In this document: piece after piece, positions 1 to 64,000 of the stretch
How positions within the stretch are numbered: the stretch's first letter is position 1
How the letters are laid out: each line of letters starts with the position of its first letter
Origin: a virus
IMG/VR virus record: IMGVR_UViG_3300027668_001405
Coordinates: 1 to 64,000 of that record
DNA length: 64,000 bases
Strand: one strand, 5' to 3'
The notes under the pieces: model-generated
Database searches by the model: none
What the model saw: the letters and a program-made list of their open reading frames with translations, nothing else
What the model was told of the DNA's origin: nothing
Translations under genes and position numbers: made by a program

Positions 1-105
1 TTACTACTTGCATGTAACAACGTATTGGGCTTACACTATACGTTACTGTGGAAGGTTACTCCTAAAAAATTTGTTGCAGACTTCGTGAGTATCTTAGTAG
101 AGTAA
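1..105 (+). CDS. 3' end of a hypothetical protein (partial)
   Basis: Frame 1 is open from base 1 (LLLACNNVLGLHYTLLWKVTPKKFVADFVSILVE) to TAA at 103-105. Confidence 0.4.
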   Translation, partial: LLLACNNVLGLHYTLLWKVTPKKFVADFVSILVE

Positions 106-157
106 TAAACTAGCATTTGTGTGACCAAGATATCTTATAGTGTATAGTTAATACTGG

Positions 158-187
158 TTGACAATCAAGAAACTTTAGTGTTATACT
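158..187 (+). promoter_or_regulatory. sigma70-type promoter
   Basis: TTGACA-18 nt-TATACT with TG extended -10, in the intergenic gap before ORF 211. Confidence 0.7.
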
Positions 188-210
188 AGGGTATAAGCAA
201 AGGCTCAACA

Positions 211-417
211 GTGACAGACTACAACAACACCCACATGATAGAAAGACTAGGTTTGCAGTATGCCGATTGGTATAGTGTATGCATAGGTTTAAGTACTGGA
301 CAAATTGGTCCTAGAGCTTGGTGTGAACTTCACTGCTCGGGTAGTTACAGTAGCTATGCTTATACCTACTGGTTTGAACTGGAGGCAGATGCAATGATGT
401 TTAGGATAGCACATTAA
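211..417 (+). CDS. small phage hypothetical, F-x(4-6)-A-x-x-F/L-x-L C-terminal motif family
   Basis: GTG start; ends WFELEADAMMFRIAH; stop overlaps the next start. Confidence 0.7.
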   Translation: MTDYNNTHMIERLGLQYADWYSVCIGLSTGQIGPRAWCELHCSGSYSSYAYTYWFELEADAMMFRIAH

Positions 418-818
418 TGGATAATAAATTAGATAAACACTTGAAAGAACAGTGTAGATTAGATGACGATTGGGCTGAGTATAGTGGCAGTAACCGACGA
501 CAAGCAGCGGCACTAGCTAAACTTCCTACACCACCTAGTTGGAACAATGTAGTAATAGGAAGCAAGGGTTGGGGCAATAGTAGACCCATGGATGTGGTAT
601 ACAAAGAGTATGCTCTAGAGATGGTACACTACAACAAACATCTAGACATGGGTTGGGTTTGTATAGCGTTGAATAGTTGCGACTGCACATGTCTATGCGA
701 TATGAAGTGTGCAGTAAACTGGAGTAGAACCTATTGTACAGGACACTACAGCGTTAGCGTTAACTACGTATGGTTTGAATTAGAAAAAGATGCAGTGGTG
801 TATAAATTAAGTCATTAG
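417..818 (+). CDS. phage hypothetical, same C-terminal motif family
   Basis: Ends WFELEKDAVVYKLSH; TAATG coupling to the upstream gene. Confidence 0.75.
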   Translation: MDNKLDKHLKEQCRLDDDWAEYSGSNRRQAAALAKLPTPPSWNNVVIGSKGWGNSRPMDVVYKEYALEMVHYNKHLDMGWVCIALNSCDCTCLCDMKCAVNWSRTYCTGHYSVSVNYVWFELEKDAVVYKLSH

Positions 819-828
819 GAACTAAACT

Positions 829-969
829 ATGAAAGAAACTACCAAAGAATGTCCTAGATGTGGAAGCGTACACTTGGGATTGGTACGCAGTCAGTACCTA
901 AAGTACTGCACAGATTGCTGGTTATGGTTTGAATGGCCATTGGAAAAAGACCAAAAAGACTTGAAGTAA
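829..969 (+). CDS. 46-aa zinc-ribbon protein
   Basis: Translated by hand: MKETTKECPRCGSVHLGLVRSQYLKYCTDCWLWFEWPLEKDQKDLK (CxxC...CxxC); AGGA upstream. Confidence 0.65.
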   Translation: MKETTKECPRCGSVHLGLVRSQYLKYCTDCWLWFEWPLEKDQKDLK

Positions 970-972
970 AGG

Positions 973-1001
973 TTGACAAGTAAGACGTCTTGTTATATAA
1001 T
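973..1001 (+). promoter_or_regulatory. sigma70 promoter carrying a conserved 22-bp motif
   Basis: TTGACA-17-TATAAT; GGTTGACAAGTAAGACGTCTTG is identical at 51152-51173. Confidence 0.85.
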
Positions 1002-1034
1002 AGTAGTATAAGTTAACTAAAGAAGGATTCAATT

Positions 1035-1298
1035 ATGAAAAGAAACTATAGAAACGCTTACAATGAACTATTAAAGATGCAATGTCCAGTTATTGAAGGT
1101 GGCGACAGAGGCGAAGATACATTCCGTATTAGTGCAGAACAAAACTGTGAAGACAGTGCATGTACTGTATGGGCAGACTACTACAACATGGCATCAGGAT
1201 TGTTTGGAGTACACAAGAACATTACTACAGTGTTAGACAAGCATGGATTGTATGCAGAGTGGATTAACCCTGGTGTACTTAGCGTACAGGTAGCATAA
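1035..1298 (+). CDS. phage hypothetical protein
   Basis: ORF with AAGGA SD downstream of the promoter. Confidence 0.75.
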   Translation: MKRNYRNAYNELLKMQCPVIEGGDRGEDTFRISAEQNCEDSACTVWADYYNMASGLFGVHKNITTVLDKHGLYAEWINPGVLSVQVA

Positions 1299-1699
1299 TG
1301 GCATTCATCGGAACATTCATTAAAGACTTCATTAGAGCAGGCATTTACTTGGCAGTCTTTGCATTCCTATTGGGTTTGTGTACAGGAGCATATGCAGACG
1401 AACCAGACTATAAATGGGAAGACTTTAGAGTAATAGTAGATGGAAACAGTCTTACACTTGACGAAGCTAACATAGGTCAGTTGGACTTGGTTAAGAGTAT
1501 TAAAGCACCTCTACAAAAAGAAATAGCTGAACTAGAAGCTGTAATAGGTAACCTAGAAACACAGCTAGCACAAGCAATTGAAGATGTAGAAATAGCAGAA
1601 GCATTTAAAGCCAAAGCAGATAAGACTAGAGCTGACGACATCATTAATATGGAACGTGAGCTACTTGAATGTAAACCCTCAGAAGAAGTGACTGAATAA
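1298..1699 (+). CDS. membrane-anchored/secreted coiled-coil protein
   Basis: Hydrophobic N-terminus followed by a heptad-rich C-terminus. Confidence 0.7.
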   Translation: MAFIGTFIKDFIRAGIYLAVFAFLLGLCTGAYADEPDYKWEDFRVIVDGNSLTLDEANIGQLDLVKSIKAPLQKEIAELEAVIGNLETQLAQAIEDVEIAEAFKAKADKTRADDIINMERELLECKPSEEVTE

Positions 1700-1899
1700 T
1701 GAAATACTTAAAAGAAGTAACAGTTTGGGATAGTCCAGTTCAGAACCACACCTACATGATTGATGATAAGGATTGGTGTGTAGGATACATCAAACAAGGC
1801 ACTACAGCAGAGATAATCTTTAAGCAACCATTGAAGCAGTGGAGCAAGAGTTATCGTAAGTTTGAGAAACTAGCGGAAGACATTAAAATTAACGGTTGA
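1699..1899 (+). CDS. phage hypothetical protein
   Basis: 66-aa ORF coupled to the upstream stop (TAATG). Confidence 0.7.
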   Translation: MKYLKEVTVWDSPVQNHTYMIDDKDWCVGYIKQGTTAEIIFKQPLKQWSKSYRKFEKLAEDIKING

Positions 1900-1924
1900 C
1901 ATGCACTAGTACAAGTGCTATTAT
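1896..1924 (+). promoter_or_regulatory. sigma70 promoter
   Basis: GGTTGACA-17-TATTAT. Confidence 0.7.
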
Positions 1925-1956
1925 ATCGGAACATAGCTAATCAAAAGGAAATTGAG

Positions 1957-2175
1957 ATGACTAAGACACTTATTCAAGACATTGCTAACCTAGAAGAAAG
2001 TATTATTCTACTCCAAGAAGGTGCTAGTGATGAGAAGCATATGGCCCTGGCTAACCTAGTGAGGATGCTGAGTGAGAAGAGAGAACAGTTAGAGCTGATA
2101 GCTACTACGTTTAAAACGGATATCGATACAGCAGACGGTATTCGCAGTACTATAATGGGCTTTAAGATTAAGTAG
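1957..2175 (+). CDS. hypothetical helical protein
   Basis: Start moved to ATG 1957 (MTKTLIQ...) because it lies after the promoter and an AAGGA SD. Confidence 0.7.
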   Translation: MTKTLIQDIANLEESIILLQEGASDEKHMALANLVRMLSEKREQLELIATTFKTDIDTADGIRSTIMGFKIK

Positions 2176-2509
2176 GAATAATCTTCATAGGATTAACCTG
2201 CTTATGTAAGTTACTAGATGTAGGTTTACTACACATCTTTTTACAAATACTTGGACAGTTAGGAGATTTATCTTCTAGCTGTTTTTTTAAGGTTAACCAT
2301 AATTTGCTGTTAATCACAGCATCCATTCCACCAAACAATAGTTGTAGATCTTTTATCTTTAGATCGTTATCGCTAGCCCACATTAAGAACTCATCCCAAT
2401 CCAATGTATTATTAACAAAGCAACAAGGTCTAACGTAACCGTCAGGGCCTATGAATACACTGTGACTTTCGTGTTGCAAACATCTAGGGTTTAGTTCTAT
2501 TTGTTCCAT
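2168..2509 (-). CDS. stand-alone SPASM/twitch Fe-S domain protein
   Basis: PRC...VFIGPDGYVRPCC...CPSICKKMC. Confidence 0.8.
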   Translation of the reverse strand: MEQIELNPRCLQHESHSVFIGPDGYVRPCCFVNNTLDWDEFLMWASDNDLKIKDLQLLFGGMDAVINSKLWLTLKKQLEDKSPNCPSICKKMCSKPTSSNLHKQVNPMKIIPT

Positions 2510-3147
2510 AACTCTAATTCTTTGGGGAATAGGTATTGACTAATGTCGTGCTGTTCCATGCTTCTTGGATATGCTCTCCACCTACTACTTTTCATTACTT
2601 CAAACCTATCAAAGCCAATCTCCAATGCTAACTCTTTGGCAGTTTTTGTTTGATGTGCATTGTATGGGAACTCTATCCATTTCCATATTGTTTTAGGTCT
2701 ACGATCCTTGGGCATACTAAGTATCTTACTCATAGCATATTCTATATTACTCCACTTGGAATGTTTACGATAGATGTGATTGGTATCTTCTAATCCATCT
2801 ACACTAAATGTCCAAGTCATCTTATGTATGTCTAGGTCAGTGTTGATTACATCCCATAACTCTTTCTTACCAAAACTACCATTAGTTTCTAGATGTACAC
2901 GCTTACCTAACCAAGCATAGAAATCTAATATCTGTAGTATATCTGGGTGGTAAAGCGGATCTCCGTAACAGCCAACGAACAGATAAGTCTTAAAGTCTGT
3001 GTTCTTTGCTATCCACTTTACATGATCCAACAACATATGTCCTGTGTTCCATTGTCCTTTAAGGTGCTTTTGATAATTTCGTGGACAACCTGGGCATCCC
3101 AGACTACAGACAGTTGTCAACTCAATTTCAATGTTATTATGGTTCAT
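2497..3147 (-). CDS. radical SAM enzyme (subfamily A, split from its SPASM domain)
   Basis: IELTTVCSLGCPGCPR (CxxxCxxC), GCYGDP, TNGS, FSVDGLEDTNHIYR. Confidence 0.9.
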   Translation of the reverse strand: MNHNNIEIELTTVCSLGCPGCPRNYQKHLKGQWNTGHMLLDHVKWIAKNTDFKTYLFVGCYGDPLYHPDILQILDFYAWLGKRVHLETNGSFGKKELWDVINTDLDIHKMTWTFSVDGLEDTNHIYRKHSKWSNIEYAMSKILSMPKDRRPKTIWKWIEFPYNAHQTKTAKELALEIGFDRFEVMKSSRWRAYPRSMEQHDISQYLFPKELELWNK

Positions 3148-3841
3148 TCATCTCCGCCCAAATTACTTTAAACGCTTTACATCCCAATTCAATTGTTGGG
3201 TGTGCAAAGATTTTTTTATCTCTAATAGGTTCTTGCCAATCTGATTCTTGTGTTGCTATTTTTGCACTTTCAGTTATATAATCCATATCAGTAAACGTTA
3301 CTCCATGTTGTTTAAATAACTTGCCGGCTTCTTCCCATATTTCTGGGCCACAACATCCAATCCAACCTCTGAACGCATATACATCAGCACCTAGCTTGGC
3401 CAGCATACACAATACACTTACTAGGTTACGGAAGTAATGGTCACCGCTAAAAGCCTCTTCGGTAAAACCTTTAAGTGATAAGCCTGCATCTTGCATATAG
3501 AACTCGTCGCGGCCAGTTAGATTGTTATGTATAAACTGTCCTAGAGGAAACTTATTCTTATTGTATGTACCAGTTATTTTACTCAAGTTAAGTTTAACTC
3601 TATCTTCCCACATTATTTCTTTGTGAGTTACTAGTGTTTGTCTATGGATTCCAGTAAACTGAACAATAACTGTTGATTTACTAATATCATGCAATAGGAA
3701 ATGATTAAGTATTCCACTTAATGGAAACCCATTACCACCTCCACTCATTTGAAGTCTTAGAGTATCTGCTGAATAGTTGAAATAAGGCATCCAGGATTCT
3801 CCGAGGCTACACCCACCTAATATTGTTGTTTCATAGTTCAT
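3137..3841 (-). CDS. SGNH-hydrolase/acyltransferase-like protein
   Basis: N-terminal LGGCSLG (GxS block), SGGGN, VIVQFTG and C-terminal HP. Confidence 0.5.
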   Translation of the reverse strand: MNYETTILGGCSLGESWMPYFNYSADTLRLQMSGGGNGFPLSGILNHFLLHDISKSTVIVQFTGIHRQTLVTHKEIMWEDRVKLNLSKITGTYNKNKFPLGQFIHNNLTGRDEFYMQDAGLSLKGFTEEAFSGDHYFRNLVSVLCMLAKLGADVYAFRGWIGCCGPEIWEEAGKLFKQHGVTFTDMDYITESAKIATQESDWQEPIRDKKIFAHPTIELGCKAFKVIWAEMNEP

Positions 3842-3910
3842 GTTAGTATTTATGCTTGCAAAATAGTTAAAACGTGTTATAATAAATAGTATTATACAAA
3901 AGGAGTTTAT

Positions 3911-4012
3911 ATGAGCAAAGCAATAGCATATGCCTTTGTAGGAATATTTACAATCACAACAGGTCTGTATTTCTACATGGACATGATATTAAGAAGTTAT
4001 TTTATAACATGA
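3911..4012 (+). CDS. 33-aa single-pass membrane peptide
   Basis: AGGAG SD; MSKAIAYAFVGIFTITTGLYFYMDMILRSYFIT; ATGA overlap with the next gene. Confidence 0.6.
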   Translation: MSKAIAYAFVGIFTITTGLYFYMDMILRSYFIT

Positions 4013-5517
4013 AACCTATTAAGATTTGGGGAATAACGACAGGGTCACATGATGCAAGCATTTGTGTTGTGGATCAAAGTCGTACAGGAAGTCTAGAGAT
4101 AGAGTTCGCGGCTCATGCTGAACGTAGCAGTCGCATTAAGAACGACAAGAACCTTAATAGAACACTAATCGAACAGGCACTAGAGTTTGGCAACCCTAGC
4201 GAGATAATACACTACGAACACGACTTACTAAAACGTACTAGACAGCTATGGGCTGGTCAGTACAGTACAGCGTGGAACAAGCCAAGTATTAAGAAGCAGT
4301 TGAAAGCAGTCTATCCAGAACTAGATTGCAAAATTAAGTATGCAAAGCATCATGCAAGTCATGCCGCTGGTGGATACTATACCAGTCAGTTTACAGATGC
4401 AACAGTATTGGTAATTGACAGTATTGGTGAATGGGAAACATTAAGTGTATGGAACGGAGAAGGAAGTAAACTTGAACGTGTGTACAGTCAGAAGTTCCCT
4501 AACAGTCTAGGCATATGGTATAGTGCAATGACACAACGTATAGGTCTTAAACCTAACGAAGATGAATACATATTAATGGGCTGGGCCGCATTAGGTGATC
4601 CCGAAAAGTATAAGATGAAGATATGGAACGACTTCTTCCATCCTATATCAGACAATGGCTTACCAATTGTAAAGCTAAAGAAGAACCTACATCGTGGATG
4701 CAAGGACTGGGCACCAGAGCTAAACAGCATACAAGACTATGCAGACTTAGCCGCAGGTACGCAGGCAGTATATGAATATGTATTCCGTAAACTAGTTAAC
4801 TGGTGCAAGAATAATACACCAAGCAAGAACTTAGTTATAATGGGAGGTTGTGCATTAAATTGTGTAGCCAACACTATAGCAAGACAACATTACAATGATG
4901 TATGGATAATGCCTAACCCAGGTGATGCAGGTAGTAGCTTAGGTGCTATCCTTGCAATCAAGAAGAGGCACATACATTTTAATAGTCCTTACTTAGGTTA
5001 TAGAATCTCAGGAAGTTATCCTGTTAACAAAGCATTAGAAGAACTTAAAATAAATAGAATGGTAGGAGTTGCTAATGGTCGTGCAGAGTTTGGACCCAGA
5101 GCATTAGGTAATAGAAGTTTGTTTGCTGACCCACGTGGAAATGATGTTAAGGACTTAGTCAATACAGTTAAACGTAGACAAGAGTTTAGACCATTTGCTC
5201 CAGTGATACTAGAAGAACATGCAAGTAGTTACTTTGATGGACCAACAGGACCTTATATGCAATACACAAGTGTATGCAGAGACCCAGAAGCATTTCCAGC
5301 AATTGCACACTTAGATAACACAAGTAGAGTACAGACTGTTAATCAGTTCCAACACCCTAAGTTACATGAATTGCTAACACGTTGGTACAAGGATACCGGT
5401 TGTCCAATGTTATTGAATACAAGTTTAAATATTAAAGGTGAGCCAATGGTAGACACTGAGTCAGATGCTCAGAGATGGCAACAAACATATGGAGTTAAGG
5501 TAATAACGCATGACTAA
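4009..5517 (+). CDS. O-carbamoyltransferase (NodU/CmcH/TobZ family)
   Basis: HDAS, HHASHA, GGCALNC, GRAEFGPRALGNRS, KRRQEFRPFAP, LLNTSLN. Confidence 0.92.
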   Translation: MKPIKIWGITTGSHDASICVVDQSRTGSLEIEFAAHAERSSRIKNDKNLNRTLIEQALEFGNPSEIIHYEHDLLKRTRQLWAGQYSTAWNKPSIKKQLKAVYPELDCKIKYAKHHASHAAGGYYTSQFTDATVLVIDSIGEWETLSVWNGEGSKLERVYSQKFPNSLGIWYSAMTQRIGLKPNEDEYILMGWAALGDPEKYKMKIWNDFFHPISDNGLPIVKLKKNLHRGCKDWAPELNSIQDYADLAAGTQAVYEYVFRKLVNWCKNNTPSKNLVIMGGCALNCVANTIARQHYNDVWIMPNPGDAGSSLGAILAIKKRHIHFNSPYLGYRISGSYPVNKALEELKINRMVGVANGRAEFGPRALGNRSLFADPRGNDVKDLVNTVKRRQEFRPFAPVILEEHASSYFDGPTGPYMQYTSVCRDPEAFPAIAHLDNTSRVQTVNQFQHPKLHELLTRWYKDTGCPMLLNTSLNIKGEPMVDTESDAQRWQQTYGVKVITHD

Positions 5518-5689
5518 GAAGAGAAGGTTGCTAAGTGGCAACGAGGTTTCAGAACTAGAAACCCATACAACGTTAGAAATTAGGACTAGATGTCCTGAGA
5601 AGTATAAGCTAGTAGATATGGAAACAGGTGAAGAATATACAGGTAACCTACCAGAAGATACTAAGTGGCATTGGAGAAAGATAATATGA
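5510..5689 (+). CDS. 59-aa phage hypothetical
   Basis: Translated by hand: MTKKRRLLSG...RCPEKYKLVDMETGEEYTG...; overlaps both neighbours. Confidence 0.65.
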   Translation: MTKKRRLLSGNEVSELETHTTLEIRTRCPEKYKLVDMETGEEYTGNLPEDTKWHWRKII

Positions 5690-5886
5690 GTGAAATAGCA
5701 GAACGTATGCAGGAACTATGTGAACCAATTGATAGACAAATATTGATGTGTGATAACAGAGAAGATACTCTTATGTTAGCATGTGCAATGTTAGAGAAGG
5801 TTAAGATAATACTTGACTCTCAGATTGGAGAACGAGGTAGGATGGAAATTATAGCACAAGCCAATAATATTAAGTTGGACTCGTGA
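5686..5886 (+). CDS. hypothetical protein
   Basis: Start moved to ATG 5686 (MSEIAERMQEL), which gives an ATGA overlap. Confidence 0.65.
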   Translation: MSEIAERMQELCEPIDRQILMCDNREDTLMLACAMLEKVKIILDSQIGERGRMEIIAQANNIKLDS

Positions 5887-6002
5887 AGATAACAAACCCA
5901 ATCAAGTGGGCTAAAGAAGCTATAGCACGTTGGAAATACAAACGTGCAATTAAGGCCAAACTAAAGAAGTTGAAAGAGAAAGATCCTTTCATTTACGACT
6001 AA
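5883..6002 (+). CDS. 39-aa basic peptide
   Basis: GTG start, ends KKLKEKDPFIYD; GTGA overlap. Confidence 0.55.
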   Translation: MKITNPIKWAKEAIARWKYKRAIKAKLKKLKEKDPFIYD

Positions 6003-6022
6003 ACGATTACGCAGAGGAACAC

Positions 6023-6526
6023 ATGAAAATCTTAATATGCGGCTTACCCGGTAGCGGTAAGAGCACTCTAGCAGAGCCCCTTGCTAAACTCACAGGTGGC
6101 GTATGGATTAATGCAGATGCAGTTAGATCCAAGTACGAAGGGCCAGACATAACACTATGGGACTTTAGTCTCGCAGGTCGTGTTAAACAAGCACAACGTA
6201 TGAAACATTTAGCAGACGGAGTAGAACTAGCAGGTAAGATTGCTATCACTGACTTTGTATGCCCTACAGAAATTACACGTAAAGCATTTGGTGCAGACTT
6301 TGTTGTTTGGATGGATACGATTCAAAAAGGAAAATACGACGATACTAATCAAATGTTTGAACCACCAAAGCATTATGACTATCATGTATCACAGTGGTTT
6401 GATAATACACACACGCAATTAATGCATGTTGTTAACAGGTTTGTAGAAGTACAAGCAAAGCAGGATACTGATGATAGAAACGATAGGCATTTAACTGAAG
6501 GTGAATCTGGATGGGATCGAAAATGA
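6023..6526 (+). CDS. cysC: adenylylsulfate (APS) kinase-like P-loop kinase
   Basis: GLPGSGKST, NADAVR, DFS..GRVKQA.RM, DFVCP. Confidence 0.7.
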   Translation: MKILICGLPGSGKSTLAEPLAKLTGGVWINADAVRSKYEGPDITLWDFSLAGRVKQAQRMKHLADGVELAGKIAITDFVCPTEITRKAFGADFVVWMDTIQKGKYDDTNQMFEPPKHYDYHVSQWFDNTHTQLMHVVNRFVEVQAKQDTDDRNDRHLTEGESGWDRK

Positions 6527-6552
6527 AAACGCAAGGTAAGTTAGAATAAGAC

Positions 6553-6581
6553 TTGACAAACACTAAAGATTTGTGTATAAT
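6553..6581 (+). promoter_or_regulatory. sigma70 promoter
   Basis: TTGACA-17-TATAAT. Confidence 0.8.
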
Positions 6582-6604
6582 AATAACTTAAACAAGGAGA
6601 ACTA

Positions 6605-6739
6605 ATGGGATATTTTTTATTAGGAGTACTTATTGGCTGGTTAGTGCCAAGACCAAAGTTCATAGGCAAAGCGGAAGCAGCCATATGGAACCCAATCAAA
6701 TCAAAACTACCAAAGAGTGTTACTAAACACTTTGGATAA
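6605..6739 (+). CDS. 44-aa membrane peptide
   Basis: AGGAG SD; MGYFLLGVLIGWLVPRPK... Confidence 0.6.
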   Translation: MGYFLLGVLIGWLVPRPKFIGKAEAAIWNPIKSKLPKSVTKHFG

Positions 6740-6754
6740 TAAAAAGGACTGAAC

Positions 6755-6934
6755 ATGGATAATGTACACAATCAAATAGTAGAAGCATACAATGCTTATA
6801 TTACCGAGCATGAAGCTTGGGAAGATAAAACAGTAAAAGCTGCTGCCGCTAGAGCACGTAAAGCACTAGGCGACCTTGGTAAATTAACTAAGTCACGTAG
6901 AGCAGAGATTCAAGAAAAGAAAAACGCACTTTAA
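6755..6934 (+). CDS. Hc1/histone-H1-like small basic protein
   Basis: Translated by hand: ...KAAAARARKALGDLGKLTKSRRAEIQEKKNAL. Confidence 0.6.
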   Translation: MDNVHNQIVEAYNAYITEHEAWEDKTVKAAAARARKALGDLGKLTKSRRAEIQEKKNAL

Positions 6935-6947
6935 TAGGAGTTAGTAA

Positions 6948-7634
6948 GTGAATAGGAAGATACTACAACAACTAGCTATTATGTTTCAAGCAAGCCCTCA
7001 GCTTATGCGAGACAATGACTTACTATCTAAAGCAATCAATGGAACGTTTGGAGTAGAGATACGACCAGAGTTCGTTAACATTGTTGAACTATCAGAGCAG
7101 ATTGACTATGCTGTACTGGAGAAATACTTCAGTACAGTATGGCAACCACAAACAAAGAAATACAAGTACAGTGGACTAAGCATCATTGATGAAGTCAATG
7201 CATTGCACCCACTTAAAGTATTAGACTTGGGTTGTGGTTATAACGAGTTCAAAGGAAAGATTAATAACCTACTAGGAATTGATCCATACAACGACAAAGC
7301 AGATGTAAAAATAAAGATAATGGATTATGCGAGTGCAGAACCAGCTGATGTTTTAATTTGCTTGGGAAGTATTAACTTTGGAAGCGTAGACAAGATTTAT
7401 AATGAACTAGAACATGCAGTAAAACTCACAAAGAAAGATGGGTTGCTTTATTTTAGAGCTAACCCAGGCACACAACACACAGCTCCAGAAGCAACGTGGA
7501 TTGAGTTCTTTGGATGGACTAGTGAATTTATAATTAACAGTGCAGAGAAACTAGGCTGCTCTATCCTAGAGTTGAGACAAGAAATGGGTGAACGTGGTTC
7601 ACGCTATTACTTTGTGTTTAAAAAGGATAAATAA
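6948..7634 (+). CDS. class I SAM-dependent methyltransferase
   Basis: VLDLGCGYNE, IDPYN, CLGSINFG; paralogue at 48791. Confidence 0.85.
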   Translation: MNRKILQQLAIMFQASPQLMRDNDLLSKAINGTFGVEIRPEFVNIVELSEQIDYAVLEKYFSTVWQPQTKKYKYSGLSIIDEVNALHPLKVLDLGCGYNEFKGKINNLLGIDPYNDKADVKIKIMDYASAEPADVLICLGSINFGSVDKIYNELEHAVKLTKKDGLLYFRANPGTQHTAPEATWIEFFGWTSEFIINSAEKLGCSILELRQEMGERGSRYYFVFKKDK

Positions 7635-7643
7635 ACATAACAG

Positions 7644-7789
7644 CAATACAGAGTTGTATTGATTCGTTTTAAGGCCATTGCACCACACACATAGACGAGC
7701 GTCATAGTGTCCACAAGTGCAACTCATCATACAAACAATAGATGTTTTATAGAGTGCGGAAGCTTCGTAACTTAGTTACGGCATCCTCT
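7644..7789 (+). ncRNA. candidate structured 5' leader RNA
   Basis: 186-nt gap containing three hairpins (7644-7661, 7678-7722, 7766-7780). Confidence 0.3.
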
Positions 7790-7820
7790 TGGCAAATTTT
7801 CATACAATTAGGAGAACAAC

Positions 7821-8879
7821 ATGAAAAAAGTAATATTAGGCGCATTAGCAGCTCTAACGTTAACAGCAAGTACAGCATTTGCTGACTATACCCTAATCGT
7901 GCCACAGGCACCTGGTAAGGGCACTTCAGTTTGGAGTGAAATTATTGCTAAGAACTTAGAAAAGTTCCTAGGTGAACCAGTAGTGGTTCGTCATATTCCA
8001 GGCGCACGTGATATTCCTGGTTTCAACAAGTTCCATGACAGTCTACGTTTTGATGATAAAACAATCATGGTTGCACACGGTGGCAACGGTGTATCGTTTC
8101 TATTAGATAAAGTTAGATACAATTATTTCGATTATGAACTAATTGGTTCAATGAACAACGATATCGTTCTTGGTAAACAAGAAGGTAAAGATGAAAAATC
8201 AGGAACTTGGACAATCGCAGGTGGCTCAGGTTTTGAACCAGATGCAGCCGCGGCAGCAATGTTAATCTGTGGCCCACAAACAAACGGTTCAATCGATGCC
8301 TACTTGGCATGTTGGAGAGAACGTGTTGTATGGGTTAACGGTGTATCAGGCGGTGAAAAGCGTCTAGGTTTCCAAAATGGTGAATTTGATATTGCACGTG
8401 AATCACCAGCGGCATGGAAGCGTTTCTATACAGATATCGAAGGTAATGAACTTTGGTTCACACATGGTATCTTAGACTTAGAAAACAATGTACAAATGGA
8501 TGACGCTAACTTCCCGAATACACAATTTGAAGATGTGTATGAAAGATTATATGGCGAACGTCCAGCAGGAGATTTATATCAAGCATATAAACTTACTCGT
8601 AACTGGCGTGACGCAATCCAAAAATCACTTTGGATGAACAAAGGTAACCCGAATGCGGCAAAAGTAAAAGCGGCTGTAACTGCGATGATTAATGACCCAG
8701 TTGCAAGTGCAGAAATTTATGCCAAGACAGGTGTTTATCCTTGGATTCAAGACGGTGATAGTCTATTAGCGGCTCTTAAATCTTTGATTACAGAGAAAGC
8801 CCTAAAAGATGCGGTTCGTTGGAATCAAGAAGCATATGGCTTCCCATCAATCTATAAACCAGAACTACTAGAAGATTAA
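7821..8879 (+). CDS. tctC: tripartite tricarboxylate transporter substrate-binding protein (divergent)
   Basis: Signal peptide; LIVPQAPG; VVVRHIPGA; adjacent to tctA. Confidence 0.75.
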   Translation: MKKVILGALAALTLTASTAFADYTLIVPQAPGKGTSVWSEIIAKNLEKFLGEPVVVRHIPGARDIPGFNKFHDSLRFDDKTIMVAHGGNGVSFLLDKVRYNYFDYELIGSMNNDIVLGKQEGKDEKSGTWTIAGGSGFEPDAAAAAMLICGPQTNGSIDAYLACWRERVVWVNGVSGGEKRLGFQNGEFDIARESPAAWKRFYTDIEGNELWFTHGILDLENNVQMDDANFPNTQFEDVYERLYGERPAGDLYQAYKLTRNWRDAIQKSLWMNKGNPNAAKVKAAVTAMINDPVASAEIYAKTGVYPWIQDGDSLLAALKSLITEKALKDAVRWNQEAYGFPSIYKPELLED

Positions 8880-8892
8880 GGAGTAGCATAAC

Positions 8893-10407
8893 ATGTGGTA
8901 TGATTATGTAATGTGGGCGATGATAGGTACTTGTTACGGTATGTTAGTTGGTATTATTCCAATTGCTGGCGTAACAACAGCTCTAATTACTGTCTTTAGC
9001 ATGGGTGCTTACTTTATGGCCGACCCCTATTTGGGGTTGGTCTTTCTTACAGCAATTGTTGCAAGTTGTGCAAGTGCTGATAGTTACACAAGTATCCTAA
9101 CAGGTATACCAGGGGCAAGTACTACAGCCGCCTGTGTTATTGACGGTTATCCAATGGCAAAGAAAGGACAAGCCGCCAGAGCAATGGGAATTGCTATTAC
9201 TGATTCCACATTTAATGGAGTTGTATTCGCGGCATTAACTTTCTTTTTACTTCCTTATTATGGGAAGATTATCGTATTATTTGGACGTCCAGAGTTTCTG
9301 GGCTTTATGACAATGGCTCTAGCCTGTGTAGGCTTTGTAGCAAGTAAAAATGTATTTTTAAGTATCTGTGCAATCATATTTGGATTAGCATTAGGTATGG
9401 TTGGAGAAGATGTTGTAAGTAATCCTAGACTGACATTCGGTTGGGAATATTTACAAAGTGGAATTGGCATGGTTGTTCTACTATCAGGCTTATTCGGAGT
9501 TCCTGAATTATTGGACGGATTTAGAAAGAAATTAAAATCAGCTGCACCACCGCTTGAGGGAGACTATTGGGTTGGACTAAAGCAAGGTTTTGGTGATTGT
9601 AGACGACATTGGAAAGATATGGTTCGTGGCGGTTCAATTGGGTTCGTTACTGGCTTATTGCCGGGCGTAGGAGGAGCAGTAGGCGACTTCTTGGCATACG
9701 GTGCCACAAAAGCCGCACACAAAGGTAAAGACCAAGAAGTTCCATTTGGTGAAGGTAATCCTGTAGGACTACTAGGTTGTGAAGGAGCCAACAATGCACA
9801 AAAAGTATCTAGTATGATACCAGCAGTGTTGTTTGGAATTCCAGCGGCACCATTTGCGGCTATGGTTATGGCAATCTGTATGTACTTTGGTATGGAGATT
9901 GGCACACCAAGTTTACTACAAGATTTGCAATTCACAAATGCTCTAGCATTTGGTTATATATTTGGTACAGTCGGCGTAGCATTGTTGAGTATAGTCTTAT
10001 ACAAATACATTCTTAAAATACTAGAAGTACCTTTCTGGATTTATGCTACATTCATATTAGCAGTAATTGTTTATGCTAATATGCAATATACAGGCGGCTG
10101 GGAAGATTTAGCCTTACTTGCAATTTTAAGTGCTGTCGGTGTTGTATGTAAAACATACAATATTAGTAGACCAGCAATTCTTGTTTCATATGTCGTGGCA
10201 TTTAAAATAGATGAATACTTTTGGGGAACATTACAGTTATATGGATATAAACAATGGAAACCAGGACTAAGTTCTATGTCAGATTTTAGATGGTTTGATT
10301 TATTCAACATTTACAATCATCCTATCTTTATTGTATGTATAATAATCAGTCTTGCTATCTTTATTAACAGTGTTGTTAGAAAAGACAGAGGAATAGATTA
10401 CGTATAA
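8893..10407 (+). CDS. tctA: tripartite tricarboxylate transporter large permease
   Basis: Polytopic membrane protein; GIPGASTTAACVIDGYPMAKKGQA, GLLPGVGG, EGANNA. Confidence 0.9.
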   Translation: MWYDYVMWAMIGTCYGMLVGIIPIAGVTTALITVFSMGAYFMADPYLGLVFLTAIVASCASADSYTSILTGIPGASTTAACVIDGYPMAKKGQAARAMGIAITDSTFNGVVFAALTFFLLPYYGKIIVLFGRPEFLGFMTMALACVGFVASKNVFLSICAIIFGLALGMVGEDVVSNPRLTFGWEYLQSGIGMVVLLSGLFGVPELLDGFRKKLKSAAPPLEGDYWVGLKQGFGDCRRHWKDMVRGGSIGFVTGLLPGVGGAVGDFLAYGATKAAHKGKDQEVPFGEGNPVGLLGCEGANNAQKVSSMIPAVLFGIPAAPFAAMVMAICMYFGMEIGTPSLLQDLQFTNALAFGYIFGTVGVALLSIVLYKYILKILEVPFWIYATFILAVIVYANMQYTGGWEDLALLAILSAVGVVCKTYNISRPAILVSYVVAFKIDEYFWGTLQLYGYKQWKPGLSSMSDFRWFDLFNIYNHPIFIVCIIISLAIFINSVVRKDRGIDYV

Positions 10408-10440
10408 TACATAATACTAATTGGAATAAAAAACTATCTG

Positions 10441-10469
10441 ATCCCGACAGCTTTAATAGCAGTTGGGAT
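10441..10469. terminator. hairpin between convergent genes
   Basis: ATCCCGAC...GTTGGGAT stem; an A-run upstream gives a U-tract on the minus strand. Confidence 0.45.
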
Positions 10470-10473
10470 TGGC

Positions 10474-10698
10474 CTATTTAAATAGGTTGTACTTTTTAAT
10501 CTTATGTATCAGCAGTGTTCTACCAATTCCCAATTCTAAAGCAGTATGAGTACGATTGAAACTATGCTTGATAAGAGCTTCTTCAATGCGAGTATGCTCT
10601 AATTCAGCTACTTCTGTAGCTAATGATTGTTCACGAACTGTTCCACCTAGAAAGTTCATTTGGTCCATAATCCAATTTTGTTCGTCATTATTATTCAT
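10474..10698 (-). CDS. stand-alone Fis-family (HTH_8) DNA-binding protein, 74 aa
   Basis: IEEALIKHSFNRTHTALELGIGRTLLIHKIKKYNL; GGAG SD before ATG 10698. The track's longer 200-aa version is an antisense extension. Confidence 0.8.
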   Translation of the reverse strand: MNNNDEQNWIMDQMNFLGGTVREQSLATEVAELEHTRIEEALIKHSFNRTHTALELGIGRTLLIHKIKKYNLFK

Positions 10699-10722
10699 TT
10701 TGATCTCCACTTCATTAAAACT

Positions 10723-10742
10723 AGTGTAAATATATTTACACT
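10723..10742. promoter_or_regulatory. perfect 20-bp palindrome between divergent genes
   Basis: AGTGTAAATATATTTACACT. Confidence 0.6.
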
Positions 10743-10789
10743 TTAGAATAAATAACAGTATAGTTAACTTATATAAGGAGAAGCATACT

Positions 10790-11341
10790 ATGCATATATT
10801 TATAAGAACAATCATCCTTGTTTGTTTGACCCTGTCAATAGGAAATTTTGCTAATGCAGCCCCTATCGTAACTGACTCAACAAGCAATTCAACAGTAACA
10901 ACAAAAGGCACAACTACGACAACCGTTAAATCGGCACCACCTAGTGCTATCAGTCCGAGTATTAATTCAAACAACAGCGACCTATGTACAATTGGAGTAA
11001 GCGGAGCAGTGCAAACACAGATACTAGGTATCAGCGGAGGCGCAACAGTTAGAGACATGAACTGTGAGAGACTCAAGTTAGCTAAAACAATCTATGACAT
11101 GGGTATGAAGGTCGCGGCCGTTAGTGTTATGTGTCAAGACACAAGAGTATTCAAAGCCATGGAAATGGCAGGCACTCCTTGTCCGTTTATGGGTAAAATT
11201 GGTGAAGAGGCTCAAACATCTTGGGACGCTAAACCAGAATTGAAGCCAGAAGTAAAACATGAGGAGATGAGACAAAATGATAAACTCAAAGGTGCTGCAA
11301 TGGGCGTTGGTTCTGTTTTGTTGCTTTTGCTTCTCTTATAA
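10790..11341 (+). CDS. secreted Cys-containing protein with C-terminal membrane anchor
   Basis: Signal peptide; APPSAISP, NCERLKLAK, AGTPCP; ends VLLLLLLL. Confidence 0.85.
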   Translation: MHIFIRTIILVCLTLSIGNFANAAPIVTDSTSNSTVTTKGTTTTTVKSAPPSAISPSINSNNSDLCTIGVSGAVQTQILGISGGATVRDMNCERLKLAKTIYDMGMKVAAVSVMCQDTRVFKAMEMAGTPCPFMGKIGEEAQTSWDAKPELKPEVKHEEMRQNDKLKGAAMGVGSVLLLLLLL

Positions 11342-13541
11342 AAGCCTAGCTGACACTACAACTAATCCAGTAGAATTAAACTTATCAGATGGAACCATTG
11401 CGAATCCACAATTTGGATGTCCTAGTGGAACAACAGCCGCACAGGTCAACAGTTCAAATTGGGGAACAAAAACAGTTCGCTTTGGTGAATGTATAAACAC
11501 ATTTGCTATCTCATATGCAATCAATCAAGCACTTCAAGGCGTTGGAATAAGTATTGACAAGGTACATTATAACTGGCGTTATGTTCACTGTTTTAATACG
11601 CCAGGACAGAGTTGTAATTCTAACATAGAGAACAGAGTTAATACATCTACAGGTGAGATTACTGATACTACTTATTGGGACGAATTAACAGTTGTAATTG
11701 AGGTTACAGACAGTAGTGGAAATGTAGTTGAAACTAAAACATGGAACATGGATAAGTGGTACAAATACAATGGAGACAATAGTCATAGTTCTAATGAAGT
11801 CAAAGTAGGTAGTACACGTTGGCAGATACACGAAGACAATATAGAAGTATACAATCATTTACAAAACTCAGGAACAATACGAACACCTAACTCTTTGGGA
11901 GATGTTAGATTTAGAATAACAGGATACGACAAAGGTAATTGGGATGGATTTTATGGACCTGTAATTAGCAAATTTCAAACTTGGTTTACATATAGAACTA
12001 ATCCATGTACTCAGACAGCATTGTATGACGCAAGTTGTCCAGGCTATTCAGAAGCATATGCAATATATACATATAACACTGCCTGTGCATCAAGTGCATT
12101 ATATGACAGTGGTTGTCCAGGTTACGCAGCCGCATACTATACTCAACAATGTAACGCCAGTGCTTTATATGATAGTGGATGCTCAGGTTATGCAGCCGCT
12201 TATTACACACAGCAATGTAACGCTAGTGCTTTATATGATAGTGGGTGTAATGGATACGCAGAAGCATACTACAGTCAACAATGTGGCATAAGTGCATTGT
12301 ACGATAGTGGATGTACAGGTTATGAAGCAGCATACTTTACATATCAATGTACAGCAAATCCATTATATAATAGTGCTTGCTCAGGATACACCGCCGCTTA
12401 TCTAGCTCAACAATGTGGAATTAATTCATTGTATGATAGTGCTTGTCCAAATTATGCAACAGAATACTACAAAGCACAATGTAAACTTAGTCCATTATAC
12501 GATAGTGGATGTGATGGACATAAATTAGCACAATGTGATGCTAACCCATTATATGACTTTACATGTACAGGATATAGTAAAGCATACCTTAGCCAACAGT
12601 GTTTATATAATCCACAATACGATAAAACTTGTACAGGATACATAGCACCAATTGTTGCACCACCTACTAGTACTAATCCAATTGTTATACCAGGAGCAGG
12701 TACGGGTGATACTATAGTTGATAGCATAATTGCATTACCACCTAAATTACCAGAATTAATTATAATGCCTCAACCAGAGATAAAACCAACACCTGAAGTA
12801 ACTTTACCAACAGTAATTGATACAAAAGTTCCAGTAATAGAAGCACCAGTAATTGTTGTAGAACTAACAATTGTGGACAACATTGAAGCACAAGTAGACA
12901 AAGAAATAGAAGCACAACTAATGGAAGAGGTTATTGTAGACGAACCAATAGTAGAGGAGATAGTTACAAATGACACGCAAGAAGAAAAAGAAGAAGATAC
13001 CGATACTGTCAACGAAACAGTGGAAGACACTGGTGAAGATACTGGCTCTACAGAATCTGATGAAACAGATGAAGCAGAGGAAGTTACAGAAGAAGCTGAA
13101 GTAGTTGAAGAAAAAGCAGTTGACGAGAAGGTAGTCGAAGAGAAGGCTGTCGAAGAAAAGAAAGTAGTTGAAGAAGTAGTTGTTGCTAAGAAACCTACTA
13201 AAAAGATTGTAATGACTAAGAAACAAAAGCGTGATGCTAAGATAAAGAAAATGAGAGAGATTATAAAGAACAAGTTAAAAGCGTTAGCTATTACAATGGG
13301 CAAAGCAGTTACATTAGAACAGCAACAAGCATTACAAGCACAGATAAACGCATTGATTAACTTCGTACCGGGCTTTAATGCATACGGTAAGCAGATGATA
13401 CCTGGAGTAGATTTTTATACTACTAAGGATATTTACAGAGATAGGATAGTCCCAGAAAACAATCGAGGACTACTTAATGGACTTGCAAGTCAAATACTTC
13501 ATGAGAAGATGGTAGACATGCAATACGAGGGAATGAAATAA
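11277..13541 (+). CDS. large secreted protein with Cys/Tyr tandem repeats and an acidic stalk
   Basis: Signal peptide, ten ~22-aa repeats, then Pro-, Glu- and Lys-rich segments. Confidence 0.85.
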   Translation: MINSKVLQWALVLFCCFCFSYKSLADTTTNPVELNLSDGTIANPQFGCPSGTTAAQVNSSNWGTKTVRFGECINTFAISYAINQALQGVGISIDKVHYNWRYVHCFNTPGQSCNSNIENRVNTSTGEITDTTYWDELTVVIEVTDSSGNVVETKTWNMDKWYKYNGDNSHSSNEVKVGSTRWQIHEDNIEVYNHLQNSGTIRTPNSLGDVRFRITGYDKGNWDGFYGPVISKFQTWFTYRTNPCTQTALYDASCPGYSEAYAIYTYNTACASSALYDSGCPGYAAAYYTQQCNASALYDSGCSGYAAAYYTQQCNASALYDSGCNGYAEAYYSQQCGISALYDSGCTGYEAAYFTYQCTANPLYNSACSGYTAAYLAQQCGINSLYDSACPNYATEYYKAQCKLSPLYDSGCDGHKLAQCDANPLYDFTCTGYSKAYLSQQCLYNPQYDKTCTGYIAPIVAPPTSTNPIVIPGAGTGDTIVDSIIALPPKLPELIIMPQPEIKPTPEVTLPTVIDTKVPVIEAPVIVVELTIVDNIEAQVDKEIEAQLMEEVIVDEPIVEEIVTNDTQEEKEEDTDTVNETVEDTGEDTGSTESDETDEAEEVTEEAEVVEEKAVDEKVVEEKAVEEKKVVEEVVVAKKPTKKIVMTKKQKRDAKIKKMREIIKNKLKALAITMGKAVTLEQQQALQAQINALINFVPGFNAYGKQMIPGVDFYTTKDIYRDRIVPENNRGLLNGLASQILHEKMVDMQYEGMK
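12006..12641 (+). repeat. in-frame ~66-nt tandem repeat, 10 copies
   Basis: Unit CxxSALYDSGCxGYxxAYYxQQ. Confidence 0.9.
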
Positions 13542-13867
13542 TGCCCGGATTAATATGTGGAATAGCACTATCAGCACACTTGTTGATGAATGGAAACTAT
13601 AACGCTATCCATCCATATTGTAATTACGAAACACCTAAGAGTTATATAGCTGGTGCGTACTACAACAGTGTGGATAGAATGAGTTTGTTTGCTGGATATA
13701 AGTGGAGGCTTAATAGCGATATATCAATGGATATAGTTGCAGTCACAGGTTATTACGAGTATGACATTGTTCCATCAGTCAGGCTAAATTACAAGAATGT
13801 TTTTGTCATGCCTGCAGTAGAAGAAGACACAGTCGGGATCGTAGTTGGCCTAGACTTTAAATTTTAA
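13541..13867 (+). CDS. small outer-membrane beta-barrel-like protein (PagP-like?)
   Basis: NYNAIHP, AGAYYNS..RMSLFAGYKW, alternating strands, ends GLDFKF. Confidence 0.5.
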   Translation: MPGLICGIALSAHLLMNGNYNAIHPYCNYETPKSYIAGAYYNSVDRMSLFAGYKWRLNSDISMDIVAVTGYYEYDIVPSVRLNYKNVFVMPAVEEDTVGIVVGLDFKF

Positions 13868-13877
13868 GGAGTAACTT

Positions 13878-14363
13878 ATGAGTATAATGAAATATGCAGC
13901 AGGTGTGCCAGTAGTGGCAGCAGTAGTTGCGTCACTGTATGGAGGTCTTAGTTATGTAAACGGACTTCAAAATACAATAGAAGCTAACGAGAAAACAATA
14001 ATAACATTAACAATGAACCAAAAGAGCAACCACGATAAAGTTAACAGTGAAATTGCCAATATGCATACAAACCTCGATGACAGGATATCAGCAGAGATGG
14101 ATAAACTGAACATTCGTGTAAACAACAATGATGAAAGATTAAAAACAGGAAGAGAAGAACTTCTTATTGAAATGACTAACTTTTCTAAAGTAATTGCTGA
14201 CATTAATGCAAAAGTTAATGTACTAAGAGATGGCTCTTACAAGACAGCAAGTATGGCTGAATTAAGTGCGTTAGAAGAACTAGTTCGCAACACATCAGAC
14301 AGCATGCGTGAATTTACTTACTCCATAAAAGAGATGGAACGTAAACTCAACGGAGGGTATTAA
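13878..14363 (+). CDS. membrane-anchored coiled-coil protein
   Basis: N-terminal TM segment plus heptads; AAGGAG SD. Confidence 0.8.
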   Translation: MSIMKYAAGVPVVAAVVASLYGGLSYVNGLQNTIEANEKTIITLTMNQKSNHDKVNSEIANMHTNLDDRISAEMDKLNIRVNNNDERLKTGREELLIEMTNFSKVIADINAKVNVLRDGSYKTASMAELSALEELVRNTSDSMREFTYSIKEMERKLNGGY

Positions 14364-14364
14364 A

Positions 14365-14832
14365 ATGGATAGAAATGTATTAACTGGAGCACTAATACTA
14401 GTAGTAGTTGCAATAGCATTTTGGGTTAAGCCAGCACAAGCGGCTAACGAATACCTTCAGGGTGGACAGCATTGTGATCCTGTTACACTAGAACCATATG
14501 TTGAACTTAACAAAGGCGACGACACTAGCGGTAATAACTATCCTAGTAGTTCAAGCAATAATTATAATTCAAGCAGAGACAGTGAAAACTTAAGAGTTGG
14601 TGTTAGATTACGAATTTCATTAGGTGGAACATGTACAAAGAAGTATAGAAAAACTATGCTACAGAACGAACTGTTAAGACAACAGCTTGAAATGTTAAAA
14701 ATGTGTGCTAGGTATAAAGATTTAGAACTAGGCCCTGAGTTCGCAGAAGTAAGAGAAATGTGTGCAGGAGTACGCAAGGCCAAAATAGAAAACAAACTGG
14801 AAATACCAAACGAAAAACCAGTCAAGGAGTAA
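14365..14832 (+). CDS. secreted hypothetical with three conserved-looking Cys
   Basis: Signal peptide ending AQA. Confidence 0.75.
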   Translation: MDRNVLTGALILVVVAIAFWVKPAQAANEYLQGGQHCDPVTLEPYVELNKGDDTSGNNYPSSSSNNYNSSRDSENLRVGVRLRISLGGTCTKKYRKTMLQNELLRQQLEMLKMCARYKDLELGPEFAEVREMCAGVRKAKIENKLEIPNEKPVKE

Positions 14833-14838
14833 TATTTA

Positions 14839-15348
14839 ATGAGTGAAAAAACAACAGTAGAAGTTGGCGGAGTAAAATTTACAGGCGGTAAATTATTCTT
14901 GGTCATTACACTGTTAAGTACTCTAGGTGGAATAGCATGGGGAGGCTTTGAATTCTATAATGACTATAGAGTTATGAAGGCTAAAATAGAACGCTATGTT
15001 GCACCAGACTTAAAAGGAATTAGATCGGAACTTGCAATCATTGATCAAAAGCTAGACGATGCACTTGAATACTCTAAGGATATCAAAAACGGATTACGTG
15101 ATGATATTGTTAGACTAGAGCGTATTGTTGATGCAGTTGAAGATGATGTAAACAAAACAGAAGATAAAACACGTGAACTAATAACATTAGCTGACCAACG
15201 TTTTGAAAACAAACGTGATCAGTTGTTAACAGATTACGAACAAAAAGCTGATAGTTTACGTACAAGTACTGATATAAAACTTAAAGAACTAGAAATTAGA
15301 CTTAACAAACGATTACAGAGAGCACTTGATAACCCATTAGCAAACTAA
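14839..15348 (+). CDS. membrane-anchored coiled-coil protein
   Basis: GGVKFTGGKLFLVITLLSTLGGIAWGGFEFY followed by coiled coil. Confidence 0.8.
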   Translation: MSEKTTVEVGGVKFTGGKLFLVITLLSTLGGIAWGGFEFYNDYRVMKAKIERYVAPDLKGIRSELAIIDQKLDDALEYSKDIKNGLRDDIVRLERIVDAVEDDVNKTEDKTRELITLADQRFENKRDQLLTDYEQKADSLRTSTDIKLKELEIRLNKRLQRALDNPLAN

Positions 15349-16502
15349 CCTTTAGTTTTAGCTAACCCACACTGTCTAGCACATAGCTCGACTTTATCAA
15401 AGTTACTCATAATCTTCTTAATAGCAACACCTTCGATAATCTCATCGTAGGTGTTGTTATATATACTCAACGATTTCTCATCTTCCTTTGTAATTCCAGC
15501 GTGATCAAAGTGTTCTTGCTGTCCAACTCTCATATAACAACAAGGTAAGAACAATCCTTCACTTGATATAAAGTTACTATGTCCTTCTATGTTTATGCAT
15601 TGTGGAGATACCTTCTCAGTATGTACTAATTCCTTTTTAAGTTGAGGTATCCTTTGAAACTTTCTATTAACGTTGATATTCGTTTTACCAAGTTCTTCTG
15701 TCTTAACATCATTAGCCTGAGCAAACTTCTTTACTACTTTGTCTGTTTCCATTTTAACATGTGCATTCTTCTCAGTATTTTCTATAATAGACTTAGATTT
15801 AAACACACTTGTTCTTGGAGTAACAGCTACACTTAGCTTAGGTTTATTAAGATGTTCCATGTTCCACACATATTCTTCTAGTTTAACCAAGTTGTCATCA
15901 AAGTCTGCTTTATTAGCTAGCTGTCCTTTTTCTGCTCTGTGTGTATGTACAATAACAAACTCTTGCATACCCATTTCATACGCTTTATCATATGCAGTTT
16001 TCATATCTTCAAACGTTTGATTGTATTTGAATACAATATACTTCCATCTAGCTCTACCACCGCCTTGTGCTATAATTCTAGCACCCATCTCTATACTTTC
16101 CCAGTCAGCATTGACTCTATATTGTGTAAAGTTATCAGGTGTGCCGTCTATGCTAAAAATAACACAGTCTTTCCATGTCATCATTTTAGCAAGTTCTTTC
16201 CAATCTGCTTCGGGTCTTCTGCTACCATTAGTATCAAAGTTAAATGATGCACCAGCTTCTTTAATAGCTTTTAATGTAGTTACTAGGTGTGGATGATATA
16301 ATCCATCGCCATATGCACCGCCTAGTTGGAATCGTTTGTATTCAGATGTTTTTAAGAACTCTAATAGTTTCTCATGATCAACGTGTCCATTATCCCATAC
16401 TCGTCGCATGTGGGCTTGGTATGTTCGTGGACAGTTAGGACATAGCAATACACATTTTGATGTGAGTTCTAGTTCTACCTTAAAAGACTTACTGAATTTC
16501 AT
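15345..16502 (-). CDS. radical SAM-SPASM enzyme (subfamily A, fused)
   Basis: LELTSKCVLLCPNCPR, GAYGDG, FSIDG, C-terminal PQC...FISSEGLFLPCC...CARQC. Confidence 0.9.
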   Translation of the reverse strand: MKFSKSFKVELELTSKCVLLCPNCPRTYQAHMRRVWDNGHVDHEKLLEFLKTSEYKRFQLGGAYGDGLYHPHLVTTLKAIKEAGASFNFDTNGSRRPEADWKELAKMMTWKDCVIFSIDGTPDNFTQYRVNADWESIEMGARIIAQGGGRARWKYIVFKYNQTFEDMKTAYDKAYEMGMQEFVIVHTHRAEKGQLANKADFDDNLVKLEEYVWNMEHLNKPKLSVAVTPRTSVFKSKSIIENTEKNAHVKMETDKVVKKFAQANDVKTEELGKTNINVNRKFQRIPQLKKELVHTEKVSPQCINIEGHSNFISSEGLFLPCCYMRVGQQEHFDHAGITKEDEKSLSIYNNTYDEIIEGVAIKKIMSNFDKVELCARQCGLAKTKG

Positions 16503-16535
16503 TTATGTACCTGTGTATTAACTGCAATGTTAATA

Positions 16536-16555
16536 TGCATAAATATATTTATGCA
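16536..16555. promoter_or_regulatory. perfect 20-bp palindrome forming back-to-back GCATAAATA boxes
   Basis: TGCATAAATATATTTATGCA between divergent genes. Confidence 0.65.
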
Positions 16556-16575
16556 AAAAGAAATCACCATAACAC

Positions 16576-16604
16576 TTGACATTTCAGTCAATTCAATGTA
16601 TTAT
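16576..16604 (+). promoter_or_regulatory. sigma70 promoter
   Basis: TTGACA-17-TATTAT. Confidence 0.7.
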
Positions 16605-16614
16605 TGTAATACAA

Positions 16615-17241
16615 ATGAGTAGACTATTAATTATAACCGGACCACAAGGTAGTGGCAATCATGTATTCAGTAAGTGTTTAGCATTACACGAAAGTGTATT
16701 TGGCTGGAAAAGCCTGTTAAATACGTATTGGGAAGGACATCATCACGAACCTTTTGCTGATGCTTGGGAAGATCCAGAACTACTACATGAGTTTGATTGG
16801 AAACAAAGTGATTACTTTGTAACAAGTGTTAGTACACCATATTTTAAGAATCAAAAAGCAGTGATACCTAACTTTGAAAGATTTATAAACGTTGCACTAC
16901 AATACGTAGATGACATAGACGTAGCAATTATTGGCAGAGATCAAAACATACTAAAATCTCAGCAAACAAGAGTACGTAAGCAACACACTACACCGTTAGC
17001 ATTAGATCATTTTAATTGGTTATTTGCTAACCAACAATGCACATTTTTAAGCCAAGAACTATTATACTTGTACAAGCAGAACTATTTAGAACAAGTAAGC
17101 AGAGATATAGATTGGCCAATAGCCTATTGGGATCCAGAGATAGATGCAATACTATCACATGATGCTAATAATAAGTACGTCAAGGATGTACACGAATACT
17201 GGTTGGACTTCGAAGTTCATAGAGCAGTCAAAGAAAGTTAA
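16615..17241 (+). CDS. P-loop sulfotransferase-like protein
   Basis: Start moved to ATG 16615; LIITGPQGSGNHVFSK; VAIIGRD. Confidence 0.55.
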   Translation: MSRLLIITGPQGSGNHVFSKCLALHESVFGWKSLLNTYWEGHHHEPFADAWEDPELLHEFDWKQSDYFVTSVSTPYFKNQKAVIPNFERFINVALQYVDDIDVAIIGRDQNILKSQQTRVRKQHTTPLALDHFNWLFANQQCTFLSQELLYLYKQNYLEQVSRDIDWPIAYWDPEIDAILSHDANNKYVKDVHEYWLDFEVHRAVKES

Positions 17242-17254
17242 TTAGAGAGAATAT

Positions 17255-17959
17255 ATGTTAGATGTTTTTATGCTGTCTTTCGGAGAACCCGATGCAGATG
17301 ATAATTTTAAGATTTTACAACAAAAAGCTCCTCATGCTAAACGCATTGATGGGGTAGAAGGATTGCTTAACGCACATCAACGTGCCGCTGAAGAGTCACG
17401 CACACAATACTTTTATGTATGTGATGCAGATGCAATTATACAAGAAAACTTTGCATTTAAGTTTGAGCCAAGTGATAGGCGTGATGCTTATCCTGGTGTA
17501 CCCGAAACAGAATGTGTGTTTACATATCGTAGTCACAATCCTGTTAATGATTTAATATATGGATATGGTGGAATTAAACTGTTTCCAAAGCGTAACCTAT
17601 TAGAGGTAACAGAATTTAAAGTAGACATGACAACTAGTATTGGTGCAAAGTTTGTACCTAAGTTTGAGATTGCTAACACCACAGCATTTAATACAGATCC
17701 ATTTAACGCTTGGCGCAGTGGGTTTCGTGAATGTACTAAGCTAGCAAGTAATATCATTGATCATAATAAGCAAGTTGATGATGCATACCGACTAGAAGTT
17801 TGGTGTACACGTGGCGAGAACAGACGCTATGGTGAATATGCATTAGTTGGAGCACAACAAGGACGTGACTTTGGCACCCATTACAAAGGCAACACGGCAG
17901 CATTAAGTAGAATTAATGACTGGAAATGGCTAAGGGAGAAGTTTAATGAAGCTATCTGA
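17255..17959 (+). CDS. GT-A-like glycosyltransferase
   Basis: VCDADA (DxD), YGYGGIKLFP, FNTDPFNAWRSGFREC. Confidence 0.65.
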   Translation: MLDVFMLSFGEPDADDNFKILQQKAPHAKRIDGVEGLLNAHQRAAEESRTQYFYVCDADAIIQENFAFKFEPSDRRDAYPGVPETECVFTYRSHNPVNDLIYGYGGIKLFPKRNLLEVTEFKVDMTTSIGAKFVPKFEIANTTAFNTDPFNAWRSGFRECTKLASNIIDHNKQVDDAYRLEVWCTRGENRRYGEYALVGAQQGRDFGTHYKGNTAALSRINDWKWLREKFNEAI

Positions 17960-18971
17960 GTTCCAAGAACAATATCATTGGATGAACGGACTAAGTGAAT
18001 ACTTTCAATTTACAGGACAAGATGACAAGTGGGATAATATACACAAAGCATTGTATCATGACAATTGGTTTCGTAAGCGTGATGTAATGATTGAACTATG
18101 TCAGATGTCAAACAGTAGTCCTACCCATGTAAAAGCATGGATGAATATCTTACTACATGAGAAGCTAGAAGATGTTGAGATAAAGCCACAGCTAATTGCT
18201 ACACTGTTTAGAAAGTATATGGAAGAAGATCCATTCCTTGTAAACATTTGTCAGTTTATTAACTTTTGGGCAACAGGCGATAAGGCTGCAGAAATGCCTA
18301 ACATGAATGACTTTCTAAGCAGAGGACAAGTTAGATCAAAGGTATGGATGATAAGTGAATTAGCTCAGCTAATTGATGGGCCGTTAGGTAACGTAGTATT
18401 TTACGGTGGCTGGTATAACTTCTTAGGACACATGTTGTTTAGTCAATTTGATGTTAAGAGAATATATAGCTTAGACATTGATGAGAAAGTAATAGTACCT
18501 AGCAAACGATTGTACCCTAAAGAAGTTAAGCAAGGCAGGTTCCTACCAATGAAAGTTGATTGCGATAAAATTAGATGGGGCACAGACAATACACAAACAT
18601 TATTGCAGTTAGACCAAGCTAAGAAGATTAATATGATTGATGATCATATGGCTTCAGGCAAGTACTATGCAAGTGAGAAAGACTTATGGGACGAAGCAGA
18701 TGCTAACAGTTGGGGTTACAAACGCATTGATGAAATGAATATTGTTATCAATACTAGCTGTGAACATATGACTAATGCATGGTATGAGAATTTACCAGCA
18801 GGAACATTTGTCGCAATACAAACAAACGATTACTTCTCAAATCCACAACACAGCAATTGTTGTAAGGACTTGGAAGCCGCTAAAGCAAAATATCCAATGC
18901 AGAGTATTATGTATGAAGGCGAACTCGATACACACTTATATAATAGATTTATGTTGATTGGAATAAAGTAA
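17946..18971 (+). CDS. class I SAM-dependent methyltransferase-like protein
   Basis: SRGQVRSKVW, VVFYGGWY, SLDIDE, INTSCEHM. Confidence 0.65.
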   Translation: MKLSEFQEQYHWMNGLSEYFQFTGQDDKWDNIHKALYHDNWFRKRDVMIELCQMSNSSPTHVKAWMNILLHEKLEDVEIKPQLIATLFRKYMEEDPFLVNICQFINFWATGDKAAEMPNMNDFLSRGQVRSKVWMISELAQLIDGPLGNVVFYGGWYNFLGHMLFSQFDVKRIYSLDIDEKVIVPSKRLYPKEVKQGRFLPMKVDCDKIRWGTDNTQTLLQLDQAKKINMIDDHMASGKYYASEKDLWDEADANSWGYKRIDEMNIVINTSCEHMTNAWYENLPAGTFVAIQTNDYFSNPQHSNCCKDLEAAKAKYPMQSIMYEGELDTHLYNRFMLIGIK

Positions 18972-19219
18972 TGTCGTTAAACAAATTTGGTGATGTAGTA
19001 TATATAGACTTCTTCTTAGAAGAATACAGTGAACACAATGATACAGATGCGTGTTGTAAGATATCATCTGAAATAGGAGCAACAGGATTAATGTATGGAG
19101 TAGACTTTTGGTTTCATGAGAGTTATACAGTAGACTCAGAGCATATAATCAAGTTTGGCTTTAAGGACAAACACGAAGCAATGCTACTTAAACTAGCAGG
19201 AGTAACTAAACTACATTAG
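18971..19219 (+). CDS. small phage hypothetical (C-terminal motif family)
   Basis: Ends FGFKDKHEAMLLKLAG. Confidence 0.7.
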   Translation: MSLNKFGDVVYIDFFLEEYSEHNDTDACCKISSEIGATGLMYGVDFWFHESYTVDSEHIIKFGFKDKHEAMLLKLAGVTKLH

Positions 19220-19220
19220 C

Positions 19221-19463
19221 ATGACCAAAGCAACCATAGCATATTTTACAGACGAGTATAGCCCAAAAGCTAATACGTTTGCTACCTTTGATGCAATAGC
19301 ACACATATCTGGTAAACTAACTGAAGAAGGCTTAGTGTATTTAGATGACTACGAACTGTCGTCAGTAGATTATAGATATGATGGACGGCAAGTAATTACT
19401 ATGAAGTTCCGCTCAGAGGAGTTAGCAATGTTAGTTAAGTTAAGAGGAATAGACAATGGATGA
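19221..19463 (+). CDS. small phage hypothetical (C-terminal motif family)
   Basis: Ends FRSEELAMLVKLRG; tandem paralogue of 18971. Confidence 0.7.
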   Translation: MTKATIAYFTDEYSPKANTFATFDAIAHISGKLTEEGLVYLDDYELSSVDYRYDGRQVITMKFRSEELAMLVKLRGIDNG

Positions 19464-19719
19464 AGAAGTAGAAATGACAATGGATGCATTTGATTTGTAT
19501 CTAGATACGTTAACAATAAGAGAATTACAAACGGAATGTGCTAGAGCGATCAGTACAATGCCAGCAGACAACAACAGCATACATAAGTTTAATAAGAAAG
19601 CCCACCACAATAGTCATTTATGGTACAAGGCTGTGATTACGCACTATGTTATGGAGCAAGGTGGAATGCCAAGTGAGGTAGGACCCGGTGTTGATGTTAA
19701 ATTAATCATAGATAATTAG
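19456..19719 (+). CDS. hypothetical protein
   Basis: ORF overlapping the upstream stop; GAGG SD. Confidence 0.7.
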   Translation: MDEEVEMTMDAFDLYLDTLTIRELQTECARAISTMPADNNSIHKFNKKAHHNSHLWYKAVITHYVMEQGGMPSEVGPGVDVKLIIDN

Positions 19720-19727
19720 GAGACAAC

Positions 19728-20054
19728 ATGTTACTTAAAATAGATGATATCGGTGGAGAGGTTGTGAAAGATAACGACACTTATCGACTCAAAGACAATA
19801 CACTACTAAACAATTTAGTTGTAAGTTCAACTGAATTAAAACCATACATGAGTACAAATGGACACGCACATCCTGGACAGGAAGAAGTGTATTACTTTAT
19901 TCATGGTGCAGGTACAATGTACTTAGATGATGCTGAATATTTTGTACAAGCAGGAGATGTTATGTTAATTGAAGATGGAGTACATCACAGAGTAAGTTGT
20001 GGACCACATGGCTTAAACTTTGTATGTGTCTTTGATGGAAAGCGTAATCATTAG
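19728..20054 (+). CDS. cupin-domain protein
   Basis: HAHPGQEEVYYFIHG...GDVMLIEDGVHH. Confidence 0.85.
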   Translation: MLLKIDDIGGEVVKDNDTYRLKDNTLLNNLVVSSTELKPYMSTNGHAHPGQEEVYYFIHGAGTMYLDDAEYFVQAGDVMLIEDGVHHRVSCGPHGLNFVCVFDGKRNH

Positions 20055-20407
20055 TGGTAGAGCTTTTAATAACTAACATTGTATATGTAAGTTACAGACT
20101 TTTAATTACAGCACATATTGTTAAGTTCTTTCACAAGTACATGCCGTACTCGTTTGCAGTAATCATTGCGGCACAGTTAAGCTTCTTGTATGATGGTGGA
20201 ATATTTGCATACTTCTTTGAAGCACAAGCATTACCCGAAACAATGGAAATTGTACAAGCAAACGTATTGTACACATTACGAGTAGGACTAGCATGGGCAT
20301 TTATTTACTGGCTATGGCAAAAGCTAGACAACTATTATCTTGCAGTATTCATAGGAGCAGAAGCTACCTTTGTAATAGATTATTTTATATTTGACGGAGT
20401 TTATTAA
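20054..20407 (+). CDS. small integral membrane protein
   Basis: GTG start; about four hydrophobic segments. Confidence 0.7.
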   Translation: MVELLITNIVYVSYRLLITAHIVKFFHKYMPYSFAVIIAAQLSFLYDGGIFAYFFEAQALPETMEIVQANVLYTLRVGLAWAFIYWLWQKLDNYYLAVFIGAEATFVIDYFIFDGVY

Positions 20408-21054
20408 TGTCTACAGTATATCCAATATACTTTGATAGTTTTACGTGTGGGAACTTCCTAGCACATTTTATTAACATACACTTTGGATTTAGTGAGGCAC
20501 CAACACCAGTTAGTCACCTGCCAACTCCTGCTATCAAAGTAAAAGAAATGTTAAGCAGTACAACAATACATCACCAGATAGCATTAAAAGCATTGCGTAG
20601 TCATCGTACTCACGCAGAGACAACAGAATTAGTTAACAATAGTATACAGTATAGGAATACTATTGATTGGGACTTACCAATTGAATATGATCGAGTTTCA
20701 GGCCCAGCACTATTCCATGAGCTTTGTTTTTTTGATAAGTATATAGTAAGCAACGAACACAACACACTTAAACCTATTAGCATTGTCTGGAAAGCAGAAG
20801 ACAAGTTTCTAGTTGATAGAATGTGTAAAGGACACAACGCTTTAAACAGAGACTTATATATAAAAAACAACGTGAGCAGATGGGATGGGAATACACAGTT
20901 ACCAAGATACGATTGTAGAATACAAAAGATATTAGACGGTGACGAAGAAGAATACACTAAGTTGCTACAGTATATTAAAGCACCCAGGCTTGACAATTGG
21001 AATGAAATAGTTTATAATTACATGAAGCAGATAAATGCAGAGGAAGTAAAATAA
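20407..21054 (+). CDS. hypothetical, paralogue of 36880 (degenerate sulfotransferase-like N-terminus)
   Basis: YFDSFTCGNFLAHFINIH versus WHDQGFLGTWLSWFINSH. Confidence 0.65.
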   Translation: MSTVYPIYFDSFTCGNFLAHFINIHFGFSEAPTPVSHLPTPAIKVKEMLSSTTIHHQIALKALRSHRTHAETTELVNNSIQYRNTIDWDLPIEYDRVSGPALFHELCFFDKYIVSNEHNTLKPISIVWKAEDKFLVDRMCKGHNALNRDLYIKNNVSRWDGNTQLPRYDCRIQKILDGDEEEYTKLLQYIKAPRLDNWNEIVYNYMKQINAEEVK

Positions 21055-21060
21055 TATACA

Positions 21061-22170
21061 ATGTATAAGTATACAGACATCAACGAAGTACACTTGGAAA
21101 TTACACAGCGTTGTAATGCGGCTTGCCCTATGTGTGATCGTAATGAGAATGGTGGAGCAGTTAACCAGCACATCAGAGGTGATGAGAAAGAACTTACACT
21201 AAGTGATTGTATTGATATATTCCCACACGATTTTATAGCACAGTTACACACAATGTATATGTGTGGTAACTTAGGTGATCCAATCAGTGCCAGAGATACA
21301 TTAGAAGTTATGCAATGGTTTAGAGATTGCAACCCGAACATGTGGTTAAGCATGAACACTAACGCAGGCATGCAAAGTGCAGAGTGGTGGGGAGAACTAG
21401 CTAGAGTAATTGGCCGTAATGGTTGTGTTATCTTTAGTGTAGATGGTTTGGAACATACAAATCATTTGTATAGACAAAACGTAAAGTGGAAACTAGTAGA
21501 ACGCAACATGAAAGCATTCATTGCCGCAGGTGGCAGAGCTCGTTGGGACTACTTGATATTTGAACACAGTGAATGTGATGTAGAACGTGCAGAGCAGTTA
21601 GCCAAGGAATGGGGCTGTGAACGCTTTATGAAGAAGAAGACTGGACGCTTTATTAATGCAAACAGTGAGAAGAAAGATTCACATCAAGCAAGCAATCGTA
21701 AAGGAAAGAATGTATCCGAAACAATTAAGCTAGCTAAACCTAAGAAAGCTGAGTATCAAAACACAGCACTACTAAAGCAAGCAGAGATAGAAAAGACATA
21801 CGGAAGTATGATGGACTATTACAACACAGCTACTATAAAATGTAAAGTTGCAGACCTTAACAGTAAGAGCAGAAGTATGTTTGTTACAGCAGAGGGATTA
21901 ATTATGCCTTGTTGTTGGACAGCAGGTCGCATGTATAAATGGTGGCATCCAGATCATAAAGTAGAACAAATATGGGACTTCATAGATAGAGCAGGAGGCA
22001 AAGATGGAATCAGTGCTAAGATTAACGGCGTTGAAGGAGTGTTTGCAAGTGGTATTATGGACGACATACAAAACAGTTGGAAACTAGCAAGCATTAAAGA
22101 CGGCAAGCTAGGCGTTTGTGCTATGAAATGCGGCACAGAGTTTGATCCTTTTGCATCTCAATTCAAATAA
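21061..22170 (+). CDS. radical SAM-SPASM enzyme (subfamily A, fused)
   Basis: LEITQRCNAACPMCDR, GNLGDP, FSVDGLEHTNHLYR, FVTAEGLIMPCC, CAMKC. Confidence 0.92.
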   Translation: MYKYTDINEVHLEITQRCNAACPMCDRNENGGAVNQHIRGDEKELTLSDCIDIFPHDFIAQLHTMYMCGNLGDPISARDTLEVMQWFRDCNPNMWLSMNTNAGMQSAEWWGELARVIGRNGCVIFSVDGLEHTNHLYRQNVKWKLVERNMKAFIAAGGRARWDYLIFEHSECDVERAEQLAKEWGCERFMKKKTGRFINANSEKKDSHQASNRKGKNVSETIKLAKPKKAEYQNTALLKQAEIEKTYGSMMDYYNTATIKCKVADLNSKSRSMFVTAEGLIMPCCWTAGRMYKWWHPDHKVEQIWDFIDRAGGKDGISAKINGVEGVFASGIMDDIQNSWKLASIKDGKLGVCAMKCGTEFDPFASQFK

Positions 22171-22185
22171 AAGCTCTTAATTAGG

Positions 22186-22214
22186 TTGACAACCCTTCAT
22201 CTATAGTGTATTAT
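22186..22214 (+). promoter_or_regulatory. sigma70 promoter
   Basis: GGTTGACA-17-TATTAT. Confidence 0.75.
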
Positions 22215-22247
22215 GTACATAACACTACAATAATTTAACTGAATCAT

Positions 22248-22910
22248 ATGGAGAACGACATGGCTACTACAGATAACGCTATCGTTTACGACATTAAGTT
22301 AGTAGAACACTTGGCACCACACTTAGGGCCATTATCAAACAGCGAGCTCAAAACACTTAAAAAACTTACAGACCTTGGAATCATACAGCGTGATAGAGTA
22401 GCAGAAATAGCTATGTCTAATGTAGCTGGTATTGATATTACAAGCATTAATGGTATGGACTTTAGTGATGGCACAGACGCTAAAACTGTAGTAAGCAATG
22501 CTCGTAACAACAATCCCAAAAGGAAACAATGGACTAATAGCTTTGACATTAAGAATGTTAAAACTAAGACAGGCGACCTACGTGTCGTTGCATACAACAA
22601 ATTACAAGAAAAGTATCACTACTTTTATATTCCATATGATGCTTACAAACATCTACGTAATTCTTTACAAATAGTTATTGAAAGTTACACTAGCATACTT
22701 GATCCTAACTTTACTGGCAAGTCACAGTTTCCTCAGACAACTAAGTATTGGGAATATGAATGTGCTAGCTTTGAAGAGATGTGCCAAATGAGTCCAGCCA
22801 AAGACTTACACGCATCAGCAATAAAAGCATCAGCAAGACGCACAGAGTATAACACATCAGATTGGTTTCCACTAACAGACAGCAACTTAGCTAAGAGTGC
22901 ATCTATATGA
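22248..22910 (+). CDS. hypothetical; possible PD-(D/E)xK nuclease
   Basis: E...GMDFSDGTDAKT; the true start may be ATG 22260. Confidence 0.4.
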   Translation: MENDMATTDNAIVYDIKLVEHLAPHLGPLSNSELKTLKKLTDLGIIQRDRVAEIAMSNVAGIDITSINGMDFSDGTDAKTVVSNARNNNPKRKQWTNSFDIKNVKTKTGDLRVVAYNKLQEKYHYFYIPYDAYKHLRNSLQIVIESYTSILDPNFTGKSQFPQTTKYWEYECASFEEMCQMSPAKDLHASAIKASARRTEYNTSDWFPLTDSNLAKSASI

Positions 22911-23428
22911 TTATAACAGCCTTAGTTAATCTTAAACTAGAAGATAAGCAGTTAGCACAGGACTACGAAACACATTCGTCACACTATAATAATTTGCAAA
23001 CTGCCTTCTATAAAGATAAACTTTATCAACAGTGCGAAAGGTTTAATCAACAAAGTAATTGGGTAGACAATCCTATTATGTGGAAGTCGTTGTACACTAA
23101 CAAGTACGTACTTACTGATACACAAACATACGCATCAGTGGGAAGGAATGTAGCAGACACGCATTGGGTTGAAGATGTATACTATAACATAACAAAGGTG
23201 TTATGGGATAACGATCATGTACAGCAACAAGGCAGAGATATATTCTTTGGTGCAGGCATAGAACAAACAAAGAACATACGCCAATGGTTAATTGATAATC
23301 ATTACAGTAAGACTAAACCTTTTCAAATGTATTACACAGTAGGAGCAATTGAAACACAAGATAAAACAATGTTTACAGAGCTTGCTAAAATGAATGACAA
23401 GTTTAACTGGCAGGAGGCGAACTGGTAA
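22907..23428 (+). CDS. hypothetical protein
   Basis: ORF with ATGA coupling. Confidence 0.7.
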   Translation: MIITALVNLKLEDKQLAQDYETHSSHYNNLQTAFYKDKLYQQCERFNQQSNWVDNPIMWKSLYTNKYVLTDTQTYASVGRNVADTHWVEDVYYNITKVLWDNDHVQQQGRDIFFGAGIEQTKNIRQWLIDNHYSKTKPFQMYYTVGAIETQDKTMFTELAKMNDKFNWQEANW

Positions 23429-23688
23429 TGGCTAAACCATCAAAGAGATATTTAACATCTGACATGTTTAAACCTAAAGGCACAGTGTTTGAAGGACTTA
23501 TATGGAAGCAACCCAATTCAAAAGGAACTGACACATATGATGTTGAGTGTACTGAAAAAGGGTTTACATGTGAGTGTGCTGGCTTTACATTTAGAGGCAA
23601 GTGCAAACATAGTCAAGATGTATTAACAAGAATAGAGCAGGCATTAGATGATCGTTCACCTAAATACTGTTGGGAGTTTGGAAGATGA
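23428..23688 (+). CDS. SWIM zinc-finger protein
   Basis: FTCECAGFTFRGKCKH (CxC...CxH). Confidence 0.8.
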   Translation: MAKPSKRYLTSDMFKPKGTVFEGLIWKQPNSKGTDTYDVECTEKGFTCECAGFTFRGKCKHSQDVLTRIEQALDDRSPKYCWEFGR

Positions 23689-24224
23689 CAACACATGCAA
23701 TGATAGATTTGGAAACATTAGCTACAGGACCTGATTGTGTAGTATTAACAATTGGTGCTGTTAAGTTTGATCCTAATGTAGTAAGTGAAACTACACAACC
23801 TTTTTACCATAGGTTTGAAGTTGATGAGCAACTTGAAAGAGGTAGAGTAACATCTGAAAGCACCCTTGAATGGTGGGGCAAACAAGCAAAAGATGTACGT
23901 GATGAAGCACTTGGTGATGGAAATCGCACAAGAGTGTTTGAAGTACTAAAACTGTTAAACACATGGTGCGTTGGCGTTGATACTATTTGGTGTCAAGGAC
24001 CTGCGTTCGACATATGTATTCTAGAGAATCTATATAGATCATATGATCACCATGTACCTTGGCCGTTTTGGAAGATACGTGATTCAAGAACATTGTTTGG
24101 TATTATGCCAAGCGATCCACGTAAGGAAATTAAGTTCGCAGCCCATAATGCACTCGAAGATTGTAAAGTTCAGGCTTTGTGTGTACAGCAAACAATTATT
24201 AAATTGGGCTTAACACTAAAATGA
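23685..24224 (+). CDS. DEDDh 3'-5' exonuclease
   Basis: Start 23685; MIDLETL, QGPAFD, HNALED. Confidence 0.88.
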   Translation: MTTHAMIDLETLATGPDCVVLTIGAVKFDPNVVSETTQPFYHRFEVDEQLERGRVTSESTLEWWGKQAKDVRDEALGDGNRTRVFEVLKLLNTWCVGVDTIWCQGPAFDICILENLYRSYDHHVPWPFWKIRDSRTLFGIMPSDPRKEIKFAAHNALEDCKVQALCVQQTIIKLGLTLK

Positions 24225-24274
24225 AACAAGTATCAGAGAATGTCACTTTTAAAGCCATAAATGGACCTTTATGC

Positions 24275-24303
24275 TTGACAAACTCTAAATACTAGTATAT
24301 AAT
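24275..24303 (+). promoter_or_regulatory. sigma70 promoter
   Basis: TTGACA-17-TATAAT. Confidence 0.8.
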
Positions 24304-24340
24304 TAATATTAATACAACATCTAAATAGGAGATAACATAA

Positions 24341-25090
24341 ATGAGTACTCGAGATATCGTGCAAGACGTAGTTAAGCACACAGCAGGTTTAGGCTTTATT
24401 ACTTCAGTAAAAGTAACAGGCACAGACGAATCAACAACATTAGACGCAATGGATGCAGATCGCACAGTGATCTTGCAAGCTAAATTGCATAACAATGTTA
24501 CAGAGTTTACAGGTGAATTTGGACTTGGGAACCTTGGGTTCTTAGCAGGTGTAAGTGCATTACAAAACTATCAAGCAGAAGATGCTACAGTAGACGTAGT
24601 GTCACGTGAACGCAATGGCGTATCAGTTCCAGATCATTTGATGTTTAAAGACAAAGACGGCAATACTGATCAGTATCGTTTTATGTCTAAAGAGATTATT
24701 GAACAAACACTACAAACTGTAAAGTTTAAAGGTGTAGAGTGGGATGTAACGTTTGAACCTACTAAAGCTAAGGTTGCAGAACTTCAAGCAGTAGCAGGTA
24801 TTTACGGTGGCATTGAACCTAACTTTACTGTTAAGACAGTAGATGGTAATTTGATTATTACAGTTGGTGCCGCAGACGGTAGCTTTACAGGTAAGCGAAC
24901 ATTTGCTATGAACGTGAATGGTGAGATTACAGAAGGCTATGCATGGCCACTTAACCAAGTACTAGCAATTCTTAAATTAGGAATGAGCGGTGCATGTGTA
25001 ATGCAAATTAGTAAAAAAGGTGCATTGATGATTTCAGTAGATTCTGGAATTGGAAAGTATGATTACATTCTACCAGCATTAACAGTTTAA
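24341..25090 (+). CDS. gp45: gp45-like DNA polymerase sliding clamp
   Basis: 249-aa beta-rich protein ending GKYDYILPA; resembles phage gp45-type clamps. Confidence 0.6.
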   Translation: MSTRDIVQDVVKHTAGLGFITSVKVTGTDESTTLDAMDADRTVILQAKLHNNVTEFTGEFGLGNLGFLAGVSALQNYQAEDATVDVVSRERNGVSVPDHLMFKDKDGNTDQYRFMSKEIIEQTLQTVKFKGVEWDVTFEPTKAKVAELQAVAGIYGGIEPNFTVKTVDGNLIITVGAADGSFTGKRTFAMNVNGEITEGYAWPLNQVLAILKLGMSGACVMQISKKGALMISVDSGIGKYDYILPALTV

Positions 25091-25105
25091 CCAGAAGAGA
25101 TTAGT

Positions 25106-26602
25106 ATGCCTAACAGAAAAGACTTAACAACTAGCAATAAAGACTACAGTGTGTTCCTTCCGAGTATCAGTAGTTTTTATTCAAAGTTCATTGCACAAGC
25201 ACAGAAGCGTCCAGACTTTGTAACACCAGAGCGTATGCCAGATGGGTTTGAGTATGGGATAGATGGCTTTGACTTTTTAAAGCCTAAGGAAGAAACCTAC
25301 TATAATTATAAATGGGGTCTTTACTCTGCCGGGCATGCTACTCGTGACACAGCTAAGAGTGATGTACAGGAACCAATGATCCAGAAACGTGACAGGGAAA
25401 AGACTTTTATCCTTGGTGACAGTGGTGGGTTCCAAATTGCTACTGGTGTAATCAAATGTGATTGGCCTAACTTTAAAACAGATGATGCTTTGCGTTCGCA
25501 AATCTTAAACTGGTTAGAGCATACAGCAGATTACAGTATGGTGTTGGATATTCCAACACTAGCGGCTGCACCACCTCTTAATGCTAAAACAGGATTAACT
25601 GATTGGGTTGACTGTTTAGAATATACAATGCATAACAATGATTACTTTCTAAAACATAGACAAGGTAAAACTAAGTTCCTTAACGTATTACAAGGCAACA
25701 ACGAGTCGCAAGCTGATCAATGGTATGATGCAGTTAAGCATTATCCATTTGAAGGTTGGGCAATGGCTGGTTATAACATGAAGCAATTACATCTTGCACT
25801 ACGTAGACTTATTGTTATGCGTGATGAGAAGATGCTTGATCCTGGACGTGACTTAGTACACTACTTAGGTACAAGTAAATTGAATTGGTCTTGTATTTTT
25901 ACAGCTATCCAACGTAACCTACGTGAAACTGTTAACCCTAACATGATGGTAACATATGATGCCGCTAGTCCGTTTATTACAACAGCTAAAGGTCAAGCAT
26001 ATACACAGCATGTACACAGGAATAACAAGTTCAGTTATGTAATGGAACAAGCGGTAGACGACAAACGTTTTCAACACAGTCAGATTCCTTTCCCATACAA
26101 TAGTCCAATTGGAGAACGTATGGTAATGGGTGACTTGTGTCATATGGGTCCAGGTATGCTTAACAAACTTGGCAAGGAAGGTAAGACAAGTTGGGATAGT
26201 TTCTCATACTTCTTACTAATGGCACACAACGTTTATCAACATATTGAAGCATGTCAACGTGCTAACACACTAGCTGACATTGCAACTACTAGATATCAGC
26301 CTAGCCACTTAGAGTGGAATAAAGTTAAGCCTGGGCAAAGTGAATTTGACTTGTGGGTACCACGTGATGTAATTTACGTTACAGAGTTTATCAACAAGTT
26401 ATTTAAGAGCGAAACGCCTATGCAGTTACTAGATGAAGGCGAAGCTATGTTAACACACTTTAGCGGAATGAAATCTATTAAGAGTACACAGAGTGCATTT
26501 GATAGTTTATTTGCAGGCGGAGTTGAATCTCAAGGTACAGCAGATACAGAGTTTACCTTGGAACAAGCAGAAGCCGCAGAAGATTTCCTAGAGGGTTTAT
26601 AA
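25106..26602 (+). CDS. dpdA: tRNA-guanine-transglycosylase-fold DNA 7-deazaguanine insertase (DpdA-like)
   Basis: LGDSGGFQ, MVLDIP, NVLQG, VHYLG, YDAASP, AHN; no TGT CxCxxC zinc site. Confidence 0.7.
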   Translation: MPNRKDLTTSNKDYSVFLPSISSFYSKFIAQAQKRPDFVTPERMPDGFEYGIDGFDFLKPKEETYYNYKWGLYSAGHATRDTAKSDVQEPMIQKRDREKTFILGDSGGFQIATGVIKCDWPNFKTDDALRSQILNWLEHTADYSMVLDIPTLAAAPPLNAKTGLTDWVDCLEYTMHNNDYFLKHRQGKTKFLNVLQGNNESQADQWYDAVKHYPFEGWAMAGYNMKQLHLALRRLIVMRDEKMLDPGRDLVHYLGTSKLNWSCIFTAIQRNLRETVNPNMMVTYDAASPFITTAKGQAYTQHVHRNNKFSYVMEQAVDDKRFQHSQIPFPYNSPIGERMVMGDLCHMGPGMLNKLGKEGKTSWDSFSYFLLMAHNVYQHIEACQRANTLADIATTRYQPSHLEWNKVKPGQSEFDLWVPRDVIYVTEFINKLFKSETPMQLLDEGEAMLTHFSGMKSIKSTQSAFDSLFAGGVESQGTADTEFTLEQAEAAEDFLEGL

Positions 26603-26623
26603 TAACAATCAGGGAGTAGATAA

Positions 26624-26818
26624 ATGGGAACTGGAACAATTAATAGTAAGAAACGCTATATGGCATCTCTAACAGAGAAGCATAGAACACTTGACAAAGA
26701 GATAATTACGTTGTATAATAACAATACAAGCGACGACATTGTTAAGGCAAAGAAAACTGAGAAGTTGCAGTTAAAACAGCAAATCGTAAAACTTGAAGAA
26801 CAAATTAATAATCTATAA
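26624..26818 (+). CDS. small coiled-coil (DUF465/YdcH-like)
   Basis: LTEKHRTLDKEI...KTEKLQLKQQI. Confidence 0.6.
   Translation: MGTGTINSKKRYMASLTEKHRTLDKEIITLYNNNTSDDIVKAKKTEKLQLKQQIVKLEEQINNL
26691..26719 (+). promoter_or_regulatory. intragenic sigma70 promoter
   Basis: Perfect TTGACA-17-TATAAT inside the 26624 ORF. Confidence 0.6.
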
Positions 26819-26828
26819 AGGTAGTTAA

Positions 26829-27359
26829 ATGAAACGAGATTACACATCAAGCACAAATGTTACAGGCGTAACATATTTTGTAGGCACTGAAATTGAACAC
26901 ACTCCAACATTTGGTATGAAAACACTATTTGTTGTTGGTATGCAACGTTTAGAAGAAGTACAAGAGCTAGCTAAAACTAACAAGGTTGAAGCTATATACT
27001 TAGGTGCTAATCAAAGTTTCGATATTACTGGAGAACATGGTACTGATGAAGAACAAGAAGGTTGGGATTCATTAGTTAAAGGTCTTGTAAAGGATTACTT
27101 TGTAACTCTCGATTTTGATTTAACTTGCATAGAATGGATCCAGGAGTCTGGGTACAGCGAGTATAATAATTTTATCCCAATGGTCAGTGTTAAGGTTCCA
27201 TACGCTGAACTACTAGGATATAATACTTGTATTAAGATTGATGATATTGATTTTAATGCAACAAACAAAGGTGTGTGGACACATAGTCTACATTCTTTAA
27301 TGAACCGTAACAAGTTCACAAGTTGGAACCAATATAAACAAGACGAAATAATTGAATAG
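26829..27359 (+). CDS. hypothetical protein within the deazaguanine cluster
   Basis: 176 aa; GTEIEHTP, IYLGANQSF, KIDDIDF. Confidence 0.75.
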   Translation: MKRDYTSSTNVTGVTYFVGTEIEHTPTFGMKTLFVVGMQRLEEVQELAKTNKVEAIYLGANQSFDITGEHGTDEEQEGWDSLVKGLVKDYFVTLDFDLTCIEWIQESGYSEYNNFIPMVSVKVPYAELLGYNTCIKIDDIDFNATNKGVWTHSLHSLMNRNKFTSWNQYKQDEIIE

Positions 27360-27370
27360 GAGAATATACA

Positions 27371-27580
27371 ATGCCAAAGAAGATTCGTTTAATGGATGAT
27401 GCGACAGCAACAGCCGACACAGTAGGTGCTACTACAGGTGCTAAAACACATGAAGAAGCAATCAGTGCAGAAGTAAATATGGAAATAACTACTAAAGCAC
27501 TAATGAAGTATCTTGAAGCAATTGATTGGAAGCTATGGGAAATGCTTAAGATCATGAAGAAGCAAGAAGAAGAAAAGTAA
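27371..27580 (+). CDS. hypothetical protein
   Basis: AGGAG SD; ends IDWKLWEMLK... Confidence 0.7.
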   Translation: MPKKIRLMDDATATADTVGATTGAKTHEEAISAEVNMEITTKALMKYLEAIDWKLWEMLKIMKKQEEEK

Positions 27581-27581
27581 A

Positions 27582-27977
27582 ATGTTAGATATTGCACAAC
27601 GTCAAATTTGGGTTACGTTTCAGAAAGAAGGCATACATTTGTATCCTGGCGCTGATAAAGATCCAGCCTTGGCTACAGATAAGTGGGACGATGTAAGTTT
27701 CTTGGGCTATGCTCATAGGCACATCTTTCACTTTCGTGTAGCAATTGATGTATTCCATGATGACCGAGATATTGAATTTATTCAATTCAAACGTTGGTTG
27801 GAGTCGCTTTACAGCGGTGACATTTTAACACTTAACCACAGGAGTTGTGAGATGATTGGTGAAGAACTTGCTAATCAAATTCATAACAAATATCCAGGTC
27901 GTTCGATAACTATTAGCGTTGCAGAAGATAACGAAAATGGTGCTACAATGACATTTAATCCACAACTAAAAGGATAG
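27582..27977 (+). CDS. T-fold QueD paralogue (possibly DpdL-type)
   Basis: LGYAHRHIFHF (LxxxHRHxF rather than CxxxHGH), SCEMIGE, VAEDNENGA. Confidence 0.7.
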   Translation: MLDIAQRQIWVTFQKEGIHLYPGADKDPALATDKWDDVSFLGYAHRHIFHFRVAIDVFHDDRDIEFIQFKRWLESLYSGDILTLNHRSCEMIGEELANQIHNKYPGRSITISVAEDNENGATMTFNPQLKG

Positions 27978-27982
27978 CTATT

Positions 27983-28339
27983 ATGTCGACTAATAATAAT
28001 GACAAAAGCGCCTCAGTTAACTTTTTTAAGTTAACTGGATACTACAACATTAATGATATTAAGTATGATCTTCTTAAAATCATTGCCCCATATGATGGGT
28101 ATATGTATAACGAAAAAGAGACTGAGAAACTTCTCGGTGTGTTTGAATCGTACTTAGGCGATCTCAAACGTTCTTTCAAAATCTTCTCATTTGTTATTGA
28201 GAATACTGAGAAAGAAAACGCAATTACATTTGATATTCAAATTAAGATGCAAAAAGATCGAAGCCCTAAGAAGCTTAAAATTCACGTAGGGAAACTTTGG
28301 GTAGAAGTAAAACCTAAGGTAGAGCCGACAGATGCGTAA
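27983..28339 (+). CDS. hypothetical protein
   Basis: 118-aa ORF with AAGGA SD. Confidence 0.65.
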   Translation: MSTNNNDKSASVNFFKLTGYYNINDIKYDLLKIIAPYDGYMYNEKETEKLLGVFESYLGDLKRSFKIFSFVIENTEKENAITFDIQIKMQKDRSPKKLKIHVGKLWVEVKPKVEPTDA

Positions 28340-29513
28340 GCTATTTTACATGGGGTTAGAACCCTACGAAGGCAGGTATACATTACAGTTGCAAGACTGG
28401 AGTGAACGTGCTTTCAAGAAGCGTGGGATAGAATATGTAGTTGTTCCTGGCGAGACAATTGACGACACTAAAGCAATTAGTGTTGGACAAGTATTAGATG
28501 CACATGGACGTTCGTTCTTTGGAATGAGCCAACTAATGAATCTAGTACAGATGATGCGTAGCGGAGAATGTAGTGGGGAGGATGTTGTTTTCTTTGAAGA
28601 CATGTTTCAACCTGGTATGGAATCTCTACCATACATTATGTGTCAGATACCAGAAGAGCAACGACCTAAAATATTCTTGCGTTGTTTAGCACAGGCAGTA
28701 GACCCAGATGACTTTGTTCATGTATGGGGTATGAGCAAGTGGATGTCTTTATACGAGCAGATGTGTAATGAGATTCCTAACGTTCATATACTAGCAACAA
28801 ACGAAGAAATGGTTGCACATATGCGTATTGCTAATTGGACTGCTCCAATTTTTAATATCAGTGGACTTAGCTTTGGTAAGGAAGAAGTTCTTACTAGAGT
28901 GGAACACAAAGTTAAACCATGGAAAGAACGTAGTGACCGTGTAGTATTTGCGGCACGTTTTGATCAAGAGAAACAGCCAGACTTTTTTATGGATGTTATT
29001 GAAAAGGTTAAAGCAATACGTCCTGACGTTGAGTTTGCAGTGCTAAGTGGCGGACCATTACGTAGCAACAATCAGAAGTATTTAGATCGTGCGTTACAGA
29101 TGGAACAAGATGGTAAACTAACAATCCTTAAAGACTTACAAAAGAATGATTACTACAATGTAGTTAATGATTCTAAAGTTATGTTCAATTGTGCATTGCA
29201 AGACTGGGTATCTAATACCGTAAGTGAAGCAGACGCATTAGGTTGTAATGTTGTTTATCCTGCATACAGAAGTTTCCCTGAAACATTTGCTAACGACTAT
29301 ACTAGACTTTACACACCGTGGAGTCAAGACAGTGCAGTTGAAAAGATTCTAGCTGGTCTAGATTGGCCTAGTGAGAACATGGGAAAAATTAGTAACTGGA
29401 CTGATGGTACAATCGATCGTATGATTGACATCATGGAAGGAAGCTACAAGAAGAACATATGGGCTCGTAACGATAATCGTTATAGAGATCACGTAGCGGA
29501 GGCAAAGTATTAA
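28332..29513 (+). CDS. GT-B (family 4-like) glycosyltransferase
   Basis: FAARFDQEKQP, EADALGCNVVYP...FPE. Confidence 0.8.
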   Translation: MRKLFYMGLEPYEGRYTLQLQDWSERAFKKRGIEYVVVPGETIDDTKAISVGQVLDAHGRSFFGMSQLMNLVQMMRSGECSGEDVVFFEDMFQPGMESLPYIMCQIPEEQRPKIFLRCLAQAVDPDDFVHVWGMSKWMSLYEQMCNEIPNVHILATNEEMVAHMRIANWTAPIFNISGLSFGKEEVLTRVEHKVKPWKERSDRVVFAARFDQEKQPDFFMDVIEKVKAIRPDVEFAVLSGGPLRSNNQKYLDRALQMEQDGKLTILKDLQKNDYYNVVNDSKVMFNCALQDWVSNTVSEADALGCNVVYPAYRSFPETFANDYTRLYTPWSQDSAVEKILAGLDWPSENMGKISNWTDGTIDRMIDIMEGSYKKNIWARNDNRYRDHVAEAKY

Positions 29514-30470
29514 ATGAGAATACTAGTAACAGGAGCCAGTGGTTATATTGGTGCTCAAACATGTAAGGCGTTATCGCAGTATCATGAAATAGTAGCAGTT
29601 GATCGCAACACAGTCAAGCACAACTACTTTAAAGAGTTTTATTGCGAAGACTATGGATCGTTTGAAGTGCAACAGTTACTACTCAATATTGATGCTGTGG
29701 TGCATATTGGTGCAACTAGTTTAGTAGGCCCTAGTGTTTTAGACCCTAGCAAGTACTACAAAAATAATGTTGTATCAACTATTGCATTGTTAGATGCATG
29801 CAAGGCACAAGGCGTTAAACGTGTTGTCTTTGCAAGCAGTGCCGCAACTTATGGGGAACCAAAGGAAGATGTATGTACAGAATCTGGACAGCATGAACCG
29901 GTTAACCCTTATGGTTGGAGTAAGCGTATGACAGAGATTATGCTAGCAGATTATGCTACAGCATATGGAATTAACAGTGTTAGTTGTCGCTTCTTTAACG
30001 TAGCAGGTGCAGACTTAGAAGGCGAGTTTGGACAGGAGAAACAAGCTACACATATTATTGCTAAGATTATGGAACTTGCTTTGGATAACAAAGAGTTTAC
30101 ATTAAATGGCGATGGCTTTGGCACACCAGATGGAACATGTGTAAGAGATTACGTACATGTACATGATGTTGCTAGAGGTTTAGGTATGGCATTAGACTTC
30201 ACAGAGAACAACAAAGGCGCATTTAGATTTAACATGGGTAACGGAAAAGGTTACAGCAACATGGATATTATAAATGCAGTAAAAGAGCACACGCCTTTAG
30301 ATCCAACGTATAAAGTTGGACCAGCACGTGCAGGCGACCCAGCCACACTAATAGCAGACAGTACATTAGCTAACAGGGTATTAAAATGGACACCAAATTA
30401 TGGGCTTGACACAATAGTAAAGACAGCGTATAATTATTATATCAAAAACAATAAGACATCCACGTCTTAA
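29514..30470 (+). CDS. galE: UDP-glucose 4-epimerase
   Basis: GASGYIG, FASSAATYG, YGWSK (YxxxK), RFFNVAG, RDYVHV. Confidence 0.9.
   Translation: MRILVTGASGYIGAQTCKALSQYHEIVAVDRNTVKHNYFKEFYCEDYGSFEVQQLLLNIDAVVHIGATSLVGPSVLDPSKYYKNNVVSTIALLDACKAQGVKRVVFASSAATYGEPKEDVCTESGQHEPVNPYGWSKRMTEIMLADYATAYGINSVSCRFFNVAGADLEGEFGQEKQATHIIAKIMELALDNKEFTLNGDGFGTPDGTCVRDYVHVHDVARGLGMALDFTENNKGAFRFNMGNGKGYSNMDIINAVKEHTPLDPTYKVGPARAGDPATLIADSTLANRVLKWTPNYGLDTIVKTAYNYYIKNNKTSTS
30406..30434 (+). promoter_or_regulatory. sigma70 promoter in the galE 3' end, driving folE
   Basis: Perfect TTGACA-17-TATAAT. Confidence 0.7.
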
Positions 30471-30484
30471 ACTCGGAGAACAGA

Positions 30485-31171
30485 ATGACTAAGTCAGAAC
30501 AAATAAAGGCCCGCCTAAAACTAGGCAACATACGTTACTGGGCAGGCGATAACATTTCAGAAGTAATGCAAGAAGGCGACAAGGAAGAACTAATTGAAGA
30601 ACTAGTTCCTAAGTTTGAGGCTGTTCTTGACAGTTTACTAATTGATCGAGAAAACGATCCTAACAGTAAAGACACAGGTAGACGTCTAGCAAAGATGTAT
30701 ATCAAAGAATTAATGAGTGGGCGATATGAACCCATCCCAAACGCAACAGCATTTCCTAACCATATAAGTGAAGGTTATAGAGGTATGCTAGTTATCCGTA
30801 GTGAACTTACAAGTGTATGTTCACATCATCATCAACCAGTTAAAGGAGTTGCATACATAGGTATTATTGCATCTGAGAAGTTAATTGGTTTATCAAAGTA
30901 TACTCGTATTGCACAATGGTGTGCAAGGCGTGGAACGTTACAAGAAGAACTATGTAATGATATTACCGCTGAAATTATGAAAGCAACAGGTAGTAAAAAC
31001 GTAGGTGTTTATATTCAAGCAACACACGGTTGTTGTGAGAACAGAGGCATTATGGCACATAGTAGTCTAACACAGACAACAGTATTAGAAGGCTCGTTTA
31101 ACACAGACCCAGGAACTAAAACTGAATTCTTTAACAACATTAAATTACAACAGGAGTTTGCACCAAGATGA
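30485..31171 (+). CDS. folE: GTP cyclohydrolase I
   Basis: SVCSHHHQP, GLSKYTR, LQEEL, HGCCENRG. Confidence 0.95.
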   Translation: MTKSEQIKARLKLGNIRYWAGDNISEVMQEGDKEELIEELVPKFEAVLDSLLIDRENDPNSKDTGRRLAKMYIKELMSGRYEPIPNATAFPNHISEGYRGMLVIRSELTSVCSHHHQPVKGVAYIGIIASEKLIGLSKYTRIAQWCARRGTLQEELCNDITAEIMKATGSKNVGVYIQATHGCCENRGIMAHSSLTQTTVLEGSFNTDPGTKTEFFNNIKLQQEFAPR

Positions 31172-31716
31172 TAGAAAAAGTATATTATACATGGAAAGAC
31201 ATTGAACATCAGATTCAAGTCATTGGAAATTTAATGGCAGCTGATGGTTGGCGTCCAGATTACATTGTAGGATTAACACGTGGTGGATTAGTTCCAGCCG
31301 TAATTATGTCCAACTCAACTGGTATTCCAATGCATGCATTAGATGTTAGGTTCCGTGATACTAACGAAATGTACGGCCCAGAAAGCAATACATGGATGGC
31401 TGAAGATGCACTTGGTTATGATGGTACAGAAGACTTTAAGTCTTACAACAAAAAGAACATTCTAATTATGGACGACATTAATGATTCCGGTCGCACACTG
31501 TCTTGGATTAAACAAGACTGGCGAGGTGGATGTTTACCAGACAGCCCAGCATGGGATAGTATATGGGGTAGCAATGTTCGTACAGCATGTCTAATTGACA
31601 ATGGTGGCAGTGGCTTTGGCGACTGTGATTATACAGCATTAGAGATAAACAAAATGGAACGTGACCAATGGATTGTATTTCCATGGGAAGGCGAACGTAA
31701 CTACGGACAAGCATAA
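31168..31716 (+). CDS. type I phosphoribosyltransferase (purine PRT-like)
   Basis: GLTRGGLVPA, ILIMDDINDSGRT, WIVFPWE. Confidence 0.88.
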   Translation: MIEKVYYTWKDIEHQIQVIGNLMAADGWRPDYIVGLTRGGLVPAVIMSNSTGIPMHALDVRFRDTNEMYGPESNTWMAEDALGYDGTEDFKSYNKKNILIMDDINDSGRTLSWIKQDWRGGCLPDSPAWDSIWGSNVRTACLIDNGGSGFGDCDYTALEINKMERDQWIVFPWEGERNYGQA

Positions 31717-32051
31717 TGTCAGCTCAAAAACATTACTCAGGTGGACTTGTAACTTCAACAGTACAGGGCAAAGGAACACTTGGCCCTATTACTACAATTA
31801 GTAACGCTAGTAGTGGATCGTTTATAACATCAAACGGAACTACAATACCACTGAACAACAACTCAATAACAACTTCTTCTGCACAGCCTAGCATAATAAT
31901 ACAGCACGACGGTATAGATATAGATGTAGGCAAAGTATTGCAAGAACTTCAGCTATATAAGACTGTATTTTCAGACATATTGACTGAAATGGGCGTTGAT
32001 GTGCCTACTAAAGTAGAAAAACACCGTTTTATACAAAAACTTTCAAAATAA
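31716..32051 (+). CDS. hypothetical, Ser/Thr-rich N-terminus
   Basis: ORF coupled by TAATG. Confidence 0.6.
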   Translation: MSAQKHYSGGLVTSTVQGKGTLGPITTISNASSGSFITSNGTTIPLNNNSITTSSAQPSIIIQHDGIDIDVGKVLQELQLYKTVFSDILTEMGVDVPTKVEKHRFIQKLSK

Positions 32052-32075
32052 ATCAAATAAACCAAGACTTTTCGG

Positions 32076-32104
32076 TTGACAACCACCCTGTTTCATCGTA
32101 TAAT
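32076..32104 (+). promoter_or_regulatory. sigma70 promoter
   Basis: CGGTTGACA-17-TATAAT. Confidence 0.85.
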
Positions 32105-32157
32105 ATATATACAAGTTAGAAATTTAACAGTTTTATAACACGTCAGGAGACAACACT

Positions 32158-34926
32158 ATGAAAAAGTTACTAATTACGGCACTGCTAACAATTTGTTTAA
32201 CAAGCACAGCATACGCCGCACCAGCATTTAAGAGTTACTATGATTACGCAAGTGGTCTAAACAGTGGATTACAAATTAGCTTTTCCACTTCAATGGTAAA
32301 AAACTACAATCGTTCTAATAAATCTTACAAGGGTTTGATTGACAAGTATGATCACTTGTTTAGTAAGTACGGTTGGTTTCAGAACCTTAAGCTAAGGTAC
32401 GCTTTCCAAGTAGAAGAAATCTCAAAGTACAATTTGCTACTTAACAAAGTTGAAGCAAAGGTTACACTAGTAAGCACAAGTTATGTTAATACTAATGGTG
32501 TAATTACTACACGTGGAACTATCTCAGAAACAAGTAATACTGTAGTTGTAGAAGAAACAGTTGACAACAACGTAACAGAGTATGCAGTAGTTACTAAAAC
32601 ATTCTCAACCCCAATTAAGAAACAGGCTTGGGAAAATGTTAATGCTATTACATTATATAGTGATGGAACTAAAGGTTCTACTAACACTACAAAAACAACA
32701 TCAATTACAAATACTGTAGAAACAGAGACAAAGGTAGAGCGTACTGTTATACGTACATACGCATTGGTTGTTGAACCAGTTGTTGTAGTTGAAGAAGTAG
32801 TTGCAGAAGTAGAAGTAGTTGAAGAAGTAGTTGAGGTTGTTGAGGTTGTTGAAGAAGACAAGCCAGTAGTCGTAGTAATTACTGAAGCAGAATATCTTGC
32901 AAGAAACGATGTTACATATACAGATACTGAAACATATCGTAACGCAGTATGGGCAATGAATAGCAGAATCAATCAAACATATACAGACACAGTATTGTCT
33001 AAGCATTATGGTAATCACTTAGAAACTATTGGTGCACCGGCTGCATGGAGCAGAGGTTACACTGGTAAAGGTTCTACTATTGCTATACTTGATACTGGTA
33101 TTGATATGGACCATACGGAATTTAAAGACAGCATTAAAGGTACAAAATGTTTCACACGTAGCTGTAGGTTAGGTATTGAAACAATAGATGATCTTAACAA
33201 GTACTCACACGGAACACACGTTGCAGGTATTGCAGCCGCAAACTTAGATGGTGTAGGTACTACAGGTGTTGCTTATGATGCAGACTTGCTAATTGCAAAG
33301 ACAGCATACGATGCAGGATCATTTGACTTTACAGTTGTAGACGAAGCAATTGAATGGGCAGTTGAAAATGGTGCTGATGTAATTAATATGAGTGCTAACT
33401 ATAACTTTGATAACACATACAAGAACTCAATTACTAAGATGTCAGATGGAATGTTTATGTCAACAGACACACGTGGACGTAATGGTATTACATTTGATAA
33501 GTTTGGTTATGCAGGACTACTAGACAGTCAACATTATTATAAGAACATTGTTAACGCAATGAAAGGACACGAAGCAGTACTAGTAATGTCAGCAGGTAAC
33601 CAAGGTACAGACGTTGTTGGACAGCCAGGCTTTATTGCACTAGATGCAGAAGTTGGTGACAGGGTTTTACTTGTTGGTAACTATGATACACGTTTAGGTA
33701 AAATTGACCGTAGCAGTAACAAAGCTGGTACAATGTGTTTTGATGTTGTAGCTGGTACAAATACATGTGCAAGTGATGCACGTATTAGTGATAGGTATTT
33801 GATGGCGCCAGGACGTTATGTTGCAAGTACAGATAACAATGGAGAGTACAGAACTAACAGTGGTACGTCACAAGCGGCTCCAATGGTATCAGGTGCAGTT
33901 GCAATTGTACACCAAATGTGGCCACACATGACAGGTGCTAACTTGTCTAAGTTGTTGCTAAACACAGCCAGCAAAGATATTGTAGGCTATGATGTAAACG
34001 TACATGGACAAGGATTGCTAGACTTAAACGAAGCTACACTACCACAAGGTGCTATTGGACTTCCTACTACAGGACGAGTTACAGGTGGCAAGGTAGATGT
34101 AAGTAACAGTGGAACAATTGCAGTACAAGGTGGAAGTATCTCATCACTAACAAGTGTTATGGTTGTTGATGCATACGACAGAGACTATTACTTTGATGCT
34201 AACAGCATGGTACAAGTAAACGACACACGTACTACAAGTCCAGTGGAAGCCGCTAAGAATGGTTTTGCACCAGACTACTACATTGGTTTCTCAGGTGGAA
34301 CAGTTATCCCAACAGGTAACGGAAGTACATTCCTAAGCATTAACGAAACTAATAATAACATCAGCTTGCTACAAACATACGATAAGTTCTCATTAGGTCT
34401 TGTTAACGAATCAGACACTTACTTAGGTAACTATGCAAACAGTAGCTTAATGAAAGTAGATGGTAGTAACACAGCATACATTGGTTACAATGAAAGCATT
34501 GACATGGGAGATGGATTAAAGTTTTATGGTAGTGCAACAATTGGTGCAACAAAACTAGATGTTGATAACAGTTCAATGCTTAAGAGTGCAGACATTATGA
34601 TGTCTAACAGTGCTACACTAGGCTTCTCGCAAACTATAAACACAAGAAGTACATTTGGGTTTGTAACAAGTATGCCAGTTAGCATTACAAGTGGTAAAGC
34701 ACACTTTAACTTGCCAACTAGTGTTAGTACTAATGGAGACATTAATAGTTCTAATATGAGTAGCTCATTAGAAGCTCCTAAAAGAGAAGTAGACTTTGGA
34801 TTGTTTTATAACTACAACCCAACAGAGAATACAGCTTTTACAGCTAACATTGAACTACGTACTAACTATGCAGGAACAAGTGAAAACATGGGTACAGCAG
34901 GCGTAAGCTATAAGGTGATGTTTTAA
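32158..34926 (+). CDS. S8 subtilisin-like serine protease with C-terminal beta-barrel (autotransporter-like)
   Basis: Signal peptide; ILDTGID, HGTHVAG, GTSQAAP triad; terminal VSYKVMF. Confidence 0.85.
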   Translation: MKKLLITALLTICLTSTAYAAPAFKSYYDYASGLNSGLQISFSTSMVKNYNRSNKSYKGLIDKYDHLFSKYGWFQNLKLRYAFQVEEISKYNLLLNKVEAKVTLVSTSYVNTNGVITTRGTISETSNTVVVEETVDNNVTEYAVVTKTFSTPIKKQAWENVNAITLYSDGTKGSTNTTKTTSITNTVETETKVERTVIRTYALVVEPVVVVEEVVAEVEVVEEVVEVVEVVEEDKPVVVVITEAEYLARNDVTYTDTETYRNAVWAMNSRINQTYTDTVLSKHYGNHLETIGAPAAWSRGYTGKGSTIAILDTGIDMDHTEFKDSIKGTKCFTRSCRLGIETIDDLNKYSHGTHVAGIAAANLDGVGTTGVAYDADLLIAKTAYDAGSFDFTVVDEAIEWAVENGADVINMSANYNFDNTYKNSITKMSDGMFMSTDTRGRNGITFDKFGYAGLLDSQHYYKNIVNAMKGHEAVLVMSAGNQGTDVVGQPGFIALDAEVGDRVLLVGNYDTRLGKIDRSSNKAGTMCFDVVAGTNTCASDARISDRYLMAPGRYVASTDNNGEYRTNSGTSQAAPMVSGAVAIVHQMWPHMTGANLSKLLLNTASKDIVGYDVNVHGQGLLDLNEATLPQGAIGLPTTGRVTGGKVDVSNSGTIAVQGGSISSLTSVMVVDAYDRDYYFDANSMVQVNDTRTTSPVEAAKNGFAPDYYIGFSGGTVIPTGNGSTFLSINETNNNISLLQTYDKFSLGLVNESDTYLGNYANSSLMKVDGSNTAYIGYNESIDMGDGLKFYGSATIGATKLDVDNSSMLKSADIMMSNSATLGFSQTINTRSTFGFVTSMPVSITSGKAHFNLPTSVSTNGDINSSNMSSSLEAPKREVDFGLFYNYNPTENTAFTANIELRTNYAGTSENMGTAGVSYKVMF

Positions 34927-35498
34927 TGTCGGGAACATATAAAAGGGGCAAGCTAGAAGTAATAGCTGGCCCTATGTTCGCAGGTAAGAGTAGTGAGCTT
35001 CTAAAGAGGCTACTATTCATTGAGCATGGTGGACATAAAGTATTAGTACTAAAGCCAATTGTTGATGACAGGTATGACAGTAACTTTATAGTAACACACA
35101 ATCAATTAAAGCACCCGGCTGTAGCAGTAATTGATTTAGAACTAGTAAAAGATAATTACACAATTAAGCCTTACAACTACCACTCAGTGTTTATTGATGA
35201 AGTACAGTTTTTTGATATGAACGAAGCTATGTGGTTTGTAGAAGAAGGGTTAAGAGAAGGAGTTAACTTTGTAGTTGCAGGACTCGACCAAGACAGTCGT
35301 GGAGTTCCATTTGAGACTACAAGCAGAATGCTAGCACTCGCAGACGAGGTTGTTAAAATAAAAGCATTTTGTACTATATGTGGAATGGATGCAGGAAAGA
35401 CACAACGGTTAAAAGCAACCAGACACTCATCTAGGGTTAAAGTCGGCGGAGCAGAAACATATGAGCCTCGCTGTCACGAACATTGGGAGAGTAAATAA
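34926..35498 (+). CDS. tdk: thymidine kinase
   Basis: GPMFAGKS, FIDEVQF, GLDQD, CTICG, YEPRCHEH. Confidence 0.95.
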   Translation: MSGTYKRGKLEVIAGPMFAGKSSELLKRLLFIEHGGHKVLVLKPIVDDRYDSNFIVTHNQLKHPAVAVIDLELVKDNYTIKPYNYHSVFIDEVQFFDMNEAMWFVEEGLREGVNFVVAGLDQDSRGVPFETTSRMLALADEVVKIKAFCTICGMDAGKTQRLKATRHSSRVKVGGAETYEPRCHEHWESK

Positions 35499-35689
35499 TG
35501 ACATATGCAGTAAAAGTAATGTTGTCAGTTGATGACTGGATTTACATTACAAAAAATAATAGCACACATTGTTGGGACTTAAAGCCTGAGACGTTTGCTA
35601 CAAAGAAGTTGGCATACGGATTTGCCAAACAATGGCGCCTTAGCGGAAAAGGCCAAAACGTAAAAGTGGTGAAATATAATGAAAGTTAA
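35498..35689 (+). CDS. small hypothetical
   Basis: Coupled 63-aa ORF. Confidence 0.65.
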   Translation: MTYAVKVMLSVDDWIYITKNNSTHCWDLKPETFATKKLAYGFAKQWRLSGKGQNVKVVKYNES

Positions 35690-36212
35690 TATAGGAAATT
35701 ATCCTAGTTGGAACAGGTTTACCAATTGGATTGGATATGAACCTAAACAGAAGATCAAAGTTCAAATAGAAAGATGGGATACGTACAGCATGGACCAAAC
35801 ACTATCACATATTATCCATCCTATGTTGATTCAGCTTAGAGATACATCACATGGTATCCCTTGGGTAGATCAAAAAGATGTACCAAAAACACTAAGGTGG
35901 ACAAAAGCAGAAGCAGTTGCTTATGAAAAACATGGAGACATGGACGACAACTTCGGGCCAAGGTGGGAGTGGATTATTAATGAAATGATCTGGGCATTCG
36001 GCCAAAAGATAACTGATGATGACAATACATTTGGAGAAGGTAATTGGGATGTGTCCTGGACAGATACTGGCAAAGGTGATGGTACTTCTGAAATGAAATA
36101 TGGACCTGATCATACTTATAAGATTGACAAGGATGCACTTACTAATCATCATGATAGAATGAGGAAAGGGTTTTTATTCTTTGGAAAATACTATGAGCAT
36201 CTTTGGGACTAG
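35679..36212 (+). CDS. phage hypothetical protein
   Basis: WDTYSMDQTLSHIIHPML...HGIP...WEWIINEMIWAF. Confidence 0.75.
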   Translation: MKVNIGNYPSWNRFTNWIGYEPKQKIKVQIERWDTYSMDQTLSHIIHPMLIQLRDTSHGIPWVDQKDVPKTLRWTKAEAVAYEKHGDMDDNFGPRWEWIINEMIWAFGQKITDDDNTFGEGNWDVSWTDTGKGDGTSEMKYGPDHTYKIDKDALTNHHDRMRKGFLFFGKYYEHLWD

Positions 36213-36336
36213 GTACAGGCTGTTTGTTAAATGGTATCGTAAACTCAGGGTTGACGGTTATGCTTGGTATAACTGTTTAGCTTGGGCGTGGAGTAATTCA
36301 AGAACACACAATATAGATGGGAGCTACAGACGATGA
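36193..36336 (+). CDS. 47-aa hypothetical
   Basis: Translated by hand: MSIFGTRYRLFVKWYRK...; ATGA overlap with 36333. Confidence 0.45.
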   Translation: MSIFGTRYRLFVKWYRKLRVDGYAWYNCLAWAWSNSRTHNIDGSYRR

Positions 36337-36527
36337 ACTATACAAAAATTGATGACAAGAACTGGATTGTAGTTGTGCAGGAAGATGGAAAAACAAAAGA
36401 ACTGTTTATTGAATTTCCACCAGGCGCAATTGATCAAGCAGGATGGAGTGATGATCAAGATCTAGAATGGATTATTAATGACGATCAATCTGTTACATTA
36501 AGAAAGAAAGACAATGGAGAAACGTGA
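36333..36527 (+). CDS. AbrB/MazE-like looped-hinge small protein
   Basis: LFIEFPPGAIDQAGWSDDQDLEWIINDDQSVTLRK. Confidence 0.55.
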   Translation: MNYTKIDDKNWIVVVQEDGKTKELFIEFPPGAIDQAGWSDDQDLEWIINDDQSVTLRKKDNGET

Positions 36528-36870
36528 AAGCTACTATGATTTTATGGGGCGTAAACTTAGGGAAGATGAAAACAAAATGACACAACTAAATCTGTTCGTA
36601 GAAGATATTAATATATCAAACCTTGATAGGCAAACAGAACTTATGGCTATCACAGCAGAAGAATGTGGCGAACTAGTACAGTCGTGCATGAAGATAGCAA
36701 GATGGGGAGTAGATAAAAAGAAGATTGCTTCGTTACTAGAAGAAGCAGGAGATGTAGCATTGATGTTAGACTTGTTAGTAGAGAATGGATACATTACTAA
36801 CGAAGAACTAAATGCTAGGAAAACAGTAAAACGACTTAAACTAACAAAGTATTCTAATTTAATTAACTGA
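36514..36870 (+). CDS. MazG-like nucleotide pyrophosphohydrolase
   Basis: AEECGELVQ...LLEEAGDV (ExxE...EExxD). Confidence 0.8.
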   Translation: MEKRESYYDFMGRKLREDENKMTQLNLFVEDINISNLDRQTELMAITAEECGELVQSCMKIARWGVDKKKIASLLEEAGDVALMLDLLVENGYITNEELNARKTVKRLKLTKYSNLIN

Positions 36871-36879
36871 GAGAAATAA

Positions 36880-37626
36880 ATGAACAATAAAGAACTATAC
36901 ATGTTATGGCACGATCAGGGATTCCTTGGTACATGGCTATCGTGGTTTATTAATAGCCACAGCAACTTCGGACAATACAAAGGCAACTTTAAGCATACGC
37001 CAATTGCACAATCAAGTCGTACTACTAAAACATTTGAAGAACCTCTATACTTTAATCAATCTATTGGAACATGGAACTCTGTGCTTAGTCACAAGATACC
37101 TGCTAAGATACTTAACGAGAAGCCTAGCACGTATGATGAGCACATAGCTTGGTGTGATGCAATGGCTTGTAATAAAGACTACACAAAGCTAACTACACGC
37201 ATCTCTAACCACTTTACTCCCGAGCATGCATTAACGTATGACTTTGCATCTAGATTTAAAAAGCATGAAGTAAAAGTTACTAAGAACATTTGTATTCACG
37301 CAGGCGACTATGCAAGCATGATATCAGATAGGCTAAAAGACTTAACACACCATGACATCTATCATGCAAATCACGCACAGTTGCGTACAGAATGGATACA
37401 ACGTATTGACGATCGTAACGAACGTGTAAACTTTCCTTACCTAAGCACACTAGCACCTAATCACATTGTTGATATTAGTAGGCTTATGGGTGGAAGTAAA
37501 GTTGAGTATAGGCATTTACTAGAAGCAATAGGTGAAGAGCCACATCCCAATTGGAAATCTAAAATAGCAATGGCTAATGAAATGTTTACAAAATACCAAT
37601 GGGTGGAGCCTAATGTCATTGCATAA
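36880..37626 (+). CDS. hypothetical, paralogue of 20407
   Basis: GFLGTWLSWFINSH; sits directly before a radical SAM gene. Confidence 0.65.
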   Translation: MNNKELYMLWHDQGFLGTWLSWFINSHSNFGQYKGNFKHTPIAQSSRTTKTFEEPLYFNQSIGTWNSVLSHKIPAKILNEKPSTYDEHIAWCDAMACNKDYTKLTTRISNHFTPEHALTYDFASRFKKHEVKVTKNICIHAGDYASMISDRLKDLTHHDIYHANHAQLRTEWIQRIDDRNERVNFPYLSTLAPNHIVDISRLMGGSKVEYRHLLEAIGEEPHPNWKSKIAMANEMFTKYQWVEPNVIA

Positions 37627-37637
37627 ATAATGTAGCA

Positions 37638-38297
37638 ATGTATATATCTAACTCATTAGAAATTGAACTTACTACTAAATGCACACTAGGATGTTCAGCA
37701 TGTCCACGCAACGATCCTAAAGAGAATAGAGAAGATTGGGACGTTGGACATATTGATTTACAACTAGTGAAAAATATTATAGACCAAGACCATTACAAGT
37801 CTTTATTATTTGTAGGTTGCTATGGTGATCCAATTTATCATCCAGACTTTATAGAAATATGTCACTATGCAATTGCAAGGGAAAAGAGACTATTAATACA
37901 TACAAATGGTAGCTATAAAAAACAAAAGTGGTGGGACGAATTAGCTAAAGCTGATTGGAAGAAGTACCATAACTTTACATTTAGTGTAGATGGGTTAGAA
38001 GATACTAACGGAATATATCGTGAACGTATGCAATGGTCAAGTATAATAGCAGGTATGCAAGCAATGAGTAAAACCCGAGCTACAGTTGAATGGAAGATGT
38101 TAGTGTTTCCATATAACATACATCAAGTTCCAGAAGCACGTAGGCTAGCTGAAAGCATGGGAATAAGATTTACACCAGTAACAAGTGAACGAGGCCATGG
38201 AGCATATAAACATGAAACACCTGAAATCTTTATGTGGAAAAACAATCTAGAAGGAGAAGCCTTAGGCTTATCTGGAGTTCCAGGGTTGCCACAATGA
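37638..38297 (+). CDS. radical SAM enzyme (subfamily A, split)
   Basis: IELTTKCTLGCSACPR, GCYGDP, TNGS, FSVDGLEDTNGIYR. Confidence 0.9.
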   Translation: MYISNSLEIELTTKCTLGCSACPRNDPKENREDWDVGHIDLQLVKNIIDQDHYKSLLFVGCYGDPIYHPDFIEICHYAIAREKRLLIHTNGSYKKQKWWDELAKADWKKYHNFTFSVDGLEDTNGIYRERMQWSSIIAGMQAMSKTRATVEWKMLVFPYNIHQVPEARRLAESMGIRFTPVTSERGHGAYKHETPEIFMWKNNLEGEALGLSGVPGLPQ

Positions 38298-38617
38298 TTA
38301 GACCTAGATGTACAGAAAATGGAATGCCAATGTTTTTATCAGCAAGTAATATATTAAAGCCTTGTTGTTTTTTAAACACTACTAGGCAGTATAACTTTTT
38401 TAAAGAATGGGGCGAAGCAAGAGGATTAACAGTTGAAGCAGACTTAGATGCATCTAAGCATACAATGGAAACAATATTGTCTAGTCCTACTTGGCTAGCA
38501 TTGATTGAGAGTTTTAAACATCAAGGACAATCACCTAGTACATGTGAAAAACAGTGTGGTCCAGGATCGTACAAAAGCACAAGTGGAACTGCTAAACATA
38601 GCACTTTCAAAGAATAA
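38294..38617 (+). CDS. stand-alone SPASM/twitch domain protein
   Basis: Start 38294 (ATGA overlap): MIRPRC...LKPCC...TCEKQC. Confidence 0.8.
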   Translation: MIRPRCTENGMPMFLSASNILKPCCFLNTTRQYNFFKEWGEARGLTVEADLDASKHTMETILSSPTWLALIESFKHQGQSPSTCEKQCGPGSYKSTSGTAKHSTFKE

Positions 38618-38635
38618 ACACTATAAGGAAATATT

Positions 38636-39391
38636 ATGAAGATAGCCGTATTCGGTTGTGGTTTCGTAGGAGGAACCGTAGCAAACTTTCTAACTGAAAC
38701 AACAGACATAGAAGTAATTAAAGTAGACCCAAAATTATATCCAGATGTAGATCCATTAGATGCTGCAATTGCCGCTGATGGAATTATTATTGCGGTACCA
38801 ACACCAAGCAACCCAGACGGAAGTTGCGACGATAGTATGATACAGCAAGTATTATCTATGTGTGATTATCGTTCAAAGATACTAATCAAAAGCACAGTAA
38901 CACCAGACTTGCTACAAAACTATGATGTTAATGTAGTATACAATCCAGAGTTCTTAAGAGAAGCACACGCAGAAGAAGACTTTAAGAATCAACATACATT
39001 TATACTAGGACATCATGATAACAACAGAGCAGATGCTTTTTGGTGGGCAGATGTGTTCCAACGTAACATAACTGAATGTGTATTTACAAACAGACGTACA
39101 GCAAGCATGATCAAATATACACACAATTCTTGGCTAGCTACTAAGGTTGCATGGTTCCATGAGCTATATGCTAACCTACCACCTGAAGTAGACTATGGCA
39201 CTATTACTAGTACCTTAGCTAGATTTGACACTATTGGTAAAACACACATGGATGCACCAAATAGTCAAGGAACACTAGGTTATAGTGGTAATTGTTTCCC
39301 AAAAGACGTAAAAGCCTTGACAAAGGAAGTAAATCATAGTATACTTAGTACTGTAAATGAGACAAATAATAAACTTAATAAAGGAGATTAG
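38636..39391 (+). CDS. UDP-glucose/GDP-mannose dehydrogenase family protein (short form)
   Basis: GCGFVGG, IAVPTP, KSTV, YNPEFL, GYSGNCFPKD. Confidence 0.85.
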   Translation: MKIAVFGCGFVGGTVANFLTETTDIEVIKVDPKLYPDVDPLDAAIAADGIIIAVPTPSNPDGSCDDSMIQQVLSMCDYRSKILIKSTVTPDLLQNYDVNVVYNPEFLREAHAEEDFKNQHTFILGHHDNNRADAFWWADVFQRNITECVFTNRRTASMIKYTHNSWLATKVAWFHELYANLPPEVDYGTITSTLARFDTIGKTHMDAPNSQGTLGYSGNCFPKDVKALTKEVNHSILSTVNETNNKLNKGD

Positions 39392-39392
39392 C

Positions 39393-39884
39393 ATGTTCAA
39401 TATAAAAGAAGTAATGGCACTGAGTGCAGGTATTTTAATATTTTTGTTAGTAACTGGTGCGGCACAAGCAGATTCGCATTCAGCAGTGAAAGTTGACGGA
39501 TATGTCAAGCATCATTATAAAACTGTTACTACACAACAACAAACAAACAACAGGCAATGTCAAGAAGTAGACATTCCAATTTACGGCAATGACGGTGGCG
39601 AAGTTACTATACAGCAACTTTTTGGTGCTATCATTGGTGGTGTTGTAGGATCTAACGTAGGCAAAGGCAACGGCAAAACAATTGCTACTGCAACAGGCGC
39701 TGTTATTGGATCTCAAATTGGTAAAAACAACGCAACAAAGAAAAACATAATTGGTTATAAAAGACAGACAGTTTGTGAAGACAATCCGACATACAATAAT
39801 GTAACTACTCTTGTCTACTCGCATAGTACTATTAGATTTGCTGATGGTTCTGCACAGTACGACATTCGATTCAAAAAGCAGTAA
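39393..39884 (+). CDS. glycine-zipper 2TM envelope protein
   Basis: Start 39393 after AGGAG; GAIIGGVVGSNVGKGNGKTIATATGAVIG. Confidence 0.8.
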   Translation: MFNIKEVMALSAGILIFLLVTGAAQADSHSAVKVDGYVKHHYKTVTTQQQTNNRQCQEVDIPIYGNDGGEVTIQQLFGAIIGGVVGSNVGKGNGKTIATATGAVIGSQIGKNNATKKNIIGYKRQTVCEDNPTYNNVTTLVYSHSTIRFADGSAQYDIRFKKQ

Positions 39885-39896
39885 AGGAGCAGGACA

Positions 39897-40793
39897 TTGA
39901 AATTAAGGTATAGCGAAGCATTCTACAGTGTGCAAGGCGAAGGTAAGTTTGTAGGTGTACCAAGTGTATTTTTACGTACATTTGGTTGTAACTTTCGTTG
40001 CATGAACTTTGGATTGCCTAGGTCAGAACCAAGTAGAGCAGAGAAGCACACCGCAGGGCAACGATACAATGAAGAAGTATTGGGCCTAATCACAGAAGGT
40101 GTTCATCAAACAACAGAAAAGTTTACTGACTTACCTATTATACATACAGGGTGCGATACTTATGCAAGTATCTATCCTGAGTTTAAAGAGTATAATAAGC
40201 AAGCAGAAGTAGATGAAGTTGTTGAACACTTATTAAGTTTAACTCCCGAAGGCAAGTGGACTTGCGATAATGGTCAAGACATACACTTGATTATGACTGG
40301 TGGAGAACCCTTATTAGCTTGGCAACGAGTATACGTTGAGTTATTTAAGCACCCTAAGATGGCAGATTTAAAAAATGTTACATTTGAAACAAACACTACA
40401 CAACACTTACACGAAGACTTGTTTAAATATCTCAACGACAATGACGACATTACAGTCACTTGGAGTTGTTCCCCAAAACTTAGCGTTTCAGGAGAATCTT
40501 GGGAAGATGCTATTAAACCTAAAGTTGCTTTTGAGTATAGCCTTGTTGACAACAGCGACCTTTATCTTAAGTTTGTTGTCGCTGATCGTACTGATATTGA
40601 AGAAGCCGGTAGAGCTGTTCAAGCATATCGCGATGGTGGAGTTGAATGTCCGGTCTATCTTATGCCGATGGGCGGACGCAGTGAAGAATATAATCTCAAT
40701 GTGCAGGAAGTTGCAAATATCTGCATGGAAAAAGGCTGGAGATTTACCCCAAGATTACACATATCCCTCTTCGGAAACGCCTGGGGAACCTAA
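39897..40793 (+). CDS. queE: 7-carboxy-7-deazaguanine synthase (radical SAM)
   Basis: TTG start; EAFYSVQGEG, FLRTFGCNFRC, TGGEPL, CSPK, RFTPRLH. Confidence 0.92.
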   Translation: MKLRYSEAFYSVQGEGKFVGVPSVFLRTFGCNFRCMNFGLPRSEPSRAEKHTAGQRYNEEVLGLITEGVHQTTEKFTDLPIIHTGCDTYASIYPEFKEYNKQAEVDEVVEHLLSLTPEGKWTCDNGQDIHLIMTGGEPLLAWQRVYVELFKHPKMADLKNVTFETNTTQHLHEDLFKYLNDNDDITVTWSCSPKLSVSGESWEDAIKPKVAFEYSLVDNSDLYLKFVVADRTDIEEAGRAVQAYRDGGVECPVYLMPMGGRSEEYNLNVQEVANICMEKGWRFTPRLHISLFGNAWGT

Positions 40794-40949
40794 GGATTAT
40801 GATGACTATGTATCGCACTTTGCTAAACAACGCAAGTATAAGTCTGAAGCACATAAGAAGGCTATGCAAGCCAAGTACCCAAGAGACTTGGAAGACGACT
40901 TACGTAAAGCAGGAATGTAAGCCTAACATGGTTGTATGGAATTTAAGTA

Positions 40950-41132
40950 ATGAAGGATAAAATGGATAACACAACAGAAACACAATGCGAAGATTGCCGT
41001 ATAGAAATAACGACTAAAGGTATTACAGTAGATAGCAGTGAAGGTAACTTATACTTTGAAGCTATTATATTAGTAACAGTATTAGCCGTTGTTTACATTG
41101 GCAAGAAGCTAGTAGACAAGTATATTAAATGA
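40950..41132 (+). CDS. small membrane protein
   Basis: C-terminal hydrophobic helix. Confidence 0.6.
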   Translation: MKDKMDNTTETQCEDCRIEITTKGITVDSSEGNLYFEAIILVTVLAVVYIGKKLVDKYIK

Positions 41133-41524
41133 GTAAAATAACGGATTGGGCAGATGACTTGTCCATGCTAGAAGGCACAGAAAGACTAGTACATCTTATA
41201 GATTTAGCTAGGTTGCCTACAACATTGCCAGAAGCATTAAGAACTAAAGAGAATCTTATAGGCGGATGCATGTCTAAGATATGGGTTGATGTTGGTATAG
41301 TTGAAGAAAAGGTCAAAGTATATTATGATAGTGATGCAATGATTACAAAAGGTATTACACATGTAGTATGCGATTGCTTTTCAGATATACCAGTTGCAGA
41401 TTCAAAACAATTGAATAAAGCTAGCTTTGACAACTTAGGAGTAAAAGAACTTCTAACTTCTCAAAGACGGAATGGGCTAGGAAGTCTAATAGATACAATA
41501 ATACATAAGGTAAACAAACTATGA
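41129..41524 (+). CDS. sufE: SufE-like cysteine desulfuration protein
   Basis: IGGCMSKIWV, DSDAMITKG, LTSQRRNGL. Confidence 0.85.
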   Translation: MSKITDWADDLSMLEGTERLVHLIDLARLPTTLPEALRTKENLIGGCMSKIWVDVGIVEEKVKVYYDSDAMITKGITHVVCDCFSDIPVADSKQLNKASFDNLGVKELLTSQRRNGLGSLIDTIIHKVNKL

Positions 41525-42615
41525 ACGAAGGAAGTTATATTTTTACAAGCGAAAGTGTCAGTGATGGGCATCCAGATAAGGTAGCAGACCAAATCTCAGA
41601 TGTACTAGTTGACGCAGGACTAAAGAACGGTGATGAGACAACACGAGTTGCCGTAGAGACACTTGTAACCACTAACCATGTTACGGTAGCGGGTGAGGTA
41701 AAAAACTTCAATGTCAGTGACGATGATGTTAAAGAGTTAATTAAGAATAAAGTCAAAGAGATTGGCTACGAACAAGATGGATTCCATTGGGATAAACTAA
41801 AAATCTATAATGAGATTCATGCACAAAGTGGAGACATTGGTTTAGGTACTAATGACTTTGGAGCAGGAGATCAGGGAATGATGTTTGGCTATGCAAGTAA
41901 TGAGAACGAAGCATTTATGCCAGCACCTATTTACTTCTCGCATAAGATTCTACAAGAACTTAAATTTATGCGTTTAGATGGATATGAGTTTTTACTACCA
42001 GATGCTAAGTCACAAATTAGTGTGCAGTACGAAGGTGGTAAGCCTAAGCGTATTGATCAAATTGTAGTATCACATCAGCACAAGGACGGATTTGTTCATA
42101 GTGTTGTAGGTCCTGTTAGGAGTGCATGTGAAAAGGTATTAGGCGATTTAATTGACAAAAATACTGTATGGCATATTAACCCAACAGGCAACTTTGTTAT
42201 TGGTGGACCAGATGGAGACACTGGTGTAACAGGACGTAAGATTATCGTAGACACATATGGTGGATTTGCACCACATGGCGGTGGAGCATTTAGTGGAAAA
42301 GATCCTACTAAGGTTGATCGTTCAGCGGCTTACATGGCACGTTGGTTAGCAAAAAATGTAATAGCAGACGATATGGCAGATTGGTGTAATATCCAATTAA
42401 GCTATGCTATTGGCGTAAAGGAACCTACTAGCATTTATGTAGATTCTAATGGACACAACAGATCAATTCAGAACTTTATTAAGAACAATGTTGACCTTAC
42501 ACCAAAGGGAATCATTGATAAGTTTGATTTGTTTAACTTTAACAAGTACAGTGCGAATTGTACATACGGACACTTTGGTGATAAGGATGTACCGTGGGAA
42601 AAAATAGGATGGTAA
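41521..42615 (+). CDS. metK: S-adenosylmethionine synthetase
   Basis: ESVSDGHPDK, GAGDQG, GGGAFSGKD. Confidence 0.97.
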   Translation: MNEGSYIFTSESVSDGHPDKVADQISDVLVDAGLKNGDETTRVAVETLVTTNHVTVAGEVKNFNVSDDDVKELIKNKVKEIGYEQDGFHWDKLKIYNEIHAQSGDIGLGTNDFGAGDQGMMFGYASNENEAFMPAPIYFSHKILQELKFMRLDGYEFLLPDAKSQISVQYEGGKPKRIDQIVVSHQHKDGFVHSVVGPVRSACEKVLGDLIDKNTVWHINPTGNFVIGGPDGDTGVTGRKIIVDTYGGFAPHGGGAFSGKDPTKVDRSAAYMARWLAKNVIADDMADWCNIQLSYAIGVKEPTSIYVDSNGHNRSIQNFIKNNVDLTPKGIIDKFDLFNFNKYSANCTYGHFGDKDVPWEKIGW

Positions 42616-42617
42616 GT

Positions 42618-42935
42618 ATGGCTAAAAAAGATAAAACACTAGGTGAAAAAATAACAGGAATGTTTAAAAAAGCACCAGTTGAAAAAAAGAAAGAAGTAAG
42701 TGAAAAAGACAAAGCTACAGCAAAGGGAGAACCTTTTGTTAAAGTATTAGATATTAACTATGACAAGTCAAATCCAGGTGATGGATACTTTGAGTTGGAA
42801 TGGAATAATATCTTTGTTAAGAAGTTATTGGATGCTGGCTACAGTGGAGCAAATGAAAACGAAATCGTTGACAGTTGGTTTACAGGACTATGTAGGCAGA
42901 TATCTGAGGACCCAGGGTTTAAGGAAACAACGTAG
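42618..42935 (+). CDS. phage hypothetical protein
   Basis: Start uncertain (42609 or 42618); GEPFVKVL...YFELEWN. Confidence 0.7.
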   Translation: MAKKDKTLGEKITGMFKKAPVEKKKEVSEKDKATAKGEPFVKVLDINYDKSNPGDGYFELEWNNIFVKKLLDAGYSGANENEIVDSWFTGLCRQISEDPGFKETT

Positions 42936-42943
42936 GAATAATT

Positions 42944-43498
42944 ATGAATAAAATAGGAATGAGCGTACCAAACACAACGTGGAAAACACGTGTGCGTGAT
43001 GATAGTATCAGTGGGGACAACCCATTTAAGTGGCAAGACCTAGCAAATGTAGATGTGTTTGCTCATAAGCGTGTATTAGTATTTTCACTTCCAGGTGCAT
43101 TTACACCAACATGCTCTACGATGCAGTTGCCAGGTTTTGAAGAAAATGCAGATGCATTTTATAGTGCAGGAATTGAAGACATCTATTGTATTAGTGTTAA
43201 TGATAGTTTCGTAATGAACCGTTGGGGACAAACAGTCGTTGAGGGTGGATTACAAAACGTTAAGCTACTACCAGATGGTAACGGAGACTTTACTGCAGGC
43301 ATGGATATGTTAGTTGACAAAACGCATATTGGCTTTGGTCAGCGTTCATGGCGTTATGCAATGGTTGTGGATAAAGGAATAATTACACATTGGTTTGAAG
43401 AGCCTGGTTTTAATCAAACTGGAACTGATTCAGATCCGTATGGTGAGACTTCACCTGAGAATGTTTTAAATGCAATAACGATTGACATGCATCAATAA
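42944..43498 (+). CDS. peroxiredoxin (Prx5-type)
   Basis: LPGAFTPTCS, VNDSFVM..W, DGNGDF. Confidence 0.92.
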   Translation: MNKIGMSVPNTTWKTRVRDDSISGDNPFKWQDLANVDVFAHKRVLVFSLPGAFTPTCSTMQLPGFEENADAFYSAGIEDIYCISVNDSFVMNRWGQTVVEGGLQNVKLLPDGNGDFTAGMDMLVDKTHIGFGQRSWRYAMVVDKGIITHWFEEPGFNQTGTDSDPYGETSPENVLNAITIDMHQ

Positions 43499-43510
43499 TT
43501 GTGTTATTAT
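43482..43510 (+). promoter_or_regulatory. sigma70 promoter
   Basis: TTGACA-17-TATTAT. Confidence 0.7.
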
Positions 43511-43537
43511 AGTGTTAATAAATTTTAGATAAGGACT

Positions 43538-44539
43538 ATGAAGATGAGTTATATTTTAGTAGATGCAGCGAATATGTTCTTTCGTGCAAGACATGTAGTA
43601 CGTGGTAGTGATATGCATACAAAAATTGGTATGAGTTATCACATTATGTTTAATAGTATTAACAAGGTGTGGCGTGAGCAAAAAGGCACACATGTTGTTT
43701 TATGTCTTGAAGGACGTAGTTGGCGTAAAGATGCATATGAACCTTATAAGCGAAATCGTAGTGTAGCACGTGCCGCACTTAACGAAACTGAGCAAGATGA
43801 GGATCGTGCATTTTGGGAAGCATTTGATGAACTAAAAGCATTCTTCGAGAAACGTACTAATGTTACAGTATTACAACACAGTGAATGTGAAGCAGATGAC
43901 TTTATTGCTAGGTGGATCCAGAATCACCCTAACGATAAGCATTGCATAGTATCAAGTGACAGCGACTTTTATCAGTTACTAGGCCCTAACGTACAACAGT
44001 ATAATGGTATTACTGGACAGCTAATTACTACAGAAGGCATCTTTGATGACCGTGGTAAGCCTGTAATGGATAAAAAAACTAAGGAACCTAAACTCCTTGG
44101 AGACCCGCAGTGGTTGTTGTTTGAGAAATGTATTCGAGGCGACACAAGTGACAACGTGTTTAGTGCATGCCCAGGTGCTCGTAAGAAAGGCACTAAGAAC
44201 AAGGTTGGTATGCAAGAAGCGTTTGCAGATAAAGAGTCTAAGGGCTATAACTGGAATAACTTTATGCTACAACGTTGGGTAGATCATGAAGGTGTTGAGC
44301 ATCGTGTACTAGAAGATTACGAACGTAACAAACACATTATTGATTTAACACAACAGCCTGATAACATTAAGGCTTCGTTAGATGAAGCTATTGTTGAACA
44401 AGTCCAAAAAGAACACAAAGGACAAGTAGGCATACACTTTATGAAGTTCTGTGGTAAATGGGATATGCAACGTATTGTAGAAAAGGCTCAAGATCATTCT
44501 ACGTATCTAAATAGGAGCTATGCTAATGCACAAACTTAG
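43538..44539 (+). CDS. rnh: T4-type RNase H / 5'-3' flap exonuclease
   Basis: VDAANMFFR, EADDFIA, SSDSDFYQL, GDTSDNV. Confidence 0.88.
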   Translation: MKMSYILVDAANMFFRARHVVRGSDMHTKIGMSYHIMFNSINKVWREQKGTHVVLCLEGRSWRKDAYEPYKRNRSVARAALNETEQDEDRAFWEAFDELKAFFEKRTNVTVLQHSECEADDFIARWIQNHPNDKHCIVSSDSDFYQLLGPNVQQYNGITGQLITTEGIFDDRGKPVMDKKTKEPKLLGDPQWLLFEKCIRGDTSDNVFSACPGARKKGTKNKVGMQEAFADKESKGYNWNNFMLQRWVDHEGVEHRVLEDYERNKHIIDLTQQPDNIKASLDEAIVEQVQKEHKGQVGIHFMKFCGKWDMQRIVEKAQDHSTYLNRSYANAQT

Positions 44540-45248
44540 AGCATATGTATTTGATGTAGATGGTACACTAACACTTAGTAGAACTTTAATGGACCCAGAG
44601 TTCAAAAAGTTCTTTAAAAAGTTTGTAGAGTATCATAAAGTATATATTGTAACGGGCAGTGACTATCCTAAAACTTTAGAACAACTAGGCAAAGATACAA
44701 TGCATGCAGTAATACGTTCATACAATTGCAGTGGAAATAGTATATGGGAAAGAGGAGAGAACATCTTCAATAATCCATGGACAATTGAAGCAGATGCAAA
44801 TGCATTCTTAGAAAACGCATTACAAGAATCAAACTTTAAAATCAGAACTGGAACACACATTGAACAACGTCCTGGTATGGTAAACTTTAGTGTACTAGGC
44901 AGAGGCGCAACAACAGAACAACGTGCCGCTTATGTAGACTATGATGCTGATATGGGCGAACGTGCAGTTATTGCAACACAGTTTAATGCATTGTACGCAT
45001 CAACAGGACTTAATGCACATGTAGCAGGTGCAACAGGAATTGACATTGCTCCAATTGGTAAAGACAAAAGTCAGATACTAAAGGACTTTGACGATATGCA
45101 TGTTTATTTCTACGGAGATATGATGCAAGAAGGTGGTAACGACAGGCCACTAAAAAACGCAATCGAAGCTAGAAACAGTACACAAGATAGAACGTTTACA
45201 GTTACAGATTGGAAACATACATTTAACCTATTAAAGGAAGCATACTAA
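44526..45248 (+). CDS. HAD-IIB phosphomannomutase-like enzyme
   Basis: FDVDGTLT, TGSD, IEQRPGMVNFS, FYGD...GGND. Confidence 0.8.
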   Translation: MHKLRAYVFDVDGTLTLSRTLMDPEFKKFFKKFVEYHKVYIVTGSDYPKTLEQLGKDTMHAVIRSYNCSGNSIWERGENIFNNPWTIEADANAFLENALQESNFKIRTGTHIEQRPGMVNFSVLGRGATTEQRAAYVDYDADMGERAVIATQFNALYASTGLNAHVAGATGIDIAPIGKDKSQILKDFDDMHVYFYGDMMQEGGNDRPLKNAIEARNSTQDRTFTVTDWKHTFNLLKEAY

Positions 45249-45559
45249 TGGTAATCGATACAGCAGAAGGCATCAACTTGATGACTGGCACTAAAGTAGA
45301 ACGAACTGAACTTGAACTTCAGCTTCGTGATAATATTATGGAAGTTACATTTAACAAAATTAACGGCGACAAACGTATAATGAGCTGTACATTGAGTAAG
45401 AATGTTCTACCACCAGCAACTAAGAAAGATCCTCTAACACAGGAAAAGATTCGTAAAATTAACGAAGAAGTAATGAGTGTTTGGGATACAAATGCTAATG
45501 GCTTTCGTAGTTTCCGAATGGCAAATATTGTCGAAGTTAAACAACTAAAAGCAGTATAA
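45248..45559 (+). CDS. SH3-fold/WYL-like small protein
   Basis: VTFNKINGDKR...VWDTNANGFRSFR. Confidence 0.65.
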   Translation: MVIDTAEGINLMTGTKVERTELELQLRDNIMEVTFNKINGDKRIMSCTLSKNVLPPATKKDPLTQEKIRKINEEVMSVWDTNANGFRSFRMANIVEVKQLKAV

Positions 45560-45563
45560 TTAA

Positions 45564-46034
45564 ATGGCTCATAAGATTAAAGAAATCATTACTGACAAGT
45601 ATTGGATCGTTGAAAGTCCTTATATGAAGATAGGAACTATACGTAAAATACCTGAAGGCTATGAGTTCTTTAATCAAATTGAGAACACAAAGACGCTGTT
45701 AGACACCCTACAGGGCTTCAAATCAGCTACTGTAGCGCCTACAGACACAACTACACAAATTTATAAGGGACTACCTACAAACGCAACAGAATTACACCCT
45801 GAAGAGCACCCTACGCTACCCGCATTTAAAAAGACTAAGACTGGTAAAACAGTATTTGTTGCAGGCTATTATATTTTAAAATATACTGGCATGGGCTGGC
45901 AACATGCATTTTGTCCAAAATTAGAGACAGTTGACAAATATGAGACTAGAGGCCCCTATTTCACTGAGTGGGATATGAACTTAAATCTTAAGAAAGCAAA
46001 ATCGGAACCAAAAAATGAAACATCTTCCATTTAA
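45564..46034 (+). CDS. phage hypothetical protein
   Basis: 156-aa ORF. Confidence 0.7.
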   Translation: MAHKIKEIITDKYWIVESPYMKIGTIRKIPEGYEFFNQIENTKTLLDTLQGFKSATVAPTDTTTQIYKGLPTNATELHPEEHPTLPAFKKTKTGKTVFVAGYYILKYTGMGWQHAFCPKLETVDKYETRGPYFTEWDMNLNLKKAKSEPKNETSSI

Positions 46035-46461
46035 TTCAATTATGTTTTTTGCGACACTCATTCTATTAGCAGTAGCATATACTAGTGGAGCAATAGCACA
46101 GACTACCGGACCAAATAGTTTACTAGACGGAGATCAATACACAGACCCAACAGTTCCAGAAGAAGAAGCCCCAGATGCTGTACCTAAGAAGAATCAAAGC
46201 CAGCAATGGATATCTGCATCACGTCCTATTATGTGTAACAGTATACCCTATATTAAAGGTTGGTTACAAGCTAAAGGACAAGTTATGATTGGCTCAGGAC
46301 ATAAACCAAAAGAGTATATGCCAAGTGATCCATTCGATGGTATTATCCTTTTAATGAACTTAGAAACAAAAGAGTATACCATGTTGTTAGTTAGTGCAGA
46401 GCATAACTTAGCTTGCATAACGGCAGCAGGTGCATCATTCACAACAGGTGGTGTCAAATAG
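46015..46461 (+). CDS. secreted hypothetical protein
   Basis: Signal peptide; two Cys. Confidence 0.7.
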   Translation: MKHLPFNSIMFFATLILLAVAYTSGAIAQTTGPNSLLDGDQYTDPTVPEEEAPDAVPKKNQSQQWISASRPIMCNSIPYIKGWLQAKGQVMIGSGHKPKEYMPSDPFDGIILLMNLETKEYTMLLVSAEHNLACITAAGASFTTGGVK

Positions 46462-46502
46462 TAAAATAATAAACCGTTAAGTCTAGTTTTATCTTCCATT
46501 TG

Positions 46503-46510
46503 TATAAATA
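46503..46510 (+). promoter_or_regulatory. T4-late-type promoter box
   Basis: Exact TATAAATA in the intergenic gap before 46536. Confidence 0.6.
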
Positions 46511-46535
46511 CAAGTAATAGGAGAAACAAATACTA

Positions 46536-46838
46536 ATGGCTAGACCAAAACCAAACATTATACTCGACCAAGTAGATAAAAGTTACAACAGTGAACAGAT
46601 TTTAGAAGCAGGCGCAATTTATGCAGTGTATTATGAGAACAAACCAATTAATTTAAGGACCATGAACACACTAGTAAACTACCCTGGGCCTAAGTATAAG
46701 AAAGTAAGTTTCTCAAACAGTGGACACGCATTTAACCTTTCAGACAGACTTAATAAAAAGTTTAATTCTGATCAGTTTAGCGTAGTAAAATTGACTCATG
46801 GCGAAACAGTTACTAGAAACTCGAAAAGTTCAAACTGA
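46536..46838 (+). CDS. phage hypothetical protein
   Basis: MARPKP...YPGPKYKKVSFSNSGHA; AGGAG SD. Confidence 0.75.
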   Translation: MARPKPNIILDQVDKSYNSEQILEAGAIYAVYYENKPINLRTMNTLVNYPGPKYKKVSFSNSGHAFNLSDRLNKKFNSDQFSVVKLTHGETVTRNSKSSN

Positions 46839-47115
46839 TATAATCAAACTATTTTCAATTGATTTAGAGATTAAGGCAGTTTTTAAAAATACGCAGACCT
46901 TACGGCTAACAAAGGTAGGTCAGCGTATACTAAGTAAATCTTACGATAGTTGGGTGTTCGAGTCACCTAAGCTAAATGCAAATAATTTAATTAATTTGCT
47001 ACGTAAGATGCGATATCCCTATTATATTGATAAGGATAAACTAATCTTGTATACTGAGAAAGATGCCTTTCTCGCAAAGTTTGCAGGAGCACAAGGATGG
47101 TTAGATGGCAAATAA
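46798..47115 (+). CDS. hypothetical protein
   Basis: 105-aa ORF. Confidence 0.65.
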   Translation: MAKQLLETRKVQTDIIKLFSIDLEIKAVFKNTQTLRLTKVGQRILSKSYDSWVFESPKLNANNLINLLRKMRYPYYIDKDKLILYTEKDAFLAKFAGAQGWLDGK

Positions 47116-47314
47116 AATAGAAGGAATTGAAATTCCAGAGTTAATAAACGTACACTGTACAGACAACGATCAGACAGTTGAAGTGCAGTATATATCACAC
47201 CACAATAATATGATAAGAACAGACCTACAAGGAATCCCCTTAAACTTTAATCACTTAAAACGGAACATATACGTTGCCAATTTCAATGGCAGAGAATTTG
47301 TTATGAAACTATGA
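47105..47314 (+). CDS. hypothetical protein
   Basis: 69-aa ORF. Confidence 0.65.
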   Translation: MANKIEGIEIPELINVHCTDNDQTVEVQYISHHNNMIRTDLQGIPLNFNHLKRNIYVANFNGREFVMKL

Positions 47315-47613
47315 ATCAAATAGACTTACACGGACAAACAGTACATGAAGCTTGGAAGACATTTAGCGAACATGTAGCAGACTGTTACTTCAACGACATT
47401 AAAGCAACTACAGTTATTACAGGACACGGACAAATTGGTGAAGAACTAATTGCTTGGGTACATGCTAATAAACACTGTCAACATGCCTCTAAAGGTAGAA
47501 ACACAGGTGCTTACACTGTAGCTATTAAGAAAAACAAGAAACATAAGCCTACTGTAAAAGCAAACACTACTGTAGATTTAAGTCAACTGATTAAAAAGTG
47601 GAATAATCATTGA
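47311..47613 (+). CDS. stand-alone Smr-domain protein
   Basis: IDLHG, VITGHG, NTGAYTV. Confidence 0.8.
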   Translation: MNQIDLHGQTVHEAWKTFSEHVADCYFNDIKATTVITGHGQIGEELIAWVHANKHCQHASKGRNTGAYTVAIKKNKKHKPTVKANTTVDLSQLIKKWNNH

Positions 47614-47638
47614 CAACTAAGCAAATTTAATATACTAT
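47610..47638 (+). promoter_or_regulatory. sigma70 promoter
   Basis: TTGACA-17-TACTAT. Confidence 0.65.
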
Positions 47639-47671
47639 GTATATAGTTTTAACCTAAAGAAGAATATTTAA

Positions 47672-48124
47672 ATGTCAGATGAGAGCTTTAGTCACTTTGT
47701 AAAACAGTTAGAAAAAATGTCAAACGAAATAAAAACAAAACCTATAAAGATAAACGCTAAAGACAATGCTAAGTGGTGGTATAAGCTAAGCCTCGAAGAC
47801 AAGCATCAAGCATTTTATGCAGTAGTTAGTACTATGCTAAAAGCAGAAACAACTTCCAGAAAGACATACAGAAACTCACTATACGAAGTTTTTAAGTTTG
47901 GCCCTGAGATGTATGATGCAGGAGTTCAATGTGGATACAAAGAACTTCATAAGATGTTAGAGAAAGATAAAACATTTGATGACGTAGACGAAATACGTAT
48001 TCAAGACAGCAACGGAATTTTTAACCTAGACCTTAGTGTAAGTGAATTTAGCTTTACTAAAGAAGATAACGGTTATGGAAGTAAGACCCTAATATTGAAA
48101 ATTAAGACAGATAAAGAGGAATAA
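47672..48124 (+). CDS. hypothetical protein
   Basis: 150-aa ORF. Confidence 0.7.
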   Translation: MSDESFSHFVKQLEKMSNEIKTKPIKINAKDNAKWWYKLSLEDKHQAFYAVVSTMLKAETTSRKTYRNSLYEVFKFGPEMYDAGVQCGYKELHKMLEKDKTFDDVDEIRIQDSNGIFNLDLSVSEFSFTKEDNGYGSKTLILKIKTDKEE

Positions 48125-48126
48125 GA

Positions 48127-48801
48127 ATGTCAGTCAAACTAGTATGCTATTCAAAAGCAACCAATCATTACAAAGAAGAAGGACTTGAAAATTTACAAGA
48201 TCTAATTGCATTTTGTGCAAAAGTTAGTAACCCATCAGCACAGATTAACCACGAAACAAGCGAGCGACTAATCAAGTATTTGATTAAACATCAACATTGG
48301 TCACCTCTGGAAATGGTTAATGCTACACTAGAAATTAAAACTACACGTGATATTGCACACCAAATTGTACGACATCGTAGTTTTGCTTTCCAAGAGTTTA
48401 GCCAGCGTTATGCTGATCCAGAAGCACAAGGTGATATGTTTGAATACAGCGAAGCACGTTTGCAAGATCCAAAGAACAGGCAGAACAGTATTGAAACTGA
48501 TGATGTAGCATTACAGGTTTGGTGGGACTCACAACAAAAGTTTATTGCAGAAGCTGCAAAAGTTATCTATGACAATGCTATTGAAAAAGGTATTGCTAAA
48601 GAGCAAGCACGTAAAGTATTGCCAGAAGGACTTACTAAGACTACATTGTACATGCAAGGTAGTATCCGTAGTTGGGTACACTATATTGAATTGCGTGGTA
48701 GTAATGGAACACAAAAAGAACACATGGAAATCGCAATGGCATGTGCTAAAGTAATCGCAGGTATATTTCCACTTGCAGGTGAGTTAACTAATGAGAGTTA
48801 A
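48127..48801 (+). CDS. thyX: flavin-dependent thymidylate synthase
   Basis: RHRSFAFQEFSQRY (RHRx7SxR), HWSPLE, EQAR. Confidence 0.96.
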   Translation: MSVKLVCYSKATNHYKEEGLENLQDLIAFCAKVSNPSAQINHETSERLIKYLIKHQHWSPLEMVNATLEIKTTRDIAHQIVRHRSFAFQEFSQRYADPEAQGDMFEYSEARLQDPKNRQNSIETDDVALQVWWDSQQKFIAEAAKVIYDNAIEKGIAKEQARKVLPEGLTKTTLYMQGSIRSWVHYIELRGSNGTQKEHMEIAMACAKVIAGIFPLAGELTNES

Positions 48802-49525
48802 TAAAAAGATTACAGCAGACTTAGCTAACTTTATTAAGATGCGTTACAATATTAGTGTAACAGACTATGCAGAAAAGTATCCTGAGATGTTTAAATCATT
48901 TATGCGTATGCAGTACTGGCTAGATGAAGCTACGCTAGCTAGGTATTTTGGTCCTAACGATAATGCAGAAGAAGAAGGAACCTATTGGGTTCAGCAGTTG
49001 AAATGGGACACACGCAGAACAGGCAAGGAGTTACTTGCTAAACTTACTAAGAGCAACCCAGCAAAGATTATTGATGTAGGTTGCGGTGATAACGAATGGA
49101 AACAATACTTTGGCGACAAGCTAATTGGCATTGATCCTTTCAACGAAAATGCTGATTTTATAATTGGTGTAAATGAATATGCACCCGAACACTTAAACAA
49201 GTATGATGTTGCACTAGCATTAGGTAGCATTAACTTTGGCGATCAAACAGAAATTGAACGTCAAATTGGTAATGTAGTGCATATGGTTAAGCCGGGTGGA
49301 AAGATATACTGGCGTATGAATCCTGGCATTACACATGATAACCCACAAGCACAATGGGTTGACTTCTTTCCTTGGTCAGAGGAATATATTAAAGACATTG
49401 CTAGCAGATGTAATTGTATAGTAAACGAAATATCATGGGATCATACCGAAGTAGATGTAGACGTCAGATGGGGAAACCGCTTGTATAGCGAGTGGACTTT
49501 AGACGACAAATACAACACAGTCTAA
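48791..49525 (+). CDS. class I SAM-dependent methyltransferase
   Basis: IIDVGCGDNE, IDPFN, ALGSINFG; paralogue of 6948. Confidence 0.85.
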   Translation: MRVNKKITADLANFIKMRYNISVTDYAEKYPEMFKSFMRMQYWLDEATLARYFGPNDNAEEEGTYWVQQLKWDTRRTGKELLAKLTKSNPAKIIDVGCGDNEWKQYFGDKLIGIDPFNENADFIIGVNEYAPEHLNKYDVALALGSINFGDQTEIERQIGNVVHMVKPGGKIYWRMNPGITHDNPQAQWVDFFPWSEEYIKDIASRCNCIVNEISWDHTEVDVDVRWGNRLYSEWTLDDKYNTV

Positions 49526-49593
49526 TAGATAAATACATATAGGGTCGGCCCTCAAATAATGAGTTAAAAGATACCTATAAGGAAGAGAAATCT

Positions 49594-50904
49594 ATGCATT
49601 TAGACAACGGTATCATTAAAGATTCAATTACGATAATTAAAAAAGCAACTAACTCAACATACAATTTCTTTTGTATCCCACGAGTAAAAACGATTGCTAT
49701 AATAACATTCGCAGTACTATTAAGCACAACAATTAATTCGTATATGCGACCAATCCAACAAAAACTACACGATGGAATCAATTTCGTTTATGAATATAAC
49801 GAACCAATCGGTGAAGCAATATACGAAGTTAATGGGTTCTTATTTAATGGTAAGAGTTTTGATGCTGAACGTATTGCTAAACGTGTAATATATGATTCGT
49901 ATAGTTCAGTTGTAATAGTTACAGTAGCGTCTAAAGATAAAACAGCAAACAAAGGTATGGCTGGACGAGGCACTGGATTCTTTATTGAAGTAACAGATGA
50001 CTACGCACTTATTGCTACCAACCATCACGTAGTAGATGGGCATATCAACGACAAAACATTTGAGATTTCAATTGGAACATCTACAGAAATGTGGACTTAT
50101 GATGTTGAACTTATTGGCTATGACCAAGTAGCAGATGTTGCAGTTCTAAAAATTCTTAAAAAAGACAACGAAGATTGGAAAGCACTTGAGTGGTCAACAC
50201 AAGACTCTATTAGTGTAGGCGATCCTGTTGTAGTTATTGGACACGGTATGAGTATGCCTTGGACAAGTACACAAGGACATGTTGTTTACAAGGATAGATT
50301 TGGTGCAAGACCATATTCATTAATGCTACAAGTTGACGCAGTTATTAACCAGGGCAACAGTGGTGGACCAGTTATTGATACTAACGGCAAGGTTGTTGGT
50401 ATAGCACAAAGCATTTACAGCCCAGGTAGAAAGATTCCAGGTTGGGATGGTATTGGAATGGCAGTACCTGTAAGACAAGCAAAGCGAGCAATTGAATACA
50501 TTATTAGTCCACTATATATCTCTAAAGGATTTGTACCTTATGCAGAGTTTCCTTTTATGCTAGGAACATTTACACTAGATGAAGTTAAAGATGTTGCACG
50601 TGATGATAGAAGATTTGCATACATTAATTACCCAGAGATAAAAGAAGATGGAACACTTGTACCTAAAACAGTAGGTGAGAAGTCAGGATTCTTACAGGGC
50701 GATATTATAACAAAGATTAATGATATTGATGTATACTCAAGCTTCTATGTATTAAGAGAAACAATATATGCATTTCCAGGTGATATATGGACTGTTACAT
50801 TTACACGTGATGGCGAAGTAATGACTAAGGATATTGCACTAAGTGAAATGGACCATGATAAACTTGTTAAATCTTTAAAGCGTCGAGCTACTGGTGGTAA
50901 GTGA
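49594..50904 (+). CDS. HtrA/DegP-like trypsin protease with PDZ domain
   Basis: N-terminal TM, GTGFF, TNHHVV, DVAVL, GNSGGP, GDIITKIN. Confidence 0.9.
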   Translation: MHLDNGIIKDSITIIKKATNSTYNFFCIPRVKTIAIITFAVLLSTTINSYMRPIQQKLHDGINFVYEYNEPIGEAIYEVNGFLFNGKSFDAERIAKRVIYDSYSSVVIVTVASKDKTANKGMAGRGTGFFIEVTDDYALIATNHHVVDGHINDKTFEISIGTSTEMWTYDVELIGYDQVADVAVLKILKKDNEDWKALEWSTQDSISVGDPVVVIGHGMSMPWTSTQGHVVYKDRFGARPYSLMLQVDAVINQGNSGGPVIDTNGKVVGIAQSIYSPGRKIPGWDGIGMAVPVRQAKRAIEYIISPLYISKGFVPYAEFPFMLGTFTLDEVKDVARDDRRFAYINYPEIKEDGTLVPKTVGEKSGFLQGDIITKINDIDVYSSFYVLRETIYAFPGDIWTVTFTRDGEVMTKDIALSEMDHDKLVKSLKRRATGGK

Positions 50905-51119
50905 AGCCTAAGACACACTACGATTTACTAACACACAGACATGCTCCTATCAAATGCTTTACTTGGTTCCCTAAACGTATGACAAGTGGCAAATTAGTGC
51001 TTGTTGGCACATATTACCAAGTAGTTACGAACATCAGAAGTGCAGATCCACGTCATTTGTGGATAGATAGCGAATTCTATACAGAAGCAGAGCTATTCCT
51101 TATAAAACTATCAAAATAA
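50901..51119 (+). CDS. small hypothetical
   Basis: GTGA overlap; ends FYTEAELFLIKLSK. Confidence 0.6.
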   Translation: MKPKTHYDLLTHRHAPIKCFTWFPKRMTSGKLVLVGTYYQVVTNIRSADPRHLWIDSEFYTEAELFLIKLSK

Positions 51120-51153
51120 ACCAAAATAAACCAAATTAATTGCAATTTACCGG

Positions 51154-51182
51154 TTGACAAGTAAGACGTCTTGCCGTATAAT
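51154..51182 (+). promoter_or_regulatory. sigma70 promoter carrying the conserved 22-bp motif
   Basis: TTGACA-17-TATAAT; identical 22-mer at 971-992. Confidence 0.85.
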
Positions 51183-51217
51183 TAGTATATAAGTTAAACA
51201 AAAGAAGGAAAGATAAA

Positions 51218-51397
51218 ATGATTAGATTAGTACTTGCGTTTTTATGTTTTATTTTAGCAGTTGGTTGCATTGACGGTCCTAGCGGATATGAGTCAGATTG
51301 GTGGGCTGGTTGTTTTGGATTTATGTTTACTGGTATTGCGTTGTTCCTATGGGCACTACGTGATGGAAAAGTAGCAGAACTTAACGAGATTAAATAA
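51218..51397 (+). CDS. 59-aa two-TM membrane protein
   Basis: Translated by hand: MIRLVLAFLCFILAVGCIDG...; AAGGA SD. Confidence 0.65.
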   Translation: MIRLVLAFLCFILAVGCIDGPSGYESDWWAGCFGFMFTGIALFLWALRDGKVAELNEIK

Positions 51398-51400
51398 AGG

Positions 51401-51429
51401 TTGACAAGTAAGGCTTCTTGCCTTACAAT
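51401..51429 (+). promoter_or_regulatory. sigma70 promoter carrying a variant of the 22-bp motif
   Basis: TTGACA-17-TACAAT; GGTTGACAAGTAAGGCTTCTTG. Confidence 0.8.
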
Positions 51430-51485
51430 AGTATTATATGCCAAAAAAGAAAACTATTTCAAACTTTGAAGAAGGAAAAAAAGAT

Positions 51486-52610
51486 ATGAAAACTGCAGCA
51501 TCAGAATCGCGTACTGTGAAAATTAGTGAAGCTACTACACTTATTACACGTGCATTTAAAAAGAAGCGTCCTGTGTTTTTGTGGGGTCCTCCAGGAATTG
51601 GTAAATCCGAACTAGTGCAAACTATTGGTGACAGTGGTGCTCTTGGCAATACACTTGTTATTGATATGCGTCTTGCATTATTTGAGCCAACTGACTTACG
51701 TGGGTATCCTGTACCTAATATGGAAACAGGTGTTATGCAATGGCTTCCGCCAGCAGACTTGCCAAGCAAGGAACTAGCGGCAAAGTACGATACAGTAATT
51801 GTATTCCTAGACGAGATGAACTCAGCGGCACCAAGTGTGCAGGCAGCGGGTTATCAATTAATTTTAAATCGACGTATTGGACAGTATGTACTTCCAGATA
51901 ACGTTGTAATGATTGCCGCAGGTAATCGTGAGACAGACAAAGGTGTTACTTATCGTATGCCTAAGCCACTTGAGAATCGTTTTGTACACTTTGAATTACG
52001 TGTAGATTTCCAAGATTGGTTAAACTGGGCAGTACACAATAACGTTGACGCAGACGTAGTTGGTTACTTGTCATTTGCTAAAGGCGATCTTTATAACTTT
52101 GATCCACAATCAAGTTCACGTGGATTTGCTACGCCTCGAGCTTGGACGTTTACATCAGAACTTATTGATGATGCAGATGATCTAAGTGATTCATTACAGA
52201 CTGACTTAGTTGCAGGTTGTGTTGGAGAAGGTATTGCTGTTAAGTTTATGGCACACCGTAAGATTGCAGGCGACCTTCCTATTCCAGAAGATGTACTTGA
52301 TGGTAAGGTTAAAACTATCAAAACTAACGAAGTGTCAGCAATGTATGCAATGGCAACTAGCTTGTGTTATGAGCTACGTGATCGACATATTGCTGGTGAG
52401 AAAGCTGGTGCAGATTCTAAAGAGATGGAAAAGTATCACAAGAGCTTCTCAAACTTTATTGGGTTTATGATGGACACAATGGAAACTGAGATGGTTGTTA
52501 TGGCATCCAGGATTGCAATGCAACAGTATAAGCTAGTACCTAAGCAAAAGAAAATTGAACGCTTTGATGAATATTTTGGACGTTATGGTCGACTCGTACT
52601 TGACGCCTAA
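51486..52610 (+). CDS. MoxR/CobS-like AAA+ ATPase
   Basis: Start 51486; GPPGIGKS, FLDEMN, AAGNR, PLENRF. Confidence 0.88.
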   Translation: MKTAASESRTVKISEATTLITRAFKKKRPVFLWGPPGIGKSELVQTIGDSGALGNTLVIDMRLALFEPTDLRGYPVPNMETGVMQWLPPADLPSKELAAKYDTVIVFLDEMNSAAPSVQAAGYQLILNRRIGQYVLPDNVVMIAAGNRETDKGVTYRMPKPLENRFVHFELRVDFQDWLNWAVHNNVDADVVGYLSFAKGDLYNFDPQSSSRGFATPRAWTFTSELIDDADDLSDSLQTDLVAGCVGEGIAVKFMAHRKIAGDLPIPEDVLDGKVKTIKTNEVSAMYAMATSLCYELRDRHIAGEKAGADSKEMEKYHKSFSNFIGFMMDTMETEMVVMASRIAMQQYKLVPKQKKIERFDEYFGRYGRLVLDA

Positions 52611-52618
52611 GTTGGAAG

Positions 52619-52645
52619 AGGGGGAGACAGTTAATCTCTCCCTTT
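52619..52645 (+). terminator. intrinsic terminator-like hairpin
   Basis: AGGGGGAGA-CAGTTAA-TCTCTCCCT followed by TT, just after the ATPase stop. Confidence 0.55.
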
Positions 52646-52674
52646 ACAATCCACGCCAAAGGACTAACATTCGA

Positions 52675-52926
52675 TTGTATGGACTTAAATGCAAAGATTG
52701 GACCCCTTTAGATATATTTGATTACAAGCACAAATGGTTAGCAGAGGAACATGAGGAACTACGCATTGACCCAGATAGACTTACACAAGCCGCTAAATGG
52801 TGTAAAACAAATCTCTTCCACCAAGACTTTACTATTAACAAATTTGCTTCACCAGACGACAGTCATATGATTTTGTTTAAAAACAGTGCAGAAGCTATGC
52901 TATTTAGACTCAGTATTAATGGTTGA
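52675..52926 (+). CDS. small hypothetical (C-terminal motif family)
   Basis: Probable TTG start after AAGGA (uncertain); ends FKNSAEAMLFRLSING. Confidence 0.6.
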   Translation: MYGLKCKDWTPLDIFDYKHKWLAEEHEELRIDPDRLTQAAKWCKTNLFHQDFTINKFASPDDSHMILFKNSAEAMLFRLSING

Positions 52927-52951
52927 CAATAGGTATTGTTTATCGTATAAT
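52923..52951 (+). promoter_or_regulatory. sigma70 promoter
   Basis: GGTTGACA-17-TATAAT. Confidence 0.85.
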
Positions 52952-52984
52952 GTATATAATAGTTAGAAATTAGGAGTTTTATTA

Positions 52985-54163
52985 ATGTTAAAAACTGCAG
53001 AAGAAAGAATTACACAGTCTAGAGTTAGACTTTTACTAACAAAACCTTTCTTTGGTCAACTAGCTGTACGTTTAAAACTAGAAGATGCAAGTGACTGGAT
53101 CCCTACTGCCGCAACAGACGGTCGTAGATTTATGTTTAACAGAGGTTTTGTAGATAGTCTTACAGATGAGATGCTAGACTTTCTAGTTGGACATGAAGTA
53201 TTACATTGTGTATTTGATCACATGGAATCTAGAGGCGAACGAGATGCACAGCTATATAATGCTGCCGCAGACTATAACATTAACATGACATTAGTAGAGC
53301 AGAATATTGGAGCTCCAATTACAGAAGATAAACTAGGCGGCGGAAAGATATGCTTAGATTGGAAATACACTGGTTGGAATAGCTATGAGATATATGATGA
53401 CTTGAAGGCGAATAACGAAGATGCTAAAGGCATGGACGTTCACTTAGAAGATGGCGTAGATGGAGAAGGCAACGCAGTTGCAGATCCTAATGCAGGAAGC
53501 CCAATGTCAGAAGAAGAAAAGAAGCAACTCTCAGATGAGATTAAGCAAGCTACAATACAAGCGGCACAGAGTGCAGGACAAGGTGTTCCAGATGCTGTTA
53601 AACGTTTAATCAATGAGCTTATTGCTCCTAAGATGGACTGGCGTGATGTGCTAGCTACTAACATTGAAAGTTCAATTAAAGCAGACTTTACATTTATGCG
53701 TCCTAGTAAGCGTTCAGGAGAAGTTATATTTCCAGGCATGGACAGAGACGAATGTTTAGACATTGCAGTTGGACTTGATACATCAGGTAGTATTAGTCAA
53801 GTTATGTTACGTGACTTCCTAAGTGAAGTACAAGGCATTATGGATCAATACGCTCAGTACAAAGTACACATTTTCCAATTTGATACAGGTGTGTATGGTG
53901 CAGAAGAATTTACAAGTGATGATGGTCGTACAATGCAAGACTATGAATTAAAAGGTGGCGGTGGAACAGACTTTGATGTTATCTTTAATTACTTAGAGCA
54001 GTATGATATTGATCCGGACCAGTTGGTTATATTCACAGATGGATATCCATGGGGTTCATGGGGCAACCCAGACTACTGTGATACATTATTTTGTATCCAC
54101 AGCGACAAACAAAAACGTATAGAAGCGCCATTTGGTGTAACAGTACACTATGAGGCAGCATAA
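52985..54163 (+). CDS. metallopeptidase-like (HExxH) plus VWA domain protein
   Basis: TAATDG, HEVLH, DTSGS, GGGGTDF, FTDG. Confidence 0.88.
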   Translation: MLKTAEERITQSRVRLLLTKPFFGQLAVRLKLEDASDWIPTAATDGRRFMFNRGFVDSLTDEMLDFLVGHEVLHCVFDHMESRGERDAQLYNAAADYNINMTLVEQNIGAPITEDKLGGGKICLDWKYTGWNSYEIYDDLKANNEDAKGMDVHLEDGVDGEGNAVADPNAGSPMSEEEKKQLSDEIKQATIQAAQSAGQGVPDAVKRLINELIAPKMDWRDVLATNIESSIKADFTFMRPSKRSGEVIFPGMDRDECLDIAVGLDTSGSISQVMLRDFLSEVQGIMDQYAQYKVHIFQFDTGVYGAEEFTSDDGRTMQDYELKGGGGTDFDVIFNYLEQYDIDPDQLVIFTDGYPWGSWGNPDYCDTLFCIHSDKQKRIEAPFGVTVHYEAA

Positions 54164-54479
54164 TATGGAAACAAAAACTAAAAATAAAATTCGTGTAGTA
54201 AACAATGGCGGAAGCCTAAGTGAAACAGACCTGACGTTAATCGCAGGAACAGATTTAGTAATGCAGATGATGCGTAATCGCATTGTCGTTGTTACTAATA
54301 ACAATGATATAGACTGGACAACCCTTATGGATGATATTCCAGGCTTGTATCATATTAGACCTTTAGATAAGTCTAAGCAAATATACCAGTTATGGTTTGA
54401 GTTTCAGTCTGACATAGACCAATTCAATAAAAACTTATATGTCAGTAAATTAAGCAACACTGCCCACGAAGCGGCATAA
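54150..54479 (+). CDS. hypothetical protein
   Basis: 109-aa ORF; the start may be 54165. Confidence 0.65.
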   Translation: MRQHNMETKTKNKIRVVNNGGSLSETDLTLIAGTDLVMQMMRNRIVVVTNNNDIDWTTLMDDIPGLYHIRPLDKSKQIYQLWFEFQSDIDQFNKNLYVSKLSNTAHEAA

Positions 54480-54522
54480 ATAAACATAGTAGTTAATTAA
54501 ATCTACATAGGAGAATAATACA

Positions 54523-54756
54523 ATGAGTGAAGAAAATAATACCCCAATAGAAGGCGATGTTCAATTATCAATCCAAGACATCGTTCTTGCGGCAAACATT
54601 ATTGACCTTGGTATGCAACGTGGCGCTTATAAAGCGGCTGAAGCTACACAAGTAGGAAAATGTTTTGAGAAACTGGTAACGTTTATCAAAGCTAACACGC
54701 CGGACACGGCAACAACAGAAGCACCAGCTGAAGAAGCTGAGGCTCCAAAGGAGTAA
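54523..54756 (+). CDS. phage hypothetical protein
   Basis: AGGAG SD; LSIQDIV...QRGAYKA; preceded by GCATAAATA. Confidence 0.75.
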   Translation: MSEENNTPIEGDVQLSIQDIVLAANIIDLGMQRGAYKAAEATQVGKCFEKLVTFIKANTPDTATTEAPAEEAEAPKE

Positions 54757-54758
54757 AT

Positions 54759-55472
54759 ATGAGAAATACAAAACACGTTGGTAAACTGTCCAACACAGGA
54801 AAGCGTATCGTAGTAGTTTTTAGAGAGCTACCCGATGATGCAAACAGTTGTTTAGTAGTTGATACAGATGCACTTCCAGATTGGATGCAAGATAATGTAT
54901 TAAATGCAGTAGATAGCCCAGGTGCTCAAGCATCTGCTAACTTCTACGAGTATGCAGAACGTACGGTTCTCACAGACGGCAGTAACATGTTGCAAACTTT
55001 GCACAAGACTGGACGTTTAATGAAGCAACCAACTTCTAACGTAATGATGACACCTAATAACGATGTAGCTGTAGGGCTTGCCGAGATTAATGAGTTAGTA
55101 CGTAAAGAAGGTGGACCAGCTGTAGTGATTCCAGATGAAACAGAAGCGGTGCTTCCTGGGAAGGATACAGTTGATTTAATGACACCAGCTGAACGTAGAG
55201 TTGCAATTAATGAAGGACGTTTGGACCCGACTATGGATCCTAACTACACTGCTCCTAAAGGTGCACCTGCATTACAGGCCAGTGGTGATGAGATGCTTGA
55301 CGATACTGCTATGGCAAAGAACTTGCTAGCACAAGCTAAAGGCTTTGAAGAAGAAGCTAAAAGTTTGAAAGCACAGGCTTATGATATGGTACCAGGTTTA
55401 AAGCCAGGTCCAAAAAAGCCAGTCAAGGCAACGGCAACTAAAGCTGATGCAAAAGATACTGTAAAAGTATAA
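54759..55472 (+). CDS. phage hypothetical protein
   Basis: 237-aa ORF; KHVGK...VVFRELP. Confidence 0.8.
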   Translation: MRNTKHVGKLSNTGKRIVVVFRELPDDANSCLVVDTDALPDWMQDNVLNAVDSPGAQASANFYEYAERTVLTDGSNMLQTLHKTGRLMKQPTSNVMMTPNNDVAVGLAEINELVRKEGGPAVVIPDETEAVLPGKDTVDLMTPAERRVAINEGRLDPTMDPNYTAPKGAPALQASGDEMLDDTAMAKNLLAQAKGFEEEAKSLKAQAYDMVPGLKPGPKKPVKATATKADAKDTVKV

Positions 55473-55494
55473 TTCATCTTTAAGGACGACAACA

Positions 55495-55788
55495 ATGGCG
55501 ATTGAACGGAAAGACAGATCCTTCGATCTGATCTTTGACCAGGTATCTATGGATCATGTTCCTGCTGAATATATCAGAGAAATTATGGTTGACTTAGGTA
55601 CTGGTGAAAGAATAACACTAACTAAAGATGACTTGTTGCTGATTAAGAACAAATCAGCTGATGACATTATATCTGCATTAAGTGTAGATAACATGTCTAA
55701 TATTAGTTTGAAGCTAGACTATGAAGCAATTAAGTCAGATGTGTTACGTGGAGTAACAGGCTTCTTAGGAAAGCATTTTGACGAATAG
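55495..55788 (+). CDS. hypothetical protein
   Basis: 97-aa ORF with AAGGA SD. Confidence 0.7.
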   Translation: MAIERKDRSFDLIFDQVSMDHVPAEYIREIMVDLGTGERITLTKDDLLLIKNKSADDIISALSVDNMSNISLKLDYEAIKSDVLRGVTGFLGKHFDE

Positions 55789-56467
55789 TAACAATATTTG
55801 GATGTGTGGCATCCCCGGTAGTAGATGGAGCGGAATTGATATACAGATCCGCTCCGTGCTATCGTGCGATCGTTCAGATGAAACACGAGCTAGAACCTTT
55901 TACCATAGAGCATATAACCCCTCGGACAGCAATAACGGACATCGTGGCTCTTATTGGGGACCCGGTATGGGCTGTGGAGAGGACTGGACTGATTTCAATC
56001 ATTTAACAAAAGATAAGATTGAGACTGATATACATAACGTTTTTAACGGAGATGGATATCGAGTTATAAAGAACCATTTCTTAGCTCGTCACTTTAATTT
56101 AGATTACATTTGGAATAACTTTCCAGGTGATAAAATAGTACTCATTTATAGAGAACCTCAAAAGAGTTTTGCATGGTGGAGTGAAGTAATGGATTTTAGT
56201 GATCATCACTACCCAAACTACACGCCAGGATACACAGACTACAACACTATGCGTGAGCTACTTTGGAAAGAGAGTGCAAAAATTACAGACTTTGCACTAC
56301 AAAAAGGAATACAGTTTAAACCATACAATGTATCAGAATTTAAACATTGGAATGGATACGATATTGATATAGCTTCGGAGTATGAGATGATAAATATTAC
56401 TAAGCACAATGATGTATATATTGCATCAGTAACAATACCGGAAAAACTAAATGCAGTCCCCCTTTAA
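55778..56467 (+). CDS. P-loop sulfotransferase-like protein
   Basis: TTG start; IWMCGIPGSRWSG; IVLIYREPQKSFAWW. Confidence 0.5.
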   Translation: MTNSNNIWMCGIPGSRWSGIDIQIRSVLSCDRSDETRARTFYHRAYNPSDSNNGHRGSYWGPGMGCGEDWTDFNHLTKDKIETDIHNVFNGDGYRVIKNHFLARHFNLDYIWNNFPGDKIVLIYREPQKSFAWWSEVMDFSDHHYPNYTPGYTDYNTMRELLWKESAKITDFALQKGIQFKPYNVSEFKHWNGYDIDIASEYEMINITKHNDVYIASVTIPEKLNAVPL

Positions 56468-57155
56468 AACACCATACCATTTTGATAAGTTTAAAACTGA
56501 TCACGAAGGCGAATATTCTAAGAGTATTGGCGTGTTTCAAGGTGATTGGGCTGATGAGATTGTGCATGCAAGAAGCAAGGCTATGGACGAACAGAAATAC
56601 AATACACAACGATACGAACATGCTGCCAATGCTAAGAGCGAGAATCATACAGAAGAAGATAAAGAAAACACAGATGGTAAGCCTTCTGCAATGATGTTCC
56701 GCAAGATAAATTTTGATAAATACCCAGGAGAATTTCCACTATTCCAAAAGATAGTGGAGCATCTAAAGTTTGATACAAGTAAGAAACTGACATGTAAATT
56801 TAATGATCAATATCCAAATGATCAGCTTATGTGGCACATAGACAACTTGCCCGGTAACCCACGTAAGGAACGTGTAATTGACAATCCAGAGTTTAACTAC
56901 GCTAATGACAATAAGATACGTTTTTTAATTACGATGGAAGATTGGGAACCAGGACAGATAATACAGTTTGGTAACAGAATATATACTCAATGGAAAGCAG
57001 GTACTGCTTTTACTTGGGAATGGAGTACGCTACCACACTTAACATGGAACGGCAGTTGGACCAAACGTCCATGTCTACAACTAACAGGAACTGCAACGCC
57101 AGATACATGGAATATTGTAAATGAAGGCAATGCAGAAACAACCTATAAAATTTAA
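56451..57155 (+). CDS. 2OG-Fe(II)/cupin-fold oxygenase-like protein
   Basis: WHID (HxD), IRFLITMEDW, QWKAG, PHLTWNG. Confidence 0.7.
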   Translation: MQSPFKTPYHFDKFKTDHEGEYSKSIGVFQGDWADEIVHARSKAMDEQKYNTQRYEHAANAKSENHTEEDKENTDGKPSAMMFRKINFDKYPGEFPLFQKIVEHLKFDTSKKLTCKFNDQYPNDQLMWHIDNLPGNPRKERVIDNPEFNYANDNKIRFLITMEDWEPGQIIQFGNRIYTQWKAGTAFTWEWSTLPHLTWNGSWTKRPCLQLTGTATPDTWNIVNEGNAETTYKI

Positions 57156-57167
57156 AGGATAATAATT

Positions 57168-58592
57168 ATGGCAGAAAACAAGTTACCCTCGGATACGTTT
57201 TGTATACTACCGTGGATACATTTAAGCACAAGACCAGACGGAAGTATGCGTGTGTGTTGTACAGCTAATGCAAGTGCAGTAGGAGCAACAAATGATAAAG
57301 TACATGGCGGTCGAGTTGGAATTGTAAAAACAGATGATGGTAAACCTGCTAACTTAAACAACAGTGATTTGAATAGTGCGTGGAACAATAGTTACATGCG
57401 TGGCGTTAGACAACAAATGATGGCTGGTGAACAACCACCTAGTTGTGTAAAATGTTATAAAGAAGAAGCGGCTGGACACAGGTCTAAAAGACAGTGGGAA
57501 ACAGACTATTGGATTAAAGACGGTATCGACGTTGAAGATTTAATAAGGGAAACTTACGAAGATGGAAGTACTGATTCTAAACTACGCTATATTGATATCC
57601 GTATGGGGACGAAATGCCAGTTGGGGTGCGTTATGTGTAGCCCACATGACTCTTCAGGCTGGGTAAAAGATTGGAACAAACTATATCCACAAATTACAAA
57701 TGAATCCTTAAAAGAAACTATGAATTGGGATGCTAAAGGTAAGACCTTTGGTGCAAACTATAACTGGCACAAAAACAACCCAACGTTTTGGGATCAGTTT
57801 TATGCACAGATTCCTTATATCAGACAACTATACTTTGCTGGTGGTGAATCAACAGTTATTGAAGAACATTATTCAATCCTATCTAAAGTTATTGAGATGG
57901 GTTACGCACATCAAATTGAAGTGCGTTATAACAGTAATGGTATTGAACTACCAGATCGTTTGCTAGAGCTATGGACACACTTTGAAAAGGTACGTTTCCA
58001 TTACAGTATTGACAGCATTGGTCCAATGAATGATTATATTCGTTATCCAAGTGAATGGTCACATCAGCTAGCAATGTTTGAACGCCTAGATCAAAAGACA
58101 AGTAACAACGTAGAAATTACAATTGCGTGTGCAGTTAATGCACTTAACATTCATTACATTCCAGACTTCCTTAAATGGAAACTTCAGGATAGCGGACTTA
58201 AGAAAACAAATATGTGGCCTTTTGGAGCAGGTGGTATTAACTATCACTTTGTATACTGGCCCGGACATTTGAATGTTAAGATATTGCCAGATGAATTCCT
58301 AGACAAAACAGAAGCCAAGTATGAAGAATTTATTCAATGGTGGAAAGAGAATTGGGAGCTAGGTGTTCCAAGTTGGCATAAGGGTAAAGTAGACTATCAG
58401 AAATGGGAAGATGCTAGTTATGGTATCAAACGTTTACGTGGTATGATTAGCTTTGCTCGTAGTGAAGATTGGACACGCCGACTACCCGAGTTTAGAGAGT
58501 ATATAAACAAGTTAGATGAATTGCGTGGAACAGACTTCCGTGCAACATTCCCAGACATGGCTTACTTGCTTGATGAACCGGATGACACCTGA
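57168..58592 (+). CDS. radical SAM enzyme with N-terminal SPASM/twitch domain (subfamily B)
   Basis: CILPWIH...RVCC, CVKC, DIRMGTKCQLGCVMC, AGGE. Confidence 0.92.
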   Translation: MAENKLPSDTFCILPWIHLSTRPDGSMRVCCTANASAVGATNDKVHGGRVGIVKTDDGKPANLNNSDLNSAWNNSYMRGVRQQMMAGEQPPSCVKCYKEEAAGHRSKRQWETDYWIKDGIDVEDLIRETYEDGSTDSKLRYIDIRMGTKCQLGCVMCSPHDSSGWVKDWNKLYPQITNESLKETMNWDAKGKTFGANYNWHKNNPTFWDQFYAQIPYIRQLYFAGGESTVIEEHYSILSKVIEMGYAHQIEVRYNSNGIELPDRLLELWTHFEKVRFHYSIDSIGPMNDYIRYPSEWSHQLAMFERLDQKTSNNVEITIACAVNALNIHYIPDFLKWKLQDSGLKKTNMWPFGAGGINYHFVYWPGHLNVKILPDEFLDKTEAKYEEFIQWWKENWELGVPSWHKGKVDYQKWEDASYGIKRLRGMISFARSEDWTRRLPEFREYINKLDELRGTDFRATFPDMAYLLDEPDDT

Positions 58593-58788
58593 GGTTCGTA
58601 AAGAGGCCCATCGACGTTTTTGGATGATCAAGGGCCACTTAGCCTGTAAGGATTGGGACGATGATGCATTATACAAAATGCACGAAAGTTACTTGAAGCG
58701 TTTATGGGGTAATGAAGAAGCATACCTTTGGGAAGAAGGTTTTGAAGAAGCATACTTTAAGTTAACAAATGAACAACCATCAAACTAA
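58573..58788 (+). CDS. 71-aa aromatic/acidic small protein between radical SAM genes
   Basis: FWMIKGHL...LWEEGFEEAY; overlaps both neighbours. Confidence 0.65.
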   Translation: MNRMTPEVRKEAHRRFWMIKGHLACKDWDDDALYKMHESYLKRLWGNEEAYLWEEGFEEAYFKLTNEQPSN

Positions 58789-59980
58789 TACAGACACACA
58801 TTGCACACTGCCTTGGAGTGGTGCGGCAGTTGATGCTGGTGGCAGGGTTGTACCTTGTTGTAGATGGATGGGACCACATGGTGACTTAGACAATGCTCCT
58901 AAAATAGCTAATGGATTAGAAAACGCAAGGAACAGTAAGTTCTTTGAAACAGTACGACAAAGTATGTTAGATGGAAAACGTATTAATGGATGTAAGAAAT
59001 GTTGGGAAGAAGAAGATTTCTTTGGTCCTGAACATCAACAGCGTTGGTTACGTTTACAGCACAATCATAACATACAGGCACTGTCAGTTAATGGAGTAGC
59101 AAACATGACTACCACTGCTCCTACAAAGCTACGGTACCTAGAAACAGGTATAAGCAACCTATGTAACTTTGCTTGTGTAATGTGCAACTCTGCAACCAGC
59201 AGTACGATACACAATATAACAGTCAAAGGCAAAATGCCTAAGAGCTTCCATCAAAACAATAGCGTAATAGATTCAGACTTATCAGAGCTACAATATTTGA
59301 AATTTGTAGGTGGTGAGCCCATGATGGAACGCAAGCATGATGAATTATTAGAAAAGGTTGTTGCATTAAACAATAACCCAACATCACTAGAATTAGAGTA
59401 CCATACTAATGCAAGTATATTTCCAAGCGAGCGTGTAACTACTGCATGGAAGAAAGTAAAATCAGTAAGGATTATATTTAGTTTAGACGGTGTGTATGAG
59501 AAATCTAAACTACAGCGTCCAGGTAGATACAAATGGCAAGATGTAGAAGATACAGTACATAAATATGTACAGCTAGCAGACAAAGTTAATATTATATTCT
59601 CAAGCAATACAGTGTTGACAGCATTGAATGTTGGGCAAGTAATAGATATACTTGAATGGTTATACTCGAGAATAGGACACAAACAACTTGGGTGGTTTAA
59701 TGTACATAAACTGTTTAATGAAAGGTTTAAGTATATAGACCTACGTAATATAAGTCAAGAGAAGAAAACTATTATAAGAAAAGAGTTAACAGATTGGGCG
59801 GCAACAGGTCACCCAGCACTAGACACTCCGCTGAAATCAGTGTATAATGAGACTATAGAAGCACTAGATACACCACCTAGTGGTACATTGACTCTTAGTA
59901 GAGAGTTAATATTAGAAAAGCATTTCCAAAATGATATATGGAAGTACTTCAAAGAAGAATTAAAGGACCTAGAAATATAA
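58769..59980 (+). CDS. radical SAM enzyme, subfamily B
   Basis: CTLPW...VPCC, CKKC, SNLCNFACVMC, VGGEP. Confidence 0.92.
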   Translation: MNNHQTNTDTHCTLPWSGAAVDAGGRVVPCCRWMGPHGDLDNAPKIANGLENARNSKFFETVRQSMLDGKRINGCKKCWEEEDFFGPEHQQRWLRLQHNHNIQALSVNGVANMTTTAPTKLRYLETGISNLCNFACVMCNSATSSTIHNITVKGKMPKSFHQNNSVIDSDLSELQYLKFVGGEPMMERKHDELLEKVVALNNNPTSLELEYHTNASIFPSERVTTAWKKVKSVRIIFSLDGVYEKSKLQRPGRYKWQDVEDTVHKYVQLADKVNIIFSSNTVLTALNVGQVIDILEWLYSRIGHKQLGWFNVHKLFNERFKYIDLRNISQEKKTIIRKELTDWAATGHPALDTPLKSVYNETIEALDTPPSGTLTLSRELILEKHFQNDIWKYFKEELKDLEI

Positions 59981-60516
59981 TGAAATACATTTTAGTAGCT
60001 CTAAAAGCAGAATTGCCAGAGCATAATTTAGACCCTACATCATACAAAGTATGGTATACTGGTGTTGGTAAAGTAAATGCATCTATATGGGCAACACTTG
60101 CATGCATACAAAAAGACTGTGAAGCAGTTATTAACTACGGAACAGCAGGTGCATTTAATAGTGAACTAGCAGAACAGTTACTACACATTGGTACAGTAAA
60201 GCAACGTGACATGGATACAAGGCCACAAGCAGAACTAGGTGTTACTCCGTTTGAAGACAGTGGATTTGAAGGTGACATTAAACTTAGTAATAGTGCATAT
60301 ACATGTAGCACTGGTGATAACTTTGTAACAGAGGTTCCAGAATTAGAAAGTGATTGTGTTGATATGGAAGCATATGCAATTGCTAAAGTATGTAAGCACT
60401 TCCAAAAGAATTGCATAGTTTACAAATATATTAGTGACCTAGCAGATTCAGATGCTGCGGCAACGTGGGTAGAGAATCAACACAAAGGAGCAGATGCTTT
60501 TATAGCAATGACCTAG
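59980..60516 (+). CDS. MTA/SAH (5'-deoxyadenosine) nucleosidase-like protein
   Basis: Start 59980; TGVGKVNA, NYGTAG, STGDNFV, DMEAYA, KYISD. Confidence 0.82.
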   Translation: MKYILVALKAELPEHNLDPTSYKVWYTGVGKVNASIWATLACIQKDCEAVINYGTAGAFNSELAEQLLHIGTVKQRDMDTRPQAELGVTPFEDSGFEGDIKLSNSAYTCSTGDNFVTEVPELESDCVDMEAYAIAKVCKHFQKNCIVYKYISDLADSDAAATWVENQHKGADAFIAMT

Positions 60517-60517
60517 T

Positions 60518-61774
60518 ATGAGTGGATTTTGTTCATTACCTTTTGTACAGTACAGCACATATAACGGAGGCCGTTATAGACTTTGTTGTATGGCTAAAGA
60601 ACCAACTACACTTGTTAACCAAGAAGAGTTGGGTATTAATGGTACATGGAATCACGACTATATTAAAGATGTAAGACGTAGAATGACTGCCGGTGAGAAG
60701 TTATCCGAGTGCAGTGAATGCCATCACTTAGAACGTAATGGAATAATGAGTTCACGTCAATGGGAAAACAAAGTATGGGCAGATGTAATTGATGGAATCG
60801 TAGCAGACGCAAGTGCTAATGATTGGGAAGTTGATCAGCCATTACAGTTTGACTTTAGATTAGGAAACCTATGTAACCTACAGTGTCAGATGTGTAACAA
60901 AGAAGCATCACACTTGGTAAGCGTAGAACGTGCGGCAATGATTAAACGTGGACTAGGAGCTGACCACCCAGATTGGGAAGGACAGATTGCAAGCAAGAAA
61001 GAAGCACTTCTGCAACCTGGAATTGATTGGGTAGACTTTAAAGCCATGTTACCATATGCTCGTAAGATAAAACTAATAGGTGGCGAACCTACAGTAGCAA
61101 CAGATATGTTTAAGCTACTAGATATTGCAACAGAAAGCGGACACGCAGAACACATTGAATTAAGCTTCTACACAAATATTACAAACATGCAAGACAAGTG
61201 GCTAGCTCAGTTAGCTAAGTTTGAGAAAGTCATTGTTAACTGTTCACTAGAAGGAATGGGCGACATGAATGACTATTTGCGTCCACCTAGTAAATGGGCT
61301 AGTGTGTGGAAGAACTTTGATAAATTAGTACAGTTTGCTGATACTAAACCGGGTAAGCGTATTAAGGTACGGGTTACTACAGTAAACCAAATGACTAATG
61401 CATTGCACATAGTTCCTTTTTGGAAGTTTATGCATGATTACCAGATGACTAGTAATAGAGGCATTGGAATGAGTACCAATCAGCTAGTGGAGCCTGCTTA
61501 CTACAGCATGGCACATGCACCTGAATGGTTGAAAGAACAACAACGTGAACAGATTTTGGAATTTCTTAAGTCCATTGACAACAGCCCTCACTTTGAGCAA
61601 TATGAAGAACCACTCATGGAAGTGGTTAACTTTAGTCTTGATAGTGAGCACAAGTTTGATGCTAACATCATGCAACAATATGTCAAGGTCACCGAAAACT
61701 ACGACAGATTCAGAGGACACATGGTTACCAAAGTGTCTCCCGAATTTGAACGAATTAAAAAAGACTCCGAGTGA
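60518..61774 (+). CDS. radical SAM enzyme, subfamily B
   Basis: CSLPF...RLCC, CSEC, DFRLGNLCNLQCQMC, IGGEP. Confidence 0.92.
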   Translation: MSGFCSLPFVQYSTYNGGRYRLCCMAKEPTTLVNQEELGINGTWNHDYIKDVRRRMTAGEKLSECSECHHLERNGIMSSRQWENKVWADVIDGIVADASANDWEVDQPLQFDFRLGNLCNLQCQMCNKEASHLVSVERAAMIKRGLGADHPDWEGQIASKKEALLQPGIDWVDFKAMLPYARKIKLIGGEPTVATDMFKLLDIATESGHAEHIELSFYTNITNMQDKWLAQLAKFEKVIVNCSLEGMGDMNDYLRPPSKWASVWKNFDKLVQFADTKPGKRIKVRVTTVNQMTNALHIVPFWKFMHDYQMTSNRGIGMSTNQLVEPAYYSMAHAPEWLKEQQREQILEFLKSIDNSPHFEQYEEPLMEVVNFSLDSEHKFDANIMQQYVKVTENYDRFRGHMVTKVSPEFERIKKDSE

Positions 61775-61810
61775 TTACTCTTGGACATGTAAATGGAGAG
61801 TTAGATTCTA

Positions 61811-63019
61811 ATGAACTTTGGTTTTAAAAGTTATAACAGTTGGGACCCACTAAAGAAAGTATTGTTGGGTAGTACACTACCTGAGGGCTTCTTTGCAGAT
61901 TTCCCAGACCCTAAAGTAGCAGATGCTATGACTACAGTTAACGAGGAAACTCGTGAAGACTTAAACAACTTGCAATCAGTATTTGAGAGCAAGGGCATTG
62001 AAGTACATAGGATGCCAGAAGCATGTGTATTAAAGAATAGAAGGTTTAACAGTGTAGCTGAATTTATAGACATGCATGGATATATTCCTAAACCTTTTAA
62101 TGCACCAAGAGATGACCAAATCATTTTTGGAGAGCATATGATTACAGGAACATCAAATCCTGTACATAGAATATTCCATGGTACTAGAGAAGATACATTT
62201 AACATATTTGATAAAAAAGCACCCTGGGCAGGCTGTGATGATTTAATTGATATTGCAGATCCCAATCAAGAACTAAACATAATTGAAGCAGTTGGCAAAC
62301 CTAACTTTACAATGAGTTGGCCTAGTATTATGAGAGCAGGCAAGGACATTATAATTGATATACATGATTTTAATGGACCTACTAGACAGCTAGCTGAAAA
62401 CTGGGTAGACCGTTTTAATGAGAAGTTTGGTTATAAGTTTAGAATTAATACAACTACAATGGGTGGACACACTGACGCAGTAATGGCACTTGTTAAACCT
62501 GGGCTTATAATAAGTCATGTTAATGTAAACAAGTATGAAGAAACATTTCCAGGTTGGGATGTAATTAAAATAGATAGAACACACAACGATCATACAGTAG
62601 CTTGGAACGAATTCCGTATCTCAGAAAAAGATAAATGGAGAGGTAACAAACTAAATCCAGTAGCAGATTATTGGATTGCAGGACAAGAACACAACGTAGC
62701 ATTGAATAAATTTATTGACTTATACATGCACCCTAGCGTTGGCAGTTGTTTTGAAACAAACTTTGATGTAAACTGTGTAAGCATAGACGCTAATACAGTA
62801 GTTGCAAGTGGACCTAGTAAAGTGTTAGAAGATAAGCTAGGCAAGCACAACGTAGATGTAATTACGTCTAACATGAGGCACAGATTCTTTTGGGATGGTG
62901 GCTTACATTGTGCTACAGTTGATTTATACCGTGAAGGCGAGATGGAAGATTACTTTCCTGAACGCAGTGCAGGAGTTGATTTTGGTAAAGTGTGGGGCAA
63001 TAACGAAACACGCCGGTAA
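61811..63019 (+). CDS. amidinotransferase (pentein superfamily)
   Basis: NSWDPLKKV, PRD, GHTD, RHRFFWDGGLHC. Confidence 0.85.
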   Translation: MNFGFKSYNSWDPLKKVLLGSTLPEGFFADFPDPKVADAMTTVNEETREDLNNLQSVFESKGIEVHRMPEACVLKNRRFNSVAEFIDMHGYIPKPFNAPRDDQIIFGEHMITGTSNPVHRIFHGTREDTFNIFDKKAPWAGCDDLIDIADPNQELNIIEAVGKPNFTMSWPSIMRAGKDIIIDIHDFNGPTRQLAENWVDRFNEKFGYKFRINTTTMGGHTDAVMALVKPGLIISHVNVNKYEETFPGWDVIKIDRTHNDHTVAWNEFRISEKDKWRGNKLNPVADYWIAGQEHNVALNKFIDLYMHPSVGSCFETNFDVNCVSIDANTVVASGPSKVLEDKLGKHNVDVITSNMRHRFFWDGGLHCATVDLYREGEMEDYFPERSAGVDFGKVWGNNETRR

Positions 63020-63066
63020 ATTAATTGCATAAATATAATTATCAACGCATATAATAAAGGAAAACA

Positions 63067-63945
63067 ATGACTCGCATAGCTAAAGATATTACAGCAGGCA
63101 AGGACTTCATAGTCCATGTATTCGATGCATCTGAAGTTGACGTCAACGACAATTATAGATTATACGAAGCGTTTGAAAGTGGATGGCCTGTAGTTATTAA
63201 GAACTATAAAATAGAAGGACTTGATTACGATTACTATGATAATTTACCAGACTGGAATATTACAGATAACAAATGGGTAATGCCCTGGTACAATAGTCAT
63301 ATTAAGGCTCGTGACAGACTACGTAACGAGCGTGACTGGAGTGAAGATGAAATAGATTTGTTCCATAAAAAGCACAAACAATCAAACAAGGCATGGACTG
63401 ATAGTTTCGATAATATGTTTCCACAGTATAACACGACTGAGAAAATGCTCAGTCACAGGTACAATACATTAGTAGAGAACAAACTACACTTAGACGAGCT
63501 GGACGAACAGCATACTGGTAATGAACAGCAAATGCGTATGTTTGTACAGCTAGATAAAAAACGTCCTAGAGTATTATCATTTGGTCCTGACTTGGAAAAA
63601 ATGTACAATGATTACAAAGATGAGTTTAACTTGGGTGAGATTGACAAAAGCAATACACACAAATTTATAACTGAGATGCGTGATCGTTGTGTATGGAACG
63701 ACAAGGCTTGGGACCAGTTTCATCACCCACTACATTACATAACGTTTGATCCAGGTGACATTTGGTTCTTTAATGCACAATGGATTACACATCAAATTGT
63801 GTTTGGTACTAAGCTACAATGCTTTGAATGTGATATTCAAAACGATAGCTTACTACACCCAGAGTGGGCAATGAAGCAAAGAATACAAACTTTAGATAAC
63901 AACGACAATTCAGCATGGGGCGGTACTACCGTCAGCATGGAATAA
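63067..63945 (+). CDS. Kdo-hydroxylase-like Fe(II)/2OG oxygenase
   Basis: LHLDE, MRMFVQLD, FDPGDIWFFNAQWITHQIVFG. Confidence 0.55.
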   Translation: MTRIAKDITAGKDFIVHVFDASEVDVNDNYRLYEAFESGWPVVIKNYKIEGLDYDYYDNLPDWNITDNKWVMPWYNSHIKARDRLRNERDWSEDEIDLFHKKHKQSNKAWTDSFDNMFPQYNTTEKMLSHRYNTLVENKLHLDELDEQHTGNEQQMRMFVQLDKKRPRVLSFGPDLEKMYNDYKDEFNLGEIDKSNTHKFITEMRDRCVWNDKAWDQFHHPLHYITFDPGDIWFFNAQWITHQIVFGTKLQCFECDIQNDSLLHPEWAMKQRIQTLDNNDNSAWGGTTVSME

Positions 63946-63957
63946 CAAGGAATAATA

Positions 63958-64000
63958 ATGAATAAACCAGTAAACGCATGGAGCGAGTTTCAACCATTAC
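63958..64000 (+). CDS. second amidinotransferase (5' fragment, partial)
   Basis: MNKPVNAWSEFQPL resembles the NSWDPL start of 61811; AAGGA SD. Confidence 0.5.
   Translation, partial: MNKPVNAWSEFQPL

What the first reader, a model, noticed from the sequence alone, without database searches (positions are those of the whole stretch)
2168..61774. Seven radical SAM/SPASM enzymes of unknown function in two subfamilies
Seen: subfamily A (E-L/I-T-x2-CxxxCxxC-x-R, G-x-Y/L-GD, FS-V/I-DG, C-terminal PCC domain) at 2497, 15345, 21061 and 37638. Subfamily B (N-terminal C-x-LP-W/F...CC plus CxxxCxMC) at 57168, 58769 and 60518. QueE is an eighth radical SAM. Such an expansion costs Fe-S clusters and SAM, and the copies are too divergent to be recent duplicates. 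Inference: each modifies a different position on a common substrate class (sugars, peptides or bases).
Basis: partly seen in the sequence, partly recalled or inferred. Interest (0 to 1): 0.82.

Follow-up and report, generated by a model that had tools for sequence, protein, structure and literature searches.

The report
Radical SAM gene swarm in phage
The seven radical SAM genes are real, conserved and probably active. They belong to a set of at least 23 such genes in a widespread ocean jumbo phage that also encodes its own SAM synthetase and iron-sulfur assembly genes, and what the pathway makes is still unknown.

Summary
All seven genes carry CxxxCxxC and match radical SAM models.

**Subfamily B** (57168, 58769, 60518) passes the curated cut-off of NCBIfam NF033640, the "N-terminal twitch" radical SAM family, whose function I found described nowhere.

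**Subfamily A** (2497, 15345, 21061, 37638) has the same 5-Cys twitch-like module at the C-terminus. In two copies that module is a separate, translationally coupled ORF (2168-2509, 38294-38617), and the split is conserved in relatives.

**Wider context:**
- The window is the first 64 kb of a 138-kb fragment (CheckV 40% complete) of a roughly 330-kb marine phage.
- The fragment holds 23 radical SAM genes, about 19% of its DNA. Related phage contigs hold 9-25 matches each.
- dN/dS is 0.06-0.09 for two B genes.
- The phage also encodes MetK, an MTA/SAH-type nucleosidase, a peroxiredoxin and Fe-S assembly proteins.
- Bdellovibrionia genomes carry homologous clusters, one about 30 kb long, with one-to-one counterparts of many paralogs.

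**Best reading:** non-redundant steps of one shared pathway that tailors a small, probably sugar- or aminocyclitol-like molecule. Peptide and DNA substrates are not excluded.

**Precedents:** Campylobacter phage CP220 (11 radical SAM genes) and a Tara T4-like viral genome (12).

Other first-stage notes on overlapping windows of this same contig flagged the same cluster.

The parts
2497..3147 (-). Subfamily A copy 1, radical SAM core only (216 aa), split form
   Evidence: CxxxCxxC at residue 14. Pfam Radical_SAM 37.2 bits. 44-46% identical to the two other split copies, 37638 and 79942.
2168..2509 (-). Stand-alone twitch-like Cys domain ORF (113 aa), partner of copy 1
   Evidence: Its own ATG overlaps the end of the core ORF by 13 nt. 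Carries the C...PCC...Cx3C pattern. Pfam SPASM 20.9 bits, just under the cut-off.
15345..16502 (-). Subfamily A copy 2, fused core plus C-terminal twitch-like domain (385 aa)
   Evidence: Pfam Radical_SAM 29.5 bits, SPASM 21.1 bits. AF2 model pLDDT 72.5 with a disordered linker at residues 229-299. Fold matches SuiB, SkfB, PqqE and BlsE at Z 18-20. Homologues at 38-68% identity in metagenomes, but no orthologue in five related phage fragments.
21061..22170 (+). Subfamily A copy 3, fused (369 aa), a core gene of the lineage
   Evidence: CxxxCxxC. Orthologues at 75-82% identity in 4 of 5 related phage records. A 38-43% counterpart lies beside the 57168 and 83875 counterparts in Bdellovibrionia.
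37638..38297 (+). Subfamily A copy 4, radical SAM core only (219 aa), split form
   Evidence: Pfam Radical_SAM 45.5 bits. The split and the local gene order are conserved at 57-59% identity in relatives G001 and G004. A Bdellovibrionia counterpart is 43% identical.
38294..38617 (+). Stand-alone twitch-like Cys domain ORF (107 aa), partner of copy 4
   Evidence: ATGA stop/start overlap with the core ORF. Five-Cys pattern. A profile of this module matches the N-terminal domain of subfamily B (hhalign probability 93.8%, E 1.7e-7).
57168..58592 (+). Subfamily B copy 1 (474 aa), N-terminal twitch radical SAM
   Evidence: NF033640 418.7 bits against a cut-off of 170. Orthologues at 81-91% identity in all related loci. 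dN/dS 0.06-0.09. Bdellovibrionia orthologues at 57-62% identity.
58769..59980 (+). Subfamily B copy 2 (403 aa), variable member
   Evidence: NF033640 212.7 bits. Present at only 31-53% identity, or absent, in related loci. dN/dS about 0.17-0.22.
60518..61774 (+). Subfamily B copy 3 (418 aa)
   Evidence: NF033640 294 bits. 271 database proteins match at E<=1e-5, and the 120 listed are 80-100% identical. AF2 model pLDDT 91.4. Core fold matches BlsE, anSME, viperin, CteB and SkfB at Z 13.5-13.9. dN/dS 0.06-0.08.
59938..60516 (+). MTA/SAH-type nucleosidase (PNP_UDP_1), lying between two B genes
   Evidence: Pfam PF01048 57.1 bits. NCBIfam 'nucleosidase' E 7e-24 and MTA/SAH nucleosidase E 1e-18, both below their cut-offs. 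Present at this position in all related loci.
41521..42615 (+). Phage-encoded methionine adenosyltransferase (MetK, SAM synthetase)
   Evidence: TIGR01034 420.8 bits against a cut-off of 309.4. Conserved downstream of split copy 4 and the QueE-like gene in G001 and G004.
39897..40793 (+).
   Evidence: N-terminal FYSVQGEG motif. QueE models match residues 2-36 and 131-264 separately, at 34-45 bits, far below cut-offs of 200-300. No Pfam hit at E<0.01.
61811..63019 (+). Pentein-fold amidinotransferase-like protein (a second one starts at 63958 and runs past the window end)
   Evidence: Its C-terminus, and all of 63958-65025, match CP220 gp086, which is annotated as pentein / possible glycine amidinotransferase. 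The 63958 gene has a 45% counterpart in the Bdellovibrionia mega-cluster.
17255..17959 (+). Uncharacterised 234-aa protein that travels with these radical SAM genes
   Evidence: Counterparts at 41-45% identity, plus a paralogue, sit next to the 57168 orthologue in L032 and L033. In related loci L023-L027 and L029 it lies between the 59938 and 60518 orthologues. It has a conserved DGDN motif. The glycosyltransferase reading rests only on weak leads.
38636..39391 (+). Short nucleotide-sugar dehydrogenase-like protein directly after split copy 4
   Evidence: TIGR03026 116.8 bits, below its cut-off of 189.8, covering model positions 74-295 of 413. The short form is conserved in G001 and G004.
42944..43498 (+). 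Peroxiredoxin next to MetK
   Evidence: Pfam Redoxin 77.4 bits.
4009..5517 (+). NodU/CmcH-type carbamoyltransferase near A copy 1
   Evidence: phrog_1601 E 2e-97. A 49% homologue lies 2 kb from the only N_Twi radical SAM of Ralstonia phage RsoM2USA.
44520..45248 (+). Phosphomannomutase-like protein
   Evidence: Pfam PMM 81.3 bits. In related loci L023-L027 and L029 its orthologue lies inside the B cluster.

Best explanation
The seven genes are working radical SAM enzymes of the SPASM/twitch clade. They are the window's share of a set of at least 23 radical SAM genes that is conserved across a cosmopolitan marine jumbo phage lineage with genomes of about 330 kb.

**How each enzyme should work (inferred from the family, not tested).** Each binds a [4Fe-4S] cluster through CxxxCxxC and cleaves SAM to a 5'-deoxyadenosyl radical. 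That radical abstracts a hydrogen from the substrate. A 5-Cys twitch-like module holds one auxiliary cluster. The module is C-terminal in subfamily A, a separate polypeptide in the split A copies, and N-terminal in subfamily B.

**How the set works together (inferred from comparative genomics).** The paralogs are not redundant. Each catalyses its own step in one shared multi-step pathway. The pathway also uses amidinotransferases, a PLP aminotransferase, 2-oxoglutarate oxygenase-like proteins and a carbamoyltransferase. A homologous pathway exists as chromosomal clusters in Bdellovibrionia.

**Supply functions.** The phage provisions the pathway itself with MetK for SAM and cysteine desulfurase, Nfu, an A-type carrier and SufT for clusters. 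It also encodes a peroxiredoxin and an MTA/SAH-type nucleosidase. The nucleosidase is inferred to clear the inhibitory by-product 5'-deoxyadenosine.

**Most likely substrate (weakest step).** A small soluble scaffold resembling a carbohydrate, aminocyclitol or nucleoside sugar, tailored in the way BtrN, DesII or BlsE tailor theirs. The final product and its target (DNA, virion, cell envelope or a free metabolite) are unknown.
For: **Real and functional**
- Motifs and family scores.
- Confident radical SAM fold models.
- Orthologues of 60518 at 70-96% identity in hundreds of marine proteins and 27 viral contigs.
- dN/dS 0.06-0.09.
- Near-identical DNA in at least 16 marine metagenome runs.

**Lineage-wide expansion**
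- 23 genes in this contig.
- 9-25 matches in each of five related records.

**Twitch module**
- The BtrN twitch region (residues 164-237) aligns to residues 5-75 of the B profile at E 3e-6.
- The N-terminal module of B and the C-terminal or stand-alone module of A are homologous.

**One pathway, non-redundant steps**
- A Bdellovibrionia cluster holds counterparts of 57168 (61%), 21061 (43%), 83875 (64%) and 17255 (45%) side by side.
- A 30-kb Bdellovibrionia mega-cluster holds 17 CxxxCxxC genes. It has counterparts at 36-50% identity of at least 13 phage genes. These include the amidinotransferase, the aminotransferase, the hydroxylase-like genes and a split A pair. The local order 78103-79281-82228-82587 is kept.
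- These identities exceed those between phage paralogs, which are 23-33% for B.
- Tandem fusions of two or three B units are common.

**Self-provisioning**
- MetK, nucleosidase, peroxiredoxin and Fe-S assembly proteins.

**Small-molecule or sugar leaning**
- Every gene of the bacterial mega-cluster is predicted soluble. It has no glycan-export genes and no room for precursor peptides.
- No leader-peptide-binding (RRE/PqqD-type) domain was hit in any copy.
- The auxiliary module has a single-cluster Cys pattern, as in the small-molecule enzymes BtrN and MoaA (family knowledge).
- Sugar genes lie in the window: an NDP-sugar dehydrogenase-like gene right after split copy 4, an epimerase/dehydratase, a GT-B, a PMM and a carbamoyltransferase.
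- The CP220 module joins A-type radical SAM genes to an amidinotransferase and two nucleotide-sugar transferases.
Against: - No enzyme activity, substrate or product has been observed.
- Fold and sequence searches do not discriminate. The best solved matches include the peptide maturases TigE, SkfB, SuiB, CteB and anSME. These tie with the sugar, nucleoside and nucleotide enzymes BlsE, DesII, viperin and MoaA.
- The Asp/Asn-hydroxylase-like oxygenases would also fit a peptide or protein substrate.
- The 17255 family is called glycosyltransferase-like only on weak leads.
- The sugar genes of the window are mostly not adjacent to the B cluster, and the bacterial mega-cluster has no recognised sugar-nucleotide genes.
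- The nucleosidase could be a pathway enzyme rather than a clean-up enzyme. It also gives weak hits to futalosine hydrolase and HpnG.
- Presence in RNA libraries does not prove transcription.
Confidence: 0.45

Rival explanations
1. The enzymes are peptide or protein maturases, similar to RiPP (ribosomal peptide) enzymes. They would install crosslinks, epimerisations or other radical modifications on a peptide or on phage or host proteins. The hydroxylase-like and amidinotransferase-like enzymes would add further residue modifications.
For: - The nearest solved relatives by sequence profile are the RiPP maturases TigE (E 4e-13) and SkfB (E 2e-12).
- The A model matches SuiB, SkfB and PqqE best, at Z 18.4-19.7.
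- Asp/Asn beta-hydroxylase-family proteins lie in both the phage and the bacterial clusters.
- Three unexplained soluble paralogs of 413-460 aa in the bacterial cluster could be scaffolds or substrates.
Against: - No RRE/PqqD-type leader-binding domain was hit in any copy.
- No Cys/Ser/Thr-rich small ORF lies next to the genes. The only small ORF between B genes (58516-58788) has no such composition.
- Intergenic gaps in the bacterial mega-cluster are 150 nt or less.
- No protease or exporter lies inside the cluster.
- The auxiliary domain has 5 Cys, not the two-cluster SPASM motif usual in peptide maturases.
- The structural matches tie with small-molecule enzymes.
Confidence: 0.2
2. The enzymes build or tailor a hypermodified DNA base or nucleotide. 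One candidate is a decorated 7-deazaguanine or a glycosylated base. The modification would protect the phage genome from host nucleases.
For: - A QueE-like gene, GTP cyclohydrolase I, a phosphoribosyltransferase, a GT-B and an epimerase lie in the window. Split copy 4 sits in a conserved block with the QueE-like gene and MetK.
- CP220 has a QueD-like gene about 6 kb upstream of its radical SAM module.
- Radical SAM and PLP enzyme genes occur in the thymidine-hypermodification clusters of phages M6 and SP10 (PMC5889632).
- Several copies give weak viperin-family hits.
Against: - No TGT/DpdA-type or thymidylate-synthase-type gene was found in the 138-kb fragment with Pfam models. The fragment is only about 40% of the genome.
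- Homologous clusters sit in Bdellovibrionia chromosomes. There, no flanking gene matched a DNA-modification family among those scanned. No flanking gene had a phage replication counterpart either.
- More than 20 radical steps is far beyond any known base-modification pathway.
Confidence: 0.2
3. The copies are functionally independent. They would be a collection of unrelated radical SAM activities, such as cofactor repair, host takeover or anti-defence, that happen to sit in one genome rather than form one pathway.
For: - The four A copies of the window are scattered at 2.5, 15, 21 and 38 kb with different neighbours.
- 15345 and 58769 are variable among relatives.
- Pairwise identity between paralogs is low.
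Against: - Counterparts of dispersed phage genes (57168, 21061, 83875, 17255) are adjacent in bacteria.
- The bacterial mega-cluster mirrors the phage mega-cluster.
- Fused double and triple forms occur.
- Synteny is conserved among phages.
Confidence: 0.1
4. The genes are decaying relics or assembly artefacts, and the split copies are frameshifted pseudogenes.
For: Two of the four A copies in the window are in two ORFs, and 21061 and 57168 fall just under the Pfam cut-off.
Against: - The second ORFs start with their own ATG overlapping the upstream stop.
- The same split is kept at 57-59% amino-acid identity in two relatives and also occurs in a bacterial cluster.
- All catalytic Cys are intact.
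- dN/dS is far below 1.
- The same DNA appears in many independent runs.
Confidence: 0.03

Closest known systems
NCBIfam NF033640 (N_Twi_rSAM, twitch domain-containing radical SAM protein)
   Same: The three B genes pass its curated cut-off over the full model length. So do 12 more genes in the rest of the contig. The order of twitch-like Cys domain then radical SAM core is the same.
   Different: The family is a curated sequence family. I found no assigned reaction for it in the held literature. A-type copies match only its core region, below the cut-off.
Twitch radical SAM enzymes that act on small molecules (BtrN, SpeY, MoaA, BlsE, DesII)
   Same: - The Cys pattern of the auxiliary module (C...CC...CxxC) is single-cluster.
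- The BtrN twitch region aligns to the B N-terminal domain.
- Core folds match at Z 12-18.
- Accessory genes (amidinotransferase, aminotransferase, carbamoyltransferase, NDP-sugar enzymes) recall aminoglycoside and nucleoside-antibiotic pathways.
   Different: - Sequence identity is only 13-18%, and no curated equivalog cut-off is met.
- The module is at the N-terminus in B, or on a separate chain in split A.
- Known pathways use one to three such enzymes, not more than 20.
Radical SAM module of Campylobacter phages CP220/CPt10 (11 and 12 radical SAM genes; PMC2853527)
   Same: - A large virulent phage with many radical SAM genes.
- Its gp080, gp083 and gp084 are homologous to A-type copies. 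Its pentein amidinotransferase gp086 is homologous to 63958 and 61811.
- The function is unknown there too.
   Different: - No N-terminal-twitch (B) homologue was found at E<1e-5 in the phage collection, which includes CP220, nor at E<1e-4 in the CP220 module itself.
- CP220 has half as many copies and a different host and habitat.
- No MetK or Fe-S set was examined there.
T4-like environmental viral genome TARA_ERS488813_N000010 (Nishimura et al. 2017, PMC5332604)
   Same: A marine T4-like genome reported with 12 radical SAM genes plus Fe-S related genes (an A-type carrier, glutaredoxin, PaaD). It is possibly the same broad lineage.
   Different: The paper only counted the genes. Subfamilies, split forms, bacterial counterparts and SAM supply were not described there. 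I did not compare the sequences directly.
SPASM-domain peptide maturases (anSME, PqqE, SuiB, CteB, TigE)
   Same: The overall layout of core plus C-terminal Fe-S domain in fused A copies, and the top structural matches.
   Different: The seven-Cys, two-cluster SPASM motif is absent, there is no leader-peptide recognition domain, and no precursor gene was found.

Membership tests
Radical SAM superfamily (PF04055) | CxxxCxxC motif for the SAM-binding [4Fe-4S] cluster | tested here: met
   Present once in each of the seven ORFs and invariant in alignments A1 and A2.
Radical SAM superfamily (PF04055) | Pfam model score at or above the gathering cut-off (29.5 bits) | tested here: met
   Met by five of seven (29.5-45.5 bits). 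21061 (22.1) and 57168 (28.3) fall just below. 57168 passes NF033640, which includes the core. 21061 has no model above a cut-off; its core motifs align with the A family.
Radical SAM superfamily (PF04055) | Partial TIM-barrel core fold | tested here: met
   The AF2 models of 60518 (pLDDT 91.4) and 15345 (pLDDT 72.5) align to many solved radical SAM enzymes at Z 12-20.
Radical SAM superfamily (PF04055) | Reductive cleavage of SAM to 5'-deoxyadenosine | not testable with these tools
   Needs anaerobic reconstitution and an assay.
NF033640 N_Twi_rSAM | Whole-protein score above the curated cut-off (170 bits) over the full model | tested here: met
   57168 scores 418.7, 58769 scores 212.7 and 60518 scores 294.0 bits, over model positions 1-397, 2-360 and 3-396.
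NF033640 N_Twi_rSAM | Twitch-like Cys domain N-terminal to the core | tested here: met
   Conserved C5, C23/C24, C65 and C68 come before the CxxxCxxC at 119-126. BtrN residues 164-237 align to profile positions 5-75. Pfam SPASM hits residues 12-97 and 12-79.
NF033640 N_Twi_rSAM (applied to subfamily A) | Score above the cut-off | tested here: not met
   A copies score 35.5-49.5 bits, over the core region only. They are a sister group, not members.
SPASM domain (PF13186 / seven-Cys motif) | Seven-Cys motif that binds two auxiliary clusters | tested here: not met
   Only five conserved Cys are present in A (C302, C321, C322, C374, C378) and in B (C5, C23, C24, C65, C68).
SPASM domain (PF13186 / seven-Cys motif) | Pfam score at or above 21.5 bits | tested here: inconclusive
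   57168 scores 22.2 and 58769 scores 24.3, which pass. 15345 (21.1) and the 2168 ORF (20.9) fall just below. 21061, 60518 and the 38294 ORF give no hit.
Characterised equivalogs (MoaA, PqqE, anSME, viperin, NirJ, mycofactocin maturase and others) | Score above the curated equivalog cut-off | tested here: not met
   All such hits score 15-58 bits against cut-offs of 130-850.
QueE (7-carboxy-7-deazaguanine synthase), for 39897-40793 | Score above the curated cut-off and a contiguous match | tested here: not met
   The best hit is 44.5 bits against a cut-off of 260. The match is split into residues 2-36 and 131-264. QueE-like remains a reasonable description.
MetK (TIGR01034), for 41521-42615 | Score above the curated cut-off over the full length | tested here: met
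   420.8 bits against 309.4, residues 7-362 on model positions 1-367.

The most novel reading that the evidence does not exclude
Abundant ocean jumbo phages carry a self-provisioned radical pathway of more than 20 steps. They supply their own SAM synthetase, nucleosidase and Fe-S assembly genes. The pathway makes an undescribed metabolite or macromolecular decoration, and it is shared gene for gene with chromosomal mega-clusters of Bdellovibrionia. The same gene family also shows natural fused, split and order-swapped arrangements of the auxiliary-cluster domain. That would record how the N-terminal-twitch architecture arose.
Probability: 0.35. Interest if true: 0.85.

Novelty: new variant of a known kind. 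Interest (0 to 1): 0.66.

Why it matters
- Radical SAM enzymes are oxygen-sensitive and costly to make. Yet a phage lineage found in many surface-ocean metagenomes gives about a fifth of a 138-kb stretch to them, and it brings its own SAM and Fe-S supply.
- That implies a large, unknown piece of virus-directed chemistry operating at ocean scale.
- The NF033640 family has thousands of members and no reaction that I could find.
- This phage and the homologous Bdellovibrionia clusters give compact, comparable gene sets for heterologous expression.
- The split and permuted forms are natural test cases for how auxiliary-cluster domains dock onto the radical SAM core.

Tried and rejected
- **Complex prediction** on the split pair (37638-38297 with 38294-38617): no verdict, score 0.02.
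- **The search for related loci** with the divergent alignment A1 failed because no stretch was conserved enough.
- **Megablast** of 24 kb of the window against the phage collection: no match.
- **tblastn** of one B and one A copy against 50,697 phage records: four records each, all under 30% identity.
- **Pfam, PHROG and NCBIfam** gave nothing at the thresholds used for many neighbours: 3137, 16576, 17255, 17946, 20407, 36880, 55778, 56451, 63067 and 25106. So the first-stage labels 'sulfotransferase-like', '2OG oxygenase', 'KdoO-like' and 'TGT-fold' for these genes could not be confirmed.
- **PDB sequence searches** found nothing for the 17255 family or for the three unknown paralogs of the bacterial cluster.
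- **The protein atlas** gave only a sub-threshold GT2 lead for 17255 (0.87).
- **No Thymidylat_synt or TGT Pfam match** in the contig.
- **The phage nucleosidase** was not found in four Bdellovibrionia genomes with this query.
- **RNA-library contigs** cover most of 55778-63945, but this does not prove transcription. Uncovered stretches mean nothing.
- **No inverted repeats** flank the inverted gene 63067-63945.
- **Literature searches** for the family name, for marine or jumbo phage radical SAM expansions and for Bdellovibrio clusters found no functional study.
- **Programmed frameshifting** as the cause of the split copies was rejected because each second ORF has its own ATG at the junction.

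Full report
**What the window is**

The window is the first 64 kb of a single 137,797-bp IMG/VR virus record. The record is linear, and CheckV estimates it as 40% complete. That implies a genome of roughly 330-340 kb. Close homologues of window genes sit on contigs of 302-336 kb, which fits. GC content is 36-40% throughout, and nearly all genes in the window are on the + strand. The contig encodes a large family-B DNA polymerase (phrog_262, E 2e-196), CobS-like ATPase and partner genes, and many auxiliary metabolic genes. No cultured phage matches at the nucleotide level.

**Checking the observation**

All seven ORFs exist as described, and each has one CxxxCxxC motif. Pfam Radical_SAM is hit by all seven. 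Five are at or above the gathering score, and 21061 and 57168 are just under.

*Subfamily B* (57168, 58769, 60518) passes the curated cut-off of NCBIfam NF033640, 'twitch domain-containing radical SAM protein', at 418.7, 212.7 and 294.0 bits against 170.

*Subfamily A* (2497, 15345, 21061, 37638) does not pass it. Its members share the motifs G-x-[YLW]-GD, TNGS and FS[IV]DG, and a C-terminal C...PCC...Cx3C module. No copy reaches the cut-off of any characterised equivalog such as MoaA, PqqE, anSME, viperin or NirJ.

**Three corrections to the observation**

1. Two of the four A copies are split. The core ORFs 2497-3147 and 37638-38297 end where a second ORF begins with its own ATG. There is a 13-nt overlap at 2509 and an ATGA overlap at 38294. 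The second ORFs, of 113 and 107 aa, carry the PCC module. A third split copy lies outside the window at 79942/80609. The three split cores are 44-48% identical to each other, so the split is old and was then duplicated. Relatives G001 and G004 keep the same split at 57-59% identity. They also keep the same downstream genes. This rules out sequencing error, a pseudogene or a programmed frameshift.
2. The Cys-rich module has five conserved Cys in both subfamilies, not the seven of SPASM. A profile of the B N-terminal module aligns to the twitch region of BtrN at E 3e-6. It also aligns to the A C-terminal or stand-alone module, with hhalign probability 93.8% and E 1.7e-7. The two subfamilies therefore use the same auxiliary-cluster module in different positions.
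3. The QueE-like gene is at 39897-40793. It has the N-terminal QGEG motif, but it matches QueE models only in two pieces far below their cut-offs, and its Cys spacing is unusual.

**Scale of the expansion**

- The whole contig has 23 radical SAM genes. Fifteen are NF033640 members and six are A-type. Two belong to a third, core-only type at 79281 and 83875.
- Together with the stand-alone modules they occupy about 26.6 kb, or 19% of the contig.
- Twenty-seven related IMG/VR loci were found.
- Five related records, each 30-52% complete, hold 9-25 matches each.
- Gene order around 55-72 kb is conserved. 57168, the nucleosidase gene 59938 and 60518 are present in all of these loci. 58769 is variable.
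- 21061 has orthologues at 75-82% identity in four of five relatives. 15345 has none in these fragments.
- dN/dS is 0.06-0.09 for 57168 and 60518 and about 0.2 for 58769. Synonymous divergence is near saturation, so these values are rough.
- Near-identical DNA occurs in at least 16 marine metagenome runs from many studies.
- Contigs from two metatranscriptome studies cover most of the B cluster. This is compatible with expression but does not prove it.
- The B-type family is large. 8,644 cluster representatives match at E<=1e-30. These include many proteins of 770-1,466 aa that match the profile in two to four separate stretches, which I read as tandem fusions.

**Structure**

The AF2 model of 60518 is confident (pLDDT 91.4). 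Its core matches BlsE, anSME, viperin, CteB and SkfB at Z 13.5-13.9, with DesII, MoaA and others close behind. The model of 15345 (pLDDT 72.5) has a disordered linker exactly where the split copies are split. It matches SuiB, SkfB, PqqE, BlsE, anSME, DesII and MoaA at Z 17-20 across core and C-terminal domain. These results place both subfamilies in the SPASM/twitch clade. They cannot separate peptide substrates from small-molecule substrates.

**The phage's own supply functions**

The phage encodes functions that a heavy radical SAM load needs:
- A full-length MetK at 41521-42615 (420.8 bits against a cut-off of 309.4).
- An MTA/SAH-type nucleosidase at 59938-60516, between two B genes.
- A peroxiredoxin next to MetK.
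- Outside the window, an A-type Fe-S carrier, a class-V cysteine desulfurase, an Nfu domain protein and a SufT/DUF59 protein.

From my own knowledge of the field, 5'-deoxyadenosine inhibits radical SAM enzymes and MTA/SAH nucleosidase removes it. The phage nucleosidase also gives weak hits to futalosine hydrolase and HpnG. Those enzymes remove adenine after radical adenosylation, so a role inside the pathway is possible.

**Context that bears on the substrate**

- In the window: a NodU/CmcH-type carbamoyltransferase and a short NDP-sugar-dehydrogenase-like gene directly after split copy 4. There are also a GT-B, an NAD-dependent epimerase/dehydratase, GTP cyclohydrolase I and a phosphoribosyltransferase, and a phosphomannomutase-like gene.
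- In and beside the B cluster: two pentein-fold amidinotransferase homologues at 61811 and 63958. There are also a PLP aminotransferase, an Asp/Asn-hydroxylase-family protein and a nitroreductase-family protein.
- Campylobacter phage CP220 is known to carry 11 radical SAM genes (PMC2853527). Its module has five radical SAM genes, a pentein amidinotransferase and two nucleotide-sugar transferases. Three of its radical SAM genes and its amidinotransferase are homologous to genes here.
- Ralstonia phage RsoM2USA has one B-type gene 2 kb from a 49% homologue of the carbamoyltransferase.

**The most informative result: bacterial counterparts**

Five Bdellovibrionia genome loci encode orthologues of 57168 at 57-62% identity.

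In four of the five, that gene lies next to counterparts of 21061 (38-43%) and of the third-type gene 83875 (62-64%). Two or three of them also hold counterparts of the uncharacterised gene 17255 (41-45%). In the phage these genes are dispersed. In loci L023-L027 and L029 the 17255 orthologue sits inside the B cluster.

The four Bdellovibrionia genomes searched hold 4, 10, 20 and 24 NF033640 matches. One has a roughly 30-kb mega-cluster with these features:
- It holds 17 CxxxCxxC genes.
- It has best-hit counterparts at 36-50% identity of phage genes 68703, 78103, 79281, 82228, 82587, 132686, 80928, 73704 (twice), 69805 and 75588.
- It also has counterparts of the amidinotransferase 63958, the aminotransferase 67318 and a split A pair.
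- The order 78103-79281-82228-82587 is partly kept.

These identities exceed those between phage paralogs. So the paralogs diverged before the phage and bacterial versions separated, and each has been kept separately. That is the signature of distinct steps in one pathway.

All proteins of the bacterial cluster are predicted soluble. There is no flippase, polymerase or exporter inside it. The intergenic gaps are too short for precursor-peptide genes.

In that cluster the twitch ORF lies upstream of the A-type core, in the same frame, separated by a single stop codon. In the phage the order is core then twitch.

**Interpretation**

Shown:
- The genes are real, conserved radical SAM genes of two related architectures.
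- They are part of a lineage-wide expansion.
- The phage carries SAM and Fe-S supply genes.
- A homologous multi-gene cluster exists in bacteria.

Inferred with good support:
- The enzymes are active during infection.
- They act as non-redundant steps of one pathway.

Inferred weakly: the substrate is a small sugar-, aminocyclitol- or nucleoside-sugar-like molecule. This rests on the single-cluster twitch module and the accessory enzyme set. It also rests on the lack of leader-recognition domains and precursor genes, and on the all-soluble bacterial cluster.

A peptide or protein substrate and a DNA-base substrate remain live rivals, at about 0.2 each. The direction of transfer between phage and Bdellovibrionia is not established. 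Nor is it established whether Bdellovibrionia are the hosts.

**Comparison with what is known**

- Radical SAM-rich phages have been reported. CP220 and CPt10 have 11 and 12 copies, and a Tara T4-like viral genome has 12 copies plus Fe-S genes (PMC5332604).
- NF033640 is a curated family. I found no functional study of it or of these clusters in the held literature.
- New here, as far as I could check, are the following:
  - the size of the set
  - the phage-encoded MetK and nucleosidase alongside it
  - the conserved split radical SAM/twitch enzymes
  - the homology of the A and B auxiliary modules
  - the gene-for-gene bacterial counterpart
- I therefore rate this as a new variant of a known kind, with moderately high interest.
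- Other first-stage notes on overlapping windows of this same contig had flagged the cluster, the N-terminal auxiliary domain and the Fe-S set. I tested those points as stated above.

Noticed in passing
window:41521-42615 (+): A full-length phage-encoded SAM synthetase (MetK, 420.8 bits against a cut-off of 309.4), followed by a peroxiredoxin at 42944-43498.
   Followed up: partly
window:39897-40793 (+): The QueE-like protein has an insertion of about 50 residues between the second and third cluster Cys (C-x3-C-x50-C-D-T). It matches QueE models only as two separate pieces and has no Pfam hit at E<0.01.
   Followed up: partly
window:63067-63945 (+): This 292-aa gene is inverted here compared with the 22 related phage loci that hold it, where it lies on the strand opposite to the cluster. 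No flanking inverted repeats were found.
   Followed up: partly
L043:14476-15585 (-) (Bdellovibrionia genome G006, C1:772475-773584): A stand-alone twitch ORF and an A-type radical SAM core lie in the same reading frame, separated by one stop codon, with the twitch first. That is the reverse of the phage order. It looks like an intermediate between the C-terminal-twitch and N-terminal-twitch architectures.
   Followed up: partly
window:38636-39391 (+): The nucleotide-sugar dehydrogenase-like protein is only 251 aa and lacks the C-terminal nucleotide-sugar-binding part of the model. The short form is conserved in two relatives. It is followed by a glycine-zipper membrane protein at 39357-39884.
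   Followed up: partly
window:58516-58788 (+): A small ORF (90 aa from the first ATG) bridges the gap between B copies 1 and 2. It is acidic and aromatic-rich, has few Cys, and does not look like a typical precursor peptide. Its conservation was not checked.
   Followed up: no
window:51438-52610 and 52985-54163 (+): An AAA ATPase (phrog_1297) and a partner gene that PHROGs labels 'HNH endonuclease' (phrog_1314). They look like the CobS/CobT-type pair common in marine phages, so the PHROG label is probably misleading. Both are conserved upstream of the B cluster in relatives.
   Followed up: no
window:8893-10407 (+): A 504-aa protein with about 11 predicted transmembrane segments and no PHROG match. 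It could be a transporter or a polymerase-type membrane protein.
   Followed up: no
G000 contig end, about 137600-137797 (outside the window): The contig ends in 12-nt tandem repeats (GCTGGATCATTT and GCAGGATCTGTT types). This may be why the assembly stopped there.
   Followed up: no
G001:C1:19460-22159 and database proteins P0206-P0233: Two adjacent N-terminal-twitch radical SAM units lie in one 916-aa open frame in a related phage. Database proteins of 770-1,466 aa match the B profile in two to four stretches, which I read as tandem fusions.
   Followed up: partly
L032:11635-12519 (-): An IS1-type transposase is inserted in the small Bdellovibrionia radical SAM cluster in one genome and absent in a near-identical one (L034).
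   Followed up: no

Follow-up and report, generated by a model that had tools for sequence, protein, structure and literature searches.

Candidate sugar-tailoring cluster rich in radical SAM enzymes and amidinotransferases in an uncultured marine jumbo myovirus

The window analyzed here (64,000 nucleotides, positions 1 to 64,000 of the record) belongs to IMGVR_UViG_3300027668_001405, a 138-kb record of an uncultured marine jumbo myovirus that contains 15 matches to the N_Twi radical SAM family and 8 other radical-SAM-type matches. Between positions 55778 and 64000, nine complete open reading frames (ORFs) and a partial tenth, all on the plus strand, lie exactly where a first-pass annotation made from the sequence alone had placed them. 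They are listed below with the nearest upstream promoter, and genes are named by their start positions.

52923-52951, plus strand: perfect sigma-70-type promoter (TTGACA-17-TATAAT), from a genome promoter scan
55778-56467, plus strand: sulfotransferase-like protein, 229 aa, TTG start
56451-57155, plus strand: Fe(II)/2-oxoglutarate-oxygenase-fold protein (DSBH/cupin), 234 aa
57168-58592, plus strand: N_Twi radical SAM 1, 474 aa (NF033640, 418.7 bits)
58573-58788, plus strand: 71-aa ORF, filling the one 176-nt interval of the cluster, between two radical SAM genes
58769-59980, plus strand: N_Twi radical SAM 2, 403 aa (NF033640, 212.7 bits)
59938-60516, plus strand: MTA/SAH/5'-deoxyadenosine-type nucleosidase, short form, 192 aa as annotated (PNP_UDP_1, 57 bits)
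60518-61774, plus strand: N_Twi radical SAM 3, 418 aa (NF033640, 294 bits)
61811-63019, plus strand: amidinotransferase 1, 402 aa
63067-63945, plus strand: KdoO-family Fe(II)/2OG dioxygenase, 292 aa
63958-64000 (continuing to genome position 65025), plus strand: start of amidinotransferase 2, 355 aa

Intergenic spacings across the cluster are -11, -17, +12, -43, +1, +36, +47, and +12 nt. The genome has 23 near-perfect sigma-70 sites, 22 of which agree with the local coding strand; the lone misoriented site (78463, minus strand) lies inside a plus-strand block. No further promoter of this kind separates the site at 52923 from the cluster, so that an early transcription unit running through these genes probably begins there. 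No plus-strand sigma-70 consensus promoter was found between 52923 and 65902, and no T4 late motif was found for the cluster stretch, which therefore fits one early operon. Position 64000 is the edge of the window and no biological boundary: the block continues as far as roughly 85 kb in genome coordinates, and the cluster is the promoter-proximal quarter of this ~29-kb block, which is probably transcribed early, rather than a unit in itself. Profile and annotation searches of the 55- to 85-kb block recovered no glycosyltransferase, flippase, nucleotidyltransferase, or membrane protein, and no CTP_transf_3 (KdsB/NeuA-type) gene was found in the 138-kb record, itself only about 40% complete.

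The gene assignments of the first-pass annotation were all upheld by HMM, PDB, Foldseek, and motif checks, the sulfotransferase-like one only via language-model neighbors. All three radical SAM proteins exceed the curated cutoff of NF033640 (N_Twi_rSAM, 170 bits) and, like that family, carry an N-terminal Cys motif together with CxxxCxxC. The subfamily NF033640 was defined from sequence, and no reaction is assigned to it, so that membership gives architecture and not function; a literature search found no member with a published activity. The paralogs are only 21 to 33% identical to each other. More than 2,400 proteins are homologous to the product of 57168, and none of the best 120 listed falls below 64% identity. 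Many marine phages encode an ortholog, as do about 60 Bdellovibrionota genomes, in which identity is 55 to 63%. In the tree 57168 falls within a short-branched mixed clade, and 58769 and 60518 sit on long branches. Gene 57168 is the slowly evolving core enzyme, and 58769, found in seven related viral loci at 48 to 53% identity, is an optional, fast-evolving cassette. Gene 60518 (70 to 90% identity in relatives) is kept within the phage group and has no close bacterial orthologs. The 71-aa ORF is conserved in a single relative (38% identity over 58 aa) and is missing from four others that have the neighboring gene and wherever both radical SAM genes abut; it is likely a genuine small gene that the phage can do without, and its absence from most relatives rules it out as a conserved precursor peptide.

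The nucleosidase scores 84.6 bits against PRK05634, although PRK05634 and the MTAN models all stay below their equivalog cutoffs. Its best PDB matches are all MTA/SAH nucleosidases (8.6e-11), whose MEA and ISDxAD motifs it retains. Since relatives measure 178 to 191 aa, the true start is perhaps about 14 codons downstream. A homolog follows the 57168 ortholog in those of the related loci L096 to L116 that reach beyond that ortholog, and the protein is more simply read as an enzyme that clears 5'-deoxyadenosine and MTA.

The closest PDB matches of 61811 are SxtG (5.4e-5), AGAT (9.7e-5), and StrB1 (1e-4), and 63958 is its paralog (25% identity, E = 1e-31). Residues D101, H220, D222, and C367 are invariant in 61811. 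The last of these lies within GGxHCxTxD, the C-terminal active-site motif with the catalytic Cys that both paralogs share with those pentein-fold enzymes; unlike them, the phage proteins fall below the Pfam PF02274 threshold, and their mutual identity is low. Gene 61811 is an optional cassette, present only on the contigs behind L002/L107, L003/L111, L110, and L115. Gene 63958 is 79 to 91% identical in relatives, is followed by a radical SAM gene of the C-terminal-SPASM type, and has homologs in Campylobacter phage CP220 (gp086, 24% over 376 aa, 7e-22) and cyanophage S-SCSM2R (ORF266 and ORF309).

Of the two oxygenases, 63067 is itself below the PF11004 (Kdo_hydroxy) threshold, but the domain occurs in 34 of its 38 phmmer-recovered homologs. 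A Foldseek search with its AF2 model (pLDDT 89.6) placed KdoO at ranks 1 to 5 (E = 7e-11 to 2e-10, TM 0.62 to 0.67), with the next fold at 2e-5, and the iron triad HxD...H is invariant (H141, D143, H242). The protein thus resembles KdoO (Kdo 3-hydroxylase; PDB 5yw0, 6a2e, and 5yka) in fold, triad, and transitive homology, a likeness of sequence and fold in a phage-encoded protein only about 15% identical. KdoO acts on Kdo2-lipid A, Kdo being a sugar acid. The 56451 protein (H129-x-D131...H196; AF2 pLDDT 85.9) gave proline 3-hydroxylase (1e5r) and AspH as top Foldseek matches (E about 3e-5, TM 0.5). Its 142 homologs are all metagenomic and carry no Pfam domain, and it aligns with S-SCSM2R ORF308 (38% over 63 aa), which adjoins an amidinotransferase. 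Profile and structure-database searches with 55778 returned neither a Pfam nor a PDB match; its nearest ESM Atlas clusters are viral "sulfotransferase family" (0.98), with PF13469 in more distant ones. An N-terminal G-x-P-G-S-R/K-W-S is conserved in 55778, a paralog lies at genome positions 108032 to 108778, and the gene is missing from L106, L108, L112, and L113.

Gene order across related contigs gave a mixed answer. The backbone 57168-59938-60518-63067-63958 is retained on many of them; 55778, 56451, 58769, and 61811 are optional, and the KdoO-like gene lies on the opposite strand in nine of nine relatives examined. The nine genes had been proposed as one pathway, but given these differences they are not a self-contained one, and the conserved partners of 57168 lie elsewhere:

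17255-22170, plus strand: dispersed conserved partners of 57168, contiguous with its ortholog in phage loci L118 to L121
from 17255, plus strand: 234-aa protein with a DxD-like motif
from 17946, plus strand: 341-aa protein with methyltransferase-like motifs
from 19456, plus strand: 87-aa protein, partner of 57168 in L118 to L121
from 21061, plus strand: radical SAM, 369 aa, neighbor of the 57168 ortholog in phages and bacteria

Among 78 Bdellovibrionota loci, counterparts of 21061, 17946, and 17255 accompany the 57168 ortholog in 57, 32, and 23, respectively, along with an ortholog of genome gene 83875. The neighbors that lack a phage counterpart are most often GT2 glycosyltransferases, in three groups (14, 13, and 7 loci), together with an SDR and a PP-loop enzyme. 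A candidate assignment of 17255 as a GT-A enzyme failed a profile-profile test.

The cluster had also been put forward as an undescribed system, but phage modules combining radical SAM and amidinotransferase genes have been known since 2010, when Timms et al. described one in Campylobacter phages CP220 and CPt10 (PMC2853527). CP220, a large T4-related phage with 11 or 12 radical SAM genes, carries an exchangeable module of five radical SAM genes and one amidinotransferase gene that was given no function (PMC2853527). The module includes gp086, and two GT-A genes and a PAP2 phosphatase gene come after it as a whole. The CP220 radical SAMs differ from those here in being shorter, with a C-terminal Cys-rich domain, and are not of the N_Twi type (they resemble genome genes 79942, 15345, and 65026); the module also lacks a KdoO-like, nucleosidase, or sulfotransferase-like gene. 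Two further examples come from marine T4-type phages, the glycosyltransferase-rich auxiliary cluster of S-SCSM2R (PMC12801897) and the pelagimyophage "host recognition clusters," in which glycosyltransferases, lipopolysaccharide genes, and radical SAM cassettes are mixed (PMC7029224). The S-SCSM2R run (2OG-GT-GT25-GT-aminotransferase-rSAM-GT-2OG-amidinotransferase-GT2) holds homologs of 56451 and of the amidinotransferases, and a second amidinotransferase sits after KdsB/KdsA. Homologs in CP220 and S-SCSM2R, both cultured, are 21 to 38% identical. Amidinotransferase, 2OG oxygenases, aminotransferase, radical SAM cassettes, and variable regions are common to these marine clusters and ours; they have one or few radical SAMs and many glycosyltransferases, whereas our block has many radical SAMs and no glycosyltransferase. 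Radical-SAM-rich marine phages were described in 2017 (PMC5332604) and 2020 (PMC7029224), again without function.

We postulate, with a probability of roughly one-half, that these genes, expressed early, carry out a radical-SAM-based tailoring of a sugar destined for a glycan. What we observed directly are the identities and folds of the gene products, their catalytic motifs, the synteny, and neighborhoods shared with glycosyltransferases. The first-pass annotation had hedged between a glycan and a small molecule, and its glycan arm gains support because the bacterial orthologs of 57168 sit among GT2 genes and because the CP220 and S-SCSM2R sets lie among glycosyltransferases, a PAP2 phosphatase, and KdsA/KdsB. 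Among solved structures, only those of KdoO are a good match for 63067, which also favors a sugar.

What SPASM/twitch radical SAMs are chiefly known for is the maturation of peptides, which counts against a sugar. It is conceivable, if unlikely, that the N_Twi enzymes mature a ribosomal peptide or modify phage or host proteins, with the 2OG oxygenases as protein hydroxylases and the pentein-fold enzymes acting on protein or peptide amines or arginines. Most secondary NCBIfam matches of the three proteins are to models of peptide maturases such as PapB, SkfB, mycofactocin, and DynA, albeit far below cutoff; the best folds of 56451 are proline and Asp/Asn hydroxylases, and an Asp_Arg_Hydrox gene lies farther downstream in the block. 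AGAT/StrB1/SxtG-type amidinotransferases, however, work on small amines, the twitch domain fills the N terminus and hence leaves no RRE-like domain there, and the only small ORF is absent from most relatives, leaving no conserved precursor. An amidinotransferase and a 2OG oxygenase do occur in the S-SCSM2R virion proteome (PMC12801897). The bacterial neighborhoods are nevertheless rich in GT2 genes and not in peptidases or transporters.

A diffusible aminocyclitol-, aminoglycoside-, or guanidino-type metabolite (antibiotic, signal, or osmolyte) that is not attached to a glycan seems similarly improbable. Radical SAM dehydrogenation, transamination, and amidino transfer would parallel 2-deoxystreptamine and streptidine synthesis (BtrN/BtrS and StrB1); the PDB relatives of 61811 are all small-molecule enzymes, and the block has no glycosyltransferase. 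BtrN, a 2-deoxy-scyllo-inosamine dehydrogenase, is likewise a radical SAM with one auxiliary-cluster domain, a plausible likeness for secondary-alcohol oxidation before transamination, but the proposed analogy breaks down on architecture: its twitch domain is C-terminal, whereas here it precedes the core, and no BtrN-specific model matched in the NCBIfam search. Moreover, no exporter, resistance gene, or scaffold-forming synthase (e.g., inosose or 2-deoxy-scyllo-inosose synthase) was detected, and homologous modules in other genomes are glycosyltransferase rich.

Quite doubtful, in our view, is hypermodification of nucleic acid, in which a phage DNA base (e.g., glycosylated, aminated, or guanidinylated) or a tRNA would be decorated to evade restriction. 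Other phages use radical SAM and PLP enzymes in thymidine hypermodification, the early sigma-70 promoters fit the timing of T4 DNA-modification genes, a QueD-like gene adjoins the radical SAM module in CP220-type phages, and a GT1 domain was confirmed at 28332 to 29513. The block nevertheless contains no DNA-binding, base-exchange, or kinase/transferase gene of known hypermodification routes, the core module also lies beside GT2 genes in Bdellovibrionota chromosomes, and 63067 matches in fold a hydroxylase that acts on a sugar acid. Least probable is a collection of auxiliary genes that each act on their own (e.g., a KdoO-like modifier of LPS, a nucleosidase with a housekeeping role, and several radical SAMs whose substrates are unrelated) and are held together only by a shared early transcription unit. 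The four optional genes, the independent orientation of 63067, the divergence of the radical SAM paralogs, and the remote partners of 57168 (17 to 22 kb in the window, 83.9 kb in the genome) could suggest this. Against it, the backbone order persists, and three unrelated phage lineages share the trio of amidinotransferase, 2OG oxygenase, and radical SAM.

If a sugar is indeed tailored, the substrate would be a sugar or ulosonic acid, either nucleotide-activated or bound to a glycan, whose final place is in a glycan. We infer what class of substrate is used, in what order the steps run, and where the product goes (to the host envelope, the virion, or DNA), with the substrate evidence amounting, in our assessment, to guilt by association with distant contexts. 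Via 5'-deoxyadenosyl radicals, the N-terminal-twitch enzymes would oxidize, epimerize, deoxygenate, or rearrange sugar C-H positions, the conserved core chemistry being carried out by 57168 with radical SAMs 21061 and 83875, and 58769 and 60518 serving as lineage-specific tailoring enzymes. The PLP enzyme encoded at genome position 67318 would aminate keto intermediates, both amidinotransferases would turn the amines into guanidino groups with arginine as the donor, the KdoO-like 63067 and 56451 dioxygenases would add hydroxyls, and 55778 would perhaps add sulfate. The nucleosidase would clear the inhibitory by-product 5'-deoxyadenosine (and MTA/SAH), while SAM would come from the phage's own metK and the clusters from putative phage Fe-S assembly genes. 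Of 101 Bdellovibrionota genomes sampled, 19 carry N_Twi genes, in clusters of up to 11 copies, a patchy distribution typical of variable surface-polysaccharide islands, and the gain and loss of cassettes on a fixed backbone in the phages resembles glycan-diversity loci.

The stretch from 55778 to the window edge belongs to a single virus record of 137,797 bp, classed as linear and about 40% complete, of which the window is the first 64 kb. The family-B DNA polymerase of the record is of the T4 type (phrog_262) and closest to those of jumbo myoviruses such as Atu_ph07, Phosso, 121Q, and GAP32 (45 to 47% identity). Base composition is uniform along the window and so gives no sign that the cluster is a recent insert, and a megablast search of the stretch against 50,697 phage records returned no match. 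Tandem repeats of 12 nt (TTGCAGGATCTG, then CTCTTTAAC-type units) make up the last 100 bases of the record (137698 to 137797), probably a repetitive gene where assembly broke.

Nine co-oriented ORFs and the start of a tenth fill the stretch, overlapping or separated by gaps of at most 47 nt, with the single exception of a 176-nt interval that holds a 71-aa ORF. Their start coordinates are as follows.

55778, + strand, sulfotransferase-like gene
56451, + strand, 2-oxoglutarate (2OG) oxygenase
57168, + strand, radical SAM enzyme
58573, + strand, 71-aa ORF
58769, + strand, radical SAM enzyme
59938, + strand, nucleosidase
60518, + strand, radical SAM enzyme
61811, + strand, amidinotransferase
63067, + strand, KdoO-like oxygenase
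63958, + strand, second amidinotransferase, starting at the window edge

Profiles, motifs, and folds bore out this gene list, proposed in the first-pass annotation, gene by gene, with 55778 placed by language-model neighbors and a P-loop-like motif only. The stretch is part of a larger plus-strand block, not a unit: the block extends past the window to about 85 kb of the genome, and its downstream part carries eight further genes of the N_Twi family (NCBIfam NF033640, in which a twitch domain is N-terminal), other radical SAM genes, a PLP-enzyme-like gene (67318), and an Asp/Asn-hydroxylase-type gene. With 15 N_Twi matches above the cutoff and a further 8 of radical-SAM type, this 138-kb record ranks among the most radical-SAM-dense seen.

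The genome has 23 near-perfect TTGACA-N16-18-TAnAAT promoters, which look like phage early promoters; 12/12 matches are far commoner than chance allows. All but one follow the local coding strand, the exception being a minus-strand promoter at 78463 inside the plus-strand block. They lie on the plus strand up to 72 kb, with one more at 105.8 kb, and on the minus strand from 86 kb onwards. Examples in the window are as follows.

973, 6553, 20990, 24275, 26691, 30406, 32076, 51154, 51401, and 52923, + strand, TTGACA-N16-18-TAnAAT promoters

After those at 51154, 51401, and 52923, the next plus-strand promoter comes only at 65902, and a search of the cluster for the T4 late-promoter motif found none, which suggests that the stretch is transcribed as a single early unit. 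Directly upstream (window 49594 to 54163), all close relatives keep the same three genes ahead of the radical SAM cluster: 49594 encodes a DegP-like trypsin-PDZ protease, 51438 a MoxR-like AAA+ ATPase, and 52985 a DUF2201 metallopeptidase/VWA-like protein. The MoxR-VWA pair may be a chaperone for metal or cofactor insertion. Elsewhere, window 8893 to 10407 encodes a TctA membrane subunit of a tripartite tricarboxylate transporter (PF01970, 290 bits, 11 predicted transmembrane segments), preceded by a 352-aa gene for a possible binding protein (region 7821 to 10407). This pair is kept at 43 to 46% identity in other large viral contigs (loci L010 to L013) and could import citrate or 2-oxoglutarate.

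The three radical SAM enzymes of the stretch are members of NF033640, scoring 418.7 (57168), 212.7 (58769), and 294 bits (60518) over the full model against a curated cutoff of 170 bits. In each, a SPASM/twitch-like cysteine domain precedes the CxxxCxxC core; Pfam places SPASM at residues 12 to 97 and 12 to 79, with Radical_SAM behind it at 146 to 316 and 128 to 297. Across the N_Twi alignment, C12, C93, C96, C150, C154, and C157 are invariant and C30-C31 nearly so. In one N_Twi paralog (genome 66072 to 67325; L001 11072 to 12325), this CC pair is missing from the twitch domain, which may mean a changed or absent auxiliary cluster. The 71-aa ORF was considered as a RiPP precursor and rejected, as it is missing from most relatives, with a homolog in one only (38% identity).

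The nucleosidase 59938 is a short PNP_UDP_1 protein (PF01048, 57 bits versus a cutoff of 25.1), and its PDB relatives are all MTA/SAH or aminofutalosine nucleosidases. Its MEA and ISDxAD motifs align to the Met-Glu ribose-binding pair and catalytic Asp of PDB MTA/SAH nucleosidases (MTANs), and its first ~30 residues, the region of the N-terminal catalytic Glu, gave no alignment to MTANs. It falls under the NCBIfam equivalog cutoffs (PRK05634, 84.6 versus 129 bits; PRK05584, 67.5 versus 169) and is a short, divergent form. MTAN relieves the inhibition of radical SAM enzymes by 5'-deoxyadenosine, and MqnB and HpnG trim adenosylated intermediates. Weak matches to the futalosine hydrolase and HpnG models raised the possibility that 59938 likewise trims a pathway intermediate; because MTAN models and structures score better, we rank this below the clearing of by-product.

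The amidinotransferases 61811 and 63958 are paralogs with 25% identity. Pfam gave no match for 61811 and 15.9 bits for 63958, below the PF02274 cutoff of 22.8, and their predicted placement in the AGAT/StrB1/SxtG family rests on phmmer matches in the PDB (SxtG, AGAT, and StrB1) and on the active-site motif GGxHCxTxD, invariant in both and in phage homologs. C367, H366, H220, D222, and D101 are invariant among nine sequences that include homologs from the cultured phages CP220 and S-SCSM2R. In a different group of viral contigs (L004 to L009), a short 280-aa amidinotransferase precedes a 185-aa gene and a homolog of the PLP-enzyme-like 67318; the set resembles a minimal amine-to-guanidine module with no radical SAMs.

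Single-sequence and profile searches of the PDB found nothing significant for 55778, 56451, 63067, or the dispersed genes 17255 and 17946, so folds were needed instead. The oxygenase 63067 has no direct match in Pfam, and an exhaustive phmmer search gave 68 representative relatives, with PF11004 (Kdo_hydroxy) in 34 of the 38 that were aligned. Its AF2 model (pLDDT 89.6) has strong structural matches only to KdoO, which takes Foldseek ranks 1 to 5 (E 7e-11 to 2e-10, TM 0.62 to 0.67; next fold 2e-5), and the HxD...H triad for Fe(II) (H141, D143, and H242) is invariant. This modeled fold points to a sugar acid; KdoO itself acts on the outer Kdo of Kdo2-lipid A. Here the gene lies on the plus strand; the nine relatives that carry it all have it reversed, a single-gene inversion that suggests it has its own expression signals. 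The 56451 model (pLDDT 85.9) is a double-stranded beta-helix with proline 3-hydroxylase and AspH as top Foldseek matches (E about 3e-5, TM about 0.5); within its HxD...H motif, H129 and D131 are nearly invariant and H196 invariant, and the two most distant homologs lack HxD. For 55778, Pfam, NCBIfam, and the PDB gave no match. ESM Atlas neighbors named sulfotransferase (0.98 without Pfam, 0.93 to 0.94 with PF13469) and, by eye, a P-loop-like PGS(R/K)WS with a conserved R125...S130 make it sulfotransferase-like.

The radical SAM enzyme 57168 is exceptionally conserved, with more than 2,400 homologs in ocean metagenomes, the best 120 listed all at least 64% identical. About 60 Bdellovibrionota genomes, among them complete chromosomes and that of one cultured isolate, carry orthologs at 55 to 63% identity. 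The ortholog loci were searched with a narrower alignment as seed, the 14-sequence paralog alignment being too divergent. Among 78 bacterial loci, the neighbors include orthologs of radical SAMs 21061 (57 loci) and 83875 (51) and of 17946 (32) and 17255 (23); these genes, scattered here, adjoin the 57168 ortholog both in Bdellovibrionota and in distant phages (L118 to L121). No other gene of the stretch is a regular neighbor in the bacterial loci, with only weak matches to the nucleosidase and 60518 in one or two. A quick tree gives the 57168 orthogroup short branches on which phage and bacterial members mingle, and very long ones to 58769 and 60518. The N_Twi family was found in 19 of 101 sampled Bdellovibrionota genomes, in up to 11 copies, and two genomes have 8 to 9 genes each, mostly in one island apiece. 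Among the kept bacterial neighbors that lack a counterpart in the phages, the commonest are family-2 glycosyltransferases (three groups), an SDR, and a PP-loop enzyme.

Six bacterial loci have homologs of a Nol/NodU-like carbamoyltransferase (window 4009 to 5517; phrog_1601, 328 bits) within 10 kb of their 57168 ortholog, and this enzyme may be a further tailoring enzyme of the same pathway. Members of the 17255 family (window 17255 to 17959; about 230 aa, with an invariant VVDGDN-like motif) stand three to four in tandem beside the 57168 ortholog in distant phages L119 and L120, and some are part of fusion proteins of about 500 aa. We suspect a glycosyltransferase role: an Atlas neighbor at 0.87 and the DxD-like VVDGDN suggested the GT-A type, but hhalign against a GT2 alignment gave 0.5% probability, so the idea stays a lead only. 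In another distant phage (L127, 18478 to 21005), a B12-binding radical SAM, an HMPTM-type zinc-ribbon radical SAM, and an FkbM methyltransferase surround the 57168 ortholog, indicating that different radical SAM classes are recruited to one neighborhood.

Three independent contexts point indirectly to a sugar-type substrate: the bacterial loci and the two cultured phages. Campylobacter phage CP220 has a 63958-homologous amidinotransferase amid five radical SAM genes, with two GT-A genes and a PAP2 phosphatase directly after; Timms et al. described this set as an exchangeable module of unknown function (PMC2853527). Cyanophage S-SCSM2R has a 56451 homolog beside an amidinotransferase, within a run of five glycosyltransferases that includes an aminotransferase and a radical SAM, and a second amidinotransferase after KdsB/KdsA. 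Pelagimyophage "host recognition clusters" combine glycosyltransferases, LPS genes, and radical SAM cassettes (PMC7029224).

On the sugar reading, the radical SAM enzymes would activate C-H bonds of the substrate, the PLP enzyme would add amino groups, and the amidinotransferases would then convert these to guanidino groups; the two dioxygenases would hydroxylate, and 55778 might sulfate. The nucleosidase would remove 5'-deoxyadenosine, phage metK (41521 to 42615) would supply SAM, and the product could be destined for the host envelope, the virion, or DNA. Against this stand a block with no glycosyltransferase, nucleotidyltransferase, or membrane protein, a 138-kb record (about 40% complete) with no KdsB/NeuA-type cytidylyltransferase, the literature, in which we found no reaction for any N_Twi member, and the SPASM/twitch radical SAM enzymes in general, which are typically peptide maturases. 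We keep peptide or protein modification as an alternative; as to a RiPP maturase, the adjacent conserved precursor and peptide-recognition element are missing, the sole small ORF being mostly absent from relatives and the N-terminal domain being a twitch domain. Hypermodification of nucleic acid and synthesis of a diffusible aminocyclitol-like metabolite are also kept.

The stretch could also be a mere depot of independent auxiliary genes, and we retain this alternative as well. In 37 loci from related viral contigs, a backbone (54150-54523-54759-55495-57168-59938-60518-63067-63958) is kept. Each of 55778, 56451, 58769, and 61811 is absent in part of the relatives, and an additional amidinotransferase paralog is present in one. 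Relatives thus show a fixed scaffold with exchangeable cassettes; random shuffling, which the first-pass annotation had named as a refutation of a common pathway, is not what they show.

Extending the sugar reading, we speculate, with a probability of about one in five, that phages and predatory Bdellovibrionota share an exchangeable N_Twi toolkit that makes previously unknown, heavily modified (amino-, guanidino-, hydroxy-, and possibly sulfo-) sugars, installed early on the envelope of the infected cell, where they would alter surface identity and block superinfection or predation.

Radical-SAM-rich clusters in large phages, some with amidinotransferases, are an already known kind of cluster, still unexplained; in 2017, 12 radical SAM genes were described in one T4-like environmental genome (PMC5332604), and 15 years of reports of such swarms have assigned no product. 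Four things are new here: how far the radical SAM genes have expanded, the predominance among them of the N-terminal-twitch family, a core enzyme linked to glycosyltransferase-bearing Bdellovibrionota islands, and a KdoO-family member in the cluster. A cultured Bdellovibrio isolate with close 57168 orthologs makes the search for the product genetically tractable. If the sugar reading is true, it would define a reaction class for an uncharacterized NCBIfam subfamily and a new way for phages to re-dress the host surface; if the shared toolkit is real, the N_Twi family would be a new branch of radical carbohydrate chemistry.
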